From Syntrophales bacterium (lineage in GTDB: Bacteria; Desulfobacterota; Syntrophia; Syntrophales; UBA5619), in contig JAURXV010000053.1 of assembly GCA_030654195.1 (NCBI GenBank), forward strand, positions 16,958 through 80,957: DNA of 64,000 nt, read 5' to 3'. The notes under the pieces are model-generated. The model had not been told where the DNA came from. It ran no database searches and worked only from the letters and a program-made list of their open reading frames with translations. This document shows positions 1 to 64,000 of the stretch, piece by piece. Numbering within the stretch: position 1 is the first letter of the stretch; each line of letters starts with the position of its first letter. The translations under genes were made by a program, and so were the position numbers.

Positions 1-436
1 GGGCATAACGGGGATCCATCCCCACCGTCTCCAGCAGGGCGGCCACACGGTCCTTTTTCTCTCTCCCCCTGGCGACGCCGTGGATCTGGAGCGGCTCGCC
101 GATAATATCCCCCGCCGTCATCCGGGGATTCAAGGAGGAATAGGGATCCTGGAAAATGATCTGCATATCCCGCTTGATCCGGCGCAGTTCCTCTTTCGTA
201 AGCCCCGCCAGCTTGACCCCTTCAAAGGTGATCTCTCCGGCCGTCGGCTCCAGGAGCCCCAGGACCAGCCTGCCCACCGTCGTCTTACCGCAGCCCGATT
301 CCCCGACGAGCCCCAGGATCTCGCCCCGGTTGATGTGGAAGCTGACGCCGTCCACGGCCTGAACATACCCCCGGATACGGGAAAAAACGCCGCCCCGGAT
401 GGGGAAATATTTTTTCAGGTCTCTTACGTCCAGCAC
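1..436 (-). CDS. Peptide/nickel-type ABC transporter ATP-binding protein (OppF/DppF-like), truncated by window edge
   Basis: Not in ORF track because it runs off the window. My minus-strand translation from GTG at 436-434 (GGAGAGGGG 6 nt upstream) reads VLDVRDLKKYFPIRGGVFSRIRGYVQAVDGVSFHINRGEILGLVGESGCGKTT..., with a Walker A motif. It lies directly downstream of the OppD-like gene. Confidence 0.8.
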   Translation of the reverse strand, partial: MLDVRDLKKYFPIRGGVFSRIRGYVQAVDGVSFHINRGEILGLVGESGCGKTTVGRLVLGLLEPTAGEITFEGVKLAGLTKEELRRIKRDMQIIFQDPYSSLNPRMTAGDIIGEPLQIHGVARGREKKDRVAALLETVGMDPRYA

Positions 437-461
437 TTTTGACCCCTCTCCTGCTGTCCTC

Positions 462-1460
462 TCAGGCAAAAAAAACCTTTTTCTCGTCATTGTACATGAA
501 ACACCGAACCCGATGTCCGGCCCCGGCATCCTCCAGGGCCGGTTCCTCCACCCGGCAGAAGTCACGGGCGTAGCCGCAGCGAGGATGAAACCGGCACCCC
601 GGCGGAAAATCGAGCGGATTGGGAACCGATCCGGAGATGACATCCAGGCGCTTCTTCCGGCTGTCCGTCAACCGGGGAATCGAGTTGTAAAGGGCGCGTG
701 TATAGGGATGGAGAGGATTCTGGAAGATCGTTCTCACGTCGGCATACTCCACCGCCTTCCCCGCATAGGCCACCGCCACATCCTCGGCCACCTCGGCAAT
801 GACGCCCAGATCGTGGGTGATCATCATGACGGCCATGCCGGTCTCTTCCCTGATCTTCCGGATCAGCCGCAGGATCTGCGCCTGGATGGTCACATCGAGC
901 GCCGTTGTAGGTTCATCGGCAATCAACAGCTTCGGCCGGCAGGAGAGAGCCATGGCGATCATGGCCCTTTGCCGCATCCCACCGCTCATATGGTGGGGAT
1001 ACTCATCAATCCGCTTCTCCGGAGAGGGAATGCCCACAAGATTGATCATCTCGATCGCCTTCTCGCGGGCGTCTCTCTTGTTGAGTTTCTGGTGGAGGAT
1101 GATCGACTCCATGATCTGATTGCCGATCGTGAAGACGGGGTTGAGCGATGTCATGGGTTCCTGAAATATCATGGCAATCTCGTTCCCCCGGATCGCGCGC
1201 ATCTCCTCCCGGCTCTTCTTCAGCATGTCCTGTCCCTCGAAGAGGATCTCACCCTCCACGATCCGCCCCGCCGGCTCGGCGATGAGCCGCATGACTGAAA
1301 GCGCCGTGACGCTCTTCCCGCACCCCGACTCGCCGATGACGCCCAGGGTTTCTCCCCGATAGAGAACCAGGTCCATACCGTCGACGGCCCGGGCCACGCC
1401 GCCGTCGGTGTAGAAATAGGTCTTTAAGTTATTGATTTCCAGCAGTATCTCACGCGACAC
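462..1460 (-). CDS. Peptide/nickel-type ABC transporter ATP-binding protein (OppD/DppD-like)
   Basis: 332 aa. Walker A GESGCGKSV, signature MSGGMRQR, Walker B LLIADEPTTALD, and the C-terminal oligopeptide-ABC extension (CRFHPRC). Confidence 0.9.
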   Translation of the reverse strand: MSREILLEINNLKTYFYTDGGVARAVDGMDLVLYRGETLGVIGESGCGKSVTALSVMRLIAEPAGRIVEGEILFEGQDMLKKSREEMRAIRGNEIAMIFQEPMTSLNPVFTIGNQIMESIILHQKLNKRDAREKAIEMINLVGIPSPEKRIDEYPHHMSGGMRQRAMIAMALSCRPKLLIADEPTTALDVTIQAQILRLIRKIREETGMAVMMITHDLGVIAEVAEDVAVAYAGKAVEYADVRTIFQNPLHPYTRALYNSIPRLTDSRKKRLDVISGSVPNPLDFPPGCRFHPRCGYARDFCRVEEPALEDAGAGHRVRCFMYNDEKKVFFA

Positions 1461-1612
1461 CGTTTCTTCTCCCGTTCTCTTCCTTGCAGGGGGCGCACCG
1501 CCCCTTCTTCGTTCCTGCCGCCCTCCAAAGAGGGTGCATTCCTTTCCAAATATGCGGAATTGACGACTTGTCGACTTTTACGAAAGCATCAGAATGCTGC
1601 GTCTCCTCTTCT

Positions 1613-2953
1613 TCAAGCCAGGTGGAGCACTATATCGCTGACTTTGTGAACCTCGAAACTCTCCACCAGTTCCAGGATCTCCCGGACCTGCCCTTCATCG
1701 ATGATCCCCCGGGTGATGAGACGGAACTTGTTCTGCAGTTCCTCGTCGGTGAGGGGATTTTCGCTGTCGCCCTTCGCTGCCACGAGGCCGGAGCTCAAAG
1801 TCCTGCCGTCCCGGGTTGTGATCTCGACTTCCGCGAGGCACTGGCGCGGGAACCGCTCCTGAATTTCGGGACAGGCGACAATCTCCATCACCGCCATCAG
1901 GGCCCCGACCTCGGGATTCCGGAAATATTCCTCCCGGAGGTGCTGCGGCGTGAATTCCCCATAGAGGGCGGTCACGGCCACGGGATACAAGACATTATAC
2001 TCGGCATCTTCCATCGTCGTCGGGACCATTCTACACAATTTGACCGCTTCGGAAAAGCCCCGGATGCGGATCCCGGCGATCTGCTCCCGCGTCAGGCCGG
2101 CTTCGGTCATGATCTTCTTGAGACCGTCGATGGCGGGATGTGCCCACCGGCAGCAGGGATAGGGTTTGAAATAGAGGTCCATCATCCGGTACTCTTCCCC
2201 CAGGGTGAAGACGTCATGATTTCTCTCCCTGTCTCCCAGCAGGCTGGGAATGCCCGTGTAGCCCTTCCCGGCGAGCAGGGCGGCGCTCATCCCCACCATC
2301 GCACCCCAGGCGATGCCGTCCTTGGGCGCCATGCTGGGAGTTTCCACGGCGCGGATCTCCGGGATGAGCGGCGCATAGGATTCGGCAATGCCGAGGGCGT
2401 GGCCGGTCTGAGCCGGCGACAACCCGAGCAGTCGGGCAACGCCTGCCGCCGCGCCGACGGCCCCCCAGGAGCCCGAGCCGTGATAGAAGCCGTAATGTGC
2501 GTGGAGGATCACACCGGCTCGGATGGCAACCTCGTAACCGATAATAAGCGCCTCCAGGAATTCCTTCCCCGTGGCGCCCGCTTGCTCCGCTGCGGCCAGG
2601 AGGGCGGGGAAGACTGCCGCTCCGGGATGCCCCTTCACGAGTCGATATCCGTCGTCGATATCGAGGGCATTGACGATGAAACCGTTCACCAAGGATGCCG
2701 CCGCACAGGGGAGTTTCCGCCCGGCGCGAATTACGGTGGCCTCCCCGGCGCCGTTCATCTGACCCATTGCGAAATCGAGGAGAATCCGGGCGCCCTTCGC
2801 CCCGGCCCCGGCCAGACAGGCGCCTGTGAGATCCAGAAGACAGATCCGGGCCCTCTGCACCACCTCCGGCGGAACAGCGGCCAGATTCAGGCCATGAATA
2901 AAGCTTATCGCACGGGCATTGCCGTCTTGCGCCATGATTCCTTCTCTTTTCAC
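1613..2953 (-). CDS. MmgE/PrpD family protein (2-methylcitrate dehydratase-like fold, function unknown here)
   Basis: 446 aa. The N-terminal pattern (ARICLLDLTGACLAG ... NALDIDDGY ... GHPGAAVFPALLA) is typical of MmgE/PrpD. It sits between the permease and ATPase genes of the ABC operon. Confidence 0.85.
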   Translation of the reverse strand: MKREGIMAQDGNARAISFIHGLNLAAVPPEVVQRARICLLDLTGACLAGAGAKGARILLDFAMGQMNGAGEATVIRAGRKLPCAAASLVNGFIVNALDIDDGYRLVKGHPGAAVFPALLAAAEQAGATGKEFLEALIIGYEVAIRAGVILHAHYGFYHGSGSWGAVGAAAGVARLLGLSPAQTGHALGIAESYAPLIPEIRAVETPSMAPKDGIAWGAMVGMSAALLAGKGYTGIPSLLGDRERNHDVFTLGEEYRMMDLYFKPYPCCRWAHPAIDGLKKIMTEAGLTREQIAGIRIRGFSEAVKLCRMVPTTMEDAEYNVLYPVAVTALYGEFTPQHLREEYFRNPEVGALMAVMEIVACPEIQERFPRQCLAEVEITTRDGRTLSSGLVAAKGDSENPLTDEELQNKFRLITRGIIDEGQVREILELVESFEVHKVSDIVLHLA

Positions 2954-2954
2954 G

Positions 2955-3833
2955 TTACTCTCCCCGGAGACGAGGGTCGACCATGTCCCGCACCCCGTCC
3001 CCCAGCATGTTGAAGGAGAGGATCGTGATCAGAATGCTCATGCCGGCGAAAACCGAGATCCAAGGGGCGTTGATCAGGACATCGACCCCCTCCCGGATCA
3101 TGTTCCCCCAGGTCGGCGTGGGCGGCTGGACGCCCATGCCGATGAATGCGAGGTTCGCCTCCAGGCGGATGGCCACCCCGATCCAGAGGGTCCCCGCCAC
3201 GAGCAGCTCGCCGAAGATGTTGGGAAAGATGTGCCGGATGAGGATCCTCGGCACGCCCGCGCCGATGGCCTGCGCCGCCACAACGTAGTCCCGCTCCCGC
3301 AGGGACAGAATAAGGCCGTGGGAGAGGCGGGCAAACCGGGGCGTCATGACGAGCGCAATCGTCAGGATCAGATTGATCAGATTCGATCCCAGGGCGGCCG
3401 TGACTGCGATGGCCAGGATCAGATCGGGGAAACACATGATCACATCGGTAAAGCGCATGATGACCGTTTCCGTCTTGCCCCGGAGGAAGCCTGCCATCAT
3501 CCCCATGAGCGTTCCGACAATCAGACCCGCGACGACCGAAGCGACGCCGATGATAAGCGATATCCGCGTCCCCCAGATGATCCGGGAAAGCACGTCCCGG
3601 CCGAAATCGTCCGTTCCCAGCCAGTGCTTCACGCTGCGATCGGCCAGACGGTAGAAGGAATCCTGGGCCAGAGGGTCATAGGGCGCGATCCAGGGAGCGA
3701 ATACCCCCACAAACACAATGAGGACGGCGATCACGCCGCCGACAAGGGCGGTCCGGTTGCGCAGAAAGGCGGTCCACATCCGCTGTCCTTCCGAGATTTC
3801 CCGCGACTTTACGTTTTCCATCAATTCAGACAT
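2955..3833 (-). CDS. ABC transporter permease (DppC/OppC-like)
   Basis: 292 aa, multi-pass membrane protein. N-terminal PWIAPYDP motif and an EAA-like loop (AAQAIGAGVPRILIRHIFPN). Confidence 0.9.
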   Translation of the reverse strand: MSELMENVKSREISEGQRMWTAFLRNRTALVGGVIAVLIVFVGVFAPWIAPYDPLAQDSFYRLADRSVKHWLGTDDFGRDVLSRIIWGTRISLIIGVASVVAGLIVGTLMGMMAGFLRGKTETVIMRFTDVIMCFPDLILAIAVTAALGSNLINLILTIALVMTPRFARLSHGLILSLRERDYVVAAQAIGAGVPRILIRHIFPNIFGELLVAGTLWIGVAIRLEANLAFIGMGVQPPTPTWGNMIREGVDVLINAPWISVFAGMSILITILSFNMLGDGVRDMVDPRLRGE

Positions 3834-3918
3834 AAAATTTCCGTTTCCGGAGAGACCCCCGCCTGATCCGCCGGCGCCCTGCCCCCTCGGGCACGGCTAT
3901 GCCGTAAAGGGGGCCGCA

Positions 3919-4860
3919 TCAATGATACTTGATCCGGGGATCGATGAGCCCGTAGATCAGATCCGTCAGGAGGTTGATGAGGACCACGATCACCGTGTAG
4001 ATCACCATGACCGACTGGAGGGTTGTATAGTCCCGCTGCTTGATGGCCCCCACCATCAGGGTGCCCAGTCCCGGTCGGGAAAAGACGATCTCCACCATCA
4101 CCGAAGAGCCGATCAGGACCACGGCATAGAGCCCCCCCAGGGCCACAATGGGGATGAGCGCGTTCCTCAGGACATGTTTGTAGAGCACGCGGTTTTCCGC
4201 GACTCCCTTGGCATGGGCCGTCCGGACATAATCCTCGGCGAGGATATTGAGAATGGACGACCGGGACATGCGGGTAATATAGGCCGTCATCAGCAATCCG
4301 AGGGTCAGGGCCGGGAGAAAAAGATGGCGGAGCAAATCCTTCAGATTGTGAAACTCACCAGCCCCCACGACCGGAAAGAGGGGGATCTTGATCGAAAAAA
4401 GAAGAATGAGCAGGATTCCGAGATAAAAAGCAGGTACGGAAAGACCAAGCAGCGAAAAAACCCGGTTGAAATAGTCGACGAAACTGTTTCTCCGTACGGC
4501 CGCCGAGATCCCCAGGGGAACGCCGAAGAGATATCCCAGAATGATGGCGCTCATCGTCAGGAGCAGTGTGTGGGGAAGGACCGTCGCCACCTGCTTCGCC
4601 ACCGGGTAGCCGGTAATGATCGAAATACCCAGATCGCCCCGGCCGAGATCGCCTATGAATCGCATATACTGGAGCCATAGGGGCGCATTGAGTCCCATTT
4701 TCTCCCGGAGTGCGTTCACCGCGTCCTTGCTCGCGTAATCACCGAGGGCAGCCACGGCGGGATCCCCGGGAAGCACCCGGACGACGATAAAGACCAGGGT
4801 TAGTACGATCAGCAGGATCGGAATGCTCTGGAGCATCCTGCGTACGACATAGCTGAACAT
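3919..4860 (-). CDS. ABC transporter permease (DppB/OppB-like)
   Basis: 313 aa. MFSYVVRRMLQSIPILLIVLTLVFIVVRVLPGDP is the canonical DppB/OppB N-terminus, with YVRTAHAKG in the EAA loop. Confidence 0.9.
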   Translation of the reverse strand: MFSYVVRRMLQSIPILLIVLTLVFIVVRVLPGDPAVAALGDYASKDAVNALREKMGLNAPLWLQYMRFIGDLGRGDLGISIITGYPVAKQVATVLPHTLLLTMSAIILGYLFGVPLGISAAVRRNSFVDYFNRVFSLLGLSVPAFYLGILLILLFSIKIPLFPVVGAGEFHNLKDLLRHLFLPALTLGLLMTAYITRMSRSSILNILAEDYVRTAHAKGVAENRVLYKHVLRNALIPIVALGGLYAVVLIGSSVMVEIVFSRPGLGTLMVGAIKQRDYTTLQSVMVIYTVIVVLINLLTDLIYGLIDPRIKYH

Positions 4861-4898
4861 GAATAAATAACCCCCGGTTGATAAATATGGGGGCCAGA

Positions 4899-4941
4899 TC
4901 TTGCAATTAAGCGGTTTTCAGCAAAATGCCAAATTGCAAGA
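4899..4941 (-). promoter_or_regulatory. Intercistronic stem-loop between SBP and permease genes
   Basis: Perfect 10-bp inverted repeat tcttgcaatt (4899-4908) / aattgcaaga (4932-4941) with a 23-nt loop, in the 113-nt gap after the SBP stop codon. Confidence 0.45.
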
Positions 4942-4973
4942 CCTGACCCCCGGCTGTTTGACCCCCGGCCGTT

Positions 4974-6623
4974 TTATTTTGCCAGGATTCTTGTTTTTTC
5001 CGTGATCTGCGGCGAATAGGTTGCCCAACTGAATTCGAGCGGATGTCCCAGATCCACGTAGGATTTCATGGGAAAGTTGTACTTCAGCCGGATGATCGGC
5101 ACAACCGCCACGTTCTTGAGCATCTGGATCTGCGCCTCACGCCAGAGGGCCGCCTGCTTGGCCGCATCGAGCTCCCAGCGGGCCTTAGTGATCAGTTCGT
5201 CGATGCTGTCCACCTTGCCGTCGCCGTCGGCATCCACGGCGCCGTAGTGGGTAAAGTTGGTATCCGGCTTCTTCCCTGTCTTGACTACGGAGTCGGAATG
5301 GTAGAAACGGGTCAGGAAGACATCCACGTTGGGACGCCAGGAGGCGTAATAAACAATGGGGCTGGCATCATCTCGGATCAGGCTGTGGAACGATGAGTGG
5401 TCCACTACCTTGAGCGCCATGTCGATCCCCGCCTTCTTCACCTGAGCCTGGATGGCGATCATCGGCTTCTGATAACTGCTCGCCATCTCACTGATGATCA
5501 CCTCGATCTTCAGGCCGTCGGGATAGCCCGCTTCGGCCAGGAGTTTCTTTGCCTCGGCAATATTGTTTTCGTAGATGACGCCGGCCTTCTGCGCCTCTTC
5601 CTTCGTCAAGGCGCCTGGTGCGGGCGGAGCCTGGGCCGGCGAATAGATGGGCACCGCAAGTCCTTTGCCCATGAACGCGGCGACTTCCTCGCGGGAGACG
5701 GCATAGGAGAAGGCCTTGCGCACACGGACGTCGTTAAAAGGCGGCTTGGCCATATTGAAATGGAGTACCTGGCTTTCACAGGGACCGAAGGTCTTCACGA
5801 CCACGTCGGGAAAGGAGGCCACTGTTTCCGCCCATTTGTCCTCCTTGAGCCCTTCGATGATCTGCAATTCGCCGGTGCGGAGACCGAATTCCCGGGAAGC
5901 CACCGCCGGCATGAACAGGATCACGACCTGCTTCAGGATCGGCGCGCCCCGGAAGTACTTCGGATTGGCTTTGAGGACGATCTTCTGGCGGGGCTCATAG
6001 GAGTCGAACATAAAAGGTCCCGTCCCCACGGGATTGATCTTGATCCACTCATCGCCCTTCGCCTCGATCGCCTTCTTGCTGACGATGAAACCGCCGGCAT
6101 AGCTGGCGAATTTCGCCAGGAAAAGCGTTTCCGATACCGGTTTGTCGATGGTGATCTTTACCGTGTAGGGGTTCACCGCCTCGAAGCTGATGCCGGTATA
6201 TTCGCCCGCGTAGGATGACCGCTTCGGATCGGCGGCCCGCGTAAGAGAATAGACCACATCTTCGGCGGTCAGCTCATACCCTTTGGGAAAGCCGGGGAAA
6301 GGGTGAAAAAAGACCCCCTTTCTAAGTGAGAAGGTCCAGACCTTCTTATCGCTGGAGAGCTTCCAGGACGTCGCCAGATCCGGTTCCACCTTGACCTGAT
6401 CCCCCGGCGGGTAACGCACGAGACCATTATAAATGGGATCTACGGCGCTGCGGTCGTTCGTCGAGGCCGCCTGATGGGGATCGAGCGTCTTGAGATCGCC
6501 CGCATCAAAGGCGATATTGAGGATCTGTTCCTTGGCCAGCTTCGGCTGAGCGGCGTCGGCGGCAGACCAGCAGACCATTAGAAATACAGCCATTGCCAAA
6601 CATATGATGTGTTTCTTTTTCAT
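4974..6623 (-). CDS. ABC transporter substrate-binding protein, family 5 (peptide/nickel type)
   Basis: 549 aa with a signal peptide (MKKKHIICLAMAVFLMVCWSAADA). Length and sequence are typical of SBP family 5. It is the first gene of the operon. Confidence 0.9.
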   Translation of the reverse strand: MKKKHIICLAMAVFLMVCWSAADAAQPKLAKEQILNIAFDAGDLKTLDPHQAASTNDRSAVDPIYNGLVRYPPGDQVKVEPDLATSWKLSSDKKVWTFSLRKGVFFHPFPGFPKGYELTAEDVVYSLTRAADPKRSSYAGEYTGISFEAVNPYTVKITIDKPVSETLFLAKFASYAGGFIVSKKAIEAKGDEWIKINPVGTGPFMFDSYEPRQKIVLKANPKYFRGAPILKQVVILFMPAVASREFGLRTGELQIIEGLKEDKWAETVASFPDVVVKTFGPCESQVLHFNMAKPPFNDVRVRKAFSYAVSREEVAAFMGKGLAVPIYSPAQAPPAPGALTKEEAQKAGVIYENNIAEAKKLLAEAGYPDGLKIEVIISEMASSYQKPMIAIQAQVKKAGIDMALKVVDHSSFHSLIRDDASPIVYYASWRPNVDVFLTRFYHSDSVVKTGKKPDTNFTHYGAVDADGDGKVDSIDELITKARWELDAAKQAALWREAQIQMLKNVAVVPIIRLKYNFPMKSYVDLGHPLEFSWATYSPQITEKTRILAK

Positions 6624-6809
6624 GTTTTCTCCCCCTTTTTATGTCATCCCCGGCGGGGATGCAGAATCGTTTTCGCTACAGGGTCGTCCCGTCGCCCCGT
6701 TGCAACCTCCGAACTTCAGACACCGCGCAACTGCTGCCGCGGCTCACACCCTATTCTATCGTCTTCTGTCGTCGAAACCGCCTGTCGGTCCCTTTTACAG
6801 TGGATAAGG

Positions 6810-7706
6810 CTATTTTACAAGACCCTGGCTCTTCAGGAAGTTCTTCGCAACCTCTTCGGCCTCCTGTTTTTTCCCATCAACCGTGTAGTTGAGCGCCGCC
6901 ATGGCGTCGTCGCTGATCTTTCCGGCCAGGACATTGAGAGCGTCGGCCGCTTTCGGCGCCTTGGTCAGCAGATCCATCCTCACCACCGGCGCGGCGAAAT
7001 AGGGCGGGAAGAATTTCAGATCGTCATCGAGGACCACCAGGTTAAAGGCGGGAATACGGCCGTCCGTGGCAAAGCCGGAGATCACATTCACCTGATTCTC
7101 GGCAATGGCCTTGTAAACAAGACCCGGATCCATCCCCTTCTGATCCTTGAACTTGAGCCCATAGTGCTTCACCAGACCGGGAACCCCGTCCGGTCTCGCC
7201 AGAAATTCGATGGTGCCGCCGAAGACGAGGTCACCGGCCAGAAGTTTCAGGTCGGAGATCTTCTTGACCTTGAGGCGTTCCGCGTCGGCCTTCCGCATGA
7301 CGATGCAGTAGGTGTTGTTGAAACCCCAGGGTTTGAGCCAGGTGAGCTTGAACTTGTCCTCGTAATCCTTCTTGACAACCTGATAGACCTCTTCGGGATC
7401 CTTCAGGACTGCCCTTTTTAAAATAGTCGTGAGGCCCGTACCCGTATATTCCACGTAGACACTGATATCGCCCCGAACAAGGGCCTCATGACAGATGACC
7501 GTGCCGCCGAGCCCGATCTTACGGTCCACTTTGAAGCCGTTGCTTTCCAGCAACAGACTCACCATATTCCCTAGGATCACCTGTTCCGTGAACCCCTTCG
7601 ATCCCACCAGGATCTTTTCCTGCGCCGTCGCCGCCGGCGTCAGCGCGCCCATGATGAAAACCAACGACAGAACCAGTACAAAAAAAAGACCTCTCTTCCC
7701 TTTCAT
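6810..7706 (-). CDS. Glycine betaine/choline/carnitine-type ABC substrate-binding protein (OpuBC/OpuCC/OsmX-like)
   Basis: 298 aa with a signal peptide. KILVGSKGFTEQVILGNM...YVEYTGTG is typical of the OpuAC-fold osmoprotectant binding proteins. Confidence 0.85.
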   Translation of the reverse strand: MKGKRGLFFVLVLSLVFIMGALTPAATAQEKILVGSKGFTEQVILGNMVSLLLESNGFKVDRKIGLGGTVICHEALVRGDISVYVEYTGTGLTTILKRAVLKDPEEVYQVVKKDYEDKFKLTWLKPWGFNNTYCIVMRKADAERLKVKKISDLKLLAGDLVFGGTIEFLARPDGVPGLVKHYGLKFKDQKGMDPGLVYKAIAENQVNVISGFATDGRIPAFNLVVLDDDLKFFPPYFAAPVVRMDLLTKAPKAADALNVLAGKISDDAMAALNYTVDGKKQEAEEVAKNFLKSQGLVK

Positions 7707-7719
7707 ATTCCCCCTCCTT

Positions 7720-8361
7720 TTAAATAACTGTTTTGGCTGCCAACCTTTTCACCCTTTTTTCCATCCACCCCAGACCGGCGTCCGTTCCAACGGCCAGAAG
7801 CGCCGTTGGGATGGACCCTGCAAGCAGCAGGTTACGGTCTGCCATGACAATCCCCTGAAATATCAGATCCCCCAGACCGCCGGCGCCGATCAGCGCCGCC
7901 AGGGCGGCCACGCTGATGCTCAGGACCGCCGCCGTCCTGATCCCCGCCATGATGACGGGAAAGGAAAGGGGAATCTCCACCAGCGTCAGGATTTCCCGGT
8001 TCTTCATGCCCATTCCCCGGCCGGCCTCGATGAGGAAACGGTCGACGTTGACGATGCCGGAATAGGTGTTGTTGAGGATGGGAAGCACCCCCCGGATGAC
8101 GATCGCGAAGACGGCTGGTTTCAGGCCGATCCCGAGTACGGGAATCACGAGCCCCAGGATGGCGAGGCTGGGGATCGTCTGCCCGATATTGGCCGAATTT
8201 ACGACCACGTGGGCCAGTTTGCGGTATCGGGTGATGAGAATCCCGAGGGGTACGGCCACGACCACGGAAATGACCACGGCGATGGCGCTCACCTCGATAT
8301 GCCTCAGCGTCGCGAAGAGAAGCACTTCCCGTTTTTCCAGGCAGAACATTATAAAATCCAT
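7720..8361 (-). CDS. Osmoprotectant/quaternary-amine ABC permease
   Basis: 213 aa membrane protein, paralogous to the adjacent 8369-9004 product (shared ...IEAGRGMGM...L..VEIPL..PVIMAGIRTAAV...). Confidence 0.85.
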   Translation of the reverse strand: MDFIMFCLEKREVLLFATLRHIEVSAIAVVISVVVAVPLGILITRYRKLAHVVVNSANIGQTIPSLAILGLVIPVLGIGLKPAVFAIVIRGVLPILNNTYSGIVNVDRFLIEAGRGMGMKNREILTLVEIPLSFPVIMAGIRTAAVLSISVAALAALIGAGGLGDLIFQGIVMADRNLLLAGSIPTALLAVGTDAGLGWMEKRVKRLAAKTVI

Positions 8362-8368
8362 AATCAGT

Positions 8369-9004
8369 TCAGTTGCGCAGACCGGCCGGCGTCAGCGCCC
8401 GTTCCAGAAGAATGAATAGATAATCGACCCCCACCGCCAAGAGAATCACCGGGACAGCCCCCGCAATGATCTGGTCCGAATTGACGCTGGCGATCCCCCG
8501 AAAGATGAGCCAACCCAGGCCGCCGGCGCCGATGTAGGCCGCAATGGTGGCCGTGCCGATATTCATGACGGCGGCCGTCCGGATGCCCGCCATGATTACG
8601 GGCAGGGCGACGGGGATTTCCACCATCCGCAGAAACTGCCAGTTGCTCATCCCCATCCCCTTCCCCGCCTCGCGGATGGACGGATCAATATGAATGATGC
8701 CCACGAAGGTGTTCCTGATCAGTGCCAGTTGGCTGTATAGGATCAGGGCGATCAGCGTGGGTTTGAGCCCGATGCCGATGAAAGGGATCAGTATCCCGAA
8801 GAGGGCCAGGCTGGGAATCGTGTAGAGAATGCCGGCGATGCCGATAATGGCGCCCGCCGCCCGCTGATGGCGGGTGATGAAAATGCCGATGGCCACGCCG
8901 ATGACCGTCGAAATGGCGACGGCGATCAGCGTAATCTCGATATGCTCGATGGTGAGCTTCAGAATGAGTCCGATATTCTTGATGAAATACTCGATTACAC
9001 TCAA
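8369..9004 (-). CDS. Osmoprotectant/quaternary-amine ABC permease
   Basis: 211 aa membrane protein with the EAA loop REAGKGMGMSNWQFLRMVEIPVALPVIMAGIRTAAV. Confidence 0.85.
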   Translation of the reverse strand: MSVIEYFIKNIGLILKLTIEHIEITLIAVAISTVIGVAIGIFITRHQRAAGAIIGIAGILYTIPSLALFGILIPFIGIGLKPTLIALILYSQLALIRNTFVGIIHIDPSIREAGKGMGMSNWQFLRMVEIPVALPVIMAGIRTAAVMNIGTATIAAYIGAGGLGWLIFRGIASVNSDQIIAGAVPVILLAVGVDYLFILLERALTPAGLRN

Positions 9005-10137
9005 GACGTTCCTCCAGAAGGGGCGTCTCCGGCGGTAAAAAAACAGGCAAAATTGGTCATCGTCACGACGCCCCGGAGCTTCTGATCTTCACCGACAACC
9101 GGCAGCCAGACCCTTTTGTTTCTCAGCATGGCCTCAAGGGTGTGACCGACCTCGTCCGTTGTCTCCGCCGGAGGAAGGGCGCGGTCGAGCAGCGCCACAT
9201 CGCCGGAACGGCCGCCCCGCATCACTTGCTCATAAGAGATCGTGCCCTGAAACCGCCCCTCTTTGTCAACGACAAGCAGGATGTCCTTCCCGGATTCCGC
9301 CATCCTGCGTTCCGCTTCGGAAAGACGATCCGCCGGGATCGTCATGCCGTCCGCCGGATCCATGATGTCGGCGATCCGCAGCAGTTTCATCAGCTTAATG
9401 CCGCCTTCCCGGCCGACCATGTCCCGCACAAAGGGATCGGCCGGTTCCCGGAGGATCTTTCTGGGCGTATCGAACTGGACGATCTTGCCGTTGCGCATGA
9501 CGGCGATGCGGTCCCCCAGCTTGATCGCCTCGTCCATATCATGGGTCACGAAAAGGATCACCTTCTTGAGCCGCCTCCGGAGCCGCAGAAACTCATCCTG
9601 CAACTGAGCCCGGGTGATGGGATCCAGTGCGCCGAAGGGTTCATCCATCAGGATCACCGGCGGATCGGCGGCCAGTCCTCTCGCCACGCCGACCCGTTGT
9701 TTCTGTCCCCCTGAGAGCTGATTGGGATAGCGGTTTCTGAATGCGGCAGGTTCAAGCCCCACGAGATGGAGAAGCTCCTCGGTCCTCTCGTTCCGTTTCC
9801 TTTCGGGCCATCCCTGGAGACGGGGGACAAGGGCGATGTTCTGGGACACCGTCATGTGCGGGAAAAGACCGACATCCTGGATCACATAACCGATGCTGCG
9901 ACGCAGGGCGATCACGTCCGTCTGTGCCGTGTCCTGATCGTTTAGATAGATGTGCCCCCCGGTGGGTTCCACCAGCCGGTTAAGCAGCTTCACCGTGGTC
10001 GTTTTTCCACATCCGGATGGCCCCACAAAGGTGATACATTCGCCGTCGAATATCTCAAAGCTCACATCATCGACGGCCCGGGTCCCTTCCGGAAACACCT
10101 TGCTCACCCCGTCAAACTTGATTATCACATGAGACAC
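9001..10137 (-). CDS. Osmoprotectant ABC transporter ATP-binding protein with C-terminal CBS pair (OpuCA/OsmV-like)
   Basis: 378 aa. Walker A GPSGCGKTT, signature LSGGQKQR, Walker B ILMDEPFGALD, and a roughly 130-aa C-terminal CBS-like region. Confidence 0.9.
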   Translation of the reverse strand: MSHVIIKFDGVSKVFPEGTRAVDDVSFEIFDGECITFVGPSGCGKTTTVKLLNRLVEPTGGHIYLNDQDTAQTDVIALRRSIGYVIQDVGLFPHMTVSQNIALVPRLQGWPERKRNERTEELLHLVGLEPAAFRNRYPNQLSGGQKQRVGVARGLAADPPVILMDEPFGALDPITRAQLQDEFLRLRRRLKKVILFVTHDMDEAIKLGDRIAVMRNGKIVQFDTPRKILREPADPFVRDMVGREGGIKLMKLLRIADIMDPADGMTIPADRLSEAERRMAESGKDILLVVDKEGRFQGTISYEQVMRGGRSGDVALLDRALPPAETTDEVGHTLEAMLRNKRVWLPVVGEDQKLRGVVTMTNFACFFTAGDAPSGGTS

Positions 10138-10371
10138 TTTTCAACAGATCCTTCCACAGAGATAATCGCTTGAAAGGTAGAATCCAGTATCCGAAAAAAA
10201 ACAAAAGACTGAATCGGTGTAGATGGGAAAGCTCATAATGCTAAATTATGTATATTGTCAAGCTATTATTTCGGCTATCCAAGGAGGCCTAAAAACCATT
10301 TCTGCTCCTGAAGGAATCATGATATAAATCACACGTAGGATATTCCATTACCAACATAGGACGGAAATGCC

Positions 10372-12060
10372 ATGCCTGTTTTATTGGAATGCGTCCCCAA
10401 CTTCAGCGAGGGCAACGACACGGAGGTGATCCGCCGGATCACCGACCGGATTGAGGCGGTGGAAGGAATCAGGCTCCTGGATGTAGATCCGGGGAGGGCC
10501 GCCAATCGCACCGTGGTCACCTTTGTGGGACCGCCCGATGCAGTGGTAGAGGCTGCCTTTGCCGCCATCGAAAAGGCGGCAGAGCTCATCGATATGAGGA
10601 GGCATTCCGGGAAACACCCAAGGATCGGAGCCACCGATGTCTGTCCTCTTGTCCCCGTCTCCGACATCTCTATGGAAGAGGCGGCCGCCCTGGCCCGTTC
10701 CCTGGCGGAGCGCGTCGGCCGGGAACTGCAAATCCCCGTCTACTGCTATGAAAATGCCGCCTTCACCGAGGAGAGACGAGATCTCGCCTTCTGCCGGACC
10801 GGTGAATACGAAGGACTGGCAGAGCGCCTCCGGGACCCGCGCTGGAAACCGGATTTCGGGCCGGCCCGGTTCAACGCCAGAACGGGCGCCACCGTGATCG
10901 GCGCACGGGATTTCCTCGTGGCCTACAACGTGAACCTGAACGCGACCTCTGCACACCCGGCCAGCGTCATAGCCGCTGAGATCCGTGAGAAAGGCCGCCC
11001 CAGCAAGGAAGGCATAAACGTTGTGCCGGATACGGAAGGGACCCTCTTGTGCATCCCGGGGACTCTGAAGGCCTGCAAGGCGATCGGCTGGTATATCCGG
11101 GAATACGGGATCGCCCAAGTCTCCATGAATCTGACCGATATCTCCGTGACGCCGATTCACAGGGCCTTTGAGGAGGTGTGCCGCAGGGCGGAAGCTCTGG
11201 GGCTCCGGGTCACAGGCTCGGAGATAGTGGGGCTTGTTCCCAGAAGGGCCTTGACCGAGGCAGGCAGGTATTTCCTTCATAAACAGCATCGCTCCGCCGG
11301 TGTCTCTGAAGAGGAACTGATCCGGCTCGCGATCCGTTCCCTCGGCCTGAATGACCTGAAACCCTTTGTCTCAAAAGAGAAGCTCATCGAATACCGCATC
11401 GCCGGCCCTGGAGAACGGGCGCTCACAAACCTGACCAGCTGGGCTTTCGCCAATGAGGTCGCTTCCGAGTCGCCGGCGCCCGGCGGGGGTTCCGTCGCAG
11501 CGCTCGTCGGCGCTCTGGGCAGCGCCCTGGGATCAATGGTGGCCGCAATCTCTTCCCAAAAGGCCGGCGGGGAAGGCCGGTGGCGGGAATTTTCCGATTG
11601 GGCGGAAAAGGGCCAGCAGTTGAAAGAGGCGCTGCTGGTACTGGTGGATGAGGATACCCGGGCCTTCAAGCGGGTCATGGATACCCTGGCCATGCCAAAG
11701 AAGACGGATGAGGAAAAAACCGGTAGGGCCATGGCCGTCGAGGGGGCGACAAGGTACGCAATGGAGGTTCCCCTCCAAGTCATGGAAAAATCGCTGGCCG
11801 CCATGGACCTCCTGCGGGCAATGGCTGAGGAGGGCAACCCCGCTTCCGTGACGGACGCCGGCGTAGGGGCCCTCTGCGCCCGCACGGCCGTCATCGGCGC
11901 CTTTATGAACATCCGGATCAACGCGGCGGCCATCCGGGACAAGGTCTTCGCCGTCAAGCTCCTGGAGAGGGGGACCGGGATGGTGAACCTCTGCGAACAG
12001 CAGGAAGAGGAGATTCGCCGGATCGTCGGGAAACGCATCGAAGGAAAGGCTGTGCTATAA
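10372..12060 (+). CDS. Bifunctional glutamate formimidoyltransferase / formimidoyl-THF cyclodeaminase (FTCD-like)
   Basis: 562 aa. The N-terminus LECVPNFSEGND is the hallmark start of glutamate formiminotransferase. The C-terminal ~200 aa carries the cyclodeaminase motif SPAPGGGSVAALVGALGSALGSMVA. Confidence 0.9.
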   Translation: MPVLLECVPNFSEGNDTEVIRRITDRIEAVEGIRLLDVDPGRAANRTVVTFVGPPDAVVEAAFAAIEKAAELIDMRRHSGKHPRIGATDVCPLVPVSDISMEEAAALARSLAERVGRELQIPVYCYENAAFTEERRDLAFCRTGEYEGLAERLRDPRWKPDFGPARFNARTGATVIGARDFLVAYNVNLNATSAHPASVIAAEIREKGRPSKEGINVVPDTEGTLLCIPGTLKACKAIGWYIREYGIAQVSMNLTDISVTPIHRAFEEVCRRAEALGLRVTGSEIVGLVPRRALTEAGRYFLHKQHRSAGVSEEELIRLAIRSLGLNDLKPFVSKEKLIEYRIAGPGERALTNLTSWAFANEVASESPAPGGGSVAALVGALGSALGSMVAAISSQKAGGEGRWREFSDWAEKGQQLKEALLVLVDEDTRAFKRVMDTLAMPKKTDEEKTGRAMAVEGATRYAMEVPLQVMEKSLAAMDLLRAMAEEGNPASVTDAGVGALCARTAVIGAFMNIRINAAAIRDKVFAVKLLERGTGMVNLCEQQEEEIRRIVGKRIEGKAVL

Positions 12061-12255
12061 GTTACTTGAAATGCAGCGTCTGTATAAGGCCGTGCTGCCC
12101 GACCCGTCGGCGCGGGAGTTTGCCGCCGAAGTGACGCCCGTGCAGGAGAGCTGCGGGAGAATGGGTTCCCATATCAGGTGAACGGAAGTATATAACTTGA
12201 ATCTGCGCCTTTTCTAAGCCGAGTGTAACCAATCCGATTAAGAAAGGATGATTTC

Positions 12256-13050
12256 ATGCTGATCATTGCCGAGAGGATCAATGCGTCGCGAAAACAGATT
12301 GCACAAGCCATCAGCGCCGGGGACCGCGCCTTCATCCAGGGGGAGGCGAAGGCGCAGACCCAGGCGGGGGCGCATTACATCGACGTCAATGCCGGCACCT
12401 TCGTCGGCGAGGAGGCCGACAAGCTGAAATGGATCGTGGAGGCCGTCCAGGAGGTTACGGAACTGCCGCTCTCGATCGACAGCCCGGATGCCGAGGTGAT
12501 CAAAGCGGTGATGCCGCTGCTGAAGAAGACCCCGCTCATCAATTCCATAACGCTGGAGCCGTCGCGGATCGAGGGAATTCTGCCGATCATCGTTGCGCAC
12601 AAGACCAAGGTGATCGCCCTCTGCCAGTCGGGGCACGGGTCGGCTGAGACGACCGAGCGTAAGGTGGCGCTGGCGGGACAACTTGTGGAAAAGCTCACGG
12701 GGGCAGGCGTCCCCCTCGACGACATCTACATCGATCCCCTGGTATTTCCGCTGTCCACCAATCCGCAGTCGGCCAATGCGACCTTGAATGCGATCGGTGA
12801 GATCATGAAGAAATTCCCCGGCTCCCATACTATTTGCGGTCTCACAAATGTTTCCTACGGTCTTCCCGCGAGAAAGCTGGTCAACCGGGCTTTTCTTGCT
12901 GCCGCGATCACCAAAGGGCTGGATTCGGCCATCATCGATCCGACGGACAAGCTCCTCTATGCGATGCTGAAGGCCGTGACCCTCATCGTCGGCAAGGATG
13001 ACTTCTGCATGGATTACATTCGCGCCTTCCGCGATGGTCGCGTCGAATAG
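12256..13050 (+). CDS. Pterin-binding methyltransferase (methyl-corrinoid:tetrahydrofolate methyltransferase, MeTr/MtrH-like MT2), copy 1
   Basis: 264 aa. MLIIAERINASRK...AGAHYIDVNAG...SIDSP...INSITLE...YIDPLVFPLSTN...CGLTNVSYGLP is a dihydropteroate-synthase-like pterin-binding TIM barrel. By my manual alignment it differs from 21460-22254 at about 46 of 264 positions. Confidence 0.85.
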   Translation: MLIIAERINASRKQIAQAISAGDRAFIQGEAKAQTQAGAHYIDVNAGTFVGEEADKLKWIVEAVQEVTELPLSIDSPDAEVIKAVMPLLKKTPLINSITLEPSRIEGILPIIVAHKTKVIALCQSGHGSAETTERKVALAGQLVEKLTGAGVPLDDIYIDPLVFPLSTNPQSANATLNAIGEIMKKFPGSHTICGLTNVSYGLPARKLVNRAFLAAAITKGLDSAIIDPTDKLLYAMLKAVTLIVGKDDFCMDYIRAFRDGRVE

Positions 13051-13068
13051 CGGAAGAGGAGGAATGTC

Positions 13069-13767
13069 GTGTCGGTGGCTGAAGCGGAGCGGAATGGACG
13101 AAGTATGATCATCGCCTGCCGCGTCATGGAGCCGGAGCTGGCCCATCTCCTTTCGGAGAAGAACGGAGAGGATGATCGGACGGATATCCTCTATCTCGAA
13201 CAGGCTCTTCATCGGACGCCGGCCAAACTGCTCGGTCAGTTACAGGAGAAGATCGATCAAGTCGCGCGGACAGCCTCGCGGATCGTCCTCGGTTACGGCC
13301 TCTGCGCCAAAGGGGTTGTGGGAGTCACGGCAGGTGAGCCGGAGCTGATCGTACCCCGCTGCCACGACTGCATCGCCCTGTTTCTCGGTTCACCGAACCG
13401 TCATCTGGAGATCTTCCGGGAAAAACCGGGGACCTACTACCTGACGCCGGGCTGGGTTGCGGATAATCAGGATCCACTCGGACTTATAGAGGAGCACGTC
13501 CCCCGGTATGGCCGGGAGACGGCGCAGTGGGTGATCGAGGAGGAGCTGAAACACTATACCCATATCGCCCTGATCGATACGGGGGTGGAGGAGATGGCGC
13601 CGCTCCGGGCGCGGGCGATGGAAAACGCCGCCGTCCTGAAGAAACAGTATGAGGAGATCCCGGGCAGCCTCGCTTATTTCCGCGAACTCCTCCGCGGCCC
13701 CTACGCGGAGGAAAAATTCCTGCGCCTCCAACCTGGAGAGAAGTTCACCCAGGAGATGGTCTTTTAG
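13069..13767 (+). CDS. DUF1638 domain protein, copy 1
   Basis: 232 aa. GTG start 6 nt after GAGGAGG; ATG at 13105 is an alternative. IIACRVMEPEL...LEQALHRTP...GYGLC...PRCHDCIALFLGS...YYLTPGW fits my recollection of DUF1638, a family found beside corrinoid methyltransferases. It is a close paralog of 29196-29936. Confidence 0.7.
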   Translation: MSVAEAERNGRSMIIACRVMEPELAHLLSEKNGEDDRTDILYLEQALHRTPAKLLGQLQEKIDQVARTASRIVLGYGLCAKGVVGVTAGEPELIVPRCHDCIALFLGSPNRHLEIFREKPGTYYLTPGWVADNQDPLGLIEEHVPRYGRETAQWVIEEELKHYTHIALIDTGVEEMAPLRARAMENAAVLKKQYEEIPGSLAYFRELLRGPYAEEKFLRLQPGEKFTQEMVF

Positions 13768-13900
13768 TTTTTATTCCCCAGGGTCGGCAGATGGGGGAAG
13801 GCGTCCGACATGTGGGGGATGAACATGGCGGCCATGAACTCCTCCTGGAACTCTTTCGCAAGGGTCAGTTCGAGGTATTCGACCTCTTTTGCAACAACCT
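13764..13900 (-). pseudogene. 3'-terminal remnant of a corrinoid reductive-activator (RACE) gene
   Basis: 13783-13900 matches 29897-30014 (the 3' end of the intact RACE gene) with about 5 mismatches by eye. The minus-strand translation ...EYLELTLAKEFQEEFMAAMFIPHMSDAFPHLPTLGNKN* parallels the intact C-terminus ...EYLELTLVKEFQEEFMAAMFIPHMSDAFPHLPTQKTSPG*. Homology stops abruptly at 13900 and no upstream coding part remains. Confidence 0.65.
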
Positions 13901-14088
13901 CCTATTTATGCAATTTATTTTTGATTATTTTCACCCTCTGCTTGGGATTGAAATCAGGTTCTGGTCATTCCCGTGCTTCATTAATCGGCAACTGCAAATC
14001 CAGCTTAATTTAGACTTTTGCAATTACCTAAAACATTAGATGATTTATTGTAAACACCGGCTAATTTGCGCTGTATTAAAAAAATAAC

Positions 14089-14117
14089 TTGACAACTTAG
14101 TAGAATAATCCTATTAT
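14089..14117 (+). promoter_or_regulatory. Sigma70-type promoter candidate for the TRAP#1/methyltransferase operon
   Basis: TTGACA (14089-14094), 17-nt spacer, TATTAT (14112-14117), set in a GC-poor spacer about 200 nt upstream of the DctP start. Confidence 0.55.
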
Positions 14118-14320
14118 CCCATCGGATCATGGCTCTGCCCGCAAAAGCAAACGAAATCAACGAAAACAATCCTGGCAGGGTGTTCTTTCTCAGGGAAAAA
14201 CAAGGCAAGAGAATCCGGAGGTCGATTCCTCAGGTCGTTCGATTGAATGATTGAGGACGGATTTCGCTCTCCGGCAAGACAACAAGGGAAATCCAGCAAA
14301 AAATCATGAAGGAGGAGTCT

Positions 14321-15346
14321 ATGAAGAAAAGATGGTTTGTAATCGTTTGTGTTGTTTCGGTTTTGCTCTGGGTGGCCGCACCGGCGGCGGCAGCCGAGGG
14401 TCCCATCAAATGGAAAGCCCAAACTCTTTGGAATCCCCAGGAAACCCCCCAGAGAACTTTTGAAGACTTCTGCAAGAAAGTCAAGATTATGACCAACGGC
14501 CGGCTGGAGATCGAACCCTATCCGGCAGGCTCCATCGTTCCGACCAACGAAACCCTCACCGCAGTTCAGAACAATGTTCTTCAGGCTATCCATGTCTGGC
14601 CGGGATACGCCAGCGGCAAGAACCCCGCCTTTGCCGCCCTGACCGACCTGATCTTCGCCTATGAGCATCCATGGGAACTGGACACCTTCATGCACTACCG
14701 CGGGGGGCTGGACATGCTGCGCGATCTCTACAAACCGTTCAACGCCTATACCGTAGGCGTGATGTTCTGGGGCGTCGAGTCTTGGCCGTCCAAAAAGCCC
14801 ATTGCCAAACTGGCGGACCTCAAGGGCATCAAGATCCGCGAACCGCAGGGCATGGAGGCTGAATTCATGGTCAAGGCCGGCGCCGCCGTGGTTGTCATGC
14901 CGGGCACGGAAATCTTTTCCGCTCTGGACAAGGGCGTTGTCCAGGCCACCAACTGGGCGACCCCTTCCATCAACGACAAAACCGGGTTTCACCAAATTGC
15001 GCCTTTCTTCACCTACCCCGGTTTCCACTCCATGCCCATCGGAGACTTCACGGTCAACAAGGGTGAATGGGATAAGCTTCCCCCAGATATCAAGCAGATC
15101 CTCACAACGGCCACCCGCGAGTGGTGCTGGGATTCCGTCGAAAGGATCGCGATGGATGACCTGAAGGTGGTGGGTGAAGCCAAATCCAAGAAAATGACGG
15201 CTGTGGCCTGGAGCACGGAAGAGAAGGCCAAGGCCCGTAAGATCGCCCAGGGAATCTGGCAGGACTGGAAGAAGAAAAACGAGCAGACCAAACTCGTAAT
15301 CGAGGCCCAGGAGGCCTGGCTCAGGGAATTGGGACGCATCAAATAA
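14321..15346 (+). CDS. TRAP transporter substrate-binding protein (DctP family), system 1
   Basis: The ORF track starts at 14306. I prefer ATG 14321, preceded by GGAGGAG, giving MKKRWFVIVCVVSVLLWVAAPAAAAEG as a signal peptide. The mature part IKWKAQTLW...GRLEIEPYPAGSIVP is homologous to the second DctP at 24186. Confidence 0.88.
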   Translation: MKKRWFVIVCVVSVLLWVAAPAAAAEGPIKWKAQTLWNPQETPQRTFEDFCKKVKIMTNGRLEIEPYPAGSIVPTNETLTAVQNNVLQAIHVWPGYASGKNPAFAALTDLIFAYEHPWELDTFMHYRGGLDMLRDLYKPFNAYTVGVMFWGVESWPSKKPIAKLADLKGIKIREPQGMEAEFMVKAGAAVVVMPGTEIFSALDKGVVQATNWATPSINDKTGFHQIAPFFTYPGFHSMPIGDFTVNKGEWDKLPPDIKQILTTATREWCWDSVERIAMDDLKVVGEAKSKKMTAVAWSTEEKAKARKIAQGIWQDWKKKNEQTKLVIEAQEAWLRELGRIK

Positions 15347-15368
15347 CGGTTGAACCTGATTTCATCCC

Positions 15369-15405
15369 GGGAGGAAGAGATTGTTATTCTCTTCCTCCCC
15401 TTTTC
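15369..15405 (+). terminator. Post-SBP stem-loop / partial terminator (attenuates dctQM relative to dctP)
   Basis: Perfect 12-bp stem gggaggaagaga (15369-15380) / tctcttcctccc (15388-15399) with a 7-nt loop, followed by CTTTTC. Confidence 0.55.
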
Positions 15406-15425
15406 ATACGATCCGGAGGGTTGTT

Positions 15426-15926
15426 TTGAAAACGGCACTTTCTATTATTGATGCTTTCAGTACAAAGATCGGCAAAGCGGTCAGCATCCTGTCCTTATTG
15501 ATTGCCTTCAGTATCGGTTATGAAGTCATGATGCGCGACTTTCTGACCCGTCCCACCACCTGGGTGGCGGAGGCGACGATCTTCGGCTGCTCCCTTCTCT
15601 ACCTTCTGGGGGGGCCCTGGACCATGCTGACCGACAACCATGTTCGCGTGGATGTCCTCTATGTCCGATTCAAGCCCCGTGTCCGGGCCTTGGTCGACTG
15701 TCTGACCTATTTCGCCTTTTCCCTCTATATCGTGGTGATGGCGATAGCCACCTTCCGCTATGCGGCGCAGTCCATCGGTCTGCGGGAGACGACCCAGTCG
15801 CCCTGGAATCCGCCCATCTATCCGTTCAAGGCGGCGATGTTCATCGCCCTGACGATGATTTTTCTCCAGGGCACGGCCAAATTCATCCGGGATCTCCATC
15901 TCGTCGTCAAGGGGAGGCCTTTATGA
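15426..15926 (+). CDS. TRAP transporter small permease (DctQ family), system 1
   Basis: The ORF track begins at 15381, which lies inside the hairpin loop. TTG at 15426, 7 nt after GGAGGG, gives LKTALSIIDAFSTKIGKAVSILSLL... It has four predicted TM segments and its stop overlaps the dctM start (ATGA). Confidence 0.75.
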   Translation: MKTALSIIDAFSTKIGKAVSILSLLIAFSIGYEVMMRDFLTRPTTWVAEATIFGCSLLYLLGGPWTMLTDNHVRVDVLYVRFKPRVRALVDCLTYFAFSLYIVVMAIATFRYAAQSIGLRETTQSPWNPPIYPFKAAMFIALTMIFLQGTAKFIRDLHLVVKGRPL

Positions 15927-17242
15927 GCATTGAATGGATCAGTATTCTGATTGTCGTCGGTATGCTGTCAATGATGGTCCTGGGGTTGCCCCTGGCCTGG
16001 TCGATCGGATCGGTGGCGGTGGTGCTGACCCTGACCAAGTTCGACTTGAACGTCATGGTCATGCTGGTTTCTCGGGTTTTCGACATGAGCATGAATTACA
16101 CCCTCATGTCCGTGCCCCTCTTCGTGCTGATGGCCGGCATCCTCCAGCGCTCCGGCGTGGCGGAACATCTCTTCCGCGCCGTTCATATCTGGACGGGGAG
16201 GCTCCGGGGAGGGCTGGCCGTGGGCACGATCATCGCCAACGCCATCATGGCCACGATGGTCGGCGTCATCGGGGCGGAGATCGTCACCTTCGGACTGCTT
16301 GCCCTGCCGGAGATGCTGAAAAAGAAATATAATTACAAACTGGCCTTGGGCAGCGTGGCCGCGGGGGGCGGTCTCGCCACCCTGATCCCGCCCAGCGTGG
16401 TCTTCATCGTCTATGGAATGACTGCGGGATGTTCGGTCGGCGAGCTCTTCCTGGCGGGCATCCTTCCGGGCATCGGACTGGGGCTCATCTTCATCCTCTA
16501 CGTCATCGTCCACTGCTGGCGGCACCCGGAATCGGCGCCGGTGACGGCGGCGGATGAAGAGACGCTGACCCTCCGCGAGAAGCTGGCGACGCTCCGGGGG
16601 CTGGTACTCCCGGTCCTCATCGCCGGCGGCGTCCTGGGTTCCATCTACGCCGGAATCGCGACGCCCTCCGAGGCGGCCGGCGTCGGCGTGATTTTCGCCA
16701 TCATCGCCGCCGTGATCAACCGCCGCTTCAGTATCTCGATAATGCGGGAAAGCCTCTTTGAAACCCTCAAAATCAGCAGCATGCTGGCCTGGCTTTTTTT
16801 CGGGGCGCAGACCATCATCGGCGCCTATACGCTGTCCGGGGGCACCACCTTCGTCACCAACGCCCTCAAGGCGATGGACCTCGGACCTTGGGGCACAATC
16901 ATCTTCATGCAGCTCATCTGGGTCTTTCTGGGCTGTTTTCTCGACTGGATCGGCATCCTCTTCCTGACGCTTCCCATTTTTCTCCCGATCGTCCTGGACA
17001 TGGGGTTTGACAACGTCTGGTTCGGCGTGGTGTTCTGCATGAACATGCACATTGCCTATCTGTCGCCCCCCTTCGCCCCTTCGGCCTTCTACCTGAAGAG
17101 CATCGCACCGCTGGAGATCACGATGGGGCAGATCTACATGGCGATAATGCCCTATCTCTGGCTCACCATTTTGGCCACGGTCATCGTCACCGCCTGGCCC
17201 GGCCTGTCGCTTTGGTTGCCCAGACTGATGATGAGAGGATAA
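15923..17242 (+). CDS. TRAP transporter large permease (DctM family), system 1
   Basis: 439 aa, highly hydrophobic. Homologous to 25860-27182 (shared ...YLSPPFAPSAFYLKSIAP / YLTPPMAPGIFYLKGIAP). Confidence 0.9.
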   Translation: MSIEWISILIVVGMLSMMVLGLPLAWSIGSVAVVLTLTKFDLNVMVMLVSRVFDMSMNYTLMSVPLFVLMAGILQRSGVAEHLFRAVHIWTGRLRGGLAVGTIIANAIMATMVGVIGAEIVTFGLLALPEMLKKKYNYKLALGSVAAGGGLATLIPPSVVFIVYGMTAGCSVGELFLAGILPGIGLGLIFILYVIVHCWRHPESAPVTAADEETLTLREKLATLRGLVLPVLIAGGVLGSIYAGIATPSEAAGVGVIFAIIAAVINRRFSISIMRESLFETLKISSMLAWLFFGAQTIIGAYTLSGGTTFVTNALKAMDLGPWGTIIFMQLIWVFLGCFLDWIGILFLTLPIFLPIVLDMGFDNVWFGVVFCMNMHIAYLSPPFAPSAFYLKSIAPLEITMGQIYMAIMPYLWLTILATVIVTAWPGLSLWLPRLMMRG

Positions 17243-17253
17243 GGGGAGTTCAG

Positions 17254-18012
17254 ATGGATTTTATAGGAATCAAAAAAATGTCCGTTGCCGATGAGGTGTT
17301 CAAAATCATCCATGACCGGATCCTCAACGGCGAACTGGCGCCCGGCGATATCCTGCCGCCCCAGGACCAACTGGCCCGGCAGTTTTCGGTTAGTCGCAAT
17401 ACGCTGCGGGAGGCGATCCACAAGCTGGCGGCCATGGGTCTGTTGAAGACCAAAGCCGGCGTCGGCACGATCGTGGAGATGGGCAGCCCGGCCAGTTACG
17501 TCTCCTCCCTGAAGGACCATCTGCTGATCACCTCCGCCACGGCCGGCGAGTTCTTCGAGGCCCGGTTTTTCATCGAGATGGCCACGGTTCAGCTTGCGGT
17601 CATGCGGGCAAGTCAGGCCGACCTGGATGCCCTCTCGGCCGCGATCGACCGGCAGGAGAATGCCTTCCGGGAGGGTGACCTGGAGACCTTCAGCACTGAG
17701 GACACCTGTTTTCACGCGGAGCTGGCCAACATCAGCGGCAACATGGTTCTGGCCAAAATTCTGGCGACACTCCGGGACCTCCTGTATCAGTTCATCGCCG
17801 AGGTCGCCGTGTTTCCCGGCGCCGTCGACAGGGCCATCCGGTTCCACCGGCAGATCGTCGCGGCCATCACCACCCGCAACATCGGGGCCGCCAAGATGAA
17901 GATGCTCGAACACCTTGACGATGTGGCGCAGGCGATCCGGAAGACAACAGGGAAAGACCTGGGGTTGCAGCCCCTCTTTGACATGGAAAAGCGACCCCTA
18001 AAAGGAAGGTGA
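17254..18012 (+). CDS. GntR-family transcriptional regulator with FCD (FadR C-terminal) domain
   Basis: ATG 17254 after AAGGGGAG. The winged helix reads LPPQDQLARQFSVSRNTLREAIHKLAAMGLLKTKAGVGT, followed by a helical FCD-like C-terminal domain. Confidence 0.85.
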   Translation: MDFIGIKKMSVADEVFKIIHDRILNGELAPGDILPPQDQLARQFSVSRNTLREAIHKLAAMGLLKTKAGVGTIVEMGSPASYVSSLKDHLLITSATAGEFFEARFFIEMATVQLAVMRASQADLDALSAAIDRQENAFREGDLETFSTEDTCFHAELANISGNMVLAKILATLRDLLYQFIAEVAVFPGAVDRAIRFHRQIVAAITTRNIGAAKMKMLEHLDDVAQAIRKTTGKDLGLQPLFDMEKRPLKGR

Positions 18013-18015
18013 ACG

Positions 18016-19026
18016 ATGAAAGCGACACCATACAATCTCTTCATGTCGGCCCTCTACGGCGGCCGGAAAGGGATCCGCCCTCCAGCGGGGAATCCCACGT
18101 CGATCGCCTGCGTGGAATTGATGAAGGCCTGCGGGGCCTTTTTCCCGGAGGCCCATCTGAACCCCCGCGCGATGGCCGACCTGGCCCTGGCCGGCCATGA
18201 GCTGGCGGGTTTTGACACGGTCATGCCGGAATACAGTGTTCATCAGGAATCGGCCGCGCTGGGCTGCGAGATGGACTGGGGAAACGAAACGCGGATGCCC
18301 GATGCCAAGACGGCGCCGCACGCGGATTTTTCGGATGTGATTGTCCCGGAAAACATCCTCGAAAAACCTTCCTTTCGGGTCGTTCTCGACGCCCTGTCCA
18401 TGCTACGCCGGGAGGTCGGGGGGCAGGCGGCGATCATCGGCAAGGTCATGGGTCCCTGGACGCTCTCCTACCATATGGCGGGCACGCAGAATTTTCTGCT
18501 GCAACTCGGTCTCGGCGAGAAGGATAAAATCAACCGCATGCTGAGACAGCTCATGCCGGTCACCATCGCCTTCGCCAACGCACAGTTCAGGGCCGGCGCC
18601 GATGCGGTGGTCCTGGCCGACCACGCCACCGGAAACCTGGTCGGACCTTACCATTACCGGGACTATCTGCTTCCCATCCATCAGGAGATCACCGCACGGG
18701 TGGGTGGGCCCATGATCCTCCACATTTGCGGCAACTGCCTCGACCGTCTGGAGTTCTTCGCCGAATCCGGCGTCGACGCCTACCACTTCGAATGGCAGGT
18801 GGACGCCAGGACGGCGGTCGAGAAAATCGGCAAACGGATTTCTCTGATCGGCAATCTGAACAACGCCAAGACCCTGTATCAGGGCACGCCGGAGGACGTC
18901 TACAAGCAGGCCCGTTATTCAATTGAGGCAGGCGTCGATATCATCGGGCCGGAGTGCGCCGTTCCCCTCACGACGCCCCTGGCCAATCTCCGGGCCATCC
19001 CGGCCGCAGTGCGGGAAGGTTACTGA
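18016..19026 (+). CDS. URO-D/MtaA-family methyltransferase (stand-alone, zinc-motif type)
   Basis: 336 aa. MtaA/MtbA-like sequence with the H-x-C-x(n)-C zinc pattern (MILHICGNC ... GPECAVP). It sits immediately upstream of a corrinoid protein. Confidence 0.8.
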   Translation: MKATPYNLFMSALYGGRKGIRPPAGNPTSIACVELMKACGAFFPEAHLNPRAMADLALAGHELAGFDTVMPEYSVHQESAALGCEMDWGNETRMPDAKTAPHADFSDVIVPENILEKPSFRVVLDALSMLRREVGGQAAIIGKVMGPWTLSYHMAGTQNFLLQLGLGEKDKINRMLRQLMPVTIAFANAQFRAGADAVVLADHATGNLVGPYHYRDYLLPIHQEITARVGGPMILHICGNCLDRLEFFAESGVDAYHFEWQVDARTAVEKIGKRISLIGNLNNAKTLYQGTPEDVYKQARYSIEAGVDIIGPECAVPLTTPLANLRAIPAAVREGY

Positions 19027-19048
19027 TCCGGATCAAGGAGAAGGAAGA

Positions 19049-19687
19049 ATGAATGAATCCATCCAAAAGATCAAAGAAGGCGTCATTGAGGGCCGTCACA
19101 AGGAAATCGAATCCCTGGTCCGCGAGATCTGTAAAACGGGGATATCCCCGGACAAGGTGATTCAAGAGGGATTGATTGCCGCTATGAATGTGGTCGGTCA
19201 GAAATTCAGCGACGGGGAGATCTTTGTCCCCGAAATGATGGTTTCCGCCATGACGATGAAACTCGGCCTCAACATCGTCAAACCCCTCATGACCGGCAAG
19301 GCCGGCGCACCCAAAGGAACCGTTCTGATGGGAACTGTCAAAGGCGATCTTCACGACATCGGCAAGAATATCGTGGTCATGATGCTGGAAGGGGCCGGTT
19401 TCCAGGTGATCGACCTGGGCGTCGATATCGATGTGGAGAAAGTCGTGGCAGCGGTGGCCGAAGTCCGCCCCCAGGTGCTGGGCCTTTCAGCGCTGCTTAC
19501 CACCACCATGCCGGAGATGAAACGCGTTATCGAAGAACTCCGGGCGCGCGGTCTGCGGGACCGGGTCAAGGTTATGGTGGGGGGCGCCCCCGTGGACGCC
19601 GCCTTCGCCGAAAAGATCGGCGCCGACGGCTACGGAAGTGATGCGGTGCAAGCCGTGGCTCTGGTCCGCAGCTTCGTCGGTCATTAA
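19049..19687 (+). CDS. Corrinoid (cobalamin-binding) protein
   Basis: The ORF track starts at 18923. ATG 19049 after AAGGAGAAGGAAG gives a 212-aa protein with a B12 cap helical bundle plus Rossmann domain. Motifs: DxHxxG (GDLHDIGKN), SALLTTT and VMVGGAP. Confidence 0.9.
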   Translation: MNESIQKIKEGVIEGRHKEIESLVREICKTGISPDKVIQEGLIAAMNVVGQKFSDGEIFVPEMMVSAMTMKLGLNIVKPLMTGKAGAPKGTVLMGTVKGDLHDIGKNIVVMMLEGAGFQVIDLGVDIDVEKVVAAVAEVRPQVLGLSALLTTTMPEMKRVIEELRARGLRDRVKVMVGGAPVDAAFAEKIGADGYGSDAVQAVALVRSFVGH

Positions 19688-19706
19688 TCCGACATCAGGA
19701 GATACA

Positions 19707-21008
19707 ATGGATTATCCCCGTTTTGGCCTGATCCGGCAGATTTTTCCCGACGACCCGGCCCCCTCACCCAGGCAGGCCGTGCTTGCCGAACTGGAGAGGA
19801 GCGGGCTGCTTGACCCTGTCCGCGTCGGACAGTCCGTCCTGATCACGGCCGGGAGCCGCGGCATTTCGTCAATGCCTGAGATCCTCGCAACCTTGGTGGG
19901 CGCCATCATCGCCCGCAAGGCCCTGCCAATCCTGCTGCCGGCCATGGGCAGCCACGGCGGGGGCACCGCCCAGGGACAGGTGCATGCGCTGACCTCGATG
20001 GGATTGACCGAGGAAACGACCGGCGCAAGGATCCACGATTCGCTGGACATGGTCCGGATCGGCGAGGTCGGGGAAGGCGTGCCGGTCCTCGTGGAGCGCG
20101 CCGCCGCCGAAGCGGACCACGTCATCATCGTCAACCGCGTCAAGGAACACTCGGAATACATCGGCCCCACCGAATCCGGCCTCCTGAAGATGGCCGTCGT
20201 GGGCTTGGGAAGAGCGGCGGGCGCCCGGATCATGCACCAACTGGCCGTCAACATCTCTTATGCCGAGGCGATCGCGTCCATCGCCCGGGTCATCCTGGAC
20301 CGCCTCCCCATCCTGGGAGGAATCGCGATCCTGGAGGATCACCGGAATCGCCTGCGGCGTCTGGAATGCGTTCCGGCGGGAAATATTTTCCAACGCGAGC
20401 CGGAACTTCTCGAAGAATCGAAGATCTACAAGCCAAAACTCCCTTTTGATCGGTTGGATGTTTTGCTGGTGGATAAGATCGGCAAGGACATCTCCGGATC
20501 CGGGATGGACACGAAGGTCATCGGCCGGATCATGAACATTTACGAACAGGAATGCACGTCGCCTTTCATCACGAGGATCGTTGTCCGGGATCTCTCCAGC
20601 GAATCGGATGGCAACGCCACGGGCATCGGCCTCGCCGATTTTATCACTCGCCGCGCGTTGAGCAAGGTCGATTCGGACGCCACGGCCCTGAATTGCATCA
20701 CGGCCGTAGCGCCGGAAAAGGGGCGCCTGCCGATCGCGCTTCCCAGCGATCGGGAAGCTCTCGATGCGGCCTTCGCCAATATCGGCCTCTGGACGCCGGA
20801 TAAGGTCCGTGCGGCATGGATTGCCAATACCCGCGATCTGGGGTGGCTTGCCGTCTCCAGCGCTCTCTATGAAGAATCACGACATCTCCAGGGGCTGGCG
20901 ATCCACGGCGGCCTCTTCACCCTCCCTTTCCGTCCGACGGGAGAACTGCCGTATCTGGCCGATCTCATCCCGTCCGACCATCGCGATTCCAAGGAGCAAC
21001 AATCATAA
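19707..21008 (+). CDS. LarA-N-like (DUF2088 / lactate-racemase-domain) protein, function unknown
   Basis: ATG 19707 after AGGAG, 433 aa. ITAGSRGI...PAMGSHGGGTAQGQ...IIVNRVKEHSEY.GPTESGLLKM matches my recollection of the DUF2088/LarA N-terminal family. This assignment is from memory only. Confidence 0.5.
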   Translation: MDYPRFGLIRQIFPDDPAPSPRQAVLAELERSGLLDPVRVGQSVLITAGSRGISSMPEILATLVGAIIARKALPILLPAMGSHGGGTAQGQVHALTSMGLTEETTGARIHDSLDMVRIGEVGEGVPVLVERAAAEADHVIIVNRVKEHSEYIGPTESGLLKMAVVGLGRAAGARIMHQLAVNISYAEAIASIARVILDRLPILGGIAILEDHRNRLRRLECVPAGNIFQREPELLEESKIYKPKLPFDRLDVLLVDKIGKDISGSGMDTKVIGRIMNIYEQECTSPFITRIVVRDLSSESDGNATGIGLADFITRRALSKVDSDATALNCITAVAPEKGRLPIALPSDREALDAAFANIGLWTPDKVRAAWIANTRDLGWLAVSSALYEESRHLQGLAIHGGLFTLPFRPTGELPYLADLIPSDHRDSKEQQS

Positions 21009-21349
21009 TGTCCGACAAGGAGCGTATGTTGAAGGCTGCCCGGGGAGAATGGGCTGACCGGCTCCCCTGGGTTCCCCGGATCGATCGCTGGTACAACGCC
21101 AACAGCCTCCAGGGAACCCTGCCTGCAAAATATGGGAAAGGGGCGACGCTGGACGAGATTGCCGATGATATCGGATGGGGCTACCACAAGATCGTTCCCG
21201 AATTTCTCAACATCCGCTCCCCCGAAGACAACATCGACCGGGGGCTCGGCGTCTACCGCCTCCGGGGAATGGTGTACCGGCCGGAACTTGTCGGCGTGGG
21301 CCGGGAAGTCCGGAAGGAGGGGGACCGCTCGTCCTTTCACATCTCTTGA
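21008..21349 (+). pseudogene. Truncated N-terminal fragment of a URO-D-type methyltransferase (paralog of 27196-29133)
   Basis: The 113-aa product MSDKERMLKAARGEWADRLPWVPRIDRWYNANSLQGTLPAKYGKGATLDEIADDIGWGYHKIVPEFL... aligns with residues 1-~105 of the 645-aa fusion (MMTKKERILMAMRGETPDMLPYTPRFDLWYNSNSYRGTLPKRHQGRSHDEIARAEGWALHKVIPELL...). It then ends at TGA, and no homologous continuation exists in any frame. Confidence 0.5.
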
Positions 21350-21459
21350 TTCAGCCATGTTAACGTGAGGTTTCGACGACAGGGTCAGTCTAAAAAGAGG
21401 AAGGGATCACACTGCCAAAAGCTGGGAATCCCGGAGGTCAAAAAGAGAGGGGAAAACAT

Positions 21460-22254
21460 ATGCTGATTATCGCCGAGAGGATCAATGCGTCGCGAAAGAC
21501 GATCGCCCAGGCCATCTCCGCCGCCGATCGGACCTTCATCCAGGGCGAGGCGAAGGCGCAGACCCTGGCGGGGGCGCATTACATCGATGTGAATGCCGGC
21601 ACCTTTATCGGGGAGGAGGCCGAAAAACTCAAATGGATCGTGGAAGCGGTGCAGGAGGTGACGGATCTTCCACTCTCCATCGACAGCCCGGACCCTGAGG
21701 TGATCCGGGCGATGCTGCCGCTGATGAAAAAGGCGCCGGTCATCAACTCCATCACGCTGGAACCCTCCCGGATCGAAGGTATCCTGCCGCTCGTGACGGA
21801 GTATAGAACCAAGGTGATCGCACTGTGTCAGGCGGAGCACGAGATGGCCGAAACCGCGGACGATAAGGTGAGGATTGCGGGCCGGCTTATCGAGACGCTG
21901 ACCGCCGCCGGCGTTCCGCTGGACGACATCTACATCGATCCGCTGGTCTATCCGCTTTCGACCAACCCGCAATCGGCCGGCGCCACGCTCGAGGCCATCG
22001 GCGGGATCATGAAAAGATTCCCGGGAGTCCATACGGTCTGCGGCCTGACGAATGTCTCCTATGGTCTTCCCGCGAGAAAACTGATCAACCGGGCGTTTCT
22101 CGCGGCGGCGATCACCATGGGGCTGGATTCGGCTATCATCGATCCGACGGACAAGCACCTCTATGCGATGCTCAAGGCCGTTACCCTGGTCGTCGGCAAG
22201 GACGACTTCTGCATGGATTACATCTGCGCCTTCCGGGAAGGGCGTGTCGAATAA
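21460..22254 (+). CDS. Pterin-binding methyltransferase (methyl-corrinoid:THF MT2), copy 2
   Basis: 264 aa, colinear paralog of 12256-13050 with the same motif set. Nucleotide homology begins exactly at the ATG. Confidence 0.85.
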   Translation: MLIIAERINASRKTIAQAISAADRTFIQGEAKAQTLAGAHYIDVNAGTFIGEEAEKLKWIVEAVQEVTDLPLSIDSPDPEVIRAMLPLMKKAPVINSITLEPSRIEGILPLVTEYRTKVIALCQAEHEMAETADDKVRIAGRLIETLTAAGVPLDDIYIDPLVYPLSTNPQSAGATLEAIGGIMKRFPGVHTVCGLTNVSYGLPARKLINRAFLAAAITMGLDSAIIDPTDKHLYAMLKAVTLVVGKDDFCMDYICAFREGRVE

Positions 22255-22322
22255 CGGGAGATTATTTTGAAATAATTGATTAACCGCATAGGTTATCAAG
22301 AGAAAGGAGCTGAAGAAAAGAG

Positions 22323-24098
22323 ATGAATCGAGAGCTGAAGCCGGATTTTGAAAGGTATCTGAAGGCCCTCCACTGCGAGGAACCGGACCGGGTTCCCCAG
22401 GGGGACTGGCATGTAGACCAGCGGCCCAAGGAGTCCTTCATGGGGAAGCCCATTAAAACCCTGCAGGACCATGTCGATTTTTGGTATACCGCCGGTTACG
22501 ACTACGTGACCGCTTCCTCAGGCATTCTTGAACCGGTTCGGGCGCCCGAGGGGATGATGACGAAAGGCGAGGGCGTGCATACGGAATACGGGGACAAGGT
22601 GTCCCGCGAATGGGCCAACACGCACGAGGGAGTTCTGACGAACTGGGAGAAGTTCGAAAAGTACCGGTGGCCAGCGATCGATGATTTTGATCTCTCCAAA
22701 TGGGACGCCTTCGACAGGATCCTTCCCAAGGGGATGAAGGCGATCCTGCTTTTGGGGAAGATCTACACCACGGCGTGGATGTACATGGGGGCGGAGACCT
22801 TTTTCAACGCGCTGGAGGAGGACGAGGAACTCGTGGCAGCGATCATCAACAAGATCGGCGAAATCCAGTACCAGACCTTCCTGCGGGTCACCGAGCACCC
22901 TTGCGTGGGGGCAGTGATCAATCCGGACGATATCGCCTTCAATACGGGGCTTCTGGTCAACCCGAAGTATCTGAGGAAATACATCTTCCCCTGGTACAAG
23001 AAAATGGGTAAGATCTGCCGGGAGAAGGGAATCGGTTTCATCTTCCACAGCGACGGCGACTGTACCGAAGTGATGGAAGACTTGATCGACTGCGGCTTCC
23101 ACGCCTTCCACCCCATCCAGCCCAACGCGATGAACATCGTCGAGGTGAAGAAAAAGTGGGGGAAGACGCTCTGCCTCATCGGGAACATAAATCTCGACTC
23201 CACATTGACCCTGGGGACGCCCGAGGATGTCCGGGCGGAGGTGTACGAGAGGATCCGGACGATCGCCCCGGGCGGCGGCTATATGGTCTCCTCGTCGAAC
23301 TCGATCACCGATTACGTTCCGGCCGAGAACATGAAGGCCCTGCTGGATGCGACCTATGAATTTGGTCAATATCCGATCCGGCTCGAGGAGGGAGGCGTCC
23401 AGGGAAAGTTCTGGACCTCCCAGACGAAGGTCCGCAAGACCGAGACGACGAAGATGGAAACGGGTCTCGACGTGGAGACATACGCGGAGACCCTGATTGC
23501 AAACGATATCCCGAAGGCGATTTCCATGATGCAGAAGGATATCGACGGTGGAACAGCTCCACAGGAGGTCGTTTCCCGGGGGTTGATCCCGGCGATCACG
23601 ATTGTGGGAGAGAAATTCCAGAATGGTCAGATCTACATTCCGGAGATGATGATTGCGGCGCGTGCGATGTCGACGACGCTGGACCATTTTAAGGAAAAGC
23701 TGGCCGGCAAGGGTGCGACAAAAAAGCTGGGAACGGTCGTGATTGGGACGGTTCAAGGGGATCTCCATGACATCGGAAAGAACCTGGTGACGATGATCCT
23801 GAAGGGTCAGGGCTTCCAGGTGGAGGACCTCGGCGTCTCCGTGAGCACGGCGAAGTTCGTCCAGGCGGTCAATGATAAGAAACCGGAAATCCTGGCGATG
23901 AGCGCCCTTTTGACAACGACGATGACCGAGATGAAGAACACGATTGAGGGCCTTAAGGTGGCCGGTCTTAGGCAGCAGGTGAAGGTGATCGTGGGTGGAG
24001 CGCCGGTGACGCCGGCGTTTGCAGAGCAGATCGGGGCGGACGGCACCGCATATGATGCCCCGGGCGCGGCCAAGCTCTGCAAGGAACTGCTGCGATAG
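22323..24098 (+). CDS. Fusion protein: URO-D-family methyltransferase domain + corrinoid-binding domain (CmuA-like architecture), fusion 1
   Basis: 591 aa. The N-terminal ~350 aa is URO-D-like (EPDRVP..., FIFHSDGDC, GGGYMVSSSNSI). The C-terminal ~210 aa is a B12 cap plus Rossmann domain with GDLHDIGKN, SALLTTT and VIVGGAP. Confidence 0.8.
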   Translation: MNRELKPDFERYLKALHCEEPDRVPQGDWHVDQRPKESFMGKPIKTLQDHVDFWYTAGYDYVTASSGILEPVRAPEGMMTKGEGVHTEYGDKVSREWANTHEGVLTNWEKFEKYRWPAIDDFDLSKWDAFDRILPKGMKAILLLGKIYTTAWMYMGAETFFNALEEDEELVAAIINKIGEIQYQTFLRVTEHPCVGAVINPDDIAFNTGLLVNPKYLRKYIFPWYKKMGKICREKGIGFIFHSDGDCTEVMEDLIDCGFHAFHPIQPNAMNIVEVKKKWGKTLCLIGNINLDSTLTLGTPEDVRAEVYERIRTIAPGGGYMVSSSNSITDYVPAENMKALLDATYEFGQYPIRLEEGGVQGKFWTSQTKVRKTETTKMETGLDVETYAETLIANDIPKAISMMQKDIDGGTAPQEVVSRGLIPAITIVGEKFQNGQIYIPEMMIAARAMSTTLDHFKEKLAGKGATKKLGTVVIGTVQGDLHDIGKNLVTMILKGQGFQVEDLGVSVSTAKFVQAVNDKKPEILAMSALLTTTMTEMKNTIEGLKVAGLRQQVKVIVGGAPVTPAFAEQIGADGTAYDAPGAAKLCKELLR

Positions 24099-24185
24099 GT
24101 ACGGGGATCTGTTTCACCGGTCCAAAGCAGCATGGGGCTGCAAAGGCGGGGAAGCACAAGCTTTTTAAATCAGGAGGGAAAAATC

Positions 24186-25262
24186 ATGGGGAAGACAAGG
24201 CGTGAGTTTTTAAAGAAGGCTGGGGTCGCCGCAGCGGCAGGGGCGGGGGTTGTCCTGACGGGGAACAGGAGATTGTACGCCCAGGACAAGGTGTTCAAAT
24301 GGAAAATGGCAACGTCGTGGACGACCGGAATGCCCCTTTACACCCATATGGCCAGGGTCCTGCCGGATGTGGTCAAAAAGATGAGCAACGGAAGACTGAT
24401 CATCGACATTTTCCCGGCGGGGGCCATCGTGCCGGCCCTGGAAGGGGTGGACGCTACGAGAAGAGGGGTCTGCCAGATTGCCCATACCTGGCCCGGCTAC
24501 GACATCGGCATCTCAAAGGGGTCGGCGATCATCGGGGGATTCGCCGGGAGCCCGAACTCCGAGGTGATGATGCATTGGATCTACAGCGGCGGGGGATATA
24601 AGCTCTGGCAGGATTACCGCCGGGAAGTATTCAATGTGATCGCCTTTCCGGGGGGGATGCGTCCCACCGAAGTATTTGCCCATTCGCACAAACCGGTGCG
24701 CTCCCTTGCGGATTTCAAGGGATTCAAAATGAGAACCGTCGGGGCGTGGGCGGACATCCTTCCCAAACTGGGAGGTTCCGTGATCACCCTTCCCGGCGGC
24801 GAGGTCCTGCCGGCCCTGCAGCAGAAGGTGATCGACGCCACGGAATGGGCCTGCGCAGGGGAGAATCTGTCGATGGGATTCCATGAGGTGGCCAGGTATG
24901 TCATCATTCCCGGGATTCATCAGCCAAGCGCCCCCTTTGAATATGTCGTGAATGTAAAGGCCTGGGAGGAGTTGCCGGCGGACCTCAAGGCGATCGTGGA
25001 GGGAGCGGCGAAGATTGCAACGCTGGACTCCTGGACCTATCTCGGCGCCCTCGACATGGGGGCGATGGATGTCTTCAAAAAGAAGGGAAACACGATCATC
25101 GAACTGGATGTGGATGTACAGAAGGCTGCCTACAAGCTGGGGCTTGAATGGGGACGGGAAGCTGCAGCCAAGGATCCATGGACAAAGAAACTCTTCGAAT
25201 CCCAGATCGACTTTCACAAGAGATGGGAGATCGTTGAAAACACGAGGTCACTCAAATATTGA
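24186..25262 (+). CDS. TRAP transporter substrate-binding protein (DctP family) with twin-arginine signal, system 2
   Basis: The ORF track starts at 24132. ATG 24186 after GGAGGG gives MGKTRREFLKKAGVAAAAGAG (Tat motif RREFLK). The mature part FKWKMATSW...GRLIIDIFPAGAIVP is DctP-like. Confidence 0.85.
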   Translation: MGKTRREFLKKAGVAAAAGAGVVLTGNRRLYAQDKVFKWKMATSWTTGMPLYTHMARVLPDVVKKMSNGRLIIDIFPAGAIVPALEGVDATRRGVCQIAHTWPGYDIGISKGSAIIGGFAGSPNSEVMMHWIYSGGGYKLWQDYRREVFNVIAFPGGMRPTEVFAHSHKPVRSLADFKGFKMRTVGAWADILPKLGGSVITLPGGEVLPALQQKVIDATEWACAGENLSMGFHEVARYVIIPGIHQPSAPFEYVVNVKAWEELPADLKAIVEGAAKIATLDSWTYLGALDMGAMDVFKKKGNTIIELDVDVQKAAYKLGLEWGREAAAKDPWTKKLFESQIDFHKRWEIVENTRSLKY

Positions 25263-25265
25263 TGA

Positions 25266-25308
25266 AAATCCGCCGGGCGTACCGGATGAACGGACGCCCG
25301 GCGGATTT
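25266..25308 (+). terminator. Post-SBP stem-loop (intercistronic attenuator / mRNA stabiliser)
   Basis: Perfect 15-bp inverted repeat aaatccgccgggcgt (25266-25280) / acgcccggcggattt (25294-25308) with a 13-nt loop, starting 4 nt after the dctP stop. Only a short T run follows. Confidence 0.5.
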
Positions 25309-25344
25309 AACTCGATCTCGCTTTGCCCTGTATGAGAGAAGGGA

Positions 25345-25863
25345 GTGATTTCCATGATGGCATCTTTTGTAAAGTTTATCGATGGCCTGAGCGGATGGAC
25401 GGGGAAATGGGTTGCCTGGTTCATCATCCCCAACGTGCTGGCGCTCGTCTATGAGGTCATTGCACGCTATATTCTGAACAGCCCCACCATCTGGTCCTAT
25501 GAAGTGACCTACTTCCTCTACGGGAGCCATTTCCTGCTGGGGGCGGCCTATGTCCTTTCCGTCGATGCCCACATCCGGATCGACATCTTCACCTCGCACC
25601 TCTCTCCGCGGACGAGGGCCGTCATCGATCTGGTCGGCTATCTGCTGCTGTTCTTCCCGGTGGTCATCGCCCTCGTCTATGCGGGAGGACAGTATGTCAT
25701 GCAGTCCTTCGAGATGGGCGAAAAATCGGGTCTCAGCCCGTGGAGGCCCTACCTCTATCCATACAAGGCCGTGATAACCATCAGCTTCATTCTTCTCTTT
25801 CTGCAGGGGATAGCTTGTTTTATCCGCAATATCAATTTTTTGGCGAGAGGAGAAAAGCCATGA
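25345..25863 (+). CDS. TRAP transporter small permease (DctQ family), system 2
   Basis: 172 aa from GTG 25345. ATG 25354, 8 nt after GAAGGGAG, may be the true start. Four TM segments, and the stop overlaps the dctM start. Confidence 0.8.
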   Translation: MISMMASFVKFIDGLSGWTGKWVAWFIIPNVLALVYEVIARYILNSPTIWSYEVTYFLYGSHFLLGAAYVLSVDAHIRIDIFTSHLSPRTRAVIDLVGYLLLFFPVVIALVYAGGQYVMQSFEMGEKSGLSPWRPYLYPYKAVITISFILLFLQGIACFIRNINFLARGEKP

Positions 25864-27182
25864 TGGAGAACATCTCCCTTTTCATGTTTCCGGTGATGAT
25901 CCTGGTCGTATTTGCAGGATTTCCCGTTACTTTCAGCCTGATGGGCATTTCTCTTTATTTCGGCATCGTCTGTTTCGGACCGGAGATCATCCCGATGATC
26001 ATCCGCCGCGTCTACGGCGTGGCCGACAACTATGTCCTCGCCGCCGTGCCGCTGTTCATTTTCATGGGAACGATGCTGGAGAGATCGGGCATCGCCAAAA
26101 TCCTTTTTGAGACGATCAGCATGTGGATGGGACGCATTAAAAACGGCCTGGCGGTGACGACCATCCTGATGTGCACGATCATCGCCGCCTGCACGGGGAT
26201 TATCGGAGCGGCCGAGGTGATGGTCGGGGTGATGGCCATACCGCCGATGATGAAACGGGGCTACAACCACGCCCTGATCGCCGGCACGGTCATCGCCGGC
26301 GGGGCGCTCGGCACCATCATCCCGCCGAGCGTCGTCACCGTCGTCTACGGTCCCGCCGCGGGGATATCCGTCGGCCGTCTGCTGATCGCCACGATCTTCC
26401 CCGGCCTTCTGATCTCGTCGGTCTATGTCTTGTACATTGTTATCCGTTCCTACGGCCAAAAGGGGTTTGCCCCGCCGATCTTTTCCGAGGATCGGGATAT
26501 TCCCCTGTCGCGGAAACTCAAGGCTACGGTTACCGGAATGCTGCCGTCCGTTGTCCTGATCTTCACCGTGATGGGCACCATCATTCTCGGCTTTGCCGCA
26601 CCCACGGAAGCCGCCGCCCTCGGCGCCTTCGGAAGCGTCCTGCTGACGATCGGCTACAGAAACTTTACCTTGAAGGTGTTGCAGGAGGCGACCATCCAGA
26701 CGCTCAAGATCTCCAGCATGATGATGATGATCCTGCTCGGAGGGTTCATGTTCAGCGGCGTCTTCCTCGGGCTCGGGGGCAGCGACGCCACGGAGAGGAT
26801 GCTGTCGGCCTTCAACATGGGGCCATGGGCGGTTCTTGTTTTCTTTCTATTTATCGTCTACCTTGCCGGGTTCCTCCTCGACTGGGCCAGTATCCTGCTC
26901 ATCTTCGTCCCCATCTTTTCGCCGATCATCGACAAACTGGGTTTTGACCCGATCTGGTTCGGCGCACTCCTCATCATGATGATCCAGACATCCTATCTGA
27001 CGCCGCCGATGGCGCCGGGGATCTTTTATCTGAAGGGGATTGCCCCGCCCGAGCTGACGACCCGGGAGATGTTTCGGGGTATTGTCCCCTATATGATGCT
27101 CCAGCTTCTCGCCATCGCCGTTGTGGTGTTTTTCCCGCAGATCGCCCTCTGGCTGCCGGAAAAACTGATCGGTTGGAATTAG
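25860..27182 (+). CDS. TRAP transporter large permease (DctM family), system 2
   Basis: The ORF track starts at 25740, inside dctQ. ATG 25860 overlaps the dctQ TGA (ATGA) and gives MMENISLFMFPV..., 440 aa, polytopic. Confidence 0.9.
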   Translation: MMENISLFMFPVMILVVFAGFPVTFSLMGISLYFGIVCFGPEIIPMIIRRVYGVADNYVLAAVPLFIFMGTMLERSGIAKILFETISMWMGRIKNGLAVTTILMCTIIAACTGIIGAAEVMVGVMAIPPMMKRGYNHALIAGTVIAGGALGTIIPPSVVTVVYGPAAGISVGRLLIATIFPGLLISSVYVLYIVIRSYGQKGFAPPIFSEDRDIPLSRKLKATVTGMLPSVVLIFTVMGTIILGFAAPTEAAALGAFGSVLLTIGYRNFTLKVLQEATIQTLKISSMMMMILLGGFMFSGVFLGLGGSDATERMLSAFNMGPWAVLVFFLFIVYLAGFLLDWASILLIFVPIFSPIIDKLGFDPIWFGALLIMMIQTSYLTPPMAPGIFYLKGIAPPELTTREMFRGIVPYMMLQLLAIAVVVFFPQIALWLPEKLIGWN

Positions 27183-27195
27183 AAAGGAGAGAAAC

Positions 27196-29133
27196 ATGAT
27201 GACCAAAAAAGAACGCATCCTCATGGCCATGCGGGGCGAGACCCCGGACATGCTGCCCTATACGCCGCGCTTCGACCTCTGGTACAATTCCAACTCCTAC
27301 CGGGGCACCCTGCCCAAGCGCCACCAGGGGCGCAGCCACGATGAAATCGCCCGTGCGGAAGGGTGGGCTCTGCACAAGGTCATCCCGGAACTCCTGGAAG
27401 TGGTCGATCCCTGGGAGAACGTGACGCGGGGCATCGGACTCTACAGCCTCAAGGAAAACGGTTACAAGATCAACTTTTCGCCCAACGTCCATCTGGAGGT
27501 CCGGAAGAGCCGCCAGGGCGACGAGGAATCCACGCGGGTGGAGTACCATACCCCCAAGGGTGTGGTCAGCACCAAGGAAGTGATCAACGAGGAGATGCGC
27601 AATGCGGGTGTTTCCATCACCTGGGTGCAGGAGCATGCCATCAAGCGGCCCGAGGATTACGAGATCTGGGCATACATCTTTGAGAACATCACGGTGACCC
27701 CGGACTATGACCGTTACCGGGCCTGGCAGAACCGCATCGGCGACGACGGCGTGGCAGTGATGATGGGCACCTTCTCCGCCTCGCCCACTCACCACATCCA
27801 GCGTGATTTTCTGGATGCCACCGAGTTCTTTTTTCATTACAAAGATCACGCAAGGGAGATGCGCCGACTGGCCGAGGCCATCGGCCTGGTGTACGAGCAA
27901 ACCCTCAGGGTGGTGGGCGATTCGCCGGCTGAAGTGGTCCTGTGGGGCGCCAACTACGACGACATGATCACCTACCCGCCTTACTTTCAGAAGGAACTGA
28001 CTCCCTGGATACGGAAAGCCTCCGATTACCTGGCTGCGAAGGGCAAACTGGTGATCTGCCACTGCGACGGTGAGAACCAGGGCCTCATCGACCTGATTGC
28101 CGATTCGGGCATGCACGTGGCCGAAGCGGTCTGCTGTGCACCCATGACAAAGCTGCCGATCGAGACCTACTGCGAGCGCTGGTGCAAATCCGGGAAACTG
28201 ACCCTCATGGGAGGCCTGATCCAGTCCATGCTTTCACCGGCCACGTCTAGCATCGAGGACCTCAATGCCTACCTTGACCATTTCTTCAAGGCCGTGACGC
28301 CGGGCAGCCGCATCATCCTGTCCGTGGCCGACACCACCCCGCCCAACGCGGATTTTGACCGCCTGGCCATGATCGCCGAGCGCGTGGAAAGGGAAGGCCG
28401 CCTGCCCCTCGAGGCCGGCGCCTTCCGCCCCCTGACCGAAGCGCAGTTGAAGCCGGTCGCCGGCCTCATGGCGCAAAAGGTGCCCGACGAGACCTTCCAG
28501 ACCGTCCACGCGGACGTGCTCGCCGGCAACGATGCGGACATCAAGGTTCACATCCAGGCGCTGCTCGACCAGGGGGTGAACGCCAAGGAGATTCTCAACC
28601 GCGGCATGCTCAGCGCCATGGAGGTGATCAGCGGGCGCTTCCGCGAAGGCACGGTGTTTATTCCCGAGGTATTGCTGTCCGCCCGTGCCATGAAGGAGGC
28701 CCTCGTCGTGCTCGAACCCTATCTGGCACAGGAAAAGAAGGATGTGAGCGGCAAAATTCTGCTCGGTACGGTGCGCGGCGACCTGCACGACATCGGCAAG
28801 AACATGGTGGCCACCATGCTGCGCGGCGTCGGTTTCGAGGTGGTGGACCTCGGCGTCAACATCACGGCGGAGGGTTTCGTTGCGGAGGTTGAAAGACAAC
28901 GGCCGGACATTCTGGGGATGTCTGCCCTGCTGACCACCACCATGCCCGAGATGAAGAAAACCATCGATGCCCTCATAGCCCGCGGGTTGCGGGGCCAGGT
29001 CAAGGTTGTGGTGGGCGGTGCGCCGCTCAACGAGAAATTTGCCCGGGATATCGGGGCGGACGGATACGGGAGCGATGCGGGGTCTGGCGTGGATTTGGTC
29101 AGACAGTTGCTGAAAGGGAATGTCCCTCGTTAG
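27196..29133 (+). CDS. Fusion protein: URO-D-family methyltransferase domain + corrinoid-binding domain (CmuA-like architecture), fusion 2
   Basis: 645 aa. The N-terminal ~420 aa is URO-D-like (KERILMAMRGETPDMLPYTPR..., VICHCDGEN, SVADTTPPNA). The C-terminal part is a B12 cap plus Rossmann domain with GDLHDIGKN, SALLTTT and VVVGGAP. Confidence 0.8.
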   Translation: MMTKKERILMAMRGETPDMLPYTPRFDLWYNSNSYRGTLPKRHQGRSHDEIARAEGWALHKVIPELLEVVDPWENVTRGIGLYSLKENGYKINFSPNVHLEVRKSRQGDEESTRVEYHTPKGVVSTKEVINEEMRNAGVSITWVQEHAIKRPEDYEIWAYIFENITVTPDYDRYRAWQNRIGDDGVAVMMGTFSASPTHHIQRDFLDATEFFFHYKDHAREMRRLAEAIGLVYEQTLRVVGDSPAEVVLWGANYDDMITYPPYFQKELTPWIRKASDYLAAKGKLVICHCDGENQGLIDLIADSGMHVAEAVCCAPMTKLPIETYCERWCKSGKLTLMGGLIQSMLSPATSSIEDLNAYLDHFFKAVTPGSRIILSVADTTPPNADFDRLAMIAERVEREGRLPLEAGAFRPLTEAQLKPVAGLMAQKVPDETFQTVHADVLAGNDADIKVHIQALLDQGVNAKEILNRGMLSAMEVISGRFREGTVFIPEVLLSARAMKEALVVLEPYLAQEKKDVSGKILLGTVRGDLHDIGKNMVATMLRGVGFEVVDLGVNITAEGFVAEVERQRPDILGMSALLTTTMPEMKKTIDALIARGLRGQVKVVVGGAPLNEKFARDIGADGYGSDAGSGVDLVRQLLKGNVPR

Positions 29134-29195
29134 ATCCGGCGGGGAGGCGTTTCGGCAATATTCGATATGACTCCCTGGTTTCCGAAGGAGATGCA

Positions 29196-29936
29196 ATGGA
29201 TTGTCCCCGAATTGCGGAATCGACCATCCGCAGGGGGCGGCGGGTGGTGATCGCCTGTCGCGTGATGGAACCGGAGCTGACACAGGTTCTGGCGGAGGGG
29301 AAGGAGCAGGTCGAGATCCTCTACCTTGACCAGGCCCTACACCGAACGCCGACCAAGCTACTCAGTCAGCTCCAGGAAAAGATCGATCAGGTCGCGCGGA
29401 CGGCCTCGCGGATCGTCCTGGGCTACGGCCTCTGTTCCAACGGCGTGGTCGGCGTCACGGCGCGTCAGCAGGGGCTGCTCATGCCCCGCTGCCACGACTG
29501 CATCGCCCTCTTTCTGGGTTCCCCTTCCCGCTATCAGGATGTGTTCCAGGAAAAACCGGGCACCTACTACCTGACGCCGGGCTGGATCGCGGAAAAGAAG
29601 GACCCCCTCGGAGTCCTGGAGGAGTATGTGCCCCGTTACGGCCGGGAGACGGCGCAGTGGGTCATCGAAGAGGAATTGAAGCACTACACCCATATCTCCC
29701 TCATCAATACGGGAGTTGAAGAGATGGCGCCCCTCCGGGCGCGGGCGATGGAGAATGCGGCCATGCTGAAGAAAGCGTATGAGGAGATTCCGGGCAGCCT
29801 CGACTACTTCCGCGAGCTCATCCGCGGTCCCTACACGGAGGAAAAGTTCCTGCGCCTCCGCCTGGGCGAGGCGTTCACCCAGGAGATGTTTTTTGAGTCG
29901 GCAGATGGGGGAAGGCGTCCGACATGTGGGGGATGA
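29196..29936 (+). CDS. DUF1638 domain protein, copy 2
   Basis: 246 aa, close paralog of 13069-13767 with the same Cys positions (IAC, GLC, CHDC). Its 3' end overlaps the convergent RACE gene by 62 nt. Confidence 0.7.
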   Translation: MDCPRIAESTIRRGRRVVIACRVMEPELTQVLAEGKEQVEILYLDQALHRTPTKLLSQLQEKIDQVARTASRIVLGYGLCSNGVVGVTARQQGLLMPRCHDCIALFLGSPSRYQDVFQEKPGTYYLTPGWIAEKKDPLGVLEEYVPRYGRETAQWVIEEELKHYTHISLINTGVEEMAPLRARAMENAAMLKKAYEEIPGSLDYFRELIRGPYTEEKFLRLRLGEAFTQEMFFESADGGRRPTCGG

Positions 29937-31812
29937 ACATGGCGGCCATGAACTCCTCCTGGAACTCTTTCACAAGGGTCAGTTCGAGGTATTCGACCTG
30001 CCTTGCAACAACATCGGCCTCCAGCCGTTTGTCGCGGTTCAGGAGGGCGATCCTTGCCCCGTCGCCCGCCGCGTTGCCGACCGACGAGACGCAATCGAGG
30101 TCGCAGTCGGGAAACATCCCGAGGATCATCGCCTCCGTTTTGTCGATATAGCTCCCGAAGGCGCCTGCAAGGATCACCCGGTCCAATTTCACGATCCCCA
30201 GCCTTTTCATCATCAGTTTCGCTCCTGCATACAGGGCGCCTTTGGCGAGTTGGACGCTCCGGACATCCTTTTGGTTGATCGTGATCGCCCCCTCCAGAGA
30301 GGTCTCTTCCGGCCAGGCGATGATGAATTCCGGTTTCCCATCGGTCAAGCGGAGCCGAGGCGTGGCGAGATCGGTACGGAAGCGGCCGCTTCTATTGATG
30401 ATCCCCGCCCGGTAAAGTTCGGCCACCCCGTCGATGATCCCGGAGCCGCAGATCCCCTTCGCGCCGGTGAGCCGGACCTCCGGCCGCCAGCGCTCTTCGC
30501 CGATGATTTTGAAAGAGACCTCCAACGTCTCGGGATCGATTCGAATCCGCTCGATCGCCCCGGGGGCGGCCCTCATGCCGAAGCGGATATGCGCCCCCTC
30601 CAGCGCGGGGCCGGTGGCGCAGGAGGCGGAGAGGAGCCTCTCCCGGTTTCCCATGACCATCTCCCCGTTCGTGCCCACGTCGATGATGAGGACCATCTCC
30701 TCCCGGCGGTAGGGTTCCTCCGCAATCAGGACCCCCACGTTGTCCGCCCCGACGAAGCCCGCCTCGATCGGGAGGATGTGGACATTGGCCGCGGGGTGGG
30801 TCGCAAGGCCGAGGTCGCGAGCCTTGATGTCCAGGCTGCGGTGTACGGCGGGGGTGAAAGGAGAGACGCCGAGCGGGCGCGGATCGATGCCGAGGAACAG
30901 GTGGTGCATCGCCGTGTTTCCGACCAGCGTGATTTCGAGGATGTCGGCGGGAGAGAGGCCGGCATCCCCGGTGACGGTCCGGATGAGGTGATTCAGACCT
31001 TCGATGATCGCCCCCCGCATCTTTTTCATGCCGTCCGGGTGGTCGATCACGTAGGTGATCCGCGCAATCACGTCATCGCCGTAGGTGACCTGGGGATTCA
31101 TCAGCGACTCGGTTCCGATGAGCTTTCCGGTCTTCAGGCTGCAAAGGTATCCGGCCACGGTGGTCGAACCCACGTCGATGGCGAGGCCGTAGGCCTCCTC
31201 CACCTCTCTTGGAAATACGGCAAGGATCTCCCGTTCCATCCGGATCGCTGCGGTGACCGTCCAGTTTCCCTGCCGGAGGGCGGCGGGGAGCCCGATAAGG
31301 GCGGAATAGTCGATCTCCGGCCGTTGCAGGCCGAACCGCTCCGCGAGGGCCGCAACCAGGCGTTCGTAGTCTCCCAGGGGATCGTTCAGCGTGGGGGGGG
31401 GAAGGGTTACCGAAAAGAGGCGGACGGCCGGGTTCAGGGAGATGGCCCTTTCAGACGCCTCTTTTCTCACCACCTGCCTGCCCGTTCGACTTTCCTCCGG
31501 CACAAAGATCAGGACATCTCCCCGGATGACTGCCGCGCAGGCCAGACGGAATCCCTCCGCCCGCTCTTTTTCTCCGATGAGTTTGCCCTCCTCTTCGGTG
31601 AACGGCGAGAGATGGTCGGGTAGCGAAGTGATTCCGAACCGATCAAAGATTCCCGACTCGATTCGGATCCGGCACTTTCCGCAGCTCTTCTTCCCGCCGC
31701 AGACCGATTCGATGCCTACGCCCAGGGAGCGGGAAGCCTCCAGGACGGTCTTACCTTCCGGGATCTCCCCTCGTCTGCCGGAGGGTTGAAAAATAACCTG
31801 ACTGTTCTTCAT
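29875..31812 (-). CDS. Reductive activator of corrinoid enzymes (RACE/RACo-type: N-terminal 2Fe-2S ferredoxin + ASKHA ATPase, DUF4445)
   Basis: The ORF track extends to 31929, but that extension overlaps the tRNA. ATG 31812 after GAGAGGTG gives MKNSQVIFQPSGRRGEIPEGKTVLEASRSLGVGIESVCGGKKSCGKCRIRI (plant-type 2Fe-2S motif), followed by a long ASKHA-like ATPase body (AIDVGSTTVAGYL..., IIDVGTNGEM...). Confidence 0.85.
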   Translation of the reverse strand: MKNSQVIFQPSGRRGEIPEGKTVLEASRSLGVGIESVCGGKKSCGKCRIRIESGIFDRFGITSLPDHLSPFTEEEGKLIGEKERAEGFRLACAAVIRGDVLIFVPEESRTGRQVVRKEASERAISLNPAVRLFSVTLPPPTLNDPLGDYERLVAALAERFGLQRPEIDYSALIGLPAALRQGNWTVTAAIRMEREILAVFPREVEEAYGLAIDVGSTTVAGYLCSLKTGKLIGTESLMNPQVTYGDDVIARITYVIDHPDGMKKMRGAIIEGLNHLIRTVTGDAGLSPADILEITLVGNTAMHHLFLGIDPRPLGVSPFTPAVHRSLDIKARDLGLATHPAANVHILPIEAGFVGADNVGVLIAEEPYRREEMVLIIDVGTNGEMVMGNRERLLSASCATGPALEGAHIRFGMRAAPGAIERIRIDPETLEVSFKIIGEERWRPEVRLTGAKGICGSGIIDGVAELYRAGIINRSGRFRTDLATPRLRLTDGKPEFIIAWPEETSLEGAITINQKDVRSVQLAKGALYAGAKLMMKRLGIVKLDRVILAGAFGSYIDKTEAMILGMFPDCDLDCVSSVGNAAGDGARIALLNRDKRLEADVVARQVEYLELTLVKEFQEEFMAAMFIPHMSDAFPHLPTQKTSPG

Positions 31813-31896
31813 CACCTCTCTTGTACCCCTTTTTGTACCCCACGCAGATATGGCATAAAGAGGGCTTACGAACATTACGTAAACACATGATATTAT

Positions 31897-31973
31897 TGGT
31901 CGGGGCGGAGTGATTTGAACACTCGACATCCTGCTCCCAAAGCAGGCGCGCTACCGGGCTGCGCTACGCCCCG
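31897..31973 (-). tRNA. tRNA-Pro (anticodon UGG)
   Basis: The reverse complement reads CGGGGCGTAGCGCAGCCCGGTAGCGCGCCTGCTTTGGGAGCAGGATGTCGAGTGTTCAAATCACTCCGCCCCGACCA. It shows a 7-bp acceptor stem, a D-arm GCGCAGCCCGGTAGCGC, an anticodon loop TTTGGGA, a T-arm GAGTGTTCAAATCACTC and an encoded CCA. Confidence 0.9.
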
Positions 31974-31974
31974 T

Positions 31975-32556
31975 TTATGATCCGTTCCGGAGCCTCTCTT
32001 TCAGTTTTGCAAAGGCCTGGGCCCGATGGCTGACCCTGTTTTTGGCCTCGGGGGAGAGCTGGGCCACGGTCATTCCCTCTCCGGGGAGAAAAAAAACCGG
32101 GTCATATCCGAATCCGCCCTTCCCGACAGGCGCTTCCGCAATCCTTCCTTCCAAGCGCCCCTCAAAGGCCTCATAACGACCGTCGGGAGGATAGAGGACC
32201 AGAACGCACCGGAATGCCGCTCCTCGATTTGCCGCGTGAACACCCTTCAGGTCATGCAGCAGCTTCCGGTTGTTCCGCAGATCATCCGCATCGGCGCCGG
32301 CATACCGTGCCGAGTGGATGCCGGGCGCGCCTCCCAGCGCGTCCACCTCCAATCCGGAATCGTCGGCAAGCACGATTTCTCCGGTCGCTTCCGCGACCGT
32401 TCTGCCCTTTTTGAGGGCGTTCTCCAGAAAACTCTTTCCGTCTTCAACGATCTCGGGGATCTCCGGATAATCGTTCAACGAAAAAAGGCTGATGCCGAGA
32501 TCCGCAAGCATCGCCTGAATTTCTCTGATCTTTCCCCTGTTCCTGGAGGCCAGCAC
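31975..32556 (-). CDS. rdgB: Non-canonical purine NTP pyrophosphatase (RdgB/HAM1 family)
   Basis: 193 aa. ASRNRGKIREI...DDSGLEVDALGGAPGIHSARYAG...GFGYDPVF... are the canonical RdgB motifs. Confidence 0.9.
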   Translation of the reverse strand: MLASRNRGKIREIQAMLADLGISLFSLNDYPEIPEIVEDGKSFLENALKKGRTVAEATGEIVLADDSGLEVDALGGAPGIHSARYAGADADDLRNNRKLLHDLKGVHAANRGAAFRCVLVLYPPDGRYEAFEGRLEGRIAEAPVGKGGFGYDPVFFLPGEGMTVAQLSPEAKNRVSHRAQAFAKLKERLRNGS

Positions 32557-32716
32557 GATCGTTTTCAGGTCAGACCTCTTTGGGATATCTCCCGGCCTGC
32601 GCGTCCGCGCGACAATACCTTCAGGCGCGATCCATGTGATGGTTGAATGCGTTTCCGGACAAACGGCCTGGCTTCAGCCGTACCCCGCACCTCGATATAA
32701 AGCCCGTCGGATCCCG

Positions 32717-33430
32717 CTACGGCGCCTTCCGGAAATAATCCCTGAGTCCCGTCACCAGAGCCCGGGCGACGGCCCTCTGCGTCTGCTCCGCGGTCAGCCG
32801 TTTCCGGTCATCCGGGTCGGTCGCAAAACCGATCTCCACAACCAGCCCGGGAATGGTCAGTCCGTCTAAAATCGGGATGGGCGCATCCCGGAGACCCCGT
32901 CCTTTCCTCGGGAAGACCGTTTCAAGAGCGGACTGGATCCGCTGTGCGAGCCTCACGGAATCGTTCAGGGAGGTATTGCGGGCCATATCCTTGATAATAG
33001 GCGATGAATCTCCTCCGCTGGGTACGGACTGCCGAAAGCCCGGGAAATAGACCTCGTACCCGCTCGCCTTCTTTCCGAAACCGGCATTGACATGAAGGCT
33101 CAGCAGGGCGTCTGCTTTCATTGTCCCGGCTGCCTTTACCCTCTCCGCGATCGACAGGGTCCGGTCCGTCGAACGGGTCAATTTGACCTGAAGGCCCGGT
33201 ATTTTCTGCGCCTCCTCGCGGACCAGCAGGGCCAGATTCAGCGTCAGCTCTTTCTCGCGGAGCTTGTCCGACGTCACACCCGGATCATCTCCCCCATGGG
33301 CGGGATCGAGTAAAACGGTATAGGAATCCTGTTGGGGCGCCCCGGAGCCGGCCATCGGAATCAGGCAAAACAGGAACACGGCCAGTGTGAAAACTCCATA
33401 TTTCATGCGCCATCCATTCATCAGTTCCAT
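32717..33430 (-). CDS. N-acetylmuramoyl-L-alanine amidase (Amidase_3 family)
   Basis: VLLDPAHGGDDPG...LSLHVNAG...VVEIGFATDPDD. The start is uncertain: 33430 follows GGAAGGG, while the ORF track gives 33472. A signal-like segment YGVFTLAVFLFCLIPMAG is present. Confidence 0.8.
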   Translation of the reverse strand: MELMNGWRMKYGVFTLAVFLFCLIPMAGSGAPQQDSYTVLLDPAHGGDDPGVTSDKLREKELTLNLALLVREEAQKIPGLQVKLTRSTDRTLSIAERVKAAGTMKADALLSLHVNAGFGKKASGYEVYFPGFRQSVPSGGDSSPIIKDMARNTSLNDSVRLAQRIQSALETVFPRKGRGLRDAPIPILDGLTIPGLVVEIGFATDPDDRKRLTAEQTQRAVARALVTGLRDYFRKAP

Positions 33431-33514
33431 CGTTTCCCTTCCAGCCTTATTGTTCAAAGGCTTGTGCTTCATACAGCAAACTAACGCCGGGTGTCAATGG
33501 AATCATCATGCCCG

Positions 33515-33652
33515 GCCTTCAGCAGGCTGTTGAAAAACGCCCGTCTGCTGCGTTTCCCTCATCCTTCGCCGTTCAACGTACCATAAAGTACGCCTCACGG
33601 CTCAGGATTTCGGGGGCCTTGCGTCCGGACATTTTTGAACAGCCTGTTAGCC
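33515..33652. repeat. Structured inverted-repeat element (MITE-like / small-RNA-like), single copy in window
   Basis: Terminal inverted repeat caggctgttgaaaaa (33522-33536) / tttttgaacagcctg (33631-33645), 14 of 15 complementary. An internal hairpin gtac-cataaa-gtac is present. Intergenic between the amidase and rel genes. Confidence 0.4.
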
Positions 33653-33658
33653 GCCCGA

Positions 33659-35800
33659 TCAGGACCGCCAGATCCTCTCCACCGAGATGACCCCGCGCAA
33701 CTTTCGGATCGCAGCGGAAATTTTATTAAACTGCTTGAGATTGGTTACATTGACACCGAAATGACAGGTAGCCTGACCGTCCGGTGCGGTATTGATCTCC
33801 GCGTGGTATATGTTGACGTCCAGAGAGGAAATCGCAGTGCTGATATCGGCCAGAATGCCCTTGCTGTCGTGGCAGACGATTTTCATCTGCACCGGATATT
33901 CACGTTTCTCGCGAACATCCCACTGTACATTCACCAGCCGCTCGGGATCCATATCACGCACATGGATGCAATTGGCTGTATGAACGGTGATTCCTCTCCC
34001 CCGGGAAATATAACCGATGATCTCATCTCCGGGGATCGGATCGCAACACTTTCCAAACCGGACCATGATGTCATCGATCCCGGTCAGCGACACGCCGATC
34101 GGCTCCGTCTCCGGACCTTTTTTTCGCGTCTTGTCAAGCGGTTCCTCTTTCTTGACCTCTTCTTCCGGAAGAAAATGATGAACGACATGCTTGGGCGACA
34201 CCCTTCCGTAACCGACGAAGGCCAGCAGATCCTCCAGGGATTCGGTATGCAGTTCTTTAAATATCTCCTGCATTTCAGATGATTTCGAAATTTGGCCGAA
34301 TTTCAGGTGGTGTTTCTTGAACTCCTTCTCCAGAAGATCGCGGCCGAGGGCTACGCTCTTCTTGCGCTCCTCGGTCTTGACCCAGTTCCGGATCTTCGCC
34401 ATGGCGCGGGAGGTCACCACATATTTCAGCCAATCCTTGCTGGGATGGTGGCCCGTCTGGGTAATGATTTCGACCCTGTCCCCATTCCGCAGTTGATATT
34501 TCAGCGGAACGATGCTCCGGTTCACCTTGGCGCCGATGCACTGATTGCCGACATCCGTATGGATGCTGTAGGCAAAATCGATGGGGGTCGCCCCCTTCGG
34601 AAAGGATCTCACATCCCCGTTCGGGGTAAAGACGTAAACTTCCTCGGGGAACAAAGCCACTTTCAGATTGGACATGAACTCGCGGGGATTCTCGATCTCC
34701 TGCTGGGCATCCAGCAGATCCCGGAGCTTCTTGATCTGATTATCATCGGGGGAAAAGGACCCCCCTTCCTTGTATCGCCAATGGGCGGCAATTCCCTCCT
34801 CCGCCCAGTCATGCATCGGCCGGGTCCGGATCTGGATCTCAACCCTCTCCCCGTAAGGTCCGATCACGGTCGTATGGAGGGATTGGTAGTGGTTGGCCTT
34901 CGGCATTGCAATATAATCCTTGAACCTTCCGGGGACCGGCGTCCAAAGGGCATGCACCATGCTCAAGGCCTCATAACAATCCTTGTCCTTGTCCGAATCG
35001 AGAATGATCCGGAATGCCGTAAGGTCGTAAACCTCATCGAAATCGATGTGCTGCTCCTTCATCTTCATGTAGATGCTGTAGAAATGTTTGGCCCTTCCCT
35101 CGACTTCGCCCCGGATGCCGAAACTCTCCATCTCGCGGCGGATGATTCCCTTGACCTCCTCGGTATACTCTTCCCGTTTCTTCTGCTTCTTTACGACCCG
35201 TTTTGCAAGTTCGTTGTAGGCCTCAAAGTCGAGATACCGGAAGGAAAGGTCCTCTAACTCTATTTTCATCCAGTTGATCCCCAGCCGGTTGGCCAGCGGC
35301 GCATACAGATCCAGGGACTCTCTCGAGATGTAGAGCTGCCGGTCCGGCGTCTGAAACTCCAGGGTCCGCATGTTGTGGATCCGGTCCGCCAGCCTGACGA
35401 GAAGGATACGGATGTCGGACGACATCGCCAGAATCATCTTGCGGAAATTTTCCGCCTGCCTCTCCTCCTGATTGCCGAGCGTGATCTTGCTGATCTTGGT
35501 CAGTCCGTCGACGAGAAACGCCACCTCCTTGCCGAAGGCCTCTTCGATCTGCTCCTGCGTGGCGAGGGTATCCTCGACGGTATCGTGCAGAAGGCCCGTT
35601 ACCAGCGTCGCCGCATCGAGTTTCATGTCTGCCAGGATGCCGCAGACCTCCATGGGATGGGTCAGGTAGGTTTCGCCGGAGAGACGGATCTGCCCCTGAT
35701 GAACGGATGCGGAAAAAATGTATGCCTTTTCGATCATCCCGAGTTCGGATGGGGAGAGATAAGACTGAACCTTATCGAGGATGTCGTTGATACGAAGCAT
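33659..35800 (-). CDS. rel: Bifunctional (p)ppGpp synthetase/hydrolase (RelA/SpoT homolog)
   Basis: ATG 35800; the ORF-track extension to 35851 runs into the heptamer repeat. Domains in order: HD (HPMEVCGILADMKLD...LLHDTVEDT), synthetase (YQSLHTTV), TGS and ACT. Confidence 0.92.
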   Translation of the reverse strand: MLRINDILDKVQSYLSPSELGMIEKAYIFSASVHQGQIRLSGETYLTHPMEVCGILADMKLDAATLVTGLLHDTVEDTLATQEQIEEAFGKEVAFLVDGLTKISKITLGNQEERQAENFRKMILAMSSDIRILLVRLADRIHNMRTLEFQTPDRQLYISRESLDLYAPLANRLGINWMKIELEDLSFRYLDFEAYNELAKRVVKKQKKREEYTEEVKGIIRREMESFGIRGEVEGRAKHFYSIYMKMKEQHIDFDEVYDLTAFRIILDSDKDKDCYEALSMVHALWTPVPGRFKDYIAMPKANHYQSLHTTVIGPYGERVEIQIRTRPMHDWAEEGIAAHWRYKEGGSFSPDDNQIKKLRDLLDAQQEIENPREFMSNLKVALFPEEVYVFTPNGDVRSFPKGATPIDFAYSIHTDVGNQCIGAKVNRSIVPLKYQLRNGDRVEIITQTGHHPSKDWLKYVVTSRAMAKIRNWVKTEERKKSVALGRDLLEKEFKKHHLKFGQISKSSEMQEIFKELHTESLEDLLAFVGYGRVSPKHVVHHFLPEEEVKKEEPLDKTRKKGPETEPIGVSLTGIDDIMVRFGKCCDPIPGDEIIGYISRGRGITVHTANCIHVRDMDPERLVNVQWDVREKREYPVQMKIVCHDSKGILADISTAISSLDVNIYHAEINTAPDGQATCHFGVNVTNLKQFNKISAAIRKLRGVISVERIWRS

Positions 35801-35810
35801 GGAATTCCTA

Positions 35811-35892
35811 AGTGCTAAGTGCTGAGTGCAAATCTTAGTGCTAAGTGCCAAGTGCCAAGTGCTGAGTGCTAAGTCCTCAGCACTAAGTCTTT
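35811..35892. repeat. Heptanucleotide tandem array (AGTGCTA/AGTGCTG/AGTGCCA units), locus 1
   Basis: agtgcta agtgctg agtgcaa (5-nt offset) agtgcta agtgcca agtgcca agtgctg agtgcta agtcctc agcacta. The last units are complementary to earlier ones (AGTGCTGAG...CTCAGCACT) and overlap the proS stop and last codons. Confidence 0.75.
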
Positions 35893-37575
35893 TAAAAACG
35901 CGGCGACCTCGGAAACCGGCAATGCGATGACTTCTCCGGACCGCCGGGTTTTGATCTCCATTTTCCCTTCGGCCAGCCTCCTGGGACCGACCGTGACACG
36001 ATAGGGGATCCCGATCAGGTCGGCGTCCTTGAACTTGACGCCGGCCCTCTCGTCGCGATCATCCAGGATCACTTCCATGCCATTGGCCTCAAGGGCGTTG
36101 TAAAGATCCTCCGCGGCGGAGAAAAGCGCTTTTTCATTCACATTCACCGGCGTGATGATCACCGGATAGGGGGCAAGCGGCAGCGGCCAGATGATCCCGT
36201 CCGCATCGTGATTCTGCTCGACGGCCGCGGCGACCGTGCGGCCGATGCCGATGCCGTAGCATCCCATAACCATGGTTCGCTCATGACCCTCGCGGTCGAG
36301 ATAGGCGGCCCGCATGGCCTTGCTGTACTTGGTCCCCAATTTGAAGACATGGCCGACTTCGATACCGCGTGCAAAGCGGATCTCTGCGCCACAGCGGGGA
36401 CAGGGATCGGATTCCCGGACCACGCGCAGATCGGCATGGTCTGCAATCAAAAAGTCCCTTCCGGGCTTGACATGGAGAAGGTGAAAATCCTCACGGTTGG
36501 CGCCCATGACGCAATCGGCCATCACCAGAAGTGAATAATCGGCAATGATCCGGGCCTTGATTCCAACGGCGCCCGCAAACCCCCGGGGTGAGCCGGTAAC
36601 TTTCCGGATCATCGCATCATCGGCAAGCTCCAGCAAATCGCAACCGAGGAAATTCTTCACCTTGATCTCGTTGACCTCTTGATCCCCGCGGATCAGGACC
36701 GCGACAGGCGTACCGTCCGCAGAGAAGATCAGGGTCTTGACGACCGCTTCCGGAACGACCCCCAAAAAGCCGCAGACCTCATCGATGGTCCTTACCCCGG
36801 GGGTGTTCACCTCCTCGATGGGGGGCGTCACGCACGCAGGCCCATTCTCCGCCGGCCGGGAGATCTCGGCCTTATCCAGGTTTGCCGCATAGTTGCAGGC
36901 GCCGCAGTAGCAGATGGCATCTTCCCCGGAATCGGCCATCACCATGAATTCGTGCGAATACTTTCCGCCGATGCTTCCCGAGTCCGCCTCGACCGGACGG
37001 AAGTTCAGGCCGCAGCGGGTGAAAATCCGTTGATAGGCATCAAACATCTTCCGATAGCTGATCTCGCTTCCCGCCTCGTCCATATCGAAACTGTACGCGT
37101 CTTTCATGCCGAATTCCCGACAGCGCATCACCCCAAACCGGGGGCGGATCTCATCGCGGAATTTCGTCTGAATCTGATAGAGATTCCGGGGAAGTTGCCG
37201 GTACGATTTGATTTCGTTACGAACCAGATCGGTGATCACCTCTTCATGGGTCGGGCCGAGACAGCACTCCCGGTCGTGTCGATCCCGAAAGCGGAGCAGT
37301 TCCTTGCCGTAATGGACCCACCGTCCGGACTCCTGCCAGAGCTCTGCCGGCTGCACCATCGGCAGAAAGAGCTCCTGAGCGCCCGCCCGGTTCATCTCTT
37401 CCCGGACGATCTGCTCAAACTTGCGGATCACACGGTAACCCAGCGGCAGATACGAATAGACCCCGCTGGTCAGTTTTCTCATCAGACCCGCCCGGATCAT
37501 CAACTGGTGGCTGATCAGTTCCGCGTCGGAAGGGACCTCCCTTCCCGTGGGCAGGAACATCTCCGAATAACGCAT
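35869..37575 (-). CDS. proS: Proline--tRNA ligase
   Basis: ATG 37575 after AAAAGGAGG. MRYSEMFLPTGREVPSDAELISHQLMIRAGLMRKLTSGVYSYLPLG is the canonical bacterial ProRS N-terminus. 568 aa with an editing-domain insertion. Confidence 0.95.
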   Translation of the reverse strand: MRYSEMFLPTGREVPSDAELISHQLMIRAGLMRKLTSGVYSYLPLGYRVIRKFEQIVREEMNRAGAQELFLPMVQPAELWQESGRWVHYGKELLRFRDRHDRECCLGPTHEEVITDLVRNEIKSYRQLPRNLYQIQTKFRDEIRPRFGVMRCREFGMKDAYSFDMDEAGSEISYRKMFDAYQRIFTRCGLNFRPVEADSGSIGGKYSHEFMVMADSGEDAICYCGACNYAANLDKAEISRPAENGPACVTPPIEEVNTPGVRTIDEVCGFLGVVPEAVVKTLIFSADGTPVAVLIRGDQEVNEIKVKNFLGCDLLELADDAMIRKVTGSPRGFAGAVGIKARIIADYSLLVMADCVMGANREDFHLLHVKPGRDFLIADHADLRVVRESDPCPRCGAEIRFARGIEVGHVFKLGTKYSKAMRAAYLDREGHERTMVMGCYGIGIGRTVAAAVEQNHDADGIIWPLPLAPYPVIITPVNVNEKALFSAAEDLYNALEANGMEVILDDRDERAGVKFKDADLIGIPYRVTVGPRRLAEGKMEIKTRRSGEVIALPVSEVAAFLKDLVLRT

Positions 37576-37600
37576 GACGCCTCCTTTTAGACCGCACCCT

Positions 37601-38665
37601 TTACATCTGTTCCATTCTCCGGATCTCTTCGAGCAGTACGGGAAGAAACTCCTCTTCGCTGATCTTCCGGACAACCTTCCCCTTCTTAAACAGCATTCCG
37701 GCGCCCTTTCCTCCCGCGATGCCGATATCCGCTTCGGCAGCCTCCCCGGGGCCGTTGACGACGCAGCCCATTAGGGCGATCTTGATCGGTTTCTTCATCC
37801 CCCGGAGCTCCTCTTCGACCCGCACCGCCAGACCGGCAAGGTCGATCTCGCAGCGACCGCAGGTCGGGCAGGAGATGATGTCCGGTCCGACCCGCCGGAT
37901 ATTCAGCGCGCGCAAAATACCGTATGCCAGGCCGATCTCCGGCACGGGATCGCCGGTGACGGAGACCCGGATCGTGTCGCCGATGCCGTCATAGAGCAGG
38001 GTCCCGATGCCGATGGCGGATTTGATTGCCGACTGAATGAGGGTTCCCGCTTCCGTGACGCCGAGATGAAGCGGATAGTCGGTCTTAGCGGAGACGGTTT
38101 GGTAAGCCTCGATCGTGGTCGCCACATCGGAAGATTTCAGAGAGAGTTTGATCGCGTCAAAGCCCATCTCTTCCAGGATACGGATGTTCTTCAAGGCGCT
38201 CTCCACCAGCGCGGCTGCCGTCGGTCCGCCGTGGCGGGCGGCAATCTCCTTCTCCAGGGAACCGGCATTGATCCCGATCCGGATGACCTTCCGGCTGGTC
38301 CTGGCGACCCTCACGATCTTGCGGATTCCTTCCGGCGAGACATTGCCGGGATTGATCCGGATGCCGTCCGCACCGTGATTCATCGCGAGCAGGGCGAGTT
38401 GATGGCGGAAATGGATATCCGCGATCAGTGGAATATGAATCCGGGAGCGGATCTCATGGATGGCAACCGCGGCCGCTTCATCGGGAACGGCAACGCGGAC
38501 AATTTCGCAGCCCGCCTCCTCCAACCTCCGGACCTGCTCGACCGTGGCTTTGACATCGCGCGTATCGGATGAGGTCATGGACTGAACGACGACCGGCGCA
38601 TTGCCGCCGATCCGGACACCTCCGAGGTCAATGGATTTCGTTTTTCTTCTGCTGGCCGGACTCAC
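37601..38665 (-). CDS. ispG: 4-hydroxy-3-methylbut-2-en-1-yl diphosphate synthase (flavodoxin)
   Basis: 354 aa. VRIGGNAPVVVQSMTSSDTRD...RINPGN...SCPTCGR...MGCVVNGPGE are IspG/GcpE signature motifs. Confidence 0.95.
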   Translation of the reverse strand: MSPASRRKTKSIDLGGVRIGGNAPVVVQSMTSSDTRDVKATVEQVRRLEEAGCEIVRVAVPDEAAAVAIHEIRSRIHIPLIADIHFRHQLALLAMNHGADGIRINPGNVSPEGIRKIVRVARTSRKVIRIGINAGSLEKEIAARHGGPTAAALVESALKNIRILEEMGFDAIKLSLKSSDVATTIEAYQTVSAKTDYPLHLGVTEAGTLIQSAIKSAIGIGTLLYDGIGDTIRVSVTGDPVPEIGLAYGILRALNIRRVGPDIISCPTCGRCEIDLAGLAVRVEEELRGMKKPIKIALMGCVVNGPGEAAEADIGIAGGKGAGMLFKKGKVVRKISEEEFLPVLLEEIRRMEQM

Positions 38666-38730
38666 TGACGCACTCCACCGATTTCACTTATCTCGTCTGG
38701 CCCCATTTCGAGACCCGGAAACGCGTTATC

Positions 38731-38813
38731 CGTCATTGCGAGAGAAGCGAAGCAATCCCATCCGCATTCAATAATCCCTGAGATTGACGCGGCGCTGCGC
38801 GCCTCGCAACGAC
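38731..38813. repeat. Inverted-repeat intergenic element (cgtcattgcgag ... ctcgcaacgac)
   Basis: Arms at 38731-38742 and 38803-38813, complementary with 1 mismatch. The core aagcgaagcaatcc resembles an intergenic repeat I recall from many anaerobe genomes (recollection only). Confidence 0.4.
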
Positions 38814-38871
38814 AGCGAGGGCGGAAATTCAAGGTCCTACTTTATGAAAAACCACCAGTTGGACCAGCCCT

Positions 38872-40281
38872 CTATCGACCGCGCCAGCAGTAGAGGCAAA
38901 GATCCTTCTCCGGAAGACCGATCGCTGCGATCATATCTTCGATATGAATGTATTTAAGAGAGGTCACATTTAGATCCTGCCGGATCCACTCAATCATTCT
39001 CCGGTATCGTTCGGAGGCGTGGTCCAGATATTCGTCGATATGTTCCATATTCTCGCCGTCAAGGGCGCGGATCGCCCGGTGGGAAGCCAGTTCGGCGATC
39101 GTTCTCGTGGAAGAGGCGTATCGGCAGGGAAACATCAGAGGCGGACAGGCAGGGCGGACATGGATCTCCTTCGCACCGTTGTCCCATAGTTTCCGGATCG
39201 TGTAATTTTTCAGTTGCGTTCCCCGGACGATCGAGTCATCACACACCACCATCCGGCTTTCCCGTATCACATCCCGCACGGCGCTGAGCTTCATCGTGGC
39301 CACAAGGTCCCGGATGTCCTGTGAAGGGGGCGTGTAACTTCTCCCGTATCCCGGCGTGTATTTGACCAGCGGACGGCGGTATGGAAGACCAGACTCCATC
39401 GCATAACCGATGGCGTGGCCGACACCGGAATCGGGGACGCCCGCGACAAAATCCGCATTAACCTGATCGCCGCGGGCCATGGCCCGACCGCACCGCTCGC
39501 GGGCGTTTTCAACACTGATTCCCTCATAGATCGAGGCCGGATCTCCGATGTAGATCCAGAGGAAGGCGCAGACATGCTTCTCTTCCCCGGGCTTCCGCTC
39601 CGTGTGAATCCCGTTGGCATCAAGACGCACGATCTCCCCCGGTCCGAGGGAGCGGCTCAGCTCATAGCCGAGGTTCGCAAAGGAACTCGATTCGGTTGCG
39701 GCCGCAAAGCCCGGCGTTGATCCCGATTCACCGATCTCTCTCCCGATGACCAGCGGAAAACGGCCGTAGCGGTCCCGTGCCGCATAAATCCCTTCCCGGG
39801 CCATCAACAAAACACAGATCGACCCCTCGATGGACCGCTGCATCCGGCCGATTCCATCGACGATGCTTTCGCCGCGGTTGATCAGTTTTGCGACCAGTTC
39901 GACGTTGTTTACGCCGCCGTCCTCCATTTCGCTGAAGGAGGCGCCATCCCGGAGAAGATCGTGGGTCAGTTCTTCCTTATTGGTGATCAGTCCGATTGCG
40001 GCAAGGGCATAGGACCCGAACTTCGAACGGATGATCAACGGCTGGGGGGATTCGTCATCAATCGCCCCGATGCCCATCCGGCCGACCATTCCCTTGTAAT
40101 CCTCTACAAAACGGGACTTGAACTGGGCCTGGCTTATGCTGTGAATGGTGTGGCTGAACCCCCCATCGCCCAAAACGGCCAACCCCGCATTTTCGGTCCC
40201 GAGATGGGAGTGGTAATCCGTTCCGTAAAACAAGGTCTTTGCACAATTCCCTTCCGATACGACGCCGAAGATCCCACCCAT
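38872..40281 (-). CDS. Amidophosphoribosyltransferase-like protein (PurF family) lacking the N-terminal Cys nucleophile
   Basis: ATG 40281 gives MGGIFGVVSEG... (canonical PurF has MCGI...). It has a class-II GATase fold, a PRTase motif VVCDDSIVRGTQ and C-terminal Cys residues (ACPPLMFPCRY...CLYCW) like the PurF Fe-S site. Confidence 0.8.
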   Translation of the reverse strand: MGGIFGVVSEGNCAKTLFYGTDYHSHLGTENAGLAVLGDGGFSHTIHSISQAQFKSRFVEDYKGMVGRMGIGAIDDESPQPLIIRSKFGSYALAAIGLITNKEELTHDLLRDGASFSEMEDGGVNNVELVAKLINRGESIVDGIGRMQRSIEGSICVLLMAREGIYAARDRYGRFPLVIGREIGESGSTPGFAAATESSSFANLGYELSRSLGPGEIVRLDANGIHTERKPGEEKHVCAFLWIYIGDPASIYEGISVENARERCGRAMARGDQVNADFVAGVPDSGVGHAIGYAMESGLPYRRPLVKYTPGYGRSYTPPSQDIRDLVATMKLSAVRDVIRESRMVVCDDSIVRGTQLKNYTIRKLWDNGAKEIHVRPACPPLMFPCRYASSTRTIAELASHRAIRALDGENMEHIDEYLDHASERYRRMIEWIRQDLNVTSLKYIHIEDMIAAIGLPEKDLCLYCWRGR

Positions 40282-40350
40282 GTTTCCCACCCTCTTAAGA
40301 TGCCTACATTCAAGTGATAACCTGTGGAGTCCGGTTCTCCCTTTCTCTTT

Positions 40351-40420
40351 AGGACTGAGGACTGAGGACTGAGTGCCCAGCACTTCGCACTCAGCACTCA
40401 GCACTTCGCACTCAGTACTT
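40351..40420. repeat. Heptanucleotide tandem array, locus 2 (same motif family as 35811-35892, opposite orientation)
   Basis: aggactg x3, agtgccc, agcactt, cgcactc, agcactc, agcactt, cgcactc, agtactt, making 10 units of 7 nt. The minus strand reads AAGTACT GAGTGCG AAGTGCT GAGTGCT ... CAGTCCT x3. It overlaps the aminotransferase stop codon. Confidence 0.75.
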
Positions 40421-41623
40421 AAGTTTCAGCAGGGCCAGCCTGATCCGTTCGACTCCTTTTTCGATCTGTTCCATCGAGGTCGCATAGGAGATGCGGATGT
40501 GGTCGTCATGGCCAAAATCCCCTCCGGGAACCAGGGCAACGTTCGCCTCATCCAGCAGGTAAGTCGCCATTTCGGCAGAATTTCGGATGACCTTATGGGG
40601 ACAGATTTCAAATCTGTCCCCACGCTCGTAATAGGATCCCACATCGGGAAAGACGTAGAAAGCGCCCTGGGGTTTGAGACAGGTTACGCCGGGAATGGCC
40701 GTCAGCCTCTCGACAATGAGATCCCTTCTCTTCTGGAACTCCCGCGCCATCACCCCCACGCCCTCCTGGGGTCCGTTCAGCGCCTCGACAGCCGCCTTCT
40801 GGGCAATGGAGGTCGGGTTGGAGGTGTTCTGGCTCTGGTACTTCGTCATAGCGGAGACGATCTCCTCGGATCCGGCGGCATAACCGATCCGCCAGCCCGT
40901 CATGGAATAGCTCTTGGAGACCCCGTTGATCACGATGGAAACGCGCTTCAGTTCATCGCTTAGCGATGCCAGCGTGAAAAACGGCTGATCGTCATAGATG
41001 ATCTTCTCGTAGATATCGTCGGAGATGATCATGATCCCCTTCCGGAGGATCACCGCGGCCAGTTCCTCCAATTCCCTTCGGCTGTAGCAGACGCCGGCCG
41101 GGTTGGAAGGATAGCTGATGATAATCGCGCGGGTCCTCGGCGTGATGGCCGCCTCTAATTGCGAAGGCTGCAGCTTGAAGCCGTCGCCGACACGCGTTCG
41201 GATAACCACCGGCTTTGCGCCGGTCAGGTAGACGATATCGGGATAGGAGACCCAGTAGGGCGAAGGAATCAGTACCTCATCCCCCTCCTCGAACAGGACT
41301 TGGGCGACATTGAAAAGCGAGTGTTTGGCTCCGCAGGAGATCACGATTTCCGACCGTCGGTAGGTCAGCTGATTGTCCCGCTGGAGTTTGGCGATGACCG
41401 CATCCTTCAGTTCGTCCGTACCGCCCACGGGGGTGTACTTGGTAAAGCCCGCATGGATGGCTCGGATGGCGGCCTCTTTGATGTTCAGGGGTGTGTCAAA
41501 GTCAGGCTCTCCGGCCCCGAAGCCGATGATGTCCCTTCCTGACGCTTTCAACGCGTTGGCCTTGGCCTGGATGGTCAGCGTCGGCGACGGTTTGATGAGC
41601 GCAATTCTGGATGCCAATTTCAT
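40412..41623 (-). CDS. Pyridoxal-phosphate-dependent aminotransferase, class I (aspartate aminotransferase-like)
   Basis: 403 aa. GAGEPDFDTP...SYPSNPAG...NGVSKSYSMTGWRIGY (PLP lysine motif SKSYSMTGWR)...RISYATS. Confidence 0.9.
   Translation of the reverse strand: MKLASRIALIKPSPTLTIQAKANALKASGRDIIGFGAGEPDFDTPLNIKEAAIRAIHAGFTKYTPVGGTDELKDAVIAKLQRDNQLTYRRSEIVISCGAKHSLFNVAQVLFEEGDEVLIPSPYWVSYPDIVYLTGAKPVVIRTRVGDGFKLQPSQLEAAITPRTRAIIISYPSNPAGVCYSRRELEELAAVILRKGIMIISDDIYEKIIYDDQPFFTLASLSDELKRVSIVINGVSKSYSMTGWRIGYAAGSEEIVSAMTKYQSQNTSNPTSIAQKAAVEALNGPQEGVGVMAREFQKRRDLIVERLTAIPGVTCLKPQGAFYVFPDVGSYYERGDRFEICPHKVIRNSAEMATYLLDEANVALVPGGDFGHDDHIRISYATSMEQIEKGVERIRLALLKLKY
40597..40621. repeat. GGGGACAGATTT-C-AAATCTGTCCCC palindromic element located inside the aminotransferase CDS
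   Basis: 25-nt palindrome with 12-bp arms. The 31-nt string ccttatggggacagatttcaaatctgtcccc (40591-40621) is identical to intergenic 42127-42157. It is translated in-frame as ...RGDRFEICPHK.... Confidence 0.85.
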
Positions 41624-42117
41624 ACGATTCCCCTTTTTGATGAATATCTCTCCTGCAATTTCTGATAAACGATCTCCGGCACAAGCCCTTTCACGGAACC
41701 GCCCAAGCTGGCCGCTTCATTAATGATCGTCGAACTGATATAAAACCACTTGTATCCGGTCATCAGGAAAATGGTCTCGACGTCACGGTTCAACCGGCGG
41801 TTGATGAGGGCAAGCTGAAACTCATATTCAAAATCGGAAAGGGCTCGGAGCCCCCGGAGAATCACGTTCGCCCCTGCCACTTTCACATATTCCACCAGAA
41901 GTCCGTCGAAACTGTCGACACGTACATTCTTGAAGTCCCGAATCACCTCCCGGATCATCCCCACCCTCTCCTCCACGGAAAAGAGCGTCTTCTTGTTCGC
42001 ATTGTGGGCGATCAAAACGATGAGCTCATCAAACACCCCGAGACCGCGTTTGATGATGTCCACATGACCGTTGGTGATCGGATCAAACGAACCGGGGTAT
42101 ACCGCTATCTTCTTCAT
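41620..42117 (-). CDS. coaD: Phosphopantetheine adenylyltransferase
   Basis: 165 aa. MKKIAVYPGSFDPITNGHVDII is the canonical CoaD N-terminus. Confidence 0.95.
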   Translation of the reverse strand: MKKIAVYPGSFDPITNGHVDIIKRGLGVFDELIVLIAHNANKKTLFSVEERVGMIREVIRDFKNVRVDSFDGLLVEYVKVAGANVILRGLRALSDFEYEFQLALINRRLNRDVETIFLMTGYKWFYISSTIINEAASLGGSVKGLVPEIVYQKLQERYSSKRGIV

Positions 42118-42126
42118 AGTTTATTC

Positions 42127-42181
42127 CCTTATGGGGACAGATTTCAAATCTGTCCCCTTTTAAGATTTGAAATCTGTCCCC
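42127..42181. repeat. GGGGACAGATTT...TGTCCCC palindromic element plus adjacent half-copy
   Basis: Full palindrome at 42133-42157, then agatttgaaatctgtcccc at 42163-42181. The half-copy encodes the last residues (LKGTDFKS) and the stop codon of rsmD. Confidence 0.85.
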
Positions 42182-42723
42182 TTAAGAAATGTCAATACCG
42201 TGTCACCGTACCGTCTCTGATCCGCCACCACCCATGGCTGCGCCTGCAGCCCCTCCGGTTTTTCTCTCGCCGAATGCTGGATCACGATGATTCCATTCTC
42301 TGTTAGAGCTTTTCTCATATCGGGCCACGCCAGCGTCTCCAGGGCCAGACCCTGATCGTACGGCGGATCGGTGAAAATGATATCGAACCGATTCCCGCTT
42401 TGAACGAGACGCCCAAGTCCCCTCTCGGCATCCGCGGCAATGACCTCCGCCCTGGCCGCGAAACCGAGTTGAACAAGGCTCTCCTGGAGCGCACGGACCA
42501 GGCGGATATCCTTTTCCACGAATGTCGCAAAACGCGCCCCCCGGCTCAGCGCCTCCAGACCGACATTCCCGCTGCCGGCAAAGAGATCGAGGAAGGAAGT
42601 TCCCTCGACGGAATGAAGAATATTAAAAAGAGATTCCTTGACCCGATCGGCGGTAGGCCGGATGCGGCTTCCGGCGGGAAGACGGACCACCCTTCCCCTA
42701 AGCTCTCCCCCGATGATTCTCAT
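42160..42723 (-). CDS. rsmD: 16S rRNA (guanine966-N2)-methyltransferase
   Basis: 187 aa. MRIIGGELRGR...RPTADRVKESLFNIL...LDLFAGSGNVGLEALSRGA...IFTDPPY are RsmD hallmarks. Confidence 0.9.
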   Translation of the reverse strand: MRIIGGELRGRVVRLPAGSRIRPTADRVKESLFNILHSVEGTSFLDLFAGSGNVGLEALSRGARFATFVEKDIRLVRALQESLVQLGFAARAEVIAADAERGLGRLVQSGNRFDIIFTDPPYDQGLALETLAWPDMRKALTENGIIVIQHSAREKPEGLQAQPWVVADQRRYGDTVLTFLKGTDFKS

Positions 42724-43736
42724 AAATATTTACGGATCAAAATCTCAGCAATCTGAATGGCGTTCAACGCGGCGCCCTTCCGGATATTGTCCGCGACAAC
42801 CCACATGTTGATGCCGTTCGGAATGGATTCATCTTCCCGGATTCTTCCGACCAGCGTCTCATCATGGCCGGCGGCGTCAATCGCGAGCGGATACTGATTC
42901 CACTGCGGGTTGTCGACCACCCGGACGCCCGGCGCCGTCGAAAGGAGACTCCGGACCTCATCCGGGGTAATTTTTTTCTCCGTTTCGATGTTGACAGATT
43001 CGGAGTGGGCGTAGAAAACAGGCACCCGGACCGTCGTCGCCGTCACTGCAATCGAAGGGTCGTTCAGGATCTTCTTGGTCTCATTGACCATCTTCATTTC
43101 TTCCTTCGTATAACCGTTGTCGAGGAAAACATCAATATGCGGAAGGCAGTTGAAGGCGATCCGGTGCGGATAAACCTTGACGACCGGTTCCTTGCAGTTC
43201 ATCAGCGCCTGCGTCTGGAGGGAAAGTTCCTCAATCGCCTTTTTTCCCGTACCGGAAACGGCCTGGTAGGTGGAGACCACGATCCGTTTGATCCGAACCG
43301 CATCATGGATCGGTTTCAGCGCAACGACCATCTGAATCGTGGAACAGTTCGGGTTGGCGATGATTCCCCGGTTCTTGTAGAGGGCAATGGCCTCCGGATT
43401 CACCTCCGGAACAACCAGCGGGATCTCTGGCGTCATCCGGAAAGCGTTGGTATTGTCGATAACCACGCATCCGGCCCGTGCGGCGATGGGAGCAAACTTT
43501 TCGCTGAGGCTGCCCCCAGCGGAGAAAAGGCCGATCTCGATCCCGGCAAAGGAGCTCTCCGTCAGCATCTCCACCGGCACGGATCTCCCCCGGAAGGAGA
43601 GCTCCTTCCCGATCGACCGCTCCGATGCGAGGAGCGTCAATTTTTCTACCGGAAAGTTACGCTCTTCAAGAATTCGGATCATTTCATTGCCCACGGCCCC
43701 CGTGGCGCCCACAACGGCAACATTGTAATTTTTCAT
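42720..43736 (-). CDS. asd: Aspartate-semialdehyde dehydrogenase
   Basis: ATG 43736 after GGAGGAG. MKNYNVAVVGATGAVG...NPNCSTIQMV (active-site Cys)...HSESVNIE. Confidence 0.95.
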   Translation of the reverse strand: MKNYNVAVVGATGAVGNEMIRILEERNFPVEKLTLLASERSIGKELSFRGRSVPVEMLTESSFAGIEIGLFSAGGSLSEKFAPIAARAGCVVIDNTNAFRMTPEIPLVVPEVNPEAIALYKNRGIIANPNCSTIQMVVALKPIHDAVRIKRIVVSTYQAVSGTGKKAIEELSLQTQALMNCKEPVVKVYPHRIAFNCLPHIDVFLDNGYTKEEMKMVNETKKILNDPSIAVTATTVRVPVFYAHSESVNIETEKKITPDEVRSLLSTAPGVRVVDNPQWNQYPLAIDAAGHDETLVGRIREDESIPNGINMWVVADNIRKGAALNAIQIAEILIRKYL

Positions 43737-43810
43737 ACCATACTCCTCCAACAATCGGGGACATGATGCCTCATCATGTCCCCACACTCCCCTTTTTGCC
43801 CCTTACTTTT

Positions 43811-44593
43811 CTACAGCGGATGATCCGGACATTGCGACTTTCTCGCCCGGAATTCAACCAACAACCTGCGGCCAAGCTTGAACAGGGCCCATGCCGGTCC
43901 TGAAAGGCTGTATCCGAAAGCGAACGTGAACAACATGATCTCAGGGTTGGCCACAACAATCACCAGAACCAGCACAATCACGACGAAGGACATAAACGGT
44001 TTTCGGGAGAAGAAATTGAGGTCCTTGAAACTGTAGTACTTGATGCTGCTGACCATGAACAGCGCTATCGCGACCATACCGATCATAATCGACCAGCTTG
44101 GGAAACGTCCCTCACCCCCCAGGTAGTAAAAAAGGATCACCCCCGTCGCCAGAACGGCAGCGCCCCCCGGAATGGGAAGTCCGTTGAAGAACCGGCTGTC
44201 GATGACGCCGATCTGGACATTGAATCGGGCCAAGCGGAGGGCGCCGCAAACGACAAAGAGGAATGCCGCCAACCATCCCAACTTGCCGTATGCGAGAAGC
44301 GACCAGTTGTATGCCAGAATGGCCGGCGCCACACCGAAGGTCACCAGATCACAGAGGGAATCATACTCACCGCCAAACTTGCTCGTCGTATGGGTAATGC
44401 GTGCAATTCTGCCGTCCAGACTGTCGAGAACCACCGCGATCAGGATCGTGACCGCCGCGATCTCATACATCCCTTTCATGGAGGCAATCGCGGAATAAAA
44501 GCCGCAGAACAGATTGGCCGTAGTAAAAAGATTCGGAAGGACATAGATCCCCTTTTTCATGCGGTCCCGCCTGAATGACGCACTGTTTCTCAT
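43811..44593 (-). CDS. pssA: CDP-diacylglycerol--serine O-phosphatidyltransferase
   Basis: CDP-alcohol phosphatidyltransferase motif DSLDGRIAR...GGEYDSLCD. Polytopic. The start ATG overlaps the psd stop (ATGA). Confidence 0.9.
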   Translation of the reverse strand: MRNSASFRRDRMKKGIYVLPNLFTTANLFCGFYSAIASMKGMYEIAAVTILIAVVLDSLDGRIARITHTTSKFGGEYDSLCDLVTFGVAPAILAYNWSLLAYGKLGWLAAFLFVVCGALRLARFNVQIGVIDSRFFNGLPIPGGAAVLATGVILFYYLGGEGRFPSWSIMIGMVAIALFMVSSIKYYSFKDLNFFSRKPFMSFVVIVLVLVIVVANPEIMLFTFAFGYSLSGPAWALFKLGRRLLVEFRARKSQCPDHPL

Positions 44594-45273
44594 GTCAGCT
44601 CTCCTATGGGCGTCTCCCCTGCCCGAACCTTATCCCCTGTCCGGACAAGAATCGTCGATTCAATCGGCAGAAACAGTTCGACCCGTGAACCGAACCGGAT
44701 CAGACCGAATCGTTCCCCTCTGCTCACCTGCATCCCTTCCTTCAGCCAGCAGACAATTCTTCTCGCGATCAATCCCGCGATCTGCACAATCATCATTTCA
44801 CGTCCATCCGCCGTACGCAGAAGGACGATATTCCTTTCGTTGAGCGCCGAGGCCTTATCGAGATTGGCCGACAGAAATTTCCCCGCCCGGTAGCGGATGA
44901 ACCGGACCTCACCCGAACAGGGGATCCGGTTGACATGAACATTGAAGACATTCATGAAGATGCTGATTTTCTGAAAAGTCCGGCCGGGCTGTTCGTCGCT
45001 GGTCGCTTTCTCAATCCGGATGACCCTCCCGTCCGCCGGAGATATGGCCAGACGCCCATTTTCCGGTGTCGTCCTCTGCGGATTGCGAAAGAACCAGACG
45101 ACAAAAGCGGTCACACCAAAAAGAACAAGGCCAACCCCATTGAAGCCGGAAACGAAGGCGATAACCGTTGCCCCCGCCAGCGGGATGATGAATGGAAGAC
45201 CTTCGCCAACAATGTAGCTGCTGTGATCGCTGTCGTTCGGCAAAATGCCCGCCTCCCGTAAAATGTGCTGCAA
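44590..45273 (-). CDS. psd: Phosphatidylserine decarboxylase proenzyme (short, Asd-type)
   Basis: 227 aa. Contains ...FMNVFNVHVNR... and the autocleavage-type motif FGSRVE. Confidence 0.85.
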   Translation of the reverse strand: MQHILREAGILPNDSDHSSYIVGEGLPFIIPLAGATVIAFVSGFNGVGLVLFGVTAFVVWFFRNPQRTTPENGRLAISPADGRVIRIEKATSDEQPGRTFQKISIFMNVFNVHVNRIPCSGEVRFIRYRAGKFLSANLDKASALNERNIVLLRTADGREMMIVQIAGLIARRIVCWLKEGMQVSRGERFGLIRFGSRVELFLPIESTILVRTGDKVRAGETPIGELT

Positions 45274-45446
45274 GCCGGTCCTTCCTTCAGCCGGTATCTC
45301 TACCCCTGATGATACTTGTCCAGTATGGCGAAAAAATGACCGTTCCTATAACCGAGGTAAACGCTACCGTAGTCTGATCCATATGTCAACCTCTTGTCTA
45401 TCGAAAGGGAGAGCTGCCCCTCGCCTATTTCACGCCGTTATTCTCC

Positions 45447-45481
45447 GCTGGGGACACCTTGCGTCAAGGTGTCCCCAGCGG
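45447..45481. repeat. GGGGACACCTTG...CAAGGTGTCCCC palindromic element
   Basis: cgctggggacaccttg-cgt-caaggtgtccccagcg, with 16-bp perfect arms. The right arm encodes the last residues (RPLGTP) and the stop of tsaB. Confidence 0.85.
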
Positions 45482-46138
45482 GCGAAGGTATCTTGGGGAG
45501 AAGGTCAGCGGATCCTCGGTTCGCCCGTGTTGATACCGGTGAAAGCCGATCAGCCCCACAGCCGACGCGTTGAGCCGGCAGCAACGGCAGGTATGGAGAA
45601 CGGATCCCCGCACCCCCTCTTCAGAGATCTGCTTCTGATAGAGAACGGCCGCTTCGCCGACAAAATCGACCTCTTCATCGGCCAGTGTCTTTACCAGAAA
45701 CCCGATATCGGTTAATCGGTCCGGGGCAACGGCTTCCGGAAGACCATCCGGACCCATCCGGTACAGACCCGCATAAACCTGATTCTTCCGGGCATCCAGG
45801 AGTGGACAGATCAGCCTCCGGGAGGGGAAGGCGTTCATGGCCAGCGCCTCAAGCGTGGAGACCCCGACGATCGGCTTCCCCGTGGCGAGTGCCAGGCCTT
45901 TGATGGTGCTCACCCCGATCCGCACTCCGGTGAACGAACCGGGTCCGGTCGTGCAGGCCAGAAGATCGATCCGTTCCGTCGTCAGCCCCGCCAACAAAAA
46001 GAGCCTCTCCAGCGCCGGCAGCAGAACCTCCGCGTGGCCTACTCCCGCATCCAGATAGAGCTCGGCGAGAATCTTCTGCTGATCGAGGAAGGCTATCCCC
46101 ATCGTTTTGGTCGCACACTCAATCGCCAGGGTGATCAT
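45464..46138 (-). CDS. tsaB: tRNA threonylcarbamoyladenosine biosynthesis protein TsaB (YeaZ)
   Basis: 224 aa. MITLAIECATKTMGIAF...TGPGSFTGVRIGVSTIKGLA is the typical TsaB core. Confidence 0.85.
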   Translation of the reverse strand: MITLAIECATKTMGIAFLDQQKILAELYLDAGVGHAEVLLPALERLFLLAGLTTERIDLLACTTGPGSFTGVRIGVSTIKGLALATGKPIVGVSTLEALAMNAFPSRRLICPLLDARKNQVYAGLYRMGPDGLPEAVAPDRLTDIGFLVKTLADEEVDFVGEAAVLYQKQISEEGVRGSVLHTCRCCRLNASAVGLIGFHRYQHGRTEDPLTFSPRYLRPLGTP

Positions 46139-46140
46139 CG

Positions 46141-47235
46141 CTATCCGGTAAATGCGCGAATAAAATCGTTAATAAACTTGATATTCAACCGCTCAATATC
46201 CAGCATGAAGACAAAAATCATCAGCAGAATCAGCAGGGCAAAACCGACCTGCTGGGCCATTTCCCGCCAGCGGAGATTGACTTCGTGACCGGTTAGCGCT
46301 TCAATTCCGTAGAACAGGAGATGGCCGCCGTCCAGTACCGGAATGGGCAGGAGGTTCAGGATCGCCAGGTTGATGCTCAACAGGGCCATGAACAGCAAAA
46401 ATGGGACGATCCCCTCTTTCACCTGTGCGCCCGCGATCTGAGCGATGAGGATCGGTCCACCCATCGTCTTCAGCGAAATGACCCCCTGAAACATCTTGAC
46501 GATGCTGATCACGGTCAGTTTGCTGATCATCCATGTCTGGCGGATGCCTTCTCCGAAGGCCGACAGCGGATTGCGTCTCTGGACGACGGTATGGGACGAT
46601 GGGGAAATGCCGATCTTGAAGGATTCCACCTCTTCCCCAAAAAGATTGCGGGTTTTCATCGCTTTGGGTGTCACCGTGATCTCCCGGGGCAAACCGTCTC
46701 TCTGCACGGTGATCAAAAGCGGCATCCCGTTGCTTTTCGATACGATTTCGGAGATCTCATCCCATTTCGTCACGGCCTTTCCGCCGATGACCGTGATTCG
46801 ATCCCCTGCCCTAATCCCGGATTCCATCGCGGCGGAATCCGGATGCACCATCCCGATTTCGGCCGTCATTACGGGAAGTCCAATCATGTTGACGAGGGTA
46901 AATATCGTCAGCGCCAGCAGGAGATTGAAGACCGGTCCTGCCGCCACAATGGCGATTCTTTTCCAGACCGTCTGTGTCAAAAAGGACCTTTTTCGATCCA
47001 CCTCGGCCAACTCTTCTCCGGGGGATTCCCCGAGGAGCTTTACATATCCGCCGAGCGGGATCAGGGAGAGGAGATATTCCGTTTCCCCGATCTTTCTGCC
47101 GAGGATCCGCGGACCGAAACCGAGGGAAAATTTCAGGACTCCGACACCCGCCCGTTTGGCCATCAGAAAATGGCCGAGTTCATGGGCAAAGATCAGGACA
47201 CCCAGCAACACAATTACCGATGCAATACTAATCAA
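46141..47235 (-). CDS. rseP: RIP metalloprotease RseP (site-2 protease, M50 family)
   Basis: 364 aa. HELGHF zinc motif near the N-terminus, a PDZ region, and NLLPIPVLDGG. Confidence 0.9.
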   Translation of the reverse strand: MISIASVIVLLGVLIFAHELGHFLMAKRAGVGVLKFSLGFGPRILGRKIGETEYLLSLIPLGGYVKLLGESPGEELAEVDRKRSFLTQTVWKRIAIVAAGPVFNLLLALTIFTLVNMIGLPVMTAEIGMVHPDSAAMESGIRAGDRITVIGGKAVTKWDEISEIVSKSNGMPLLITVQRDGLPREITVTPKAMKTRNLFGEEVESFKIGISPSSHTVVQRRNPLSAFGEGIRQTWMISKLTVISIVKMFQGVISLKTMGGPILIAQIAGAQVKEGIVPFLLFMALLSINLAILNLLPIPVLDGGHLLFYGIEALTGHEVNLRWREMAQQVGFALLILLMIFVFMLDIERLNIKFINDFIRAFTG

Positions 47236-48392
47236 TTTATTATTCCTTTAATACTATTCCGGGCCTCTTCCCTCGCCTGCCGGTCCGCGGCGAGGATATC
47301 CTCGATCCGCGGTTCCACCCGAACGCGATGTCGGGAAAGGACCTTGTCAACCAGATGGCTGATCTCGTTAAAGCCGATCTCTTCATCGATGAACGCCGTC
47401 ACCGCGACTTCATTCGCCGCATTCAAAACGGCCGGCATCGTTCCGCCGGTTTCCGCCGCCGCATACGCCAACCTCAAGGCGGGAAAGCGAACCGGATCGG
47501 GTCTAAGAAAAGTGAGTGCGCCCACGTTCACAAGATCGAGGCCGGCTTCAGCCCGGATCATGCGGCGCGGGTAGGAGAGGGCGTAGGCAATGGGAACCCT
47601 CATGTCCGGAATCCCTAACTGGGCGATCACGCTCCCGTCCCGGTACTCGACCAACGAATGGATGATGCTCTGGGGGTGTATCAGGACATCGATCTTCGAC
47701 ATGGGCAAGCCGAAGAGCCACGAGGCTTCGATCACCTCCAGCCCCTTGTTCATCATCGTCGCCGAATCGATCGTGATCTTCTTGCCCATGGCCCAGTTGG
47801 GGTGCCTCAGGGCCTTTTCCGGGGTAACCTCCGCCAGCTCTTCGGCAGAGGCATGGAGGAAAGGGCCGCCGGAGGCCGTCAGAATGATCCGGCGGAGATC
47901 TTCCCGATTGTGCCCCTGCAGGCATTGGAAGATCGCGCTGTGCTCACTGTCGACCGGGATGATGGTCACCCCTTTTTGGACCGCGTTGTTAAGAACAATG
48001 CCGCCCGCCATTACGAGCGTCTCTTTGTTGGCCAGAGCGATGTCCCTTCCCGCCGCAATCGCATCCAGGGTCGGGAGCAGGCCGGCCGCTCCGACCATGG
48101 CGGAGACCACCATATCCGTACCTTCAACCGCAGCCGTTTGCCGATACCCTTCCGGTCCGGAGAGAATCCCGGTGGTCGCCGCGCCCAACAGAGTCCGGAG
48201 GTCGCTCGCATGCTCCTCATCGATCACCGCAACCAGACGCGGTCGAAACCGTTCGATCTGCTGCTTCAGCAGGGCGATGTTTCGGCCTCCGGCAAGGGCG
48301 GTGATGGTAAACTCCCCAGGATGGGCGCCGACGACGTCCAGTGTGCTGACCCCGATTGAACCGGTGGAGCCGAGGATGGAGATCCTTTTCAT
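47232..48392 (-). CDS. dxr: 1-deoxy-D-xylulose 5-phosphate reductoisomerase
   Basis: The ORF-track 647-aa frame is an upstream extension. ATG 48392 (ATGA overlap with the cdsA stop) gives MKRISILGSTGSIGVSTLDVV... at 386 aa, with the ...NKGLEVIEA... and ...HPNW.MG... motifs. Confidence 0.95.
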   Translation of the reverse strand: MKRISILGSTGSIGVSTLDVVGAHPGEFTITALAGGRNIALLKQQIERFRPRLVAVIDEEHASDLRTLLGAATTGILSGPEGYRQTAAVEGTDMVVSAMVGAAGLLPTLDAIAAGRDIALANKETLVMAGGIVLNNAVQKGVTIIPVDSEHSAIFQCLQGHNREDLRRIILTASGGPFLHASAEELAEVTPEKALRHPNWAMGKKITIDSATMMNKGLEVIEASWLFGLPMSKIDVLIHPQSIIHSLVEYRDGSVIAQLGIPDMRVPIAYALSYPRRMIRAEAGLDLVNVGALTFLRPDPVRFPALRLAYAAAETGGTMPAVLNAANEVAVTAFIDEEIGFNEISHLVDKVLSRHRVRVEPRIEDILAADRQAREEARNSIKGIIN

Positions 48393-49231
48393 CGGATAAC
48401 AAATTCCTGATAATAGAAGACAAACGGCGTAATGAACATCAGGCAATCCAACCGGTCGAGGATACCCCCATGACCGGGAAGGATTACGCCGGAATCCTTG
48501 ACCCCCGCCGCCCGCTTCAAGGCAGACTCTGAAAGATCGCCAAGCTGCCCTACCACACTTCCCACCAGTCCGAGAATGGCGGCATGCGTCACCGTCAACA
48601 CGGGGAAAAACCATTGCCGGAAAAGCAGGCACCCGACAACGCTGCCGGCAATCAGACCGATCGTCCCCTCGACGGTCTTTCCGGGACTGACCTCGGGGAG
48701 AAGTTTTCGTTTTCCCAGCCGCCGCCCCACATAGTAGGCGGCAACATCCCCTGCAAAGGCCAGGACCAGAATGAAAAAAATCCACAGGACGCCCGATTGC
48801 GTCCGGCGGATCAGGATGAAGTGGGACATCAAAACGGGGATGTATAATATCCCGAGGAGCGCCCGTCCGGCAGGCGCCATGTCCAATCCCTTTTCCCGGA
48901 TTCGAAGGAGGTTGAGCATCATAACCGCCATGACGGAAAAGGTGAGCAGGGCTAAAAGCAGCGTCATATCCCCGGAGACCGCCGTCAGCAGGATCAGCAG
49001 CGCGCTCGCCATCGTCACTATTTTTTCTGCGGAGAGACCTTTGCCGAACGCCATCCGGTTGTATTCGTACATCCCTGCAAGCGAGACCATCATGATCAGA
49101 ACGGCAAAGAATTCCCTTCCGCCGTAAGCAATGATCCCAAACAGGATCGGAACGGCGATCAAAGCCGTGATCCATCTTTTCACGTGAGGAGACATACCTT
49201 TTCTCTCAGACGCGGACGCCGTCAACATCAT
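48389..49231 (-). CDS. cdsA: Phosphatidate cytidylyltransferase
   Basis: Polytopic, with the C-terminal signature SALKRAAGVKDSGVILPGHGGILDRLD. The start is uncertain (49231, 49228 or 49195). Confidence 0.9.
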   Translation of the reverse strand: MMLTASASERKGMSPHVKRWITALIAVPILFGIIAYGGREFFAVLIMMVSLAGMYEYNRMAFGKGLSAEKIVTMASALLILLTAVSGDMTLLLALLTFSVMAVMMLNLLRIREKGLDMAPAGRALLGILYIPVLMSHFILIRRTQSGVLWIFFILVLAFAGDVAAYYVGRRLGKRKLLPEVSPGKTVEGTIGLIAGSVVGCLLFRQWFFPVLTVTHAAILGLVGSVVGQLGDLSESALKRAAGVKDSGVILPGHGGILDRLDCLMFITPFVFYYQEFVIR

Positions 49232-49286
49232 CGATCCCCGGGGTCGCCCATATCGGCCGTCTGGGCGGACGCATGGCGCTCATCTA

Positions 49287-50027
49287 TTATGTTCTGCGGA
49301 GCTGCTCGCTCGTTCGGCCGAAACGGCGCTCCCGCTGTTGATATTCGGCTATCGCCTCCATAAGATCGGGTTCACGGAAGTCGGGCCAGAGGATATCGGT
49401 AAAATAGAATTCCGTGTAGGCCATCTGCCAGAGAAGAAAATTGCTGATCCTATATTCTCCGCCCGTCCGGATGAGCAGGTCCGGATCCGGGAGTGCGCTC
49501 GTGTAAAGATAGCGTTGACAGAGTTCTTTGGTGACGTCCGCCGGCTTGATCTTTCCGGCCAGACTGTCGCTTACCATGCGGCCCGCAGCCGTTGCAATTT
49601 CGTCGCGTCCTCCGTAACTCAGGGCCAGGTTCAAGACCATCCCCTGATTTCCGGCCGTTCGCTCGATCGTCTCCCGGAGTTTCATCAGAACGGGAGCTCC
49701 AAGTGAATCCAGGTTTCCTATGGCCGTCAAACGGATGTCCTGATCCATCATCTCCTGAACCTCATTCACCAGATAATCTTTGAGCAGTTGGAGAAGGGCG
49801 CGGACCTCCGCCTTGGGACGAAGCCAGTTCTCCATCGAAAAGGCATACAGTGTGAGGCAGGAGATCCCGATCCGGCGGCAGGTCCTCACTACGACCCGCA
49901 CGGATTCGGCGCCCTTTCTGTGCCCCAGGACCCTCCCCATGGCATGCCGCTCAGCCCAGCGACCGTTGCCGTCCATGATGATCGCGATATGCCGGGGTAG
50001 TTTATCCGGATCGATCTCCTTCATCAT
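49287..50027 (-). CDS. uppS: Ditrans,polycis-undecaprenyl-diphosphate synthase
   Basis: 246 aa. PRHIAIIMDGNGRWA...LTLYAFSMENW...RTGGEYRISNFLLWQ. Confidence 0.95.
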   Translation of the reverse strand: MMKEIDPDKLPRHIAIIMDGNGRWAERHAMGRVLGHRKGAESVRVVVRTCRRIGISCLTLYAFSMENWLRPKAEVRALLQLLKDYLVNEVQEMMDQDIRLTAIGNLDSLGAPVLMKLRETIERTAGNQGMVLNLALSYGGRDEIATAAGRMVSDSLAGKIKPADVTKELCQRYLYTSALPDPDLLIRTGGEYRISNFLLWQMAYTEFYFTDILWPDFREPDLMEAIAEYQQRERRFGRTSEQLRRT

Positions 50028-50096
50028 CCACCTGAAATCCGATTATCTCTATCGTATAAACCGACTAACACATCGAACGCAACTTATCAAGACGGA

Positions 50097-50131
50097 TCGA
50101 AACAAAACGGGGAGCCCGCGGACTCCCCGTT
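50097..50131 (-). terminator. Rho-independent terminator candidate downstream of frr
   Basis: The minus strand reads AACGGGGAG-tccgcggg-CTCCCCGTT (9-bp stem, 50106-50114 / 50123-50131), followed by TTTTGTTTCG. Confidence 0.55.
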
Positions 50132-50154
50132 AAAAGCCGAATCAGGCAATCCGA

Positions 50155-50712
50155 TCAGATCTCCATGATCTCCGTCTCCTTCGCAGAAAGCAACTTATCC
50201 GCCTTCTCAATATACCGATCGGTCAGTTTCTGGACCTCCTCCTGAAGGTTGTAGAGCTCATCCTCCGAGATCTCATTGTCCTTCTTCAGGGTTTTGAACT
50301 GCTCATTGGCATCCCTCCGAACGTTGCGCTCCTTGACCTTGCACTCCTCCGCCATTTTGCGCACGACCTTCACCAACTCCCGGCGTCTCTCTTCCGTGAG
50401 GATGGGGATCGACAGGCGGATCAACTTGCCGTCATTGCTGGGCATCATTCCCAAATCGGATTTCTGGATCGCCTTTTCGATTGCCCCCAGAACAGAGCTG
50501 TCCCAAGGGGAGATGACGATCAGCCGGCTTTCGGGTATGGAGAGAGAGGCCAACTGGTTCAAGGGTGTCGGCGTTCCATAATACTCGACACGGATTCCAT
50601 CCAGCAGGGAGAGTGACGCTCGTCCGGTTCTGACCTTGCTGAAGGACTTCTCGAGAGCCAGGAGCGCCTTCTCCATGCTCTCTTTCAGTTCCTCAAAAAT
50701 CAACTCCTTCAT
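50155..50712 (-). CDS. frr: Ribosome recycling factor
   Basis: ATG 50712 after [51 protein letters not shown]... at 185 aa. Confidence 0.95.
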
Positions 50713-50716
50713 GATC

Positions 50717-51433
50717 TCAACCTCCGACAATGGTTCCAACGGGCTCCCCGCAGATGACCCGTTTGATGTTCCCCGCCTTCTGCAGATTGAAGACGTTCAG
50801 AGGAAGTCCGTTGTCCCGGCAAAGGGATATCGCGGACGCATCCATTACTTTAAGGTTCTTTGTCAATACTTCGGTATAACTTATCTTTTCGTACATGACC
50901 GCATCGGGATACTGAACGGGATCACGGTCATAAACGCCATCCACCTTCGTCGCCTTGAGAATGATATCAGCCTTGATCTCAACCGCCCGGAGGGTTGCCG
51001 CGGTATCTGTCGTAAAGTAGGGGTTCCCGGTTCCGGCAGCGAAGATAACCACCCTTCCCTTTTCGAGATGGCGGACTGCTCGCCTCTGGATGAACGGTTC
51101 GGCGATTTCTCTCATTTCGATGGCCGTCTGTACCCGCGTGGGAACGCCGACGTGCTCGAGGGCGCTCTGGAGGGCCAGACTGTTGATCACGGTGGCGAGC
51201 ATTCCCATGTAGTCCGCGGTGGTCCGATCCATCCCCTTCGCACTGGCCGTCATGCCGCGAAAGATGTTGCCGCCGCCGATCACGATGCCGAGCTGCACCC
51301 CGAGTGCGGCTACCTCCCGGATCTCACCCGCAACGACCTCTACCACCTCCGGATCTATGCCTGAGGAGAGATTTCCCATGAAGGCTTCCCCGCTCAACTT
51401 CAGCAGAACCCTCCTGTATGCCGGGCTATCCAT
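50717..51433 (-). CDS. pyrH: UMP kinase
   Basis: 238 aa. [13 protein letters not shown]...[10 protein letters not shown]...[19 protein letters not shown]. Confidence 0.95.
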
Positions 51434-51438
51434 CTCCG

Positions 51439-52041
51439 CTACCTGGCCTCTTCACCCAGTTGAAACCGTGCAAACCTTCTCACGACAATGTTTTCACCCG
51501 TCTTCGCGATCATGTTGCTGACCAGCGTACCCACCGTAATGTCCGTATTCTTGATGAATTTTTGATTCAACAGGCAAACCTCTTCGAAGTACTTCTTCAA
51601 TTTGCCTTCGATGATCTTGTCCCAGATCTTTTCCGGCTTCTTCTCTTCGATAAGCTGGCTCCGGTAGATCTCCTTTTCCCTCTCCAATGCCCGCTCCGGG
51701 ATCTCTTCGGCACGGACATATAGCGGGTTCGATGCCGCTACATGCATCGCCAGATCCTTCGCCAGGGCCTGGAAATCTTCCGTTTTTGCGACAAAATCGG
51801 TTTCGCAGTTCACCTCAACCATGACCCCGATCTTCCCCCCCATGTGGATGTATGCGGCAACGGCGCCGTCCTTTGCCGCCTTGGAAGAACGCTTCGTTGC
51901 GGCCGACATCCCTTTTTTCCGAAGATAGTCGACCGCCTTTTCAGCATCGCCATTTTCGGCCGTGAGCGCTTCCTTGCAGTCCATCATACCGGCGCCCGTC
52001 TTGACCCTTAGCTCCTTCACCATCGCTGATGTAATTACCAA
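51439..52041 (-). CDS. tsf: Translation elongation factor Ts
   Basis: 200 aa. [24 protein letters not shown] is the UBA-like EF-Ts N-terminus. Confidence 0.95.
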
Positions 52042-52042
52042 T

Positions 52043-52906
52043 TTACCTTACCTCCTCGACACGATCCTGCGCTCCGGCGGTCTCGGGAGCTGCGCTGTAT
52101 TCAGATTCCGCCCCCTTGCTCGCGATACTCTCAGGCACATCGGCCTCACCGTCTGCAGCTGCCTCCGTAACGACCGTCACCGTCGGGCGTTCCTTGTCGC
52201 TTTCCGCCTGCAGGCGTTCCTCGAACCGCTTCTTTCCATCGAGAACGGCATCCGCCATTTTTGACGAAAAAAGCTTGATCGCCCGAATGGCGTCGTCATT
52301 GCCGGGAATGATGTAGTCGATCAGATCGGGATCGCAGTTCGTATCAACCATCGCCACGATGGGGATCTTCAATTTCCTCGCCTCGGTAACGGCGATCATC
52401 TCCCGTTTCGGGTCGACGATGAAAAGACCTTTCGGGACACCCTTCATGGACCGGATCCCTCCCAGAACCTTTGTCAGTTTTTCCCGATCCTTCTGGAGTC
52501 CGAGGATCTCTTTCTTGGGAAACGCCTTGATGCTGTCATCGGCGAACATCCGGTCGAGATCGTTCAAACGATCGATGCTCTTCTTGATTGTCGCAAAATT
52601 GGTCAGCATGCCGCCCAGCCAGCGTTGATTGACGTAGGGCATGCCACATCTCTCGGACTCCTCGTGGACGGACTCCTGCGATTGTTTCTTGGTGCCGACG
52701 AAGAGGATCTCCCCGCCCTCGGCAACCGTATCCACGATGAACTGGTAGGCCGTCTGAAACATTCCGACGGTCTGTTGAAGATCGATGATGTAGATCCCGT
52801 TGCGGGCGCCAAAGATATAGGGTTTCATTTTGGGGTTCCACTTGTTCGTCTGGTGACCGAAGTGAACCCCCGCCTCAAGCAACAACTTCATTGAAATACT
52901 GGCCAT
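52043..52906 (-). CDS. rpsB: 30S ribosomal protein S2
   Basis: 287 aa. [35 protein letters not shown], with an acidic C-terminal extension. Confidence 0.95.
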
Positions 52907-53054
52907 ACTGAACTCCTCCTTTTGTTTTTTCCTCCACCCCCATCTGCTTGACCGGGAACCTTCTTAAAAGGCAACTTCCGTCAATCCGGAGATGTGCGAA
53001 TTTGTGCAGGCTGATAACACAAAGATTTTAATTAATCAAGCTGAAATCCGATAC

Positions 53055-53081
53055 GGGGACACCTTGCCGCAAGGTGTCCCC
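53055..53081. repeat. GGGGACACCTTGCCGCAAGGTGTCCCC palindromic element (downstream flank of argJ)
   Basis: 27-nt near-perfect palindrome. The 34-nt string tacggggacaccttgccgcaaggtgtccccattc is identical to 54333-54366. Confidence 0.85.
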
Positions 53082-53101
53082 ATTCACGCGGATCTTGCTG
53101 C

Positions 53102-54298
53102 TCATGTATGATAATGGGCGTTGATCCTCACGTAATCGAATGTCAGGTCGGACGAGCAGACGGTCCATGCCCTGCACCCCATCCCCAATTCGAGTCGAAC
53201 TCGGATTTCCGGCTGCTTCATGATCGCGGCAAGCTTTCTCTCCCTGCCGCCGATTCCCCTGCCCTCCGCAAAGAGGGGTAGATCCTCCAGGAAAAGGCAG
53301 ACCTGATCGACGGGGAGATCGATACCGACAGACCCGGCCGCGGAGATGATTCTGCCCCAGTTCGGATCTTCGCCGAAAAAGGCCGTCTTGACCAGATTTG
53401 AATTGGCAACCGCATAGGCTACCCGCTGCGCATCCCGGAGCGTCCGCGCTCCCGTAACCGTGATCTCGATCACCTTGGTCGCCCCTTCGCCGTCGCGGAC
53501 GAGCCCTCGTGCGAGTTCGGAGAGCAGACCCGAGAGGATCTCTCCGAAAGCCCCCAGATATCTGGAACCACGCTGGATCGGATGATTCCCGGCAACGCCG
53601 TTTGCGAGGATCACGGCCGTATCGTTCGTGCTCATGCAGCCGTCCACGCTGATCGCATTAAAACTGCCGGCGACCGACTGTCGAAACACCTGATCGAGGG
53701 CATCCCGGGCGATCGCGGCGTCGGTCATCACGAAGGCAAGCATCGTTGCCATATTCGGCTGGATCATCCCCGCCCCCTTGGCGATGCCGCACAGGGTAAC
53801 CTCTTTCTTGCCGACGACCTTTTTCCGGAAAGCGATTTTGGGAAACCGGTCCGTCGTCATGATCGCCGCCTCCGCATCCGGAATCCCGCCATCATGGAGA
53901 CCGGCCACCAGCCTCTTCACCCCTCCGGTAATCTTTCGCAGGGGCAGGCGATGGCCAATGACGCCGGTAGAAGCCACCAGAACCGTTTCATCGGCAATCC
54001 CGAGCTCAGAGGAGGCGGCGCGCGAAACGGTCAGCGCGTCCGAAAGCCCCTCCGCTCCGGTCGCTGCGTTGGCAACCCCGCTGTTGGCGATCACCGCCTG
54101 CGCCACCCCGGAGCGGATCCGCTCCATGTCGAGCAGGACTGGCGCCGCCTTGAAACAGTTCGTCGTAAACACCCCCGCCGCCGTCGCCGGTCGTGTTGAA
54201 AGGATGAGCGCAAGATCTTTACCGCCATCCGGCTTAATCCCTGTGTGGATCCCATTTGCGAGAAATCCGGGAACCCGATGTTCATCCGATGGTTTCAT
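53102..54298 (-). CDS. argJ: Bifunctional glutamate N-acetyltransferase / amino-acid acetyltransferase
   Basis: ATG 54298 after AGGAGAGG. ...GFLANGIHTGIK...PNMATMLAFVMTDA (autoprocessing ATML motif)...RINAHYHT at the C-terminus. Confidence 0.95.
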   Translation of the reverse strand: MKPSDEHRVPGFLANGIHTGIKPDGGKDLALILSTRPATAAGVFTTNCFKAAPVLLDMERIRSGVAQAVIANSGVANAATGAEGLSDALTVSRAASSELGIADETVLVASTGVIGHRLPLRKITGGVKRLVAGLHDGGIPDAEAAIMTTDRFPKIAFRKKVVGKKEVTLCGIAKGAGMIQPNMATMLAFVMTDAAIARDALDQVFRQSVAGSFNAISVDGCMSTNDTAVILANGVAGNHPIQRGSRYLGAFGEILSGLLSELARGLVRDGEGATKVIEITVTGARTLRDAQRVAYAVANSNLVKTAFFGEDPNWGRIISAAGSVGIDLPVDQVCLFLEDLPLFAEGRGIGGRERKLAAIMKQPEIRVRLELGMGCRAWTVCSSDLTFDYVRINAHYHT

Positions 54299-54335
54299 AC
54301 GCCTCTCCTGAAAAAAGCCACGTTGCACCCGTTAC

Positions 54336-54362
54336 GGGGACACCTTGCCGCAAGGTGTCCCC
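54336..54362. repeat. GGGGACACCTTGCCGCAAGGTGTCCCC palindromic element (upstream flank of argJ, downstream of secA)
   Basis: Identical to 53055-53081, including 3-4 nt of flank on each side. Confidence 0.85.
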
Positions 54363-54370
54363 ATTCCTAT

Positions 54371-56908
54371 CTATTGACCGCAGCACTTCTTGTATTTCTT
54401 ACCGCTGCCGCAAGGACAGGGGTCGTTCCGACCGACCTTGGCCGTTTCCCTTTTGACCGTCGCCGTCGCAGGGGTGTCTTCCCCCCGAGACATGATGTAA
54501 TTCTGCCGCTGCTTCTCCTCGATCCGCTCCACTTCCTCCTCGCGGCGGATCTGAACCAGACAGAGTTTCTCGACGCTATCCTCCTTGATGCGGCGGATCA
54601 TGTCCATAAACATGTCGTAGCCCTCTTTCTGATACTCGCGGACCGGATCCTTCTGACCGTATCCGCGCAGACCGATCCCCTCCTTGAGATGGTCCATCGC
54701 GAGGAGATTTTCCTTCCATTGCGCATCAATGGACTGGAGCATGATTACCTTCATCAGGTAATCCATCAGCGGTTTCCCGTATTCCGTCTCCTTGTTCCGG
54801 AGGAGCGTCCTGACCTCCGTGGTGATCCGATCCATGATCGCATTGGGACACGATGCGGCATCGTGTCCTCTTTCACGGCCCGTCCCGGCGAGATTCAGCT
54901 TCAGCGTGAAATGATGGAAGATTCTCTCATCCAGACCCTGCAGATCCCATTCCTCCGGATGGCGTTTCTCATCGACATACTCCGGAACCATCCCATCAAC
55001 CATTTCTTCCAGCATCTCTTCCACATCGTCCCAGAGCGCCTCTCCCTTGAGGACCTTCTTGCGTTGCTCGTAGATCACCTGCCGCTGGCGGTTCATCACG
55101 TCGTCATATTCCAGCAGGTGCTTGCGGATATCGAAATTCTGCCCTTCAACACGCTTCTGGGCGTTTTCGATCGCCTTTGAGATCAGCCGGTGTTCAATCG
55201 GCTGCCCCTCTTCCATGCCGATTCGGTCCATGATGCCGGAGATCCTCTCTGCACCGAAGATCCGCAGGAGGTCGTCTTCCAGAGAGAGGTAAAAACGGGA
55301 CGATCCCATATCGCCCTGACGTCCCGAACGGCCGCGAAGCTGGTTATCGATCCGGCGGCTTTCATGCCGCTCGGTTCCCAGGATATGGAGGCCGCCGATC
55401 TCTGCCACCCCTTCTCCCAATTTGATGTCCGTTCCACGCCCGGCCATGTTCGTGGAGATGGTCACCTGGCCTGGCTGGCCGGCCTGGGCGACGATATCCG
55501 CTTCTCTTTCATGATTTTTTGCATTCAGCACGTGATGTTTGATGCCGGTGCGGGTCAGGTATTTGCTCAAGAGCTCCGATTTTTCGATGGAGATGGTTCC
55601 GACGAGGACCGGCCTTTTCGCCTCATGCAACTGTTTGATCTCCTCGATAACCGCCGCAAATTTCTCCTTTTCGGTCTTGTAGATCACATCGGAATGATCC
55701 TCACGAATCATCGGCATGTTTGTCGGAACGACAAGGACTTCCAGCTTGTATATCTTGCCGAATTCTTCCGCTTCGGTATCGGCCGTACCGGTCATCCCCG
55801 CCAGTTTTTCATACATACGGAAATAATTCTGAAAGGTGATCGATGCCAGGGTTTGATTTTCCTGCTCGACCTTGACACGCTCCTTCGCCTCGAGGGCCTG
55901 ATGGAGACCATCGCTGTAACGCCTTCCCGGCATGACCCGGCCGGTAAATTCATCCACGATGATGACCTTTCCCTCCTTGACGAGGTAGTCGACATCCCGT
56001 TTGAAGAGGGTGTGGGCGCGGAGGGCCTGGTTGACATGATGGAGCAGATCAATGTTCTGAGGTTCATAGAGATTCTGCACCTTGAGATACCCCTCGACGC
56101 GGGCGACCCCCTCTTCGGTCAGGACGACAGTACGGCTCTTCTCCTCAACCGTATAATCTTTCTCTTTGCGAAGATTCGGGATCACCTGGTTGACCCGGTT
56201 GTACTTGTCGGTCGACTCATCGGAAGGTCCGGAGATGATCAGCGGCGTCCGCGCCTCATCAATGAGAATGCTGTCGACTTCGTCCACGATGGCATAATGG
56301 AAGTCGCGCTGTACATACTCATCGAGGTTGAACTTCATGTTGTCGCGGAGATAGTCGAATCCGAACTCGTTGTTTGTCCCGTAGGTAATGTCGGCATGAT
56401 AGGCGGCGCGCCGCTCGTTATCATCCATCCCGTGAACGATGACGCCGACACTCATGCCGAGAAAATCGTAGATCGGCCCCATCCACGCGGCATCCCTCTG
56501 GGCCAGATAGTCATTGACCGTCACAAGATGGACGCCTCTCCCGGTCAACGCATTCAGGTAAAGGGGCATCGTTGCGGCCAGGGTCTTCCCCTCGCCTGTT
56601 TTCATCTCGGCGATCCTTCCCTCGTACAGAACAAGTCCCCCGAGGATTTGAACGTCAAAGGGTCTCATCCGAAGTGTCCGCTTCGACGCTTCGCGGACGA
56701 CGGCAAAAGCCTCGACAAGGATGTCGTCCAGCTCGGTTCCGTTTTGCAGCTTGTCACGGAAATAAGGGGTTTTGGCCTTGAGTTCGTCATCGGTCGCCGC
56801 CGCCATGGCCGGTTCAAGTTGATTGATCTCATGAAGAATCAAGGAGAGGCGTTTCATCTCCCTGTCGTTTTTGCTTCCAAAGATCTTCCTGAGAATTAAA
56901 CTGATCAT
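54371..56908 (-). CDS. secA: Preprotein translocase ATPase SecA
   Basis: 845 aa. MKTGEGKTL (Walker A), [19 protein letters not shown], and a C-terminal zinc finger [14 protein letters not shown]. Confidence 0.95.
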
Positions 56909-56988
56909 AACCTTCCTTAAAAAAAAAACGGCGCCATGACCGGTGGATTTTGTTCTCTACTGGGTGGACATTTCGTACCCTTCAGCCC

Positions 56989-57894
56989 TCAATTCAGATA
57001 CTTCCTCGGATTGACCGGAACGCCGTTCAACATGACGGCATAGTGAAGATGGGATCCGGTGCTGCGGCCCGTATTTCCCACATACCCGATTCGATCCCCT
57101 TTGTGGACCGTCGCCCCGGCCCGAACGACCGCCTTGGAGAGGTGCCCATAGAACGTTGAAATGCCGTGGCCGTGATCGATCCGGACCATCTGACCCACGT
57201 CATGCTGAAAGGCCACCTCCGCAACGATGCCATCTGCCGGCGCCTGGACCGGCTTTCCAAGCCGCGTCGCGATATCAATCGCCTTGTGAAATTCTCCATC
57301 GCCGCCGAATGGGGATGAACGTTTACCGAATTCGGATGTTACCCAGCCTGCTACTGGCCAGATGGAAGGGGTTGAGGCCAGAAGTGATTTCTTCTCCTTC
57401 AAGTGAGCCAGGAGGTCTGCAAAACTCTGTTCCCGGGAGAGCGCATCATGCATCAGGCGGTCTACTTGACGGCCGATCCCGGCGATCATCGCCTTGTCAT
57501 CGGCGGCCATTCGGGAGCGCAGGCGATTCTCCTCGCTCATGGGGCCGCCGATCCCAAGGAGTTGTTCCTTATCCTTGCCCGTGACCAGATTGGCCATGAT
57601 CCGGATCTTCTTGTCAAACTGTCTCAACTCATCCATTTTTACAGCAAACTGGTCCACCTTCGTCACGAGCCCTTCGATCTGTGTTCTCTGTTCCGCCGTC
57701 TGCTGTTTCAGGCGTTTCAGTTCGGCCTGTTCCCTACGAATGTGGATATAATCATAGGAAAAATACATCACGAACAGGATGAGGCCCATCACGAATATGG
57801 ATACGCCTTTGACCAGCGTACTGGAGAGGCCTATTTTCTTTGCGGAACTGTCTTTCTTCGGAAGAATCAGGAGCGTATAGAAATTCTTCGGCAT
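56989..57894 (-). CDS. M23 family metallopeptidase with N-terminal membrane anchor and coiled-coil
   Basis: ATG 57894 after GAGGAG. TM segment GVSIFVMGLILFVMYF. The LytM domain shows HKAIDIA...HGHG...GNTGRSTGSHLHY. Confidence 0.85.
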   Translation of the reverse strand: MPKNFYTLLILPKKDSSAKKIGLSSTLVKGVSIFVMGLILFVMYFSYDYIHIRREQAELKRLKQQTAEQRTQIEGLVTKVDQFAVKMDELRQFDKKIRIMANLVTGKDKEQLLGIGGPMSEENRLRSRMAADDKAMIAGIGRQVDRLMHDALSREQSFADLLAHLKEKKSLLASTPSIWPVAGWVTSEFGKRSSPFGGDGEFHKAIDIATRLGKPVQAPADGIVAEVAFQHDVGQMVRIDHGHGISTFYGHLSKAVVRAGATVHKGDRIGYVGNTGRSTGSHLHYAVMLNGVPVNPRKYLN

Positions 57895-58195
57895 CGTAAC
57901 TCCTCTATTCCTGCTCCTCATGAGCCGTGGAAACACAAAACGGAGATCGAAAAATATCATAATCGTCTTTAAAGTCAAGCGTTGATTTCGTACCAGATTT
58001 GTCTTGACTTTGAAGCGACGGTTAAGCTAAAGACCTCAAGCACATAGAATTGAAGCCCTCCGCAGCAAGCGGCGGAGAATCTTCGATCCCAAGCAGGAAC
58101 AAACCATTTCAGTTTCGCTCGCTTACCCCGCGGCAAGCCGCGGTGCATGTGCTCGCGAATGGATTCAGGTTCCGTGTCATCAGAAAGGAGAGTTC

Positions 58196-60277
58196 ATGGC
58201 AAAATATGAATCAAATTCGATAAGAAATCTGGCCGTCCTCGGCCACGGGGGGACGGGCAAAACCACCCTGTGCGAATCCATGCTCTACGTCGCCGGCAAG
58301 ACCGACAGACCCGGCCGCGTGGATGAAGGGACCTCCTCAATGGACTATGAACCGGAGGAGCAGAAGAGACACATCTCCATCAGCGCCGCAACGAACCATA
58401 TCGATTGGGATAAGCACCGGATCAACATGATCGACACGCCGGGTGATTCCAATTTTGCATTTGACACAAAAAGTTGTCTCCGGATCGTAGACGGGGCGGT
58501 GGTCCTCGTCGACGCCGTCGGAGGCGTCGAATTTCAGACGGAAAAGGTATGGGAATACTTAGAGGAGTTTCGTCTTCCCCGTCTTCTCTTCATCAGCCGT
58601 ATGGATCGGGAACGGGCGGATTTTGAAAAGGCCGTCGAAAGCATCCGGAGCCGCCTCGGAAAGAAGGTCACGCTCTGCTCCCTTCCCATCGGTGCAGAGA
58701 ACGCCTTCGCCGGGGTGGTCGATCTGACCTCCATGAAGGCCTTCATGTACGACGATCAGAAAAGGACAGCAAAAGCTATCGACATTCCAGCGGATATGTC
58801 TAAAACCGTTCAGAAATACAGAGACATCCTGATCGAAGATATCGCCGAGACCGACGATGACCTGATGAACAAATATCTCGAGAGCGGCGAATTGAGTCCT
58901 GAGGATCTGCTGGCCGGTCTCCGGAAGGGGGTCGTCGCCGGCGCCTTGATCCCCGTCGTCTGTGGATCGGCCATCAAGAACATCGGCATCCACCCGTTCC
59001 TCGACACCATCACCCGTTACTTCCCCTCGCCCGTCGACCGCGGCAGCGTCTCCGGGAAGAGACCGGGGACCGGGGAAGAGGAAATCCGGCCGCCGGATGA
59101 ATCGGCGCCGTTTTCGGCCCTGGTCTTCAAGACCATCGCCGATCCCTACGCCGGCCGCCTCACCCTCTTCCGCGTCTATTCGGGTACGCTTAAATCCGAC
59201 TCCGGCCTCTTCAACGCTTCGCGCAAGACAACGGAGCGGATCGCCAGCCTCTTCTTCCTCGAAGGGAAAATCCAGAAACCGGTCGAAGAACTGATCCCCG
59301 GCGACATCGCGGCCATCGCCAAATTGAAGGAGACCGCAACCGGGGACACCTTTTGTGCAGAAAAATCGCCCATTCTTTACCCCAAGGTCGAACCTCCTAC
59401 AGCAGTCATATCTTTTGCCGTGGAGGCAAAATCGCGGGGCGATGAGGACAAACTCGTTTCCTCGATCCACCGTCTGATCGACGAAGATCCCACCCTCACG
59501 TTCCATCGCGATGACCAGACCCGGGAGATGATCCTCTCCGGTCTGGGCCAGGTCCACATCGAAGTTGTCATCGAAAAAATGAAGCGGAAATTCGGCCTGG
59601 AGGTGAATCTGAAGACCCCGAAGGTCCCCTACAAGGAGACGATCAAGGGAAAGACCACCGTTCAGGGACGCTACAAGAAGCAGTCCGGCGGCCGCGGTCA
59701 GTTCGGCGACACATGGTTGGATATCGAGCCGCTCCCAAGGGGAAGCGGTTTCGAATTCGTCGACCGGATCGTTGGGGGGGTGATCCCCCACCAATACCGT
59801 CCGGCCGTTGAAAAGGGGATCGTGGAGGCGATGGCAGAGGGCGTCGTTGCCGGCTATCCGGTCGTTGATCTTCGCGTTTCCTTGACGGACGGTTCATACC
59901 ATACGGTCGATTCCTCGGAAATGGCCTTCAAGATTGCCGGTTCGCTCGGCTTCAAGAAGGGGGTTCTCGAATGCCAACCGACCCTCCTCGAACCCATCGT
60001 CAACATTTCTATCGAGATCCCGGACGAGTACATGGGCGATGTCATCGGCGATCTCAACAGCCGCCGGGGCAAGGTTCTTGGAATGGATTCATTTGGCCAC
60101 CATCAGATCATCAAGGGACAGGTCCCCCGTTCTGAAATCCTCAAATACGCCCCTGATCTGCGTTCGATGACGAGCGGCCGCGGAACCTTCACCTATGAGC
60201 ATTCCCATTATGAGGAGGTCCCGTCCTACATCGCGGAGAAGATCATCGCTGAATCGAAGAAAGAAGCGGAAGGTTGA
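58196..60277 (+). CDS. Elongation factor G paralog (EF-G2-like GTPase)
   Basis: 693 aa. The P-loop GHGGTGKTT differs from the housekeeping AHIDAGKTT. DTPG and SRMD (NKxD-like) motifs are present, and domains II-V are colinear with EF-G. Confidence 0.88.
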   Translation: MAKYESNSIRNLAVLGHGGTGKTTLCESMLYVAGKTDRPGRVDEGTSSMDYEPEEQKRHISISAATNHIDWDKHRINMIDTPGDSNFAFDTKSCLRIVDGAVVLVDAVGGVEFQTEKVWEYLEEFRLPRLLFISRMDRERADFEKAVESIRSRLGKKVTLCSLPIGAENAFAGVVDLTSMKAFMYDDQKRTAKAIDIPADMSKTVQKYRDILIEDIAETDDDLMNKYLESGELSPEDLLAGLRKGVVAGALIPVVCGSAIKNIGIHPFLDTITRYFPSPVDRGSVSGKRPGTGEEEIRPPDESAPFSALVFKTIADPYAGRLTLFRVYSGTLKSDSGLFNASRKTTERIASLFFLEGKIQKPVEELIPGDIAAIAKLKETATGDTFCAEKSPILYPKVEPPTAVISFAVEAKSRGDEDKLVSSIHRLIDEDPTLTFHRDDQTREMILSGLGQVHIEVVIEKMKRKFGLEVNLKTPKVPYKETIKGKTTVQGRYKKQSGGRGQFGDTWLDIEPLPRGSGFEFVDRIVGGVIPHQYRPAVEKGIVEAMAEGVVAGYPVVDLRVSLTDGSYHTVDSSEMAFKIAGSLGFKKGVLECQPTLLEPIVNISIEIPDEYMGDVIGDLNSRRGKVLGMDSFGHHQIIKGQVPRSEILKYAPDLRSMTSGRGTFTYEHSHYEEVPSYIAEKIIAESKKEAEG

Positions 60278-60278
60278 A

Positions 60279-60770
60279 ATGGGCTTTAAGGCCGTTGTCA
60301 TCACGATCAGCGACCGGGGATCGCGAGGCGAGCGCGAGGACACAAGCGGACCGGAGATCGTCGGACTGCTCCGGCAAATTGGAATGGAGATTGTCGGACT
60401 GCGGATCATCCCCGACGAAAAGGAGTTGATCCGCCGCTCCCTGATCGAATGGAGCGATGGTGATAAAACCGACCTGATCGTGACGACGGGCGGCACCGGC
60501 GTCAGTCCGCGGGATGTAACGCCGGATGCGACGCGGGAGGTGATCGATCGGGAGATCCCGGGAATGGCGGAAGAGATGAGACGCCGGAGCGCGGCCATCA
60601 CCCCCCACGCGATGATTTCACGCGCCGTGGCCGGTATTCGTGGCCGGACCCTGATCATCAACCTTCCCGGCAGTCCAAAAGGTGCGATGGAAAATCTCGG
60701 TTTTCTGCTGCCCGCCCTTGCACACGCGATCGAAAAGATCAAGGGCGACACTCGAGACTGCGCTTCCTGA
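60279..60770 (+). CDS. mog: Molybdenum cofactor biosynthesis protein (MogA/MoaB family)
   Basis: ATG 60279, 1 nt after the EF-G stop. VITISDRGS...VTTGGTGVSPRDVTPDAT...INLPGSPKG are MoCF_biosynth domain motifs. Confidence 0.8.
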   Translation: MGFKAVVITISDRGSRGEREDTSGPEIVGLLRQIGMEIVGLRIIPDEKELIRRSLIEWSDGDKTDLIVTTGGTGVSPRDVTPDATREVIDREIPGMAEEMRRRSAAITPHAMISRAVAGIRGRTLIINLPGSPKGAMENLGFLLPALAHAIEKIKGDTRDCAS

Positions 60771-61212
60771 GGGCCTCTTCGACATGCCGGCGGTGCGTTC
60801 CCGGCCAGAAGATCCCGTTGCAGCAGGGACATCTTCGAAACCGTGGGTATTTTTCATAGACATAGGCCGGAACGAGGCCTTCTACCCGTTCCTTGGCAAC
60901 CTCTTCCATAAGCTCGTTGCAGCGCAGGCAGCGGGTCATCCGTCTTGCCGGATCCGGCTCCAGAGCCAGCGCCTCCAGAACCTCGCCGATCTGCTCTGCG
61001 ACATGGTCGGCTTTCACCACGACGAGACGCCCCGGAGCGGAGAGTCCGGCGAGATCGCGCTTGCGGGTAAGGGCGATCCTCCCCTCTTCCCCGGCCTTCT
61101 TGAGAAAGCTCCGATCCGCATTCCCCCGTTCATACAGGGTGTCATACCCGAGAATCCGGAGCCACTTTGCCAGTTTACCCAGATTGCAATCCGCGGCGAA
61201 TCTTGCCCCCAT
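60739..61212 (-). CDS. Mut7-C RNase-domain protein (DUF82: PIN-like domain + zinc ribbon)
   Basis: 157 aa. FAADCNLGKLAKWLRILGYDT... together with the C-terminal Cys pairs RCLRCN...RCPCCN. Confidence 0.72.
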   Translation of the reverse strand: MGARFAADCNLGKLAKWLRILGYDTLYERGNADRSFLKKAGEEGRIALTRKRDLAGLSAPGRLVVVKADHVAEQIGEVLEALALEPDPARRMTRCLRCNELMEEVAKERVEGLVPAYVYEKYPRFRRCPCCNGIFWPGTHRRHVEEALRKRSLECRP

Positions 61213-61218
61213 GGCGCC

Positions 61219-61989
61219 TCACTCCCCGGGCAAAAAGCGATTCAGTGCAAAGCGGCCGTCATGGCAAGAGAGGCAGGAGTCGTTGGCAATCCAGTCGCCC
61301 AGCGTCGCAAAGGTCTTTCGTCTTCCGTCGTAAATCGCCTCGCGGAGAATCGTCTTATGACAATGGCCGAGGATCACGGCATCGTATCCTTCCTGAAATT
61401 TCCCAAGGGCAAACCGGTGCATGATTTCCGCCAGACGGTCCTGGGACTCCCCGGACATCTCCTTGCTCATCTCCGAACTGAGACGGGCCAGCCGCCAGAG
61501 CAGCTTCAGCGGAAGCAGCCGCTGAAGAGCACGGGAAAATCGGCTTCGCAGGAATCTTCGGAGCGCCAGATATTTCCGGTTGCCCCGGTCCACCGTATCC
61601 CCGTGGGAAACGAGAACACGGAGGCCGTCGATTTCAAACTCCGCCCATTCCGGATAGACCTCGATCCCAAGCCTTCCTGTAAAATAATCGCCCAGAAAAA
61701 AATCGTGGTTCCCCTCGCAGAGGCAGATTCGGACGCCCTGCTGTTTCAAGACCGCGATTCTGTTGATCACCGGCTGGAAACCGGGATAGACGGCATCCCC
61801 TCTCCCGAACCAGAAATCGAAGAAATCGCCGGCGATGACCAGGTGGTCAACGACAAGTGCATCGGCAGAAATCGGCCTGCCGCCGTCATCCCCCCTTCCC
61901 CGGAGCCGGTCCAAAAAACGGATCAGCTTCGGATAGGCGGCATCGCCGGGGCCTTTCAAATGGGCGTCGGAGAGGAAGATCGCCCTCAT
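61219..61989 (-). CDS. LpxH-family metallophosphoesterase (UDP-2,3-diacylglucosamine diphosphatase-like)
   Basis: 256 aa. FLSDAHL...IAGDFFDFWFG...EGNHDF...SHGD...GHCH calcineurin-like motifs in the LpxH order. Confidence 0.7.
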   Translation of the reverse strand: MRAIFLSDAHLKGPGDAAYPKLIRFLDRLRGRGDDGGRPISADALVVDHLVIAGDFFDFWFGRGDAVYPGFQPVINRIAVLKQQGVRICLCEGNHDFFLGDYFTGRLGIEVYPEWAEFEIDGLRVLVSHGDTVDRGNRKYLALRRFLRSRFSRALQRLLPLKLLWRLARLSSEMSKEMSGESQDRLAEIMHRFALGKFQEGYDAVILGHCHKTILREAIYDGRRKTFATLGDWIANDSCLSCHDGRFALNRFLPGE

Positions 61990-62301
61990 GCCCGCCCCCC
62001 CCGCGGGAAAAGCTTCCGCAAACGGCGATGTGCTGTCGAAAAAACGGTCCTGTCCATGACCGGGCGTCTATCAGATTTGCCGCTTCCTTTCAAGACAAGA
62101 AATGGGGACTTTTTTCTGTTCCCACTCCCCGGGGTACGCGCGATATCCGTCCATTCACCGGTCCGATCTGCTTTTTGCAGGTCGGACATCGGGCTGCGTC
62201 GCTGGAAAATCCGTTGACAAGGCTCTTAGCAATCCGATAGAAGAACTACGGTGCGCTGACCGTCCGCTGCGCGGAAAAAATCACGACGGAAGGGGATTTT
62301 A

Positions 62302-62982
62302 TTGACAGGGACCTTTGTTAATGCGGGGGCGATACTTGCCGGAGCCTTGGTCGGCCTGGCTGCCGGGAAACACCTTCCTGAACGACTCAAGACCACCGTC
62401 ATGCAGGGACTCGGCCTTTCGGTGATCCTGATCGGACTGCAAATGGCTCTTTCCGGGAAGGAGTCTCTAACGGCCATCGGCTGTCTCTTGTCGGGCGCCG
62501 TGACCGGCGAACTCCTCCGCATCGAGCAGGGGGTGGAACGCGTCGGCGAGTGGCTCAAAGCGCGGACCGGCTCGGATTCTTCAACCTTCGTCCAGGGGTT
62601 CGTCTCCGCCTCGATCCTCTATCTGACCGGTGCGATGATGATCGTCGGCTGCATCCAGGACGGCACCGTGGGCGATACGCGCACCCTCTACATCAAATCC
62701 CTCCTCGACGGCGTGACCTCCGTCGCGCTGGCCTCGACCCTGGGGGCGGGGGTGGCCTTCTCGGCCCTCTCCGTGCTGCTGGTCCAGGGCGCCGTCACGC
62801 TGCTGGCTTCGCACCTCGACTTCCTTCGCGAACCGGCGGTCCTCAGCGCCGTAACCGCGACCGGCGGTCTCATCATCCTCGGTATCGGCATAAACCTCCT
62901 GAACCTGGCCCGGATACGCATCGGCAATTTTCTCCCGGCCCTCTTCTACGCCATTGCCTGGGCCGCTTTCTTTGCCGGATAG
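62302..62982 (+). CDS. DUF554 family membrane protein
   Basis: 226 aa, TTG start per the ORF track. GTFVNAGAILAGALVG...GAMMIVGCIQDG...SLLDG is typical of DUF554/YdfK-like proteins (recollection). Confidence 0.7.
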   Translation: MTGTFVNAGAILAGALVGLAAGKHLPERLKTTVMQGLGLSVILIGLQMALSGKESLTAIGCLLSGAVTGELLRIEQGVERVGEWLKARTGSDSSTFVQGFVSASILYLTGAMMIVGCIQDGTVGDTRTLYIKSLLDGVTSVALASTLGAGVAFSALSVLLVQGAVTLLASHLDFLREPAVLSAVTATGGLIILGIGINLLNLARIRIGNFLPALFYAIAWAAFFAG

Positions 62983-63073
62983 GCGGCGACGATCCCCCTT
63001 CGGACTGAAAGCTTGCAGGAGTACACAGCGGGTATCGCCATTCCGGACCCTTTTCATGGCTCAAAATATCTCA

Positions 63074-63102
63074 TTGACACACGAGGCCGTTCGCCATATG
63101 TT
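63074..63102 (+). promoter_or_regulatory. Sigma70-type promoter candidate for the AOR gene
   Basis: TTGACA (63074-63079), 17-nt spacer, TATGTT (63097-63102), 44 nt upstream of the ATG. Confidence 0.4.
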
Positions 63103-63145
63103 TCCAACAATATTACGCAATACCTGATCAGCAAAGGATAAAATC

Positions 63146-64000
63146 ATGTTTGGATATAATGGGAAAATACTCCGCATCAACCTGTCGACCCGGCGACATT
63201 CCGTCGAAAAGCCATCCGAAGATTATTACAAACTTTATCTCGGCGGCCGGGGAATCATTATCCATACGCTGTTGACTGAAGTATCCCCGGGAATAGACCC
63301 ACTGGGGCCGGACAACAAGCTCATTTTCGCCCTCGGTCCGTTGACGGGAAATCCTCTGCCGGGAAGCGGAAGAAATAGCGTCGGGGCAAAATCACCTTTG
63401 ACGGGCGGATTTGGGGAAGCAGAGGCTGGAGGATTCTGGGGCGCCGAACTCAAGCGTTCCGGATATGACGCAATCATCGTTGAAGGGGCGTCCTCTGTTC
63501 CCGTTTATCTCTGGATCAACCGTGGCGAAATTGAAATCCGTGAGGCCGGCCATTTATGGGGTCTGGAAATAGCCGATGCCGATGCTGCAATCAAGAAGGA
63601 GCTTGGCAGCGATAAAATCCGAATCGCATTGATCGGTCCCGGTGGAGAAAAACTGATCCGCTATGCCTGCATTGCAAACGACATTACCCATGTCGCCGGA
63701 CGAACCGGACTCGGCGCCGTCATGGGCTCCAAGAAATTGAAGGCAATAGCCGTCCGGGGCGAAACCCCGCCTGAAGTGGCTGATCAAAAGAAAATGATGG
63801 GGCTTGCCCGGTGGATGGGAAAGAACTTCAAGGAAAAAGCATCCAACTATTACCATATTGGCACGGGATCCACCATGATACAATACGAAATCTCCGGCAA
63901 TTTGCCGATTCGAAACTTTAATGGCGGCAGATTTCCCGGCGTGGAACAGATCACCCCTCAGCAGTTGTTTGAAAAGGGCTATGTGAAGAAAAGGGAGACC
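63146..64000 (+). CDS. Aldehyde:ferredoxin oxidoreductase family tungsto/molybdo-enzyme (5' part, runs off window)
   Basis: Not in the ORF track because no stop falls in the window. My translation from ATG 63146 reads MFGYNGKILRINLSTRRHSVEKPSEDYYKLYLGGRGIIIHTLLTEVSPGIDPLGPDNKLIFALGPLTGNPLPGSGRNSVGAKSPLTGGFGEAEAGGFWGAELKRSGYDAIIVEGAS, the canonical AOR N-terminal domain. Confidence 0.88.
   Translation, partial: MFGYNGKILRINLSTRRHSVEKPSEDYYKLYLGGRGIIIHTLLTEVSPGIDPLGPDNKLIFALGPLTGNPLPGSGRNSVGAKSPLTGGFGEAEAGGFWGAELKRSGYDAIIVEGASSVPVYLWINRGEIEIREAGHLWGLEIADADAAIKKELGSDKIRIALIGPGGEKLIRYACIANDITHVAGRTGLGAVMGSKKLKAIAVRGETPPEVADQKKMMGLARWMGKNFKEKASNYYHIGTGSTMIQYEISGNLPIRNFNGGRFPGVEQITPQQLFEKGYVKKRET

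Follow-up and report, generated by a model that had tools for sequence, protein, structure and literature searches.

What does an island do that combines two TRAP transporters with methyltransferases, corrinoid proteins and a LarA-like protein in a Syntrophales bacterium, and is it one undescribed system, as a first-pass annotation had proposed? We addressed this question in the window, i.e., the whole 64,000-nucleotide stretch of DNA that was analysed, where profile-HMM searches (Pfam and NCBIfam) bore out the annotated domains gene by gene with refinements for a 645-aa protein and a 113-aa fragment (Table 1). As described earlier, all genes between 14321 and 29936 lie on the + strand, and the widest gap is 110 nt (21350-21459). 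Besides two TRAP importers and one GntR/FCD regulator, the island encodes one MtaA-type methyltransferase with a zinc motif and its own corrinoid protein, a LarA-fold homologue, one RACo-type activator, and two each of the MT2s, MT1::corrinoid fusions, and DUF1638 proteins. No component of a corrinoid methyl-transfer system (MT1, corrinoid protein, pterin-binding MT2, activator) is missing, most of them score above curated cutoffs (Pfam/NCBIfam), and a motif check found GDLHDIGKN, as had been noted, in all three corrinoid modules (DxHxxG three times).

Full-text literature and homologue searches revealed no characterised orthologue of the island and returned only unnamed or generically named MAG and metagenome proteins, which upholds its description as undescribed. 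The island is real, apparently uncharacterised, and common in uncultured bacteria of the sulfate-reducer type. The corrinoid methyl-transfer logic first proposed is supported, but instead of one system the island presents a mosaic, composed of recurrent modules and two decay remnants.

Table 1. Features of the island, with positions in the window.
Feature	Position	Strand	Basis or remark
MT2a, pterin-binding methyl-corrinoid:THF methyltransferase	12256-13050	+	Pterin_bind, PRK07535
DUF1638a	13069-13767	+	PF07796, E 3.7e-41
RACo C-terminus, pseudogene remnant	13782-13922	-	tblastn, RACE residues 632-678, 79% amino-acid identity
Candidate sigma-70-like promoter	14089-14117	+	TTGACA-17-TATTAT, 11/12 matches
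DctP/Q/M set 1	14321-17242	+	Pfam
DctP1, TRAP solute-binding protein	14321-15346	+	Pfam DctP, E 3e-46
Hairpin (12-bp) after DctP1	15369-15399		
DctQ1, TRAP small permease	15381-15926	+	Pfam DctQ
DctM1, TRAP large permease	15923-17242	+	Pfam DctM; TIGR00786 299.6 bits (cutoff 268)
GntR/FCD transcription regulator	17254-18012	+	Pfam GntR + FCD; start picked by Shine-Dalgarno
MtaA-type UroD-family methyltransferase	18016-19026	+	TIGR01463, PRK06252
Stand-alone corrinoid protein, 212 aa	19049-19687	+	B12-binding_2 + B12-binding; GDLHDIGKN
LarA-fold protein, nickel-pincer-nucleotide isomerase homologue, "group 22"	19707-21008	+	NCBIfam NF052515
113-aa fragment, truncated	21008-21349	+	N-terminal remnant of third Fus645-like MT1 paralogue
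MT2b, pterin-binding methyl-corrinoid:THF methyltransferase	21460-22254	+	Pterin_bind, PRK07535
Fus591, 591 aa, UroD-family MT1 domain::corrinoid module	22323-24098	+	Pfam
DctP/Q/M set 2	24186-27182	+	Pfam
DctP2, TRAP solute-binding protein	24186-25262	+	Pfam DctP
Strong hairpin after DctP2	~25266-25310		
DctQ2	25345-25863	+	Pfam DctQ
DctM2	25860-27182	+	Pfam DctM; TIGR00786 292.9 bits
Fus645, 645 aa, divergent UroD-fold MT1 domain::corrinoid module	27196-29133	+	Pfam B12 domains
DUF1638b	29196-29936	+	PF07796, E 1.2e-43
RACo/RamA-type reductive activator, 2Fe-2S + ASKHA ATPase	29875-31812	-	Fer2, RACo_linker, Raco_middle, RACo_C_ter (Pfam)

Uptake and regulation

The best PDB relatives of DctP1 are 4pe3 (E 5e-58) and the lactate-binding protein 2zzv of T. 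thermophilus (E 1e-52); those of DctP2 are 4pet, 2zzv, 5cm6, 2hzk (deposited as sorbitol/mannitol SBP SmoM and which we take to be TakP), and the keto-acid-binding protein 7ug8. Both proteins match binders of lactate, pyruvate, or 2-oxoacids best, a family-level likeness that does not fix the ligand. The regulator scores best with the NCBIfam models NanR, LldR, and PdhR, each below its cutoff. A promoter candidate within the AT-rich spacer around 200 nt 5' of DctP1 is no more than suggestive, given that such sites are no more numerous in the region than in the shuffled expectation. Directly upstream of the island, the opposite strand encodes an OpuA-type ABC importer of the betaine/DMSP class (6810-10137), a neighbour that could hint at onium compounds.

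Methyltransferase domains

The MtaA-type protein passes the cutoffs of TIGR01463 (243.5 bits, cutoff 235.4) and PRK06252 (263.6 bits, cutoff 244), and its zinc motif H236-x-C238...C314 is intact in the alignment to M. mazei MtaA (4ay7; E 3.5e-53). It is probably a stand-alone MT1 for the adjoining corrinoid protein. That this type can serve as MT1 itself is suggested by two complete clusters elsewhere (L084 and L085; ABC-GntR-CoP-URO-D(336 aa)-Pterin_bind-LarA-like-DUF1638-RACo), since they lack a fusion protein and have no other MT1 candidate. MtpA, an archaeal homologue of MtaA, transfers methyl groups between MMPA and cobalamin (bioRxiv 10.1101/548461). Still, what a Zn/Cys MtaA-type enzyme does next to a pterin-binding MT2 is ambiguous, and it could methylate a thiol acceptor instead.

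Both fusions carry N-terminal UroD-fold MT1 domains with HxD in place of MtaA's HxC...C, which is absent from either protein. Fus591 matches Pfam URO-D (67 bits) besides B12-binding_2 and B12-binding and has H241 and D243 at the HxC position in the pairwise alignment. Fus645 falls below the Pfam URO-D threshold (21.9 vs 23.9 bits), and the fold of its MT1 domain (residues 1-~410, with an additional four-strand beta insert at 90-130) was therefore established with a profile of its family together with an AF2 model (pLDDT 95.8; best Foldseek matches MtaA and UroD). Its HxD motif (H289, D291) and D379 are conserved, and we found no characterised precedent for this motif. The MtaA/CmuA model TIGR01463 (cutoff 235) gave 53 bits for Fus591 and no match for Fus645. 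The nearest solved relative of these MT1 domains appears to be the chloromethane MT1 CdmB (9rui), a distant one that was the best PDB match of the Fus645 family profile and aligns over the C-terminal 230 residues only. The 113-aa fragment, without any Pfam match, shares 46% identity with residues 1-115 of Fus645 and 72% with the N-terminus of an unfused 400-aa MT1 at a related locus.

MT2, reactivation, and the LarA-fold protein

MT2a and MT2b (PRK07535, 312 and 315.7 bits; cutoff 259) are paralogues with 82.6% amino-acid and 80.5% DNA identity, and the two DUF1638 proteins are 77% identical. Because a RACo remnant follows MT2a and DUF1638a, this block is an old partial duplicate of MT2b and of DUF1638b with the RACo 3' end (around 81% DNA identity to both; 81.6% between 13111-13901 and 29250-30015). 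An 82-aa + strand ORF at 13791-14039 is an antisense artefact of the remnant. The intact activator converges on DUF1638b with a 62-nt overlap, scores best with AcsV among NCBIfam models (476 bits, below the 800-bit cutoff), and has an alternative upstream ATG that would overlap tRNA-Pro. DUF1638 had been listed as part of what makes the island new, but a DUF1638 protein and a RamA-like activase have already been linked genetically to corrinoid (B12) reactivation (PMC5764234).

The LarA-like protein has a true LarA fold, as the first-pass annotation had sensed, with 441 bits in NF052515 (cutoff 400) and LarA-family enzymes as all of the top 18 PDB fold matches of its AF2 model (pLDDT 84). The spacing of its invariant R51, H83, H148, K161, and H177 resembles that of R75, H108, H174, K184, and H200 in LarA. 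Genes for homologues of around 60% identity are also found in unrelated settings, and "group 22" has previously been seen beside genes for TRAP transporters, sugar-acid dehydratase, sugar kinase, and glucuronate isomerase.

Recurrence in other genomes

A gene-neighbourhood survey found the same modules around Fus645 homologues at 80 independent loci, all from MAGs or metagenomes and nearly all labelled delta-proteobacterial or Thermodesulfobacteriota, so that the gene set is more than a chance assembly. Among the 56 Fus645 loci that span 12 kb or more, 33 encode TRAP transporters, 26 the MtaA type, 26 an MT2, 19 RACo, 17 DUF1638, and 21 LarA-type proteins of two families. One or more importers of the TRAP, TTT, or MFS kinds are found at 41 of the 56: orthologues of Fus645 neighbour TRAP genes of three types, a TctABC system of the TTT class, or an MFS carrier, some with a Bra-type ABC system beside them. 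Genes for a D-2-hydroxyacid dehydrogenase, an HpcH aldolase, a DHDPS-family enzyme, and a Hyi-like isomerase accompany a paralogue clade; neither hydroxyacid dehydrogenases nor a LarA protein of the second type occur in the window.

Proposed mechanism and alternatives

From these domains, folds, motifs, and neighbourhoods we infer a direction of transfer, a substrate class, and a role for each MT1. SBP-dependent transporters are importers, and because uptake genes are constant across Fus645 loci, we consider it likely that the island is catabolic and demethylates several imported methylated organic acids, with the methyl groups passed to tetrahydrofolate. Two TRAP systems would bring in methylated carboxylic acids under control of the GntR/FCD protein responding to the acid. 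Three UroD-superfamily MT1s would move the methyl group onto Co(I): the MtaA type with its His/Cys/Cys zinc site, paired with the 212-aa protein and suited to S-methyl or metal-activated O-methyl donors, and the two HxD domains, each acting on its own fused His-on module. The MT2s would transfer the methyl from CH3-Co(III) to THF for oxidation or assimilation of methyl-THF, and corrinoid that slips to Co(II) would be re-reduced by the RACo ATPase, probably with the aid of DUF1638. The LarA-fold enzyme may invert the 2-hydroxy stereocentre of a demethylated product or hydroxy-acid substrate for entry into central metabolism. The earlier proposal of methyl stripping onto THF, with repair by RACo, is consistent with both domain calls and cluster recurrence. 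Its assumption of a methylated organic anion as donor also gains support, but instead of the methoxy-aromatic acids, DMSP, or N-methyl amino acids that it named, the context favours small 2-hydroxy/2-oxo acids or sugar acids bearing O- or S-methyl groups as the most likely substrates, because of the DctP relatives and regulator models, the LarA-type genes at 21 of 56 loci, the hydroxyacid/sugar-acid enzymes nearby, and the "group 22" contexts.

It is unlikely that the TRAP systems instead import methoxylated aromatic acids (vanillate, syringate, or ferulate derivatives including methoxyphenyl-lactates) whose aryl methyl ethers are cleaved by the UroD-type MT1s. CdmB belongs to the aryl O-demethylase MT1 clade with MtvB, OdmB, VdmB, and MtoB, but its kinship to Fus645 is remote and partial. 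Record titles place relatives in MAGs from lakes, groundwater, and termite guts ("Ca. Adiutrix"), habitats where lignin monomers should be abundant, and some LarA homologues racemise phenyllactates (PMC11770544); however, both DctPs are closest to small-acid binders, and the catabolic genes at related loci are of aliphatic hydroxy-acid/sugar-acid type with no aromatic-ring enzymes seen there. Stepwise demethylation of S-methyl carboxylates seems less probable still. HxD fusions would take the onium methyl of DMSP or another sulfonium to yield MMPA, and the Zn/Cys enzyme the thioether methyl to yield mercaptopropionate, or else methylthio-hydroxy/oxo acids would be used. The intact thiol-type zinc motif, the activity of MtpA, and the OpuA-type importer would fit. 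Marine sulfate reducers have long been known from physiological work to demethylate DMSP in a THF-dependent manner, and to our knowledge no genes have been assigned to this activity. Yet several of the closest relatives are non-marine by record title (including Lac Pavin and groundwater), the OpuA genes lie on the other strand, and the LarA/hydroxy-acid context would be unexplained unless the substrates were 2-hydroxy-4-methylthio- or dimethylsulfonio-butyrates.

Thiol methylation from methyl-corrinoid is the normal task of the MtaA family, and the island protein keeps both family-level scores and zinc ligands. The opposite direction, with sulfide, methanethiol, or a mercapto-acid receiving the methyl from corrinoid via the MtaA-type enzyme, or with imported thiols methylated from methyl-THF, would also suit Desulfobaccales loci, where the MtaA type has no adjoining corrinoid protein of its own and would have to use the Fus645 module. 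Even taken together, these two variants are quite improbable: a pterin-binding MT2 is always nearby, L084/L085 offer no MT1 other than the MtaA type, and the gene context is mainly one of import and of FCD regulation of the catabolic type. That the genes encode a CmuA/CmuB- or CdmBCA-like halomethane dehalogenase, or a housekeeping methionine synthase in split form, is hardly credible. The fusions share CmuA's architecture, the MT2s are pterin-binding like CmuB, and CdmB is the best PDB profile match, but the TIGR01463 scores and missing HxC...C motif speak against a dehalogenase, and gases require neither TRAP/TTT/MFS importers nor an FCD regulator. The split MetH of Phaeobacter does consist of DUF1638, RamA-like, pterin-binding, and corrinoid proteins (PMC5764234), but among all island ORFs scanned against Pfam, none had a homocysteine-binding domain.

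Comparison with known systems

The catabolic demethylation that we favour would combine familiar parts in a different way. "CmuA-like", as the fusions were first called, holds for the architecture that Fus591 and Fus645 share with CmuA but not for their methyltransferase domains, which lack its HxC...C. This motif of M. mazei MtaA is instead shared by the island's MtaA-type protein, whereas both fusions have HxD, and CdmB is a remote relative of the Fus645 MT1 domain (E 5e-11).

Gene content and layout of the island

ORF listing combined with Pfam and NCBIfam scans reproduced almost exactly the gene list read by the first-pass annotation, including its claim that genes are separated by no more than 110 nt, which is the width of the widest intergenic gap. 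Among the ORFs elsewhere in the window, two of 647 aa and 246 aa at 47232-50027 were considered as a further fusion/DUF1638 pair and rejected after giving no tblastn match to island proteins.

Genes of the methyl-transfer island, with starts picked by Shine-Dalgarno sequence (MT2, pterin-binding methyl-corrinoid:THF methyltransferase; Fus591 and Fus645, fusion proteins of 591 and 645 aa; RACo, reductive activator)
Feature	Position	Strand	Evidence
MT2a	12256-13050	+	ORF listing, Pfam/NCBIfam
DUF1638a	13069-13767	+	ORF listing, Pfam/NCBIfam
DctP1/Q1/M1	14321-17242	+	ORF listing, Pfam/NCBIfam
GntR/FCD	17254-18012	+	ORF listing, Pfam/NCBIfam
MtaA-type methyltransferase	18016-19026	+	ORF listing, Pfam/NCBIfam
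Corrinoid protein, 212 aa (CoP)	19049-19687	+	ORF listing, Pfam/NCBIfam
LarA-like protein	19707-21008	+	ORF listing, Pfam/NCBIfam
113-aa fragment	21008-21349	+	ORF listing
MT2b	21460-22254	+	ORF listing, Pfam/NCBIfam
Fus591	22323-24098	+	ORF listing, Pfam/NCBIfam
DctP2/Q2/M2	24186-27182	+	ORF listing, Pfam/NCBIfam
Fus645	27196-29133	+	ORF listing, Pfam/NCBIfam
DUF1638b	29196-29936	+	ORF listing, Pfam/NCBIfam
RACo-type activator	29875-31812	-	ORF listing, Pfam/NCBIfam

Two ABC systems, one OpuA-type and one Opp-like with an MmgE/PrpD protein, lie upstream of the island together with a formiminotransferase-cyclodeaminase (FTCD); tRNA-Pro and housekeeping genes lie downstream. The OpuA-type importer of the glycine-betaine class (6810-10137, minus strand) comprises an OpuAC binding protein, two permeases, and an ATPase with a CBS domain and lies divergent from the FTCD gene. 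The Opp/Dpp-type transporter (462-6623, minus strand) consists of an SBP_bac_5 protein, two permeases, and an ATPase, with the MmgE/PrpD-family gene inserted at 1613-2953. FTCD itself (10372-12060) is a genuine formiminotransferase-cyclodeaminase and was dismissed as a member of the system, having a counterpart in none of 80 related loci. The tRNA-Pro(TGG) gene (31897-31973, minus strand) directly adjoins the RACo start and forms the right edge of the island, and a longer RACo ORF starting from ATG-31929 would overlap it; in L002 and L011, the loci most closely related to the island, tRNA-Pro is not a neighbor of RACo.

An AT-rich spacer at 13768-14320 contains a putative sigma-70-like promoter matching at 11 of 12 positions (14089-14117), followed by a leader of ~200 nt before DctP1 that is not conserved in related loci. 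Directly 3' of each DctP gene and before DctQ, there is a strong GC-rich hairpin (15369-15399 and ~25266-25310, plus strand); these could be attenuators or mRNA-stabilizing elements that raise the binding protein over the permeases. Total numbers of promoters and terminators equal the shuffled expectation, and this promoter and the two hairpins were singled out from them. A search of the leader and the whole island for a cobalamin riboswitch or other Rfam RNA returned only tRNA-Pro, and no GntR operators (T.GT-N-AC.A palindromes) were found in the intergenic regions.

Methyltransferase domains of the fusion proteins

Both fusion proteins carry a substrate:corrinoid methyltransferase (MT1) domain at the N terminus, of which that of Fus591 passes the Pfam URO-D model (67 bits) and that of Fus645 stays below its threshold (21.9 versus 23.9). 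Since sequence-only PDB searches were uninformative for the Fus645 domain, for which nothing useful was found, and for the LarA-like protein, profiles and AF2 models were needed for both. The best solved-structure match to a 41-sequence Fus645 family profile is CdmB (9rui, E 5e-11), a remote hit whose 230 residues are confined to the C-terminal half of the barrel, and MtaA (4ay7) is matched at E 0.003. In Acetobacterium, CdmB serves as the chloromethane:corrinoid MT1, and its place within the UroD superfamily is next to the aryl O-demethylases (PMC13222342). The AF2 model of Fus645 (pLDDT 95.8) has a UroD/MtaA-type barrel (Foldseek TM 0.5-0.6 to MtaA and UroD) with an extra four-strand beta insert at residues 90-130. 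When 1.84 billion representatives were searched exhaustively with residues 1-420, the result was 1267 clusters at E <=0.001, counted as representatives at 50% identity, and 147 at E <=1e-30; many of these relatives are stand-alone proteins of ~395 aa.

At the position of the HxC zinc motif, MtaA has H-I-C, Fus591 has H-S-D, and Fus645 has H-C-D, and the third ligand (C314 of the MtaA-type enzyme of the island) is replaced by N/S in Fus591 and by D379 in Fus645. In the Fus645 family alignment, conservation reaches 90% or more at H289, D291, D379, R25, K284, and R389, and there is no conserved cysteine. The conserved Arg/Lys residues would suit a carboxylate substrate.

The MtaA-type methyltransferase

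In the 336-aa MtaA-type protein, the zinc ligands H236-x-C238...C314 are all in place, and the protein could be aligned end to end with MtaA of M. mazei (4ay7). It reaches 243.5 bits on TIGR01463 (cutoff 235.4) and is above the cutoff of PRK06252 too, and it does not pass the CoM-specific equivalog models for MtaA (259 versus 400 bits) and MtbA (182 versus 600). Conservation is strong, with at least 72% identity over the best 120 matches, all of which are environmental. On Syntrophobacteraceae contigs, we found the complete cluster Liv-type ABC–GntR/FCD–CoP–URO-D (336 aa)–Pterin_bind–LarA-like–DUF1638–RACo, in which the URO-D protein is the sole MT1 candidate because the cluster lacks a fusion protein. 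The MtaA-type enzyme probably acts as an independent MT1. Its zinc/Cys site fits either thioether chemistry or metal-activated ether chemistry; an archaeal MtaA homologue, MtpA, transfers methyl groups between methylmercaptopropionate and cobalamin (bioRxiv 10.1101/548461).

Corrinoid modules, methyl-corrinoid:THF methyltransferases, and activator

As the first-pass annotation had noted, all three corrinoid modules contain GDLHDIGKN, a form of the His-on motif DxHxxG (at 142 in CoP, 480 in Fus591, and 529 in Fus645, in the numbering of the ORFs as scanned), and each has both a B12-binding_2 cap and a B12-binding Rossmann domain in Pfam. Their best NCBIfam models are of the MtgC type, with scores below the cutoffs of those models. 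MT2a and MT2b score 312 and 316 bits on PRK07535 (cutoff 259) and contain Pterin_bind, and all four Pfam domains of an ATP-dependent activator that pairs a 2Fe-2S ferredoxin domain with ASKHA/RACo domains were found in RACo (RACo_C_ter, E 7e-97). DUF1638 and a RamA-like protein have been genetically tied to corrinoid reactivation (PMC5764234, PMC12478193).

In the MtgABC glycine-betaine system and the split methionine synthase (Phaeobacter, Ruegeria), DUF1638 and a RamA/RACo-type activase likewise act jointly with a corrinoid protein and a pterin-binding methyltransferase; the island differs from both in that its MT1s have the UroD fold. Pfam scans of the island ORFs detected no MttB-family MT1. 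A split cobalamin-dependent methionine synthase was rejected, as no homocysteine-binding S-methyltransferase domain was found by Pfam in any island ORF.

A LarA-fold enzyme in a methyltransferase operon

The LarA-like protein passes NF052515, "NPN-dependent isomerase, group 22" (441 bits, cutoff 400). By sequence it has no PDB match, and no solved LarA is detectable, but the top 18 PDB matches that Foldseek returned for its AF2 model (pLDDT 84) are all LarA-family proteins with probability 1.0. Its invariant residues R51, H83, H148, K161, and H177 are the counterparts of LarA R75, H108, H174, K184, and H200, and the roles covered are the two catalytic histidines, the NPN-tethering lysine, and the NPN-binding arginine and histidine. 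This equivalence comes from residue spacing (32, 65, 13, and 16, compared to 33, 66, 10, and 16 in LarA) and alignment to LarA2 rather than structural superposition. Conservation does not extend to D72.

The NPN biosynthesis genes larB, larC, and larE are absent from the 64-kb window. In three related loci (L081-L083), a LarC-type nickel-insertion gene (PF01969, 3029-4213) lies ~6 kb upstream of a homologous operon (GntR–MFS–URO-D–CoP–LarA-like), in a Desulfobaccales protein cluster for which the assembly collection has 117 indexed blocks. As a strict marker of methyltransferase clusters, the LarA-like gene was rejected, given that 3 of 5 sampled homologues stand in other contexts. Desguin et al. 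2020 placed their group 22 beside genes for SDR, dihydroxyacid/phosphogluconate dehydratase, LarE, TRAP, sugar-kinase, and glucuronate-isomerase proteins, and this is the NCBIfam group 22 only if the numbering matches, as model names like "LarAH5/6/10" suggest. The literature yielded no previous account of LarA homologues lying within corrinoid methyltransferase operons.

Mosaic structure and related loci

Comparison of the island proteins with the window by tblastn showed that MT2a and MT2b are 83% identical and DUF1638a and DUF1638b 77% (DNA ~81%), and that a remnant of the RACo C terminus lies on the minus strand at 13782-13922, 3' of DUF1638a. The 113-aa ORF is the N terminus of a third Fus645-like paralogue, with an unfused 400-aa MT1 in locus L067 as its best match (72%).

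Pattern scanning of GTDB genomes with the Fus645 alignment gave 80 related loci, all from MAGs and almost all labeled delta-proteobacterial/Thermodesulfobacteriota (Desulfobacterales, Syntrophaceae, Desulfobaccales, Desulfarculaceae, Ca. Adiutrix, Desulfofustis); the other labels on a few of them include Burkholderiales, Hyphomicrobiales, Acidobacteriaceae, and Methanoregula. Gene sets of the island recur around the Fus645 homologues in these loci, which answers the neighborhood check proposed earlier; the repeated arrangements are as follows. Arrangement A reads DctPQM1–LarA-like–GntR–MtaA type–unfused MT1 (~358 aa)–CoP–Fus645–MT2; another LarA homologue, of the classical type, often follows downstream. 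Arrangement B reads MT2–Fus591–DctPQM2–Fus645–MtaA type–CoP–DUF1638–RACo and is that of the closest relatives (L002, L011, L043, and L077; 83-94% DNA identity). A minimal Desulfobaccales form is GntR–MtaA type–MT2–DUF1638–RACo–Fus645–MFS. In the window, the left half is of type A and the right half of type B, and the two meet at the truncated MT1.

Of the related loci, 56 span 12 kb or more; TRAP genes are present in 33 of these and any importer of the TRAP, TTT, or MFS types in 41. The MtaA type and MT2 each occur in 26/56, RACo in 19/56, and DUF1638 in 17/56; the group-22 LarA-like gene was counted in 16 of these long loci, the second LarA type in 17, and either of the two in 21.

The Fus645 gene has ~77-85% DNA identity in differently labeled delta-proteobacterial MAGs (L003-L018, L032, L034, L055, L065, and L070), where most of its neighbors have no megablast match. 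This conservation across groups suggests either strong constraint or recent horizontal spread. In L043, the closest relative, DUF1638b is separated from the MT2a/DUF1638a pair by a further methyltransferase set on the opposite strand (~6000-10800), and gene order in that region is therefore fluid. This set is made up of a corrinoid protein ~40% identical to that of the window, a UroD-like protein of 386 aa, and a protein of 477 aa. Two loci from Burkholderiales and Proteobacteria MAGs (L036, L037) have two Fus645-like paralogues around one DctPQM set with ABC transporter genes nearby; the family is therefore also found in MAGs without a delta-proteobacterial label.

Importers, regulator, and substrate clues

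Pfam and NCBIfam identified two complete TRAP sets (DctP, DctQ, and DctM) in the island. The best matches of DctP1 are 4pe3 and the T. thermophilus lactate-binding protein, and those of DctP2 are 4pet, 2zzv, 5cm6, 2hzk, and the keto-acid-binding protein 7ug8; the ligands of 4pet, 5cm6, and 2hzk are presumed, in part from PDB titles. Proteins that we take to be sugar-acid or dicarboxylate binders score far below these matches. The GntR/FCD regulator is nearest to the NanR, LldR, and PdhR models and below all of their cutoffs, and the best models of the second LarA type are lactate racemase and malate racemase. A clade ~50% identical to Fus645 (L050, L051, L053, and L058) is placed between two gene sets. 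One is a divergent operon (GntR/FCD–HpcH aldolase–D-2-hydroxyacid dehydrogenase–DHDPS-family enzyme–Hyi-like isomerase); the second consists of TctABC genes together with genes for a URO-D protein and a LarA-like protein. Taken together, these clues favor aliphatic 2-hydroxy/2-oxo or sugar acids with a methyl group and point to no single compound.

Proposed pathway and significance

Catabolic demethylation to THF is the best-supported model that can be drawn from the genes of the island. The three MT1s would take methyl groups from different donors, a shared MT2 would transfer them to THF, RACo and DUF1638 would repair the corrinoid, and the LarA-fold enzyme would adjust the stereochemistry of the product. 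A narrower proposal, which we consider rather unlikely, is that the HxD fusions, the MtaA-type module, and the LarA-fold enzyme make up an unrecognized anaerobic route that demethylates methyl ethers or thioethers of non-aromatic hydroxy or sugar acids, with the nickel-pincer enzyme obligatory and setting product stereochemistry. Example donors would be O-methylated glycerate, lactate, or uronate (4-O-methylglucuronate) and methylthio-hydroxy acids, and such a route, if true, would be an unassigned methyl source for widespread uncultured Thermodesulfobacteriota.

Corrinoid methyltransferase systems decide which methylated compounds reach the C1 metabolism of anaerobes, and, to our knowledge, few substrate classes of MT1s are known (methanol, methylamines, quaternary amines, aryl methyl ethers, methyl halides, and methylthiols). 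That the family is so consistently coupled to importers of organic acids and to LarA-type enzymes suggests a substrate class not on this list. Full-length Fus645, the MtaA type, and the LarA-like protein are each matched by thousands of environmental proteins, and their organism-labeled relatives are all uncultured MAGs, almost always delta-proteobacterial or Thermodesulfobacteriota. Naming the substrate would reveal a further route by which methyl groups turn over in anoxic habitats and would also supply natural MT1-corrinoid fusion enzymes for biocatalysis, for which artificial fusions of this kind are already being engineered (PMC9930637).

Comparison with known systems

Full-text literature searches and the annotations of all sources brought up no characterized orthologue, in agreement with the earlier view of the system as undescribed. 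Its overall logic of corrinoid methyl transfer is already known, and uncharacterized clades of UroD-type MT1s are to be expected; unusual here is that HxD-type MT1-corrinoid fusions occur naturally, that organic-acid importers are systematically coupled to the system, and that a LarA-type partner recurs.

CmuA and CmuB of chloromethane dehalogenase combine a methyltransferase and a corrinoid-binding module in one chain with a separate pterin-binding partner. The earlier description of the fusions as CmuA-like holds for domain order, since Pfam coordinates place the methyltransferase before the corrinoid module as in CmuA and the pterin-binding partner is again separate, but not for family: on TIGR01463 (MtaA/CmuA; cutoff 235.4), Fus591 reaches only 53 bits and Fus645 is unmatched, and HxC...C is missing. 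Unlike CmuA/CmuB of aerobic methylotrophs, the island fusions also keep the His of DxHxxG and stand in a context of organic-acid import.

The MtaA-type enzyme differs from MtaA, MtbA, MtsA, and MtpA of methanogens, of which MtpA exemplifies use of a methylthio-carboxylate, in its bacterial host and THF-type MT2 partner. CdmBCA, OdmABCD, Vdm, MtvABC, and MtoABCD follow the same scheme as the island, with a UroD-superfamily MT1, a corrinoid protein, a pterin-type MT2, and an ATP-dependent activator, and CdmB, like the fusions, lacks a Cys zinc site. In contrast to CdmBCA and the O-demethylases, the MT1 of the island is fused to its corrinoid module, has the conserved HxD...D motif and the beta insert, and is encoded alongside carboxylate importers, FCD regulators, and LarA-type enzymes.

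Follow-up and report, generated by a model that had tools for sequence, protein, structure and literature searches.

A 64,000-nucleotide stretch of DNA from a Syntrophales bacterium (the window) encodes, at positions 19707-21008 of the forward strand, a 433-residue protein that on sequence grounds is a LarA homologue of Desguin's group 22 (LarAH22, a predicted nickel-pincer-nucleotide-dependent 2-hydroxy-acid isomerase). The gene lies among genes for corrinoid-dependent methyl transfer, and one branch of group 22, to which the protein belongs, is repeatedly encoded beside such genes. The best-supported functional reading of this arrangement is inversion of a stereocenter, either in the substrate or in its demethylated product; on balance, we think that the enzyme may well racemize or epimerize an imported methylated 2-hydroxy acid or what is left of it after demethylation.

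The open reading frame is intact, with no internal stops, and its translation contains the motifs on which the original prediction was built (LITAGSRGI, PAMGSHGGGTAQGQ, and VNRVKEHSEYIGPTESGLLKM). We judged the ATG at 19707 to be the correct start because homologues begin M-x-Y-P-x-F-G-L-I-R-Q; a Shine-Dalgarno sequence (AGGAGA) lies 6 nt 5' of it. The reported placement between a corrinoid protein gene (19049-19687) and a methyltransferase fragment (21008-21349) proved exact: the start lies 20 nt past the last base of the corrinoid-protein stop, leaving an intergenic gap of 19 nt, and the last A of the TAA stop (21006-21008) is the first base of the next ATG (TAATG, a 1-nt overlap). The gene shares its strand with both neighbors, and a search of the forward strand from 16787 to 25865 revealed no terminator-like site.

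Membership of the LarA superfamily, originally proposed from motif resemblance, was borne out by two profiles. The NCBIfam model NF052515 ("nickel pincer cofactor-dependent isomerase, group 22") matched with 441.4 bits (cutoff, 400) over model positions 2-389 of 392, and Pfam Lar_N (PF09861/DUF2088) matched residues 56-149 with 29.7 bits (gathering score, 23.3), a match that recurred in the genome search. DUF362 (PF04015), used as an outgroup for LarA homologues (PMC11770544), scored 20.7 bits, below its threshold of 24, and is a clan relative only. The protein also matches the group 22 members printed in Dataset S2 of Desguin 2020 (Sci Rep, PMC7583248), where the group has the signature A-R-H-H-T-D-K-H and is listed as of "unknown function." With this group and NF052515 it shares the signature and the motifs ITAGSRGI, PAMGSHGG, RxKxH, and ESGxLKM. 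An assignment as lactate racemase proper was rejected, since NF033504 (LarA group 1) gave no match to the protein and the Y294/Q295/K298 residues and F175/F176 loop are absent. Searches of the PDB with the plain sequence and with a 26-sequence profile of the protein returned no LarA match, so the kinship is visible only by fold comparison and profile-profile alignment. Structure prediction, one of the checks initially suggested, gave a LarA fold in both domains: the AF2 model is confident throughout (pLDDT 93.9), and its best 19 Foldseek matches were all LarA-family structures. A report of an NPN-dependent aldo-keto reductase (PMC13524815) was set aside as a precedent, as it concerns a different fold.

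Alignment of the protein with canonical LarA proteins by hhalign pairs R51, H83, H148, K161, and H177 with R75, H108, H174, K184, and H200, at a global probability of 75% and reliably only where the motifs coincide, in the N-terminal domain. Because the C-terminal half of the alignment is unreliable, our residue claims are limited to the N-terminal domain. The residues sought as evidence of cofactor use are conserved, namely K161 (thioamide tether to NPN), H177 (nickel histidine), H83 and H148 (catalytic histidines), and R51; all five are invariant in the 163 group 22 sequences covering the position, down to 31% identity. These 163 are a sample of a group that numbers more than 4,500 sequences at E ≤ 1e-10. 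K161 and H177 are spaced by 16 residues, as are K184 and H200. The protein is predicted to bind NPN. Characterized LarA homologues depend on larB, larC, and larE, and all three were found elsewhere in this genome, as the original prediction had proposed looking for. They are clustered on contig C87, each above cutoff: larC at 4450-5580 (487 bits), larB at 5760-6398 (294 bits; cutoff, 175), and larE at 6546-7322 (317 bits; cutoff, 150). LarC also adjoins the group 22 gene in three other loci (L134, L018, and L166). The invariant cofactor and catalytic residues, the intact reading frame with its good ribosome-binding site, the confident model of both domains, and the presence of the cofactor-synthesis genes make it extremely improbable that the protein is a cofactor-less or noncatalytic LarA relic, such as a ligand-binding or regulatory protein, even though it resembles canonical LarA very little, sequence and profile retrieve no LarA from the PDB, and the adjoining gene is a truncated remnant, which indicates that the locus has undergone rearrangement.

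Characterized LarA homologues comprise racemases of malate, 2-hydroxyglutarate, phenyllactate, short-chain hydroxy acids, and glycerate, as well as gluconate 2-epimerases. Compared with these and with LarA of Lactiplantibacillus plantarum (PDB 5HUQ), the protein retains the NPN lysine, the nickel histidine, the arginine, and both catalytic histidines but is only 13-19% identical. Its catalytic His-to-Lys spacing is three residues longer, and in the C-terminal domain it does not retain the residues that hold the substrate. The pattern is that of group 22 as a whole, in which R75, H108, H174, K184, and H200 are kept, whereas D72, Y294, Q295, and K298 are replaced by A, D, T, and I, respectively (Dataset S2 signature). 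At F175/F176 the signature has T/D, and the protein has S149/E150 after the catalytic histidine. With D72, Y294, Q295, and K298 replaced, the substrate pocket differs from that of LarA, and stereo-inversion is an assumption.

The surrounding genes make up a corrinoid methyltransferase system, in which substrate methyltransferases, a corrinoid protein, a methyl-tetrahydrofolate methyltransferase, and a reductive activator are encoded together. All are on the forward strand except the activator. At the upstream edge of the island lie a second pterin-binding methyltransferase (12256-13050) and a first copy of DUF1638 (13069-13767). A TRAP transporter (14306-17242; DctP 14306-15346, DctQ 15381-15926, and DctM 15923-17242) is followed by the GntR/FCD regulator of the cluster (17212-18012), whose true start is perhaps slightly downstream of 17212. 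The nearest solved relatives of this DctP are the Thermus lactate-binding protein, TakP, and binders of pyruvate and keto acids (2-oxo acids); a transporter with such a binding protein, together with a GntR/FCD regulator, points to a small aliphatic carboxylate as the substrate. Downstream, a 336-residue MtaA-type URO-D methyltransferase (18016-19026; 4AY7, 184 bits) retains the H-x-C...C zinc ligands, and the 212-residue corrinoid protein (B12-binding_2 and B12-binding domains) lies immediately 5' of LarAH22. The 113-residue fragment on its 3' side aligns with residues 1-115 of a divergent, 645-residue URO-D-like::corrinoid-binding fusion encoded at 27196-29133 (45% identity, E 2e-29); it is the N-terminal remnant of a URO-D-like::B12 fusion gene, and at the same position a related locus (L022) has an intact 636-residue fusion. 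Between the remnant and the 645-residue fusion are a 264-residue pterin-binding methyl-tetrahydrofolate:corrinoid methyltransferase (MeTr/AcsE-like, 21460-22254; NF005719, 316 bits), a 591-residue URO-D::corrinoid-binding fusion of CmuA-like architecture (22323-24098), and a second TRAP transporter (24132-27182; DctP 24132-25262, DctQ 25345-25863, and DctM 25740-27182). Beyond that fusion lie a second copy of DUF1638 (29196-29936), a corrinoid-reactivation accessory by genetics (PMC5764234), and, on the reverse strand, a RACo/RamA-type reductive activator of corrinoid enzymes with [2Fe-2S] and ASKHA domains (29875-31929).

Much of this inventory is shared with known three-component systems, which include the MT I/corrinoid protein/MT II/activating enzyme O-demethylases of Acetobacterium and Desulfitobacterium, MtpA/MtpC and MtaABC of methanogens, and MtgABC. 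Common to both are URO-D-type methyltransferases (one of them MtaA-like with zinc ligands), a corrinoid protein like that of 212 residues here, a pterin-binding methyl-tetrahydrofolate methyltransferase, and a RACo-type activator with DUF1638. The window differs in that its TRAP transporter and GntR/FCD regulator suggest a small aliphatic carboxylate, unlike a phenyl methyl ether, methanol, or a methylamine. None of the characterized systems is known to contain a LarA-type enzyme, nor is any characterized LarA-type enzyme known from a corrinoid methyltransferase operon. The initial remark that this co-occurrence is not known from characterized methyltransferase systems agrees with our literature search on DUF2088, LarA, or lactate racemase with corrinoid methyltransferase or O-demethylase, in which no paper on the pairing was found; a preprint on the "mlp" gene cluster makes no mention of LarA.

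Genomic association gives the pairing weight within one branch of the family. A single-protein search of genome contigs gave 6 close relatives, and the wider family was gathered through a genome search with NF052515 and a metagenome scan with the subclade alignment. We defined the subclade as sequences at least 53% identical to the protein and examined 57 clusters at 90% identity. The metagenome loci were retrieved by peptide patterns biased toward the subclade, and related sequences do not count as independent observations; contigs with these loci come from peat, lake-sediment, and digester sites. Genes for corrinoid methyltransferases or corrinoid activation accompany 36 of the clusters, 7 lack them even though each flank spans 4 kb or more, and the other 14 are too short for a decision. 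Among the informative clusters, 36 of 43 lie beside URO-D, corrinoid-protein, pterin-binding, DUF1638, or RACo genes. Outside the subclade, corrinoid genes occur in 2 of 78 group 22 loci (2 of about 60 where flanks are comparable), and these two look like independent recruitments, given that a methyltransferase gene is the immediate neighbor in both. With 76 of the 78 loci devoid of such genes, a family-wide link was rejected; the co-occurrence with URO-D/B12 genes that the original prediction suggested examining is non-random but belongs to one subclade. This branch is distinct within group 22, with at most about 47% identity to the other group 22 sequences sampled, and has its own conserved residues (E147, E150, R169, M176, K270, and W362). 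Beside it there are mostly corrinoid methyltransferase genes, whereas the neighbors tabulated for the group are genes for SDR, dehydratase, and sugar kinase; in Desguin Table S1 the group often has TRAP transporters and LarE nearby.

The link holds across gene orders (after the corrinoid protein, after the pterin-binding gene, or between DctM and GntR) and across TRAP, MFS, and ABC transporters. The MtaA-type URO-D gene is the most frequent companion of the LarAH22 subclade, and its copies are 71-98% identical in most corrinoid-linked loci; of 41 loci, 27 keep the GntR/FCD regulator next to the cluster. When orthologues of the MtaA-type methyltransferase (at least 70% identity) were taken as the starting point, a group 22 gene was adjacent in only 4 of 15 genomes, which indicates that the LarA homologue is an accessory of some such systems and not a core part.

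An independent module for hydroxy-acid uptake and use, in which TRAP transporter, GntR regulator, and isomerase are merely co-located or co-regulated with the methyltransferases and have no substrate in common with them, strikes us as unlikely. Such a module would suit the general TRAP linkage of group 22 (30% in Desguin Table S1; DctM also ranks among the top neighbors in the present analysis), the position of the gene directly after dctM and before gntR in many subclade loci, and the group 22 paralogue of the same genome, which sits in a module of TRAP, dehydratase, and aldolase genes. However, the association persists where the transporter is of the MFS (L134 and the P0044 locus) or ABC (L023) type, and in those loci the gene comes after the corrinoid protein or the pterin-binding gene. 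In the window, likewise, it is wedged tightly between corrinoid-protein and methyltransferase genes. Across the subclade loci, no conserved downstream catabolic enzyme was found; with no other hydroxy-acid catabolic gene conserved, a stand-alone module would be without an outlet.

Proximity to activation genes raises a role in corrinoid reactivation with RACo and DUF1638, for example by supplying the activase with reducing equivalents drawn from a hydroxy acid. RACo lies directly 3' of the gene in L020, L017/L124, and L136 (the last with 4 nt of overlap), DUF1638 comes next after it in L023, L019, L159, and others, and members of another group 22 lineage are found beside RACo in L074 and L080. 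The L080 instance was discounted as support, its RACo being part of a CODH/ACS cluster (CdhD and CooC-like) transcribed away on the other strand. No RACo lies within 10 kb in about half of the well-flanked loci, while genes for URO-D or the corrinoid protein are rarely missing, and most clusters having the MtaA-type methyltransferase contain no group 22 gene. NPN, moreover, is an obligate hydride (two-electron) carrier inside a closed racemase, and the 433-residue protein has no flavin or Fe-S domain with which to pass single electrons to [2Fe-2S]. We regard a part in reactivation as very unlikely.

Stereo-inversion, the reading we favor, would draw on the whole operon. The LarA homologue would be co-transcribed with the TRAP importer, the GntR sensor, the MtaA-type URO-D methyltransferase, and the corrinoid protein, and in the same putative transcript with the pterin-binding and URO-D::B12 methyltransferases and the reactivation pair DUF1638/RACo. 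The C2 stereocenter of a 2-hydroxy carboxylate would be inverted by the LarA mechanism: hydride would pass from C2 to the cofactor, giving a transient 2-oxo acid, and return onto the opposite face, with His83 and His148 as the presumptive acid/base pair. The enzyme would act on a small methylated 2-hydroxy acid imported by the system or, alternatively, on the hydroxy acid remaining once the methyl group has passed to cobalamin and tetrahydrofolate, converting a stereoisomer that the methyltransferase or central metabolism could not use into one that it could. A precedent of this kind is the 4-hydroxyproline betaine 2-epimerase HpbD (Zhao et al. 2013, Nature), which is reportedly encoded with demethylases, so that an epimerase and demethylating enzymes funnel a methylated chiral carboxylate into metabolism. 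HpbD is said to belong to the enolase superfamily and its demethylases to be Rieske oxygenases of aerobes, with neither nickel-pincer nor cobalamin chemistry.

The nickel-pincer step might instead be part of the demethylation chemistry itself, for instance by transiently oxidizing the C2 hydroxyl to a ketone that makes a neighboring aliphatic methoxy or methylthio group cleavable, or by isomerizing the carbon skeleton before or after methyl transfer. Desguin et al. propose other hydride-mediated reactions for divergent groups of LarA homologues, and group 22 lacks the LarA substrate-holding Y294, Q295, and K298. The subclade-specific acidic residues E147 and E150 flank the catalytic histidine, and translational coupling to methyltransferase genes is frequent (a 4-nt overlap with the 636-residue fusion in L022; TAATG in the window). 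We nonetheless hold such a role to be improbable, because both catalytic histidines, the signature of two-faced proton transfer (inversion), are present in every sequence, whereas LarA homologues of other chemistry are expected to lack one of them (PMC12611868). Sister lineages, 57-62% identical, also occur in ordinary hydroxy-acid and sugar-acid pathways, where an epimerase fits.

More speculatively, a nickel-pincer enzyme and cobalamin methyltransferases, each with a rare organometallic cofactor, may work in one pathway by which anaerobes use a methylated aliphatic 2-hydroxy acid for both methyl group and carbon, with O- or S-methyl derivatives of glycerate or lactate as candidates and the LarA homologue either supplying the right stereoisomer or transiently oxidizing C2 for cleavage of the methyl ether or thioether; this wider proposal we offer as a doubtful but conceivable one. 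To our knowledge, methylated aliphatic 2-hydroxy acids are not a known substrate class of corrinoid demethylases.

Group 22 matches above the cutoff are present in 70 of 401 sampled genomes of the phylum, often in 2-4 copies, and relatives without corrinoid genes offer clues to the substrate. Their contexts include an ILVD_EDD dehydratase with TRAP and 2-oxoacid dehydrogenase genes; a DHDPS-type aldolase; a 2-hydroxy-acid dehydrogenase with glyoxalase and Fe-ADH; and glycerate kinase with enolase. A glycerate-kinase-like gene also flanks three corrinoid-linked subclade loci, and L091 has a URO-D gene packed together with those for LarAH22, enolase, and glycerate kinase in a single compact operon. 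From these contexts and the relatives of DctP we infer a glycerate-like or lactate-like C3 acid as the substrate lead.

Group 22 is one of the larger groups of LarA homologues, and its contexts, namely dehydratase with aldolase, glycerate kinase with enolase, and, for one branch, corrinoid methyltransferases, narrow the substrate search to small 2-hydroxy and 2,3-dihydroxy acids. Among Desulfobacterota (Thermodesulfobacteriota) of sediment and peat, the URO-D systems linked to TRAP and GntR genes are orphans, and a stereochemistry-fixing enzyme in the operon would imply a chiral 2-hydroxy carboxylate as substrate or product, which offers a concrete starting point for screening substrates. Should the pairing prove functional, this would be the first pathway requiring both nickel-pincer and cobalamin cofactors, and aliphatic hydroxy acids would join the methyl donors recognized in anaerobic C1 metabolism.

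The open frame at 19707–21008 (+) translates into 433 residues that include all three motifs quoted in the original prediction. An alternative, longer frame begins with GTG at 19638. Homologues share the N-terminus M-x-Y-P-x-F-G-L-I-R-Q, which aligns with the ATG at 19707, and the sequence AGGAGA lies six bases upstream of this codon; thus, ATG 19707 is the true start. The gene for a 212-aa corrinoid protein (19049–19687) ends 19 nt before it, and the last A of the LarA homologue's stop codon doubles as the first base of the following ORF's start codon (TAATG). A consensus scan returned a near-perfect promoter-like site at 14089–14117, ahead of the first dctP, and no terminator-like site on the forward strand across 16787–25865, a pattern weakly compatible with a putative single transcript.

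Profile searches bore out the LarA-like reading originally made from motifs. Lar_N (Pfam) matched residues 56–149 above threshold, DUF362 (Pfam) scored slightly under threshold, and NF052515 (NCBIfam) matched over the full length with 441 bits against a curated cutoff of 400. The latter is named "nickel pincer cofactor-dependent isomerase, group 22," after a division of 354 LarA homologues into 25 groups (Desguin et al. 2020, PMC7583248). Group 22 members from Rubrobacter and Bacillus coagulans (Dataset S2 of that study) carry ITAGSRGI, PAMGSHGG, and ESGxLKM, the same motifs as the window protein, and have A, R, H, H, T, D, K, and H at LarA positions D72, R75, H108, H174, F175, F176, K184, and H200. 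The group was entered there as "unknown function," with SDR dehydrogenases, dihydroxy-acid dehydratase, LarE, TRAP transporters, and sugar kinases as usual neighbors (PMC7583248), and a 2024 superfamily survey does not characterize it (PMC11770544). The window protein belongs to a catalogued but uncharacterized LarA-homologue group.

PDB sequence searches with the LarA homologue, alone and with a profile, returned no match. Structure prediction, initially suggested as a check, gave a confident AlphaFold model from a 70-sequence alignment (pLDDT 93.9, pTM 0.90), to which the best 19 Foldseek matches were all LarA-family structures. Group 22 was further compared by profile–profile alignment with three canonical LarA homologues, one of them a malate-racemase-like gene of the window's own genome, anchored to PDB numbering. 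Residues R51, H83, H148, K161, and H177 align with the canonical R, H, H, K, and H, corresponding in L. plantarum numbering to R75, H108, H174, K184, and H200, the set that binds the nickel-pincer nucleotide (NPN) and performs catalysis (PMC11770544). All five are invariant in every group 22 sequence covering the position (n = 163, identity down to 31%), so the predicted cofactor-binding Lys/His/Arg set is kept, and the idea of an inactive LarA relic is contradicted. LarA's lactate-holding C-terminal residues are not conserved in group 22; the profile alignment is unreliable in that domain. The search for cofactor synthesis genes was likewise positive: the genome, a 3.1-Mb MAG that is 95% complete, has adjacent larC, larB, and larE genes on a different contig, all three scoring above their cutoffs, and also encodes a further group 22 protein and two canonical LarA homologues. 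Because the two-His, Lys, His, Arg set is conserved and the genome encodes LarBCE, NPN-dependent inversion at C2 of a 2-hydroxy carboxylate is the default predicted mechanism. The nickel-pincer cofactor may instead play a hidden-redox role in demethylation itself; however, both histidines are universally conserved, which favors plain inversion.

The genes around the LarA homologue on the forward strand encode a first TRAP transporter, a GntR/FCD regulator, a 336-aa MtaA-like URO-D methyltransferase retaining the H-x-C...C zinc ligands seen in the Methanosarcina enzyme, and the corrinoid protein. Directly downstream, 21008–21349 (+) encodes a 113-aa remnant of a URO-D-like::B12 fusion (45% identity, E 2e-29, to the N-terminus of the 645-aa fusion at 27196–29133). 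Relatives at loci L022 and L174 have an intact fusion of ~636 aa directly after the LarA homologue, indicating that the window lost most of that gene by rearrangement. A pterin-binding methyl-THF methyltransferase, a URO-D::B12 fusion, a second TRAP transporter, the longer 645-aa fusion, and DUF1638 follow on the same strand, with a RACo-type activator on the opposite strand (−). In Phaeobacter and Desulfovibrio, genetic work connected B12 reactivation with DUF1638 and RamA/RACo-like proteins (PMC5764234; PMC12478193). Upstream lie a formiminotransferase-cyclodeaminase gene, a further pterin-binding gene, and a further DUF1638 gene. The stretch at 6810–12060, outside the island on that side, holds this cyclodeaminase together with genes for a glycine-betaine ABC importer of the OpuA type, namely OpuAC, two permeases, and a CBS-domain ATPase; still further upstream come an importer of the Opp type and an MmgE/PrpD-family gene.

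Of 401 genomes sampled from the phylum, 70 have an NF052515 match above cutoff, and several copies per genome are common. We searched ±9.3 kb around 80 such genes with the window's proteins. The family as such is not corrinoid-linked, because corrinoid methyltransferase genes were absent from 76 of the 78 loci outside the close subclade. Immediate neighbors at these loci are Fe-alcohol dehydrogenases, D-2-hydroxy-acid dehydrogenases, ILVD_EDD dehydratases, DHDPS-type aldolases, and FAD-linked oxidases, with transporters of TRAP, TctA, and MFS carboxylate types; a corrinoid link for group 22 as a whole was rejected. One exception, L097 (G354:C2, 8227–10554), places a 38%-identical group 22 gene of a different lineage 52 nt after a 71%-identical MtaA-like URO-D copy and looks like an independent recruitment of group 22 to the same methyltransferase. 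A metallo-beta-lactamase-fold gene and pyruvate:ferredoxin-oxidoreductase-type genes follow. In the other, L091, a 40%-identical group 22 gene lies between URO-D genes.

Proteins at least 53% identical to the window LarA homologue form one tree branch. Its 85 loci, drawn from a contig index, a genome scan, and a metagenome scan, group into 57 clusters at 90% identity. Corrinoid methyltransferase or reactivation genes occur in the available flank of 36 clusters and are missing from 7 that have 4 kb or more on both sides; the other 14 are too short to score. The suggested co-occurrence with URO-D and B12 genes therefore stands for the subclade (36 of 43 informative clusters, versus 2 of ~60 outside the branch) but not for the group. 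Two gene orders recur, GntR–URO-D–corrinoid protein–(Pterin_bind)–LarA homologue–(DUF1638)–(RACo) and DctPQM–LarA homologue–GntR–URO-D–URO-D::B12, with co-directional genes in all loci but one. Unbiased clustering of all ORFs in 41 corrinoid-linked loci identified as partners the MtaA-like URO-D (29), GntR (27), a second URO-D or URO-D::B12 (21), the corrinoid protein (20), DctP/Q/M (19–20), and Pterin_bind (12), plus RACo and DUF1638, and no other recurrent catabolic enzyme. The link is kept despite gene rearrangement and exchange of TRAP for MFS or ABC importers. An independent TRAP-linked hydroxy-acid module is contradicted by the corrinoid-linked loci without TRAP and by the position of the window gene, wedged between corrinoid protein and methyltransferase genes. 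Service in corrinoid reactivation is unlikely, as the gene's occurrence across loci matches that of URO-D and the corrinoid protein better than that of RACo, NPN is a hydride carrier and does not transfer single electrons, and the LarA homologue lacks an electron-transfer domain. The reverse dependence is weak, with a group 22 gene beside an MtaA-like orthologue of at least 70% identity in only 4 of 15 other genomes. The new element is the branch-specific embedding of group 22 in corrinoid methyl-transfer operons; consistent with the initial remark that the co-occurrence is not known from characterized methyltransferase systems, no paper on the pairing was found in the literature searched.

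Several corrinoid-linked loci bear additional nickel-pincer genes. LarC (Ni_insertion) is encoded ~6 kb upstream of the group 22 gene at L134 (3003–3995), and likewise at L018 and L166, physically tying cofactor synthesis to the corrinoid cluster. A canonical LarA homologue (Lar_N + LarA_C), below every NCBIfam equivalog cutoff, lies inside the cluster at L022 (13924–15246), L190, and L195, which thus carry two different nickel-pincer enzymes beside methyltransferases. Among group 22 genes generally, that of L077 (G067:C16) has a single in-frame TAG in an otherwise full-length match (511 bits), which may reflect a sequencing error, pseudogenization, or codon recoding.

Relatives' contexts are compatible with small hydroxy acids as substrates. 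The 38%-identical paralogue in the same genome (L120, C147:2869–6766) has an ILVD_EDD dehydratase gene on one side and a DHDPS-type aldolase gene on the other, and a TRAP system is close by; this is a classical epimerase–dehydratase–aldolase acid-sugar module. L135 and L128 (57–58% identical) adjoin dehydratases, TRAP, and a 2-oxo-acid dehydrogenase complex; L161 and L151 (60%) adjoin a glyoxalase-family protein, a D-2-hydroxy-acid dehydrogenase, a second group 22 gene, and an Fe-alcohol dehydrogenase. At L106, the LarA homologue precedes a glycerate kinase (DUF4147/MOFRL) and an enolase, and a glycerate-kinase-like gene flanks corrinoid-linked L023, L209, and the locus bearing P0044. The closest solved structures to the first window DctP are the Thermus lactate-binding protein, TakP, and pyruvate/keto-acid binders. 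The tight operon of L091 (G399:C18, 5448–11777, −) encodes a URO-D-like protein (400 aa), the LarA homologue, enolase, DUF4147/MOFRL glycerate kinase, and URO-D (346 aa), the arrangement that most clearly hints at glycerate as the product of a demethylation route of this kind. The operon adjoins genes for an MttB-family methyltransferase and an ABC importer of the Opp type.

From the relatives' contexts, the DctP relatives, and the glycerate-kinase flanks, we propose that the window system would import a small methylated 2-hydroxy acid, with a glycerate-like or lactate-like C3 acid as the substrate lead. The URO-D, corrinoid, and pterin-binding proteins would move its methyl group onto tetrahydrofolate, and the LarA homologue would equilibrate the C2 stereoisomers of the methylated substrate or of the demethylated product. 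A gene for a pyridine-nucleotide-disulfide oxidoreductase::rhodanese fusion (CoA-disulfide/persulfide reductase type) lies directly upstream of the LarA homologue at L185 (7865–9526), L182, L193, L200, and L201, hinting at thiol or persulfide chemistry in some cluster versions. Because this gene accompanies five related loci and the MtaA-like enzyme is of the zinc type, a thioether donor would also fit; the methyl-bearing atom could be O or S. A hidden-redox role, if true, would be the most novel outcome among these readings. The pairing yields a hypothesis that offers a concrete, testable lead for the LarA field and the corrinoid field alike.
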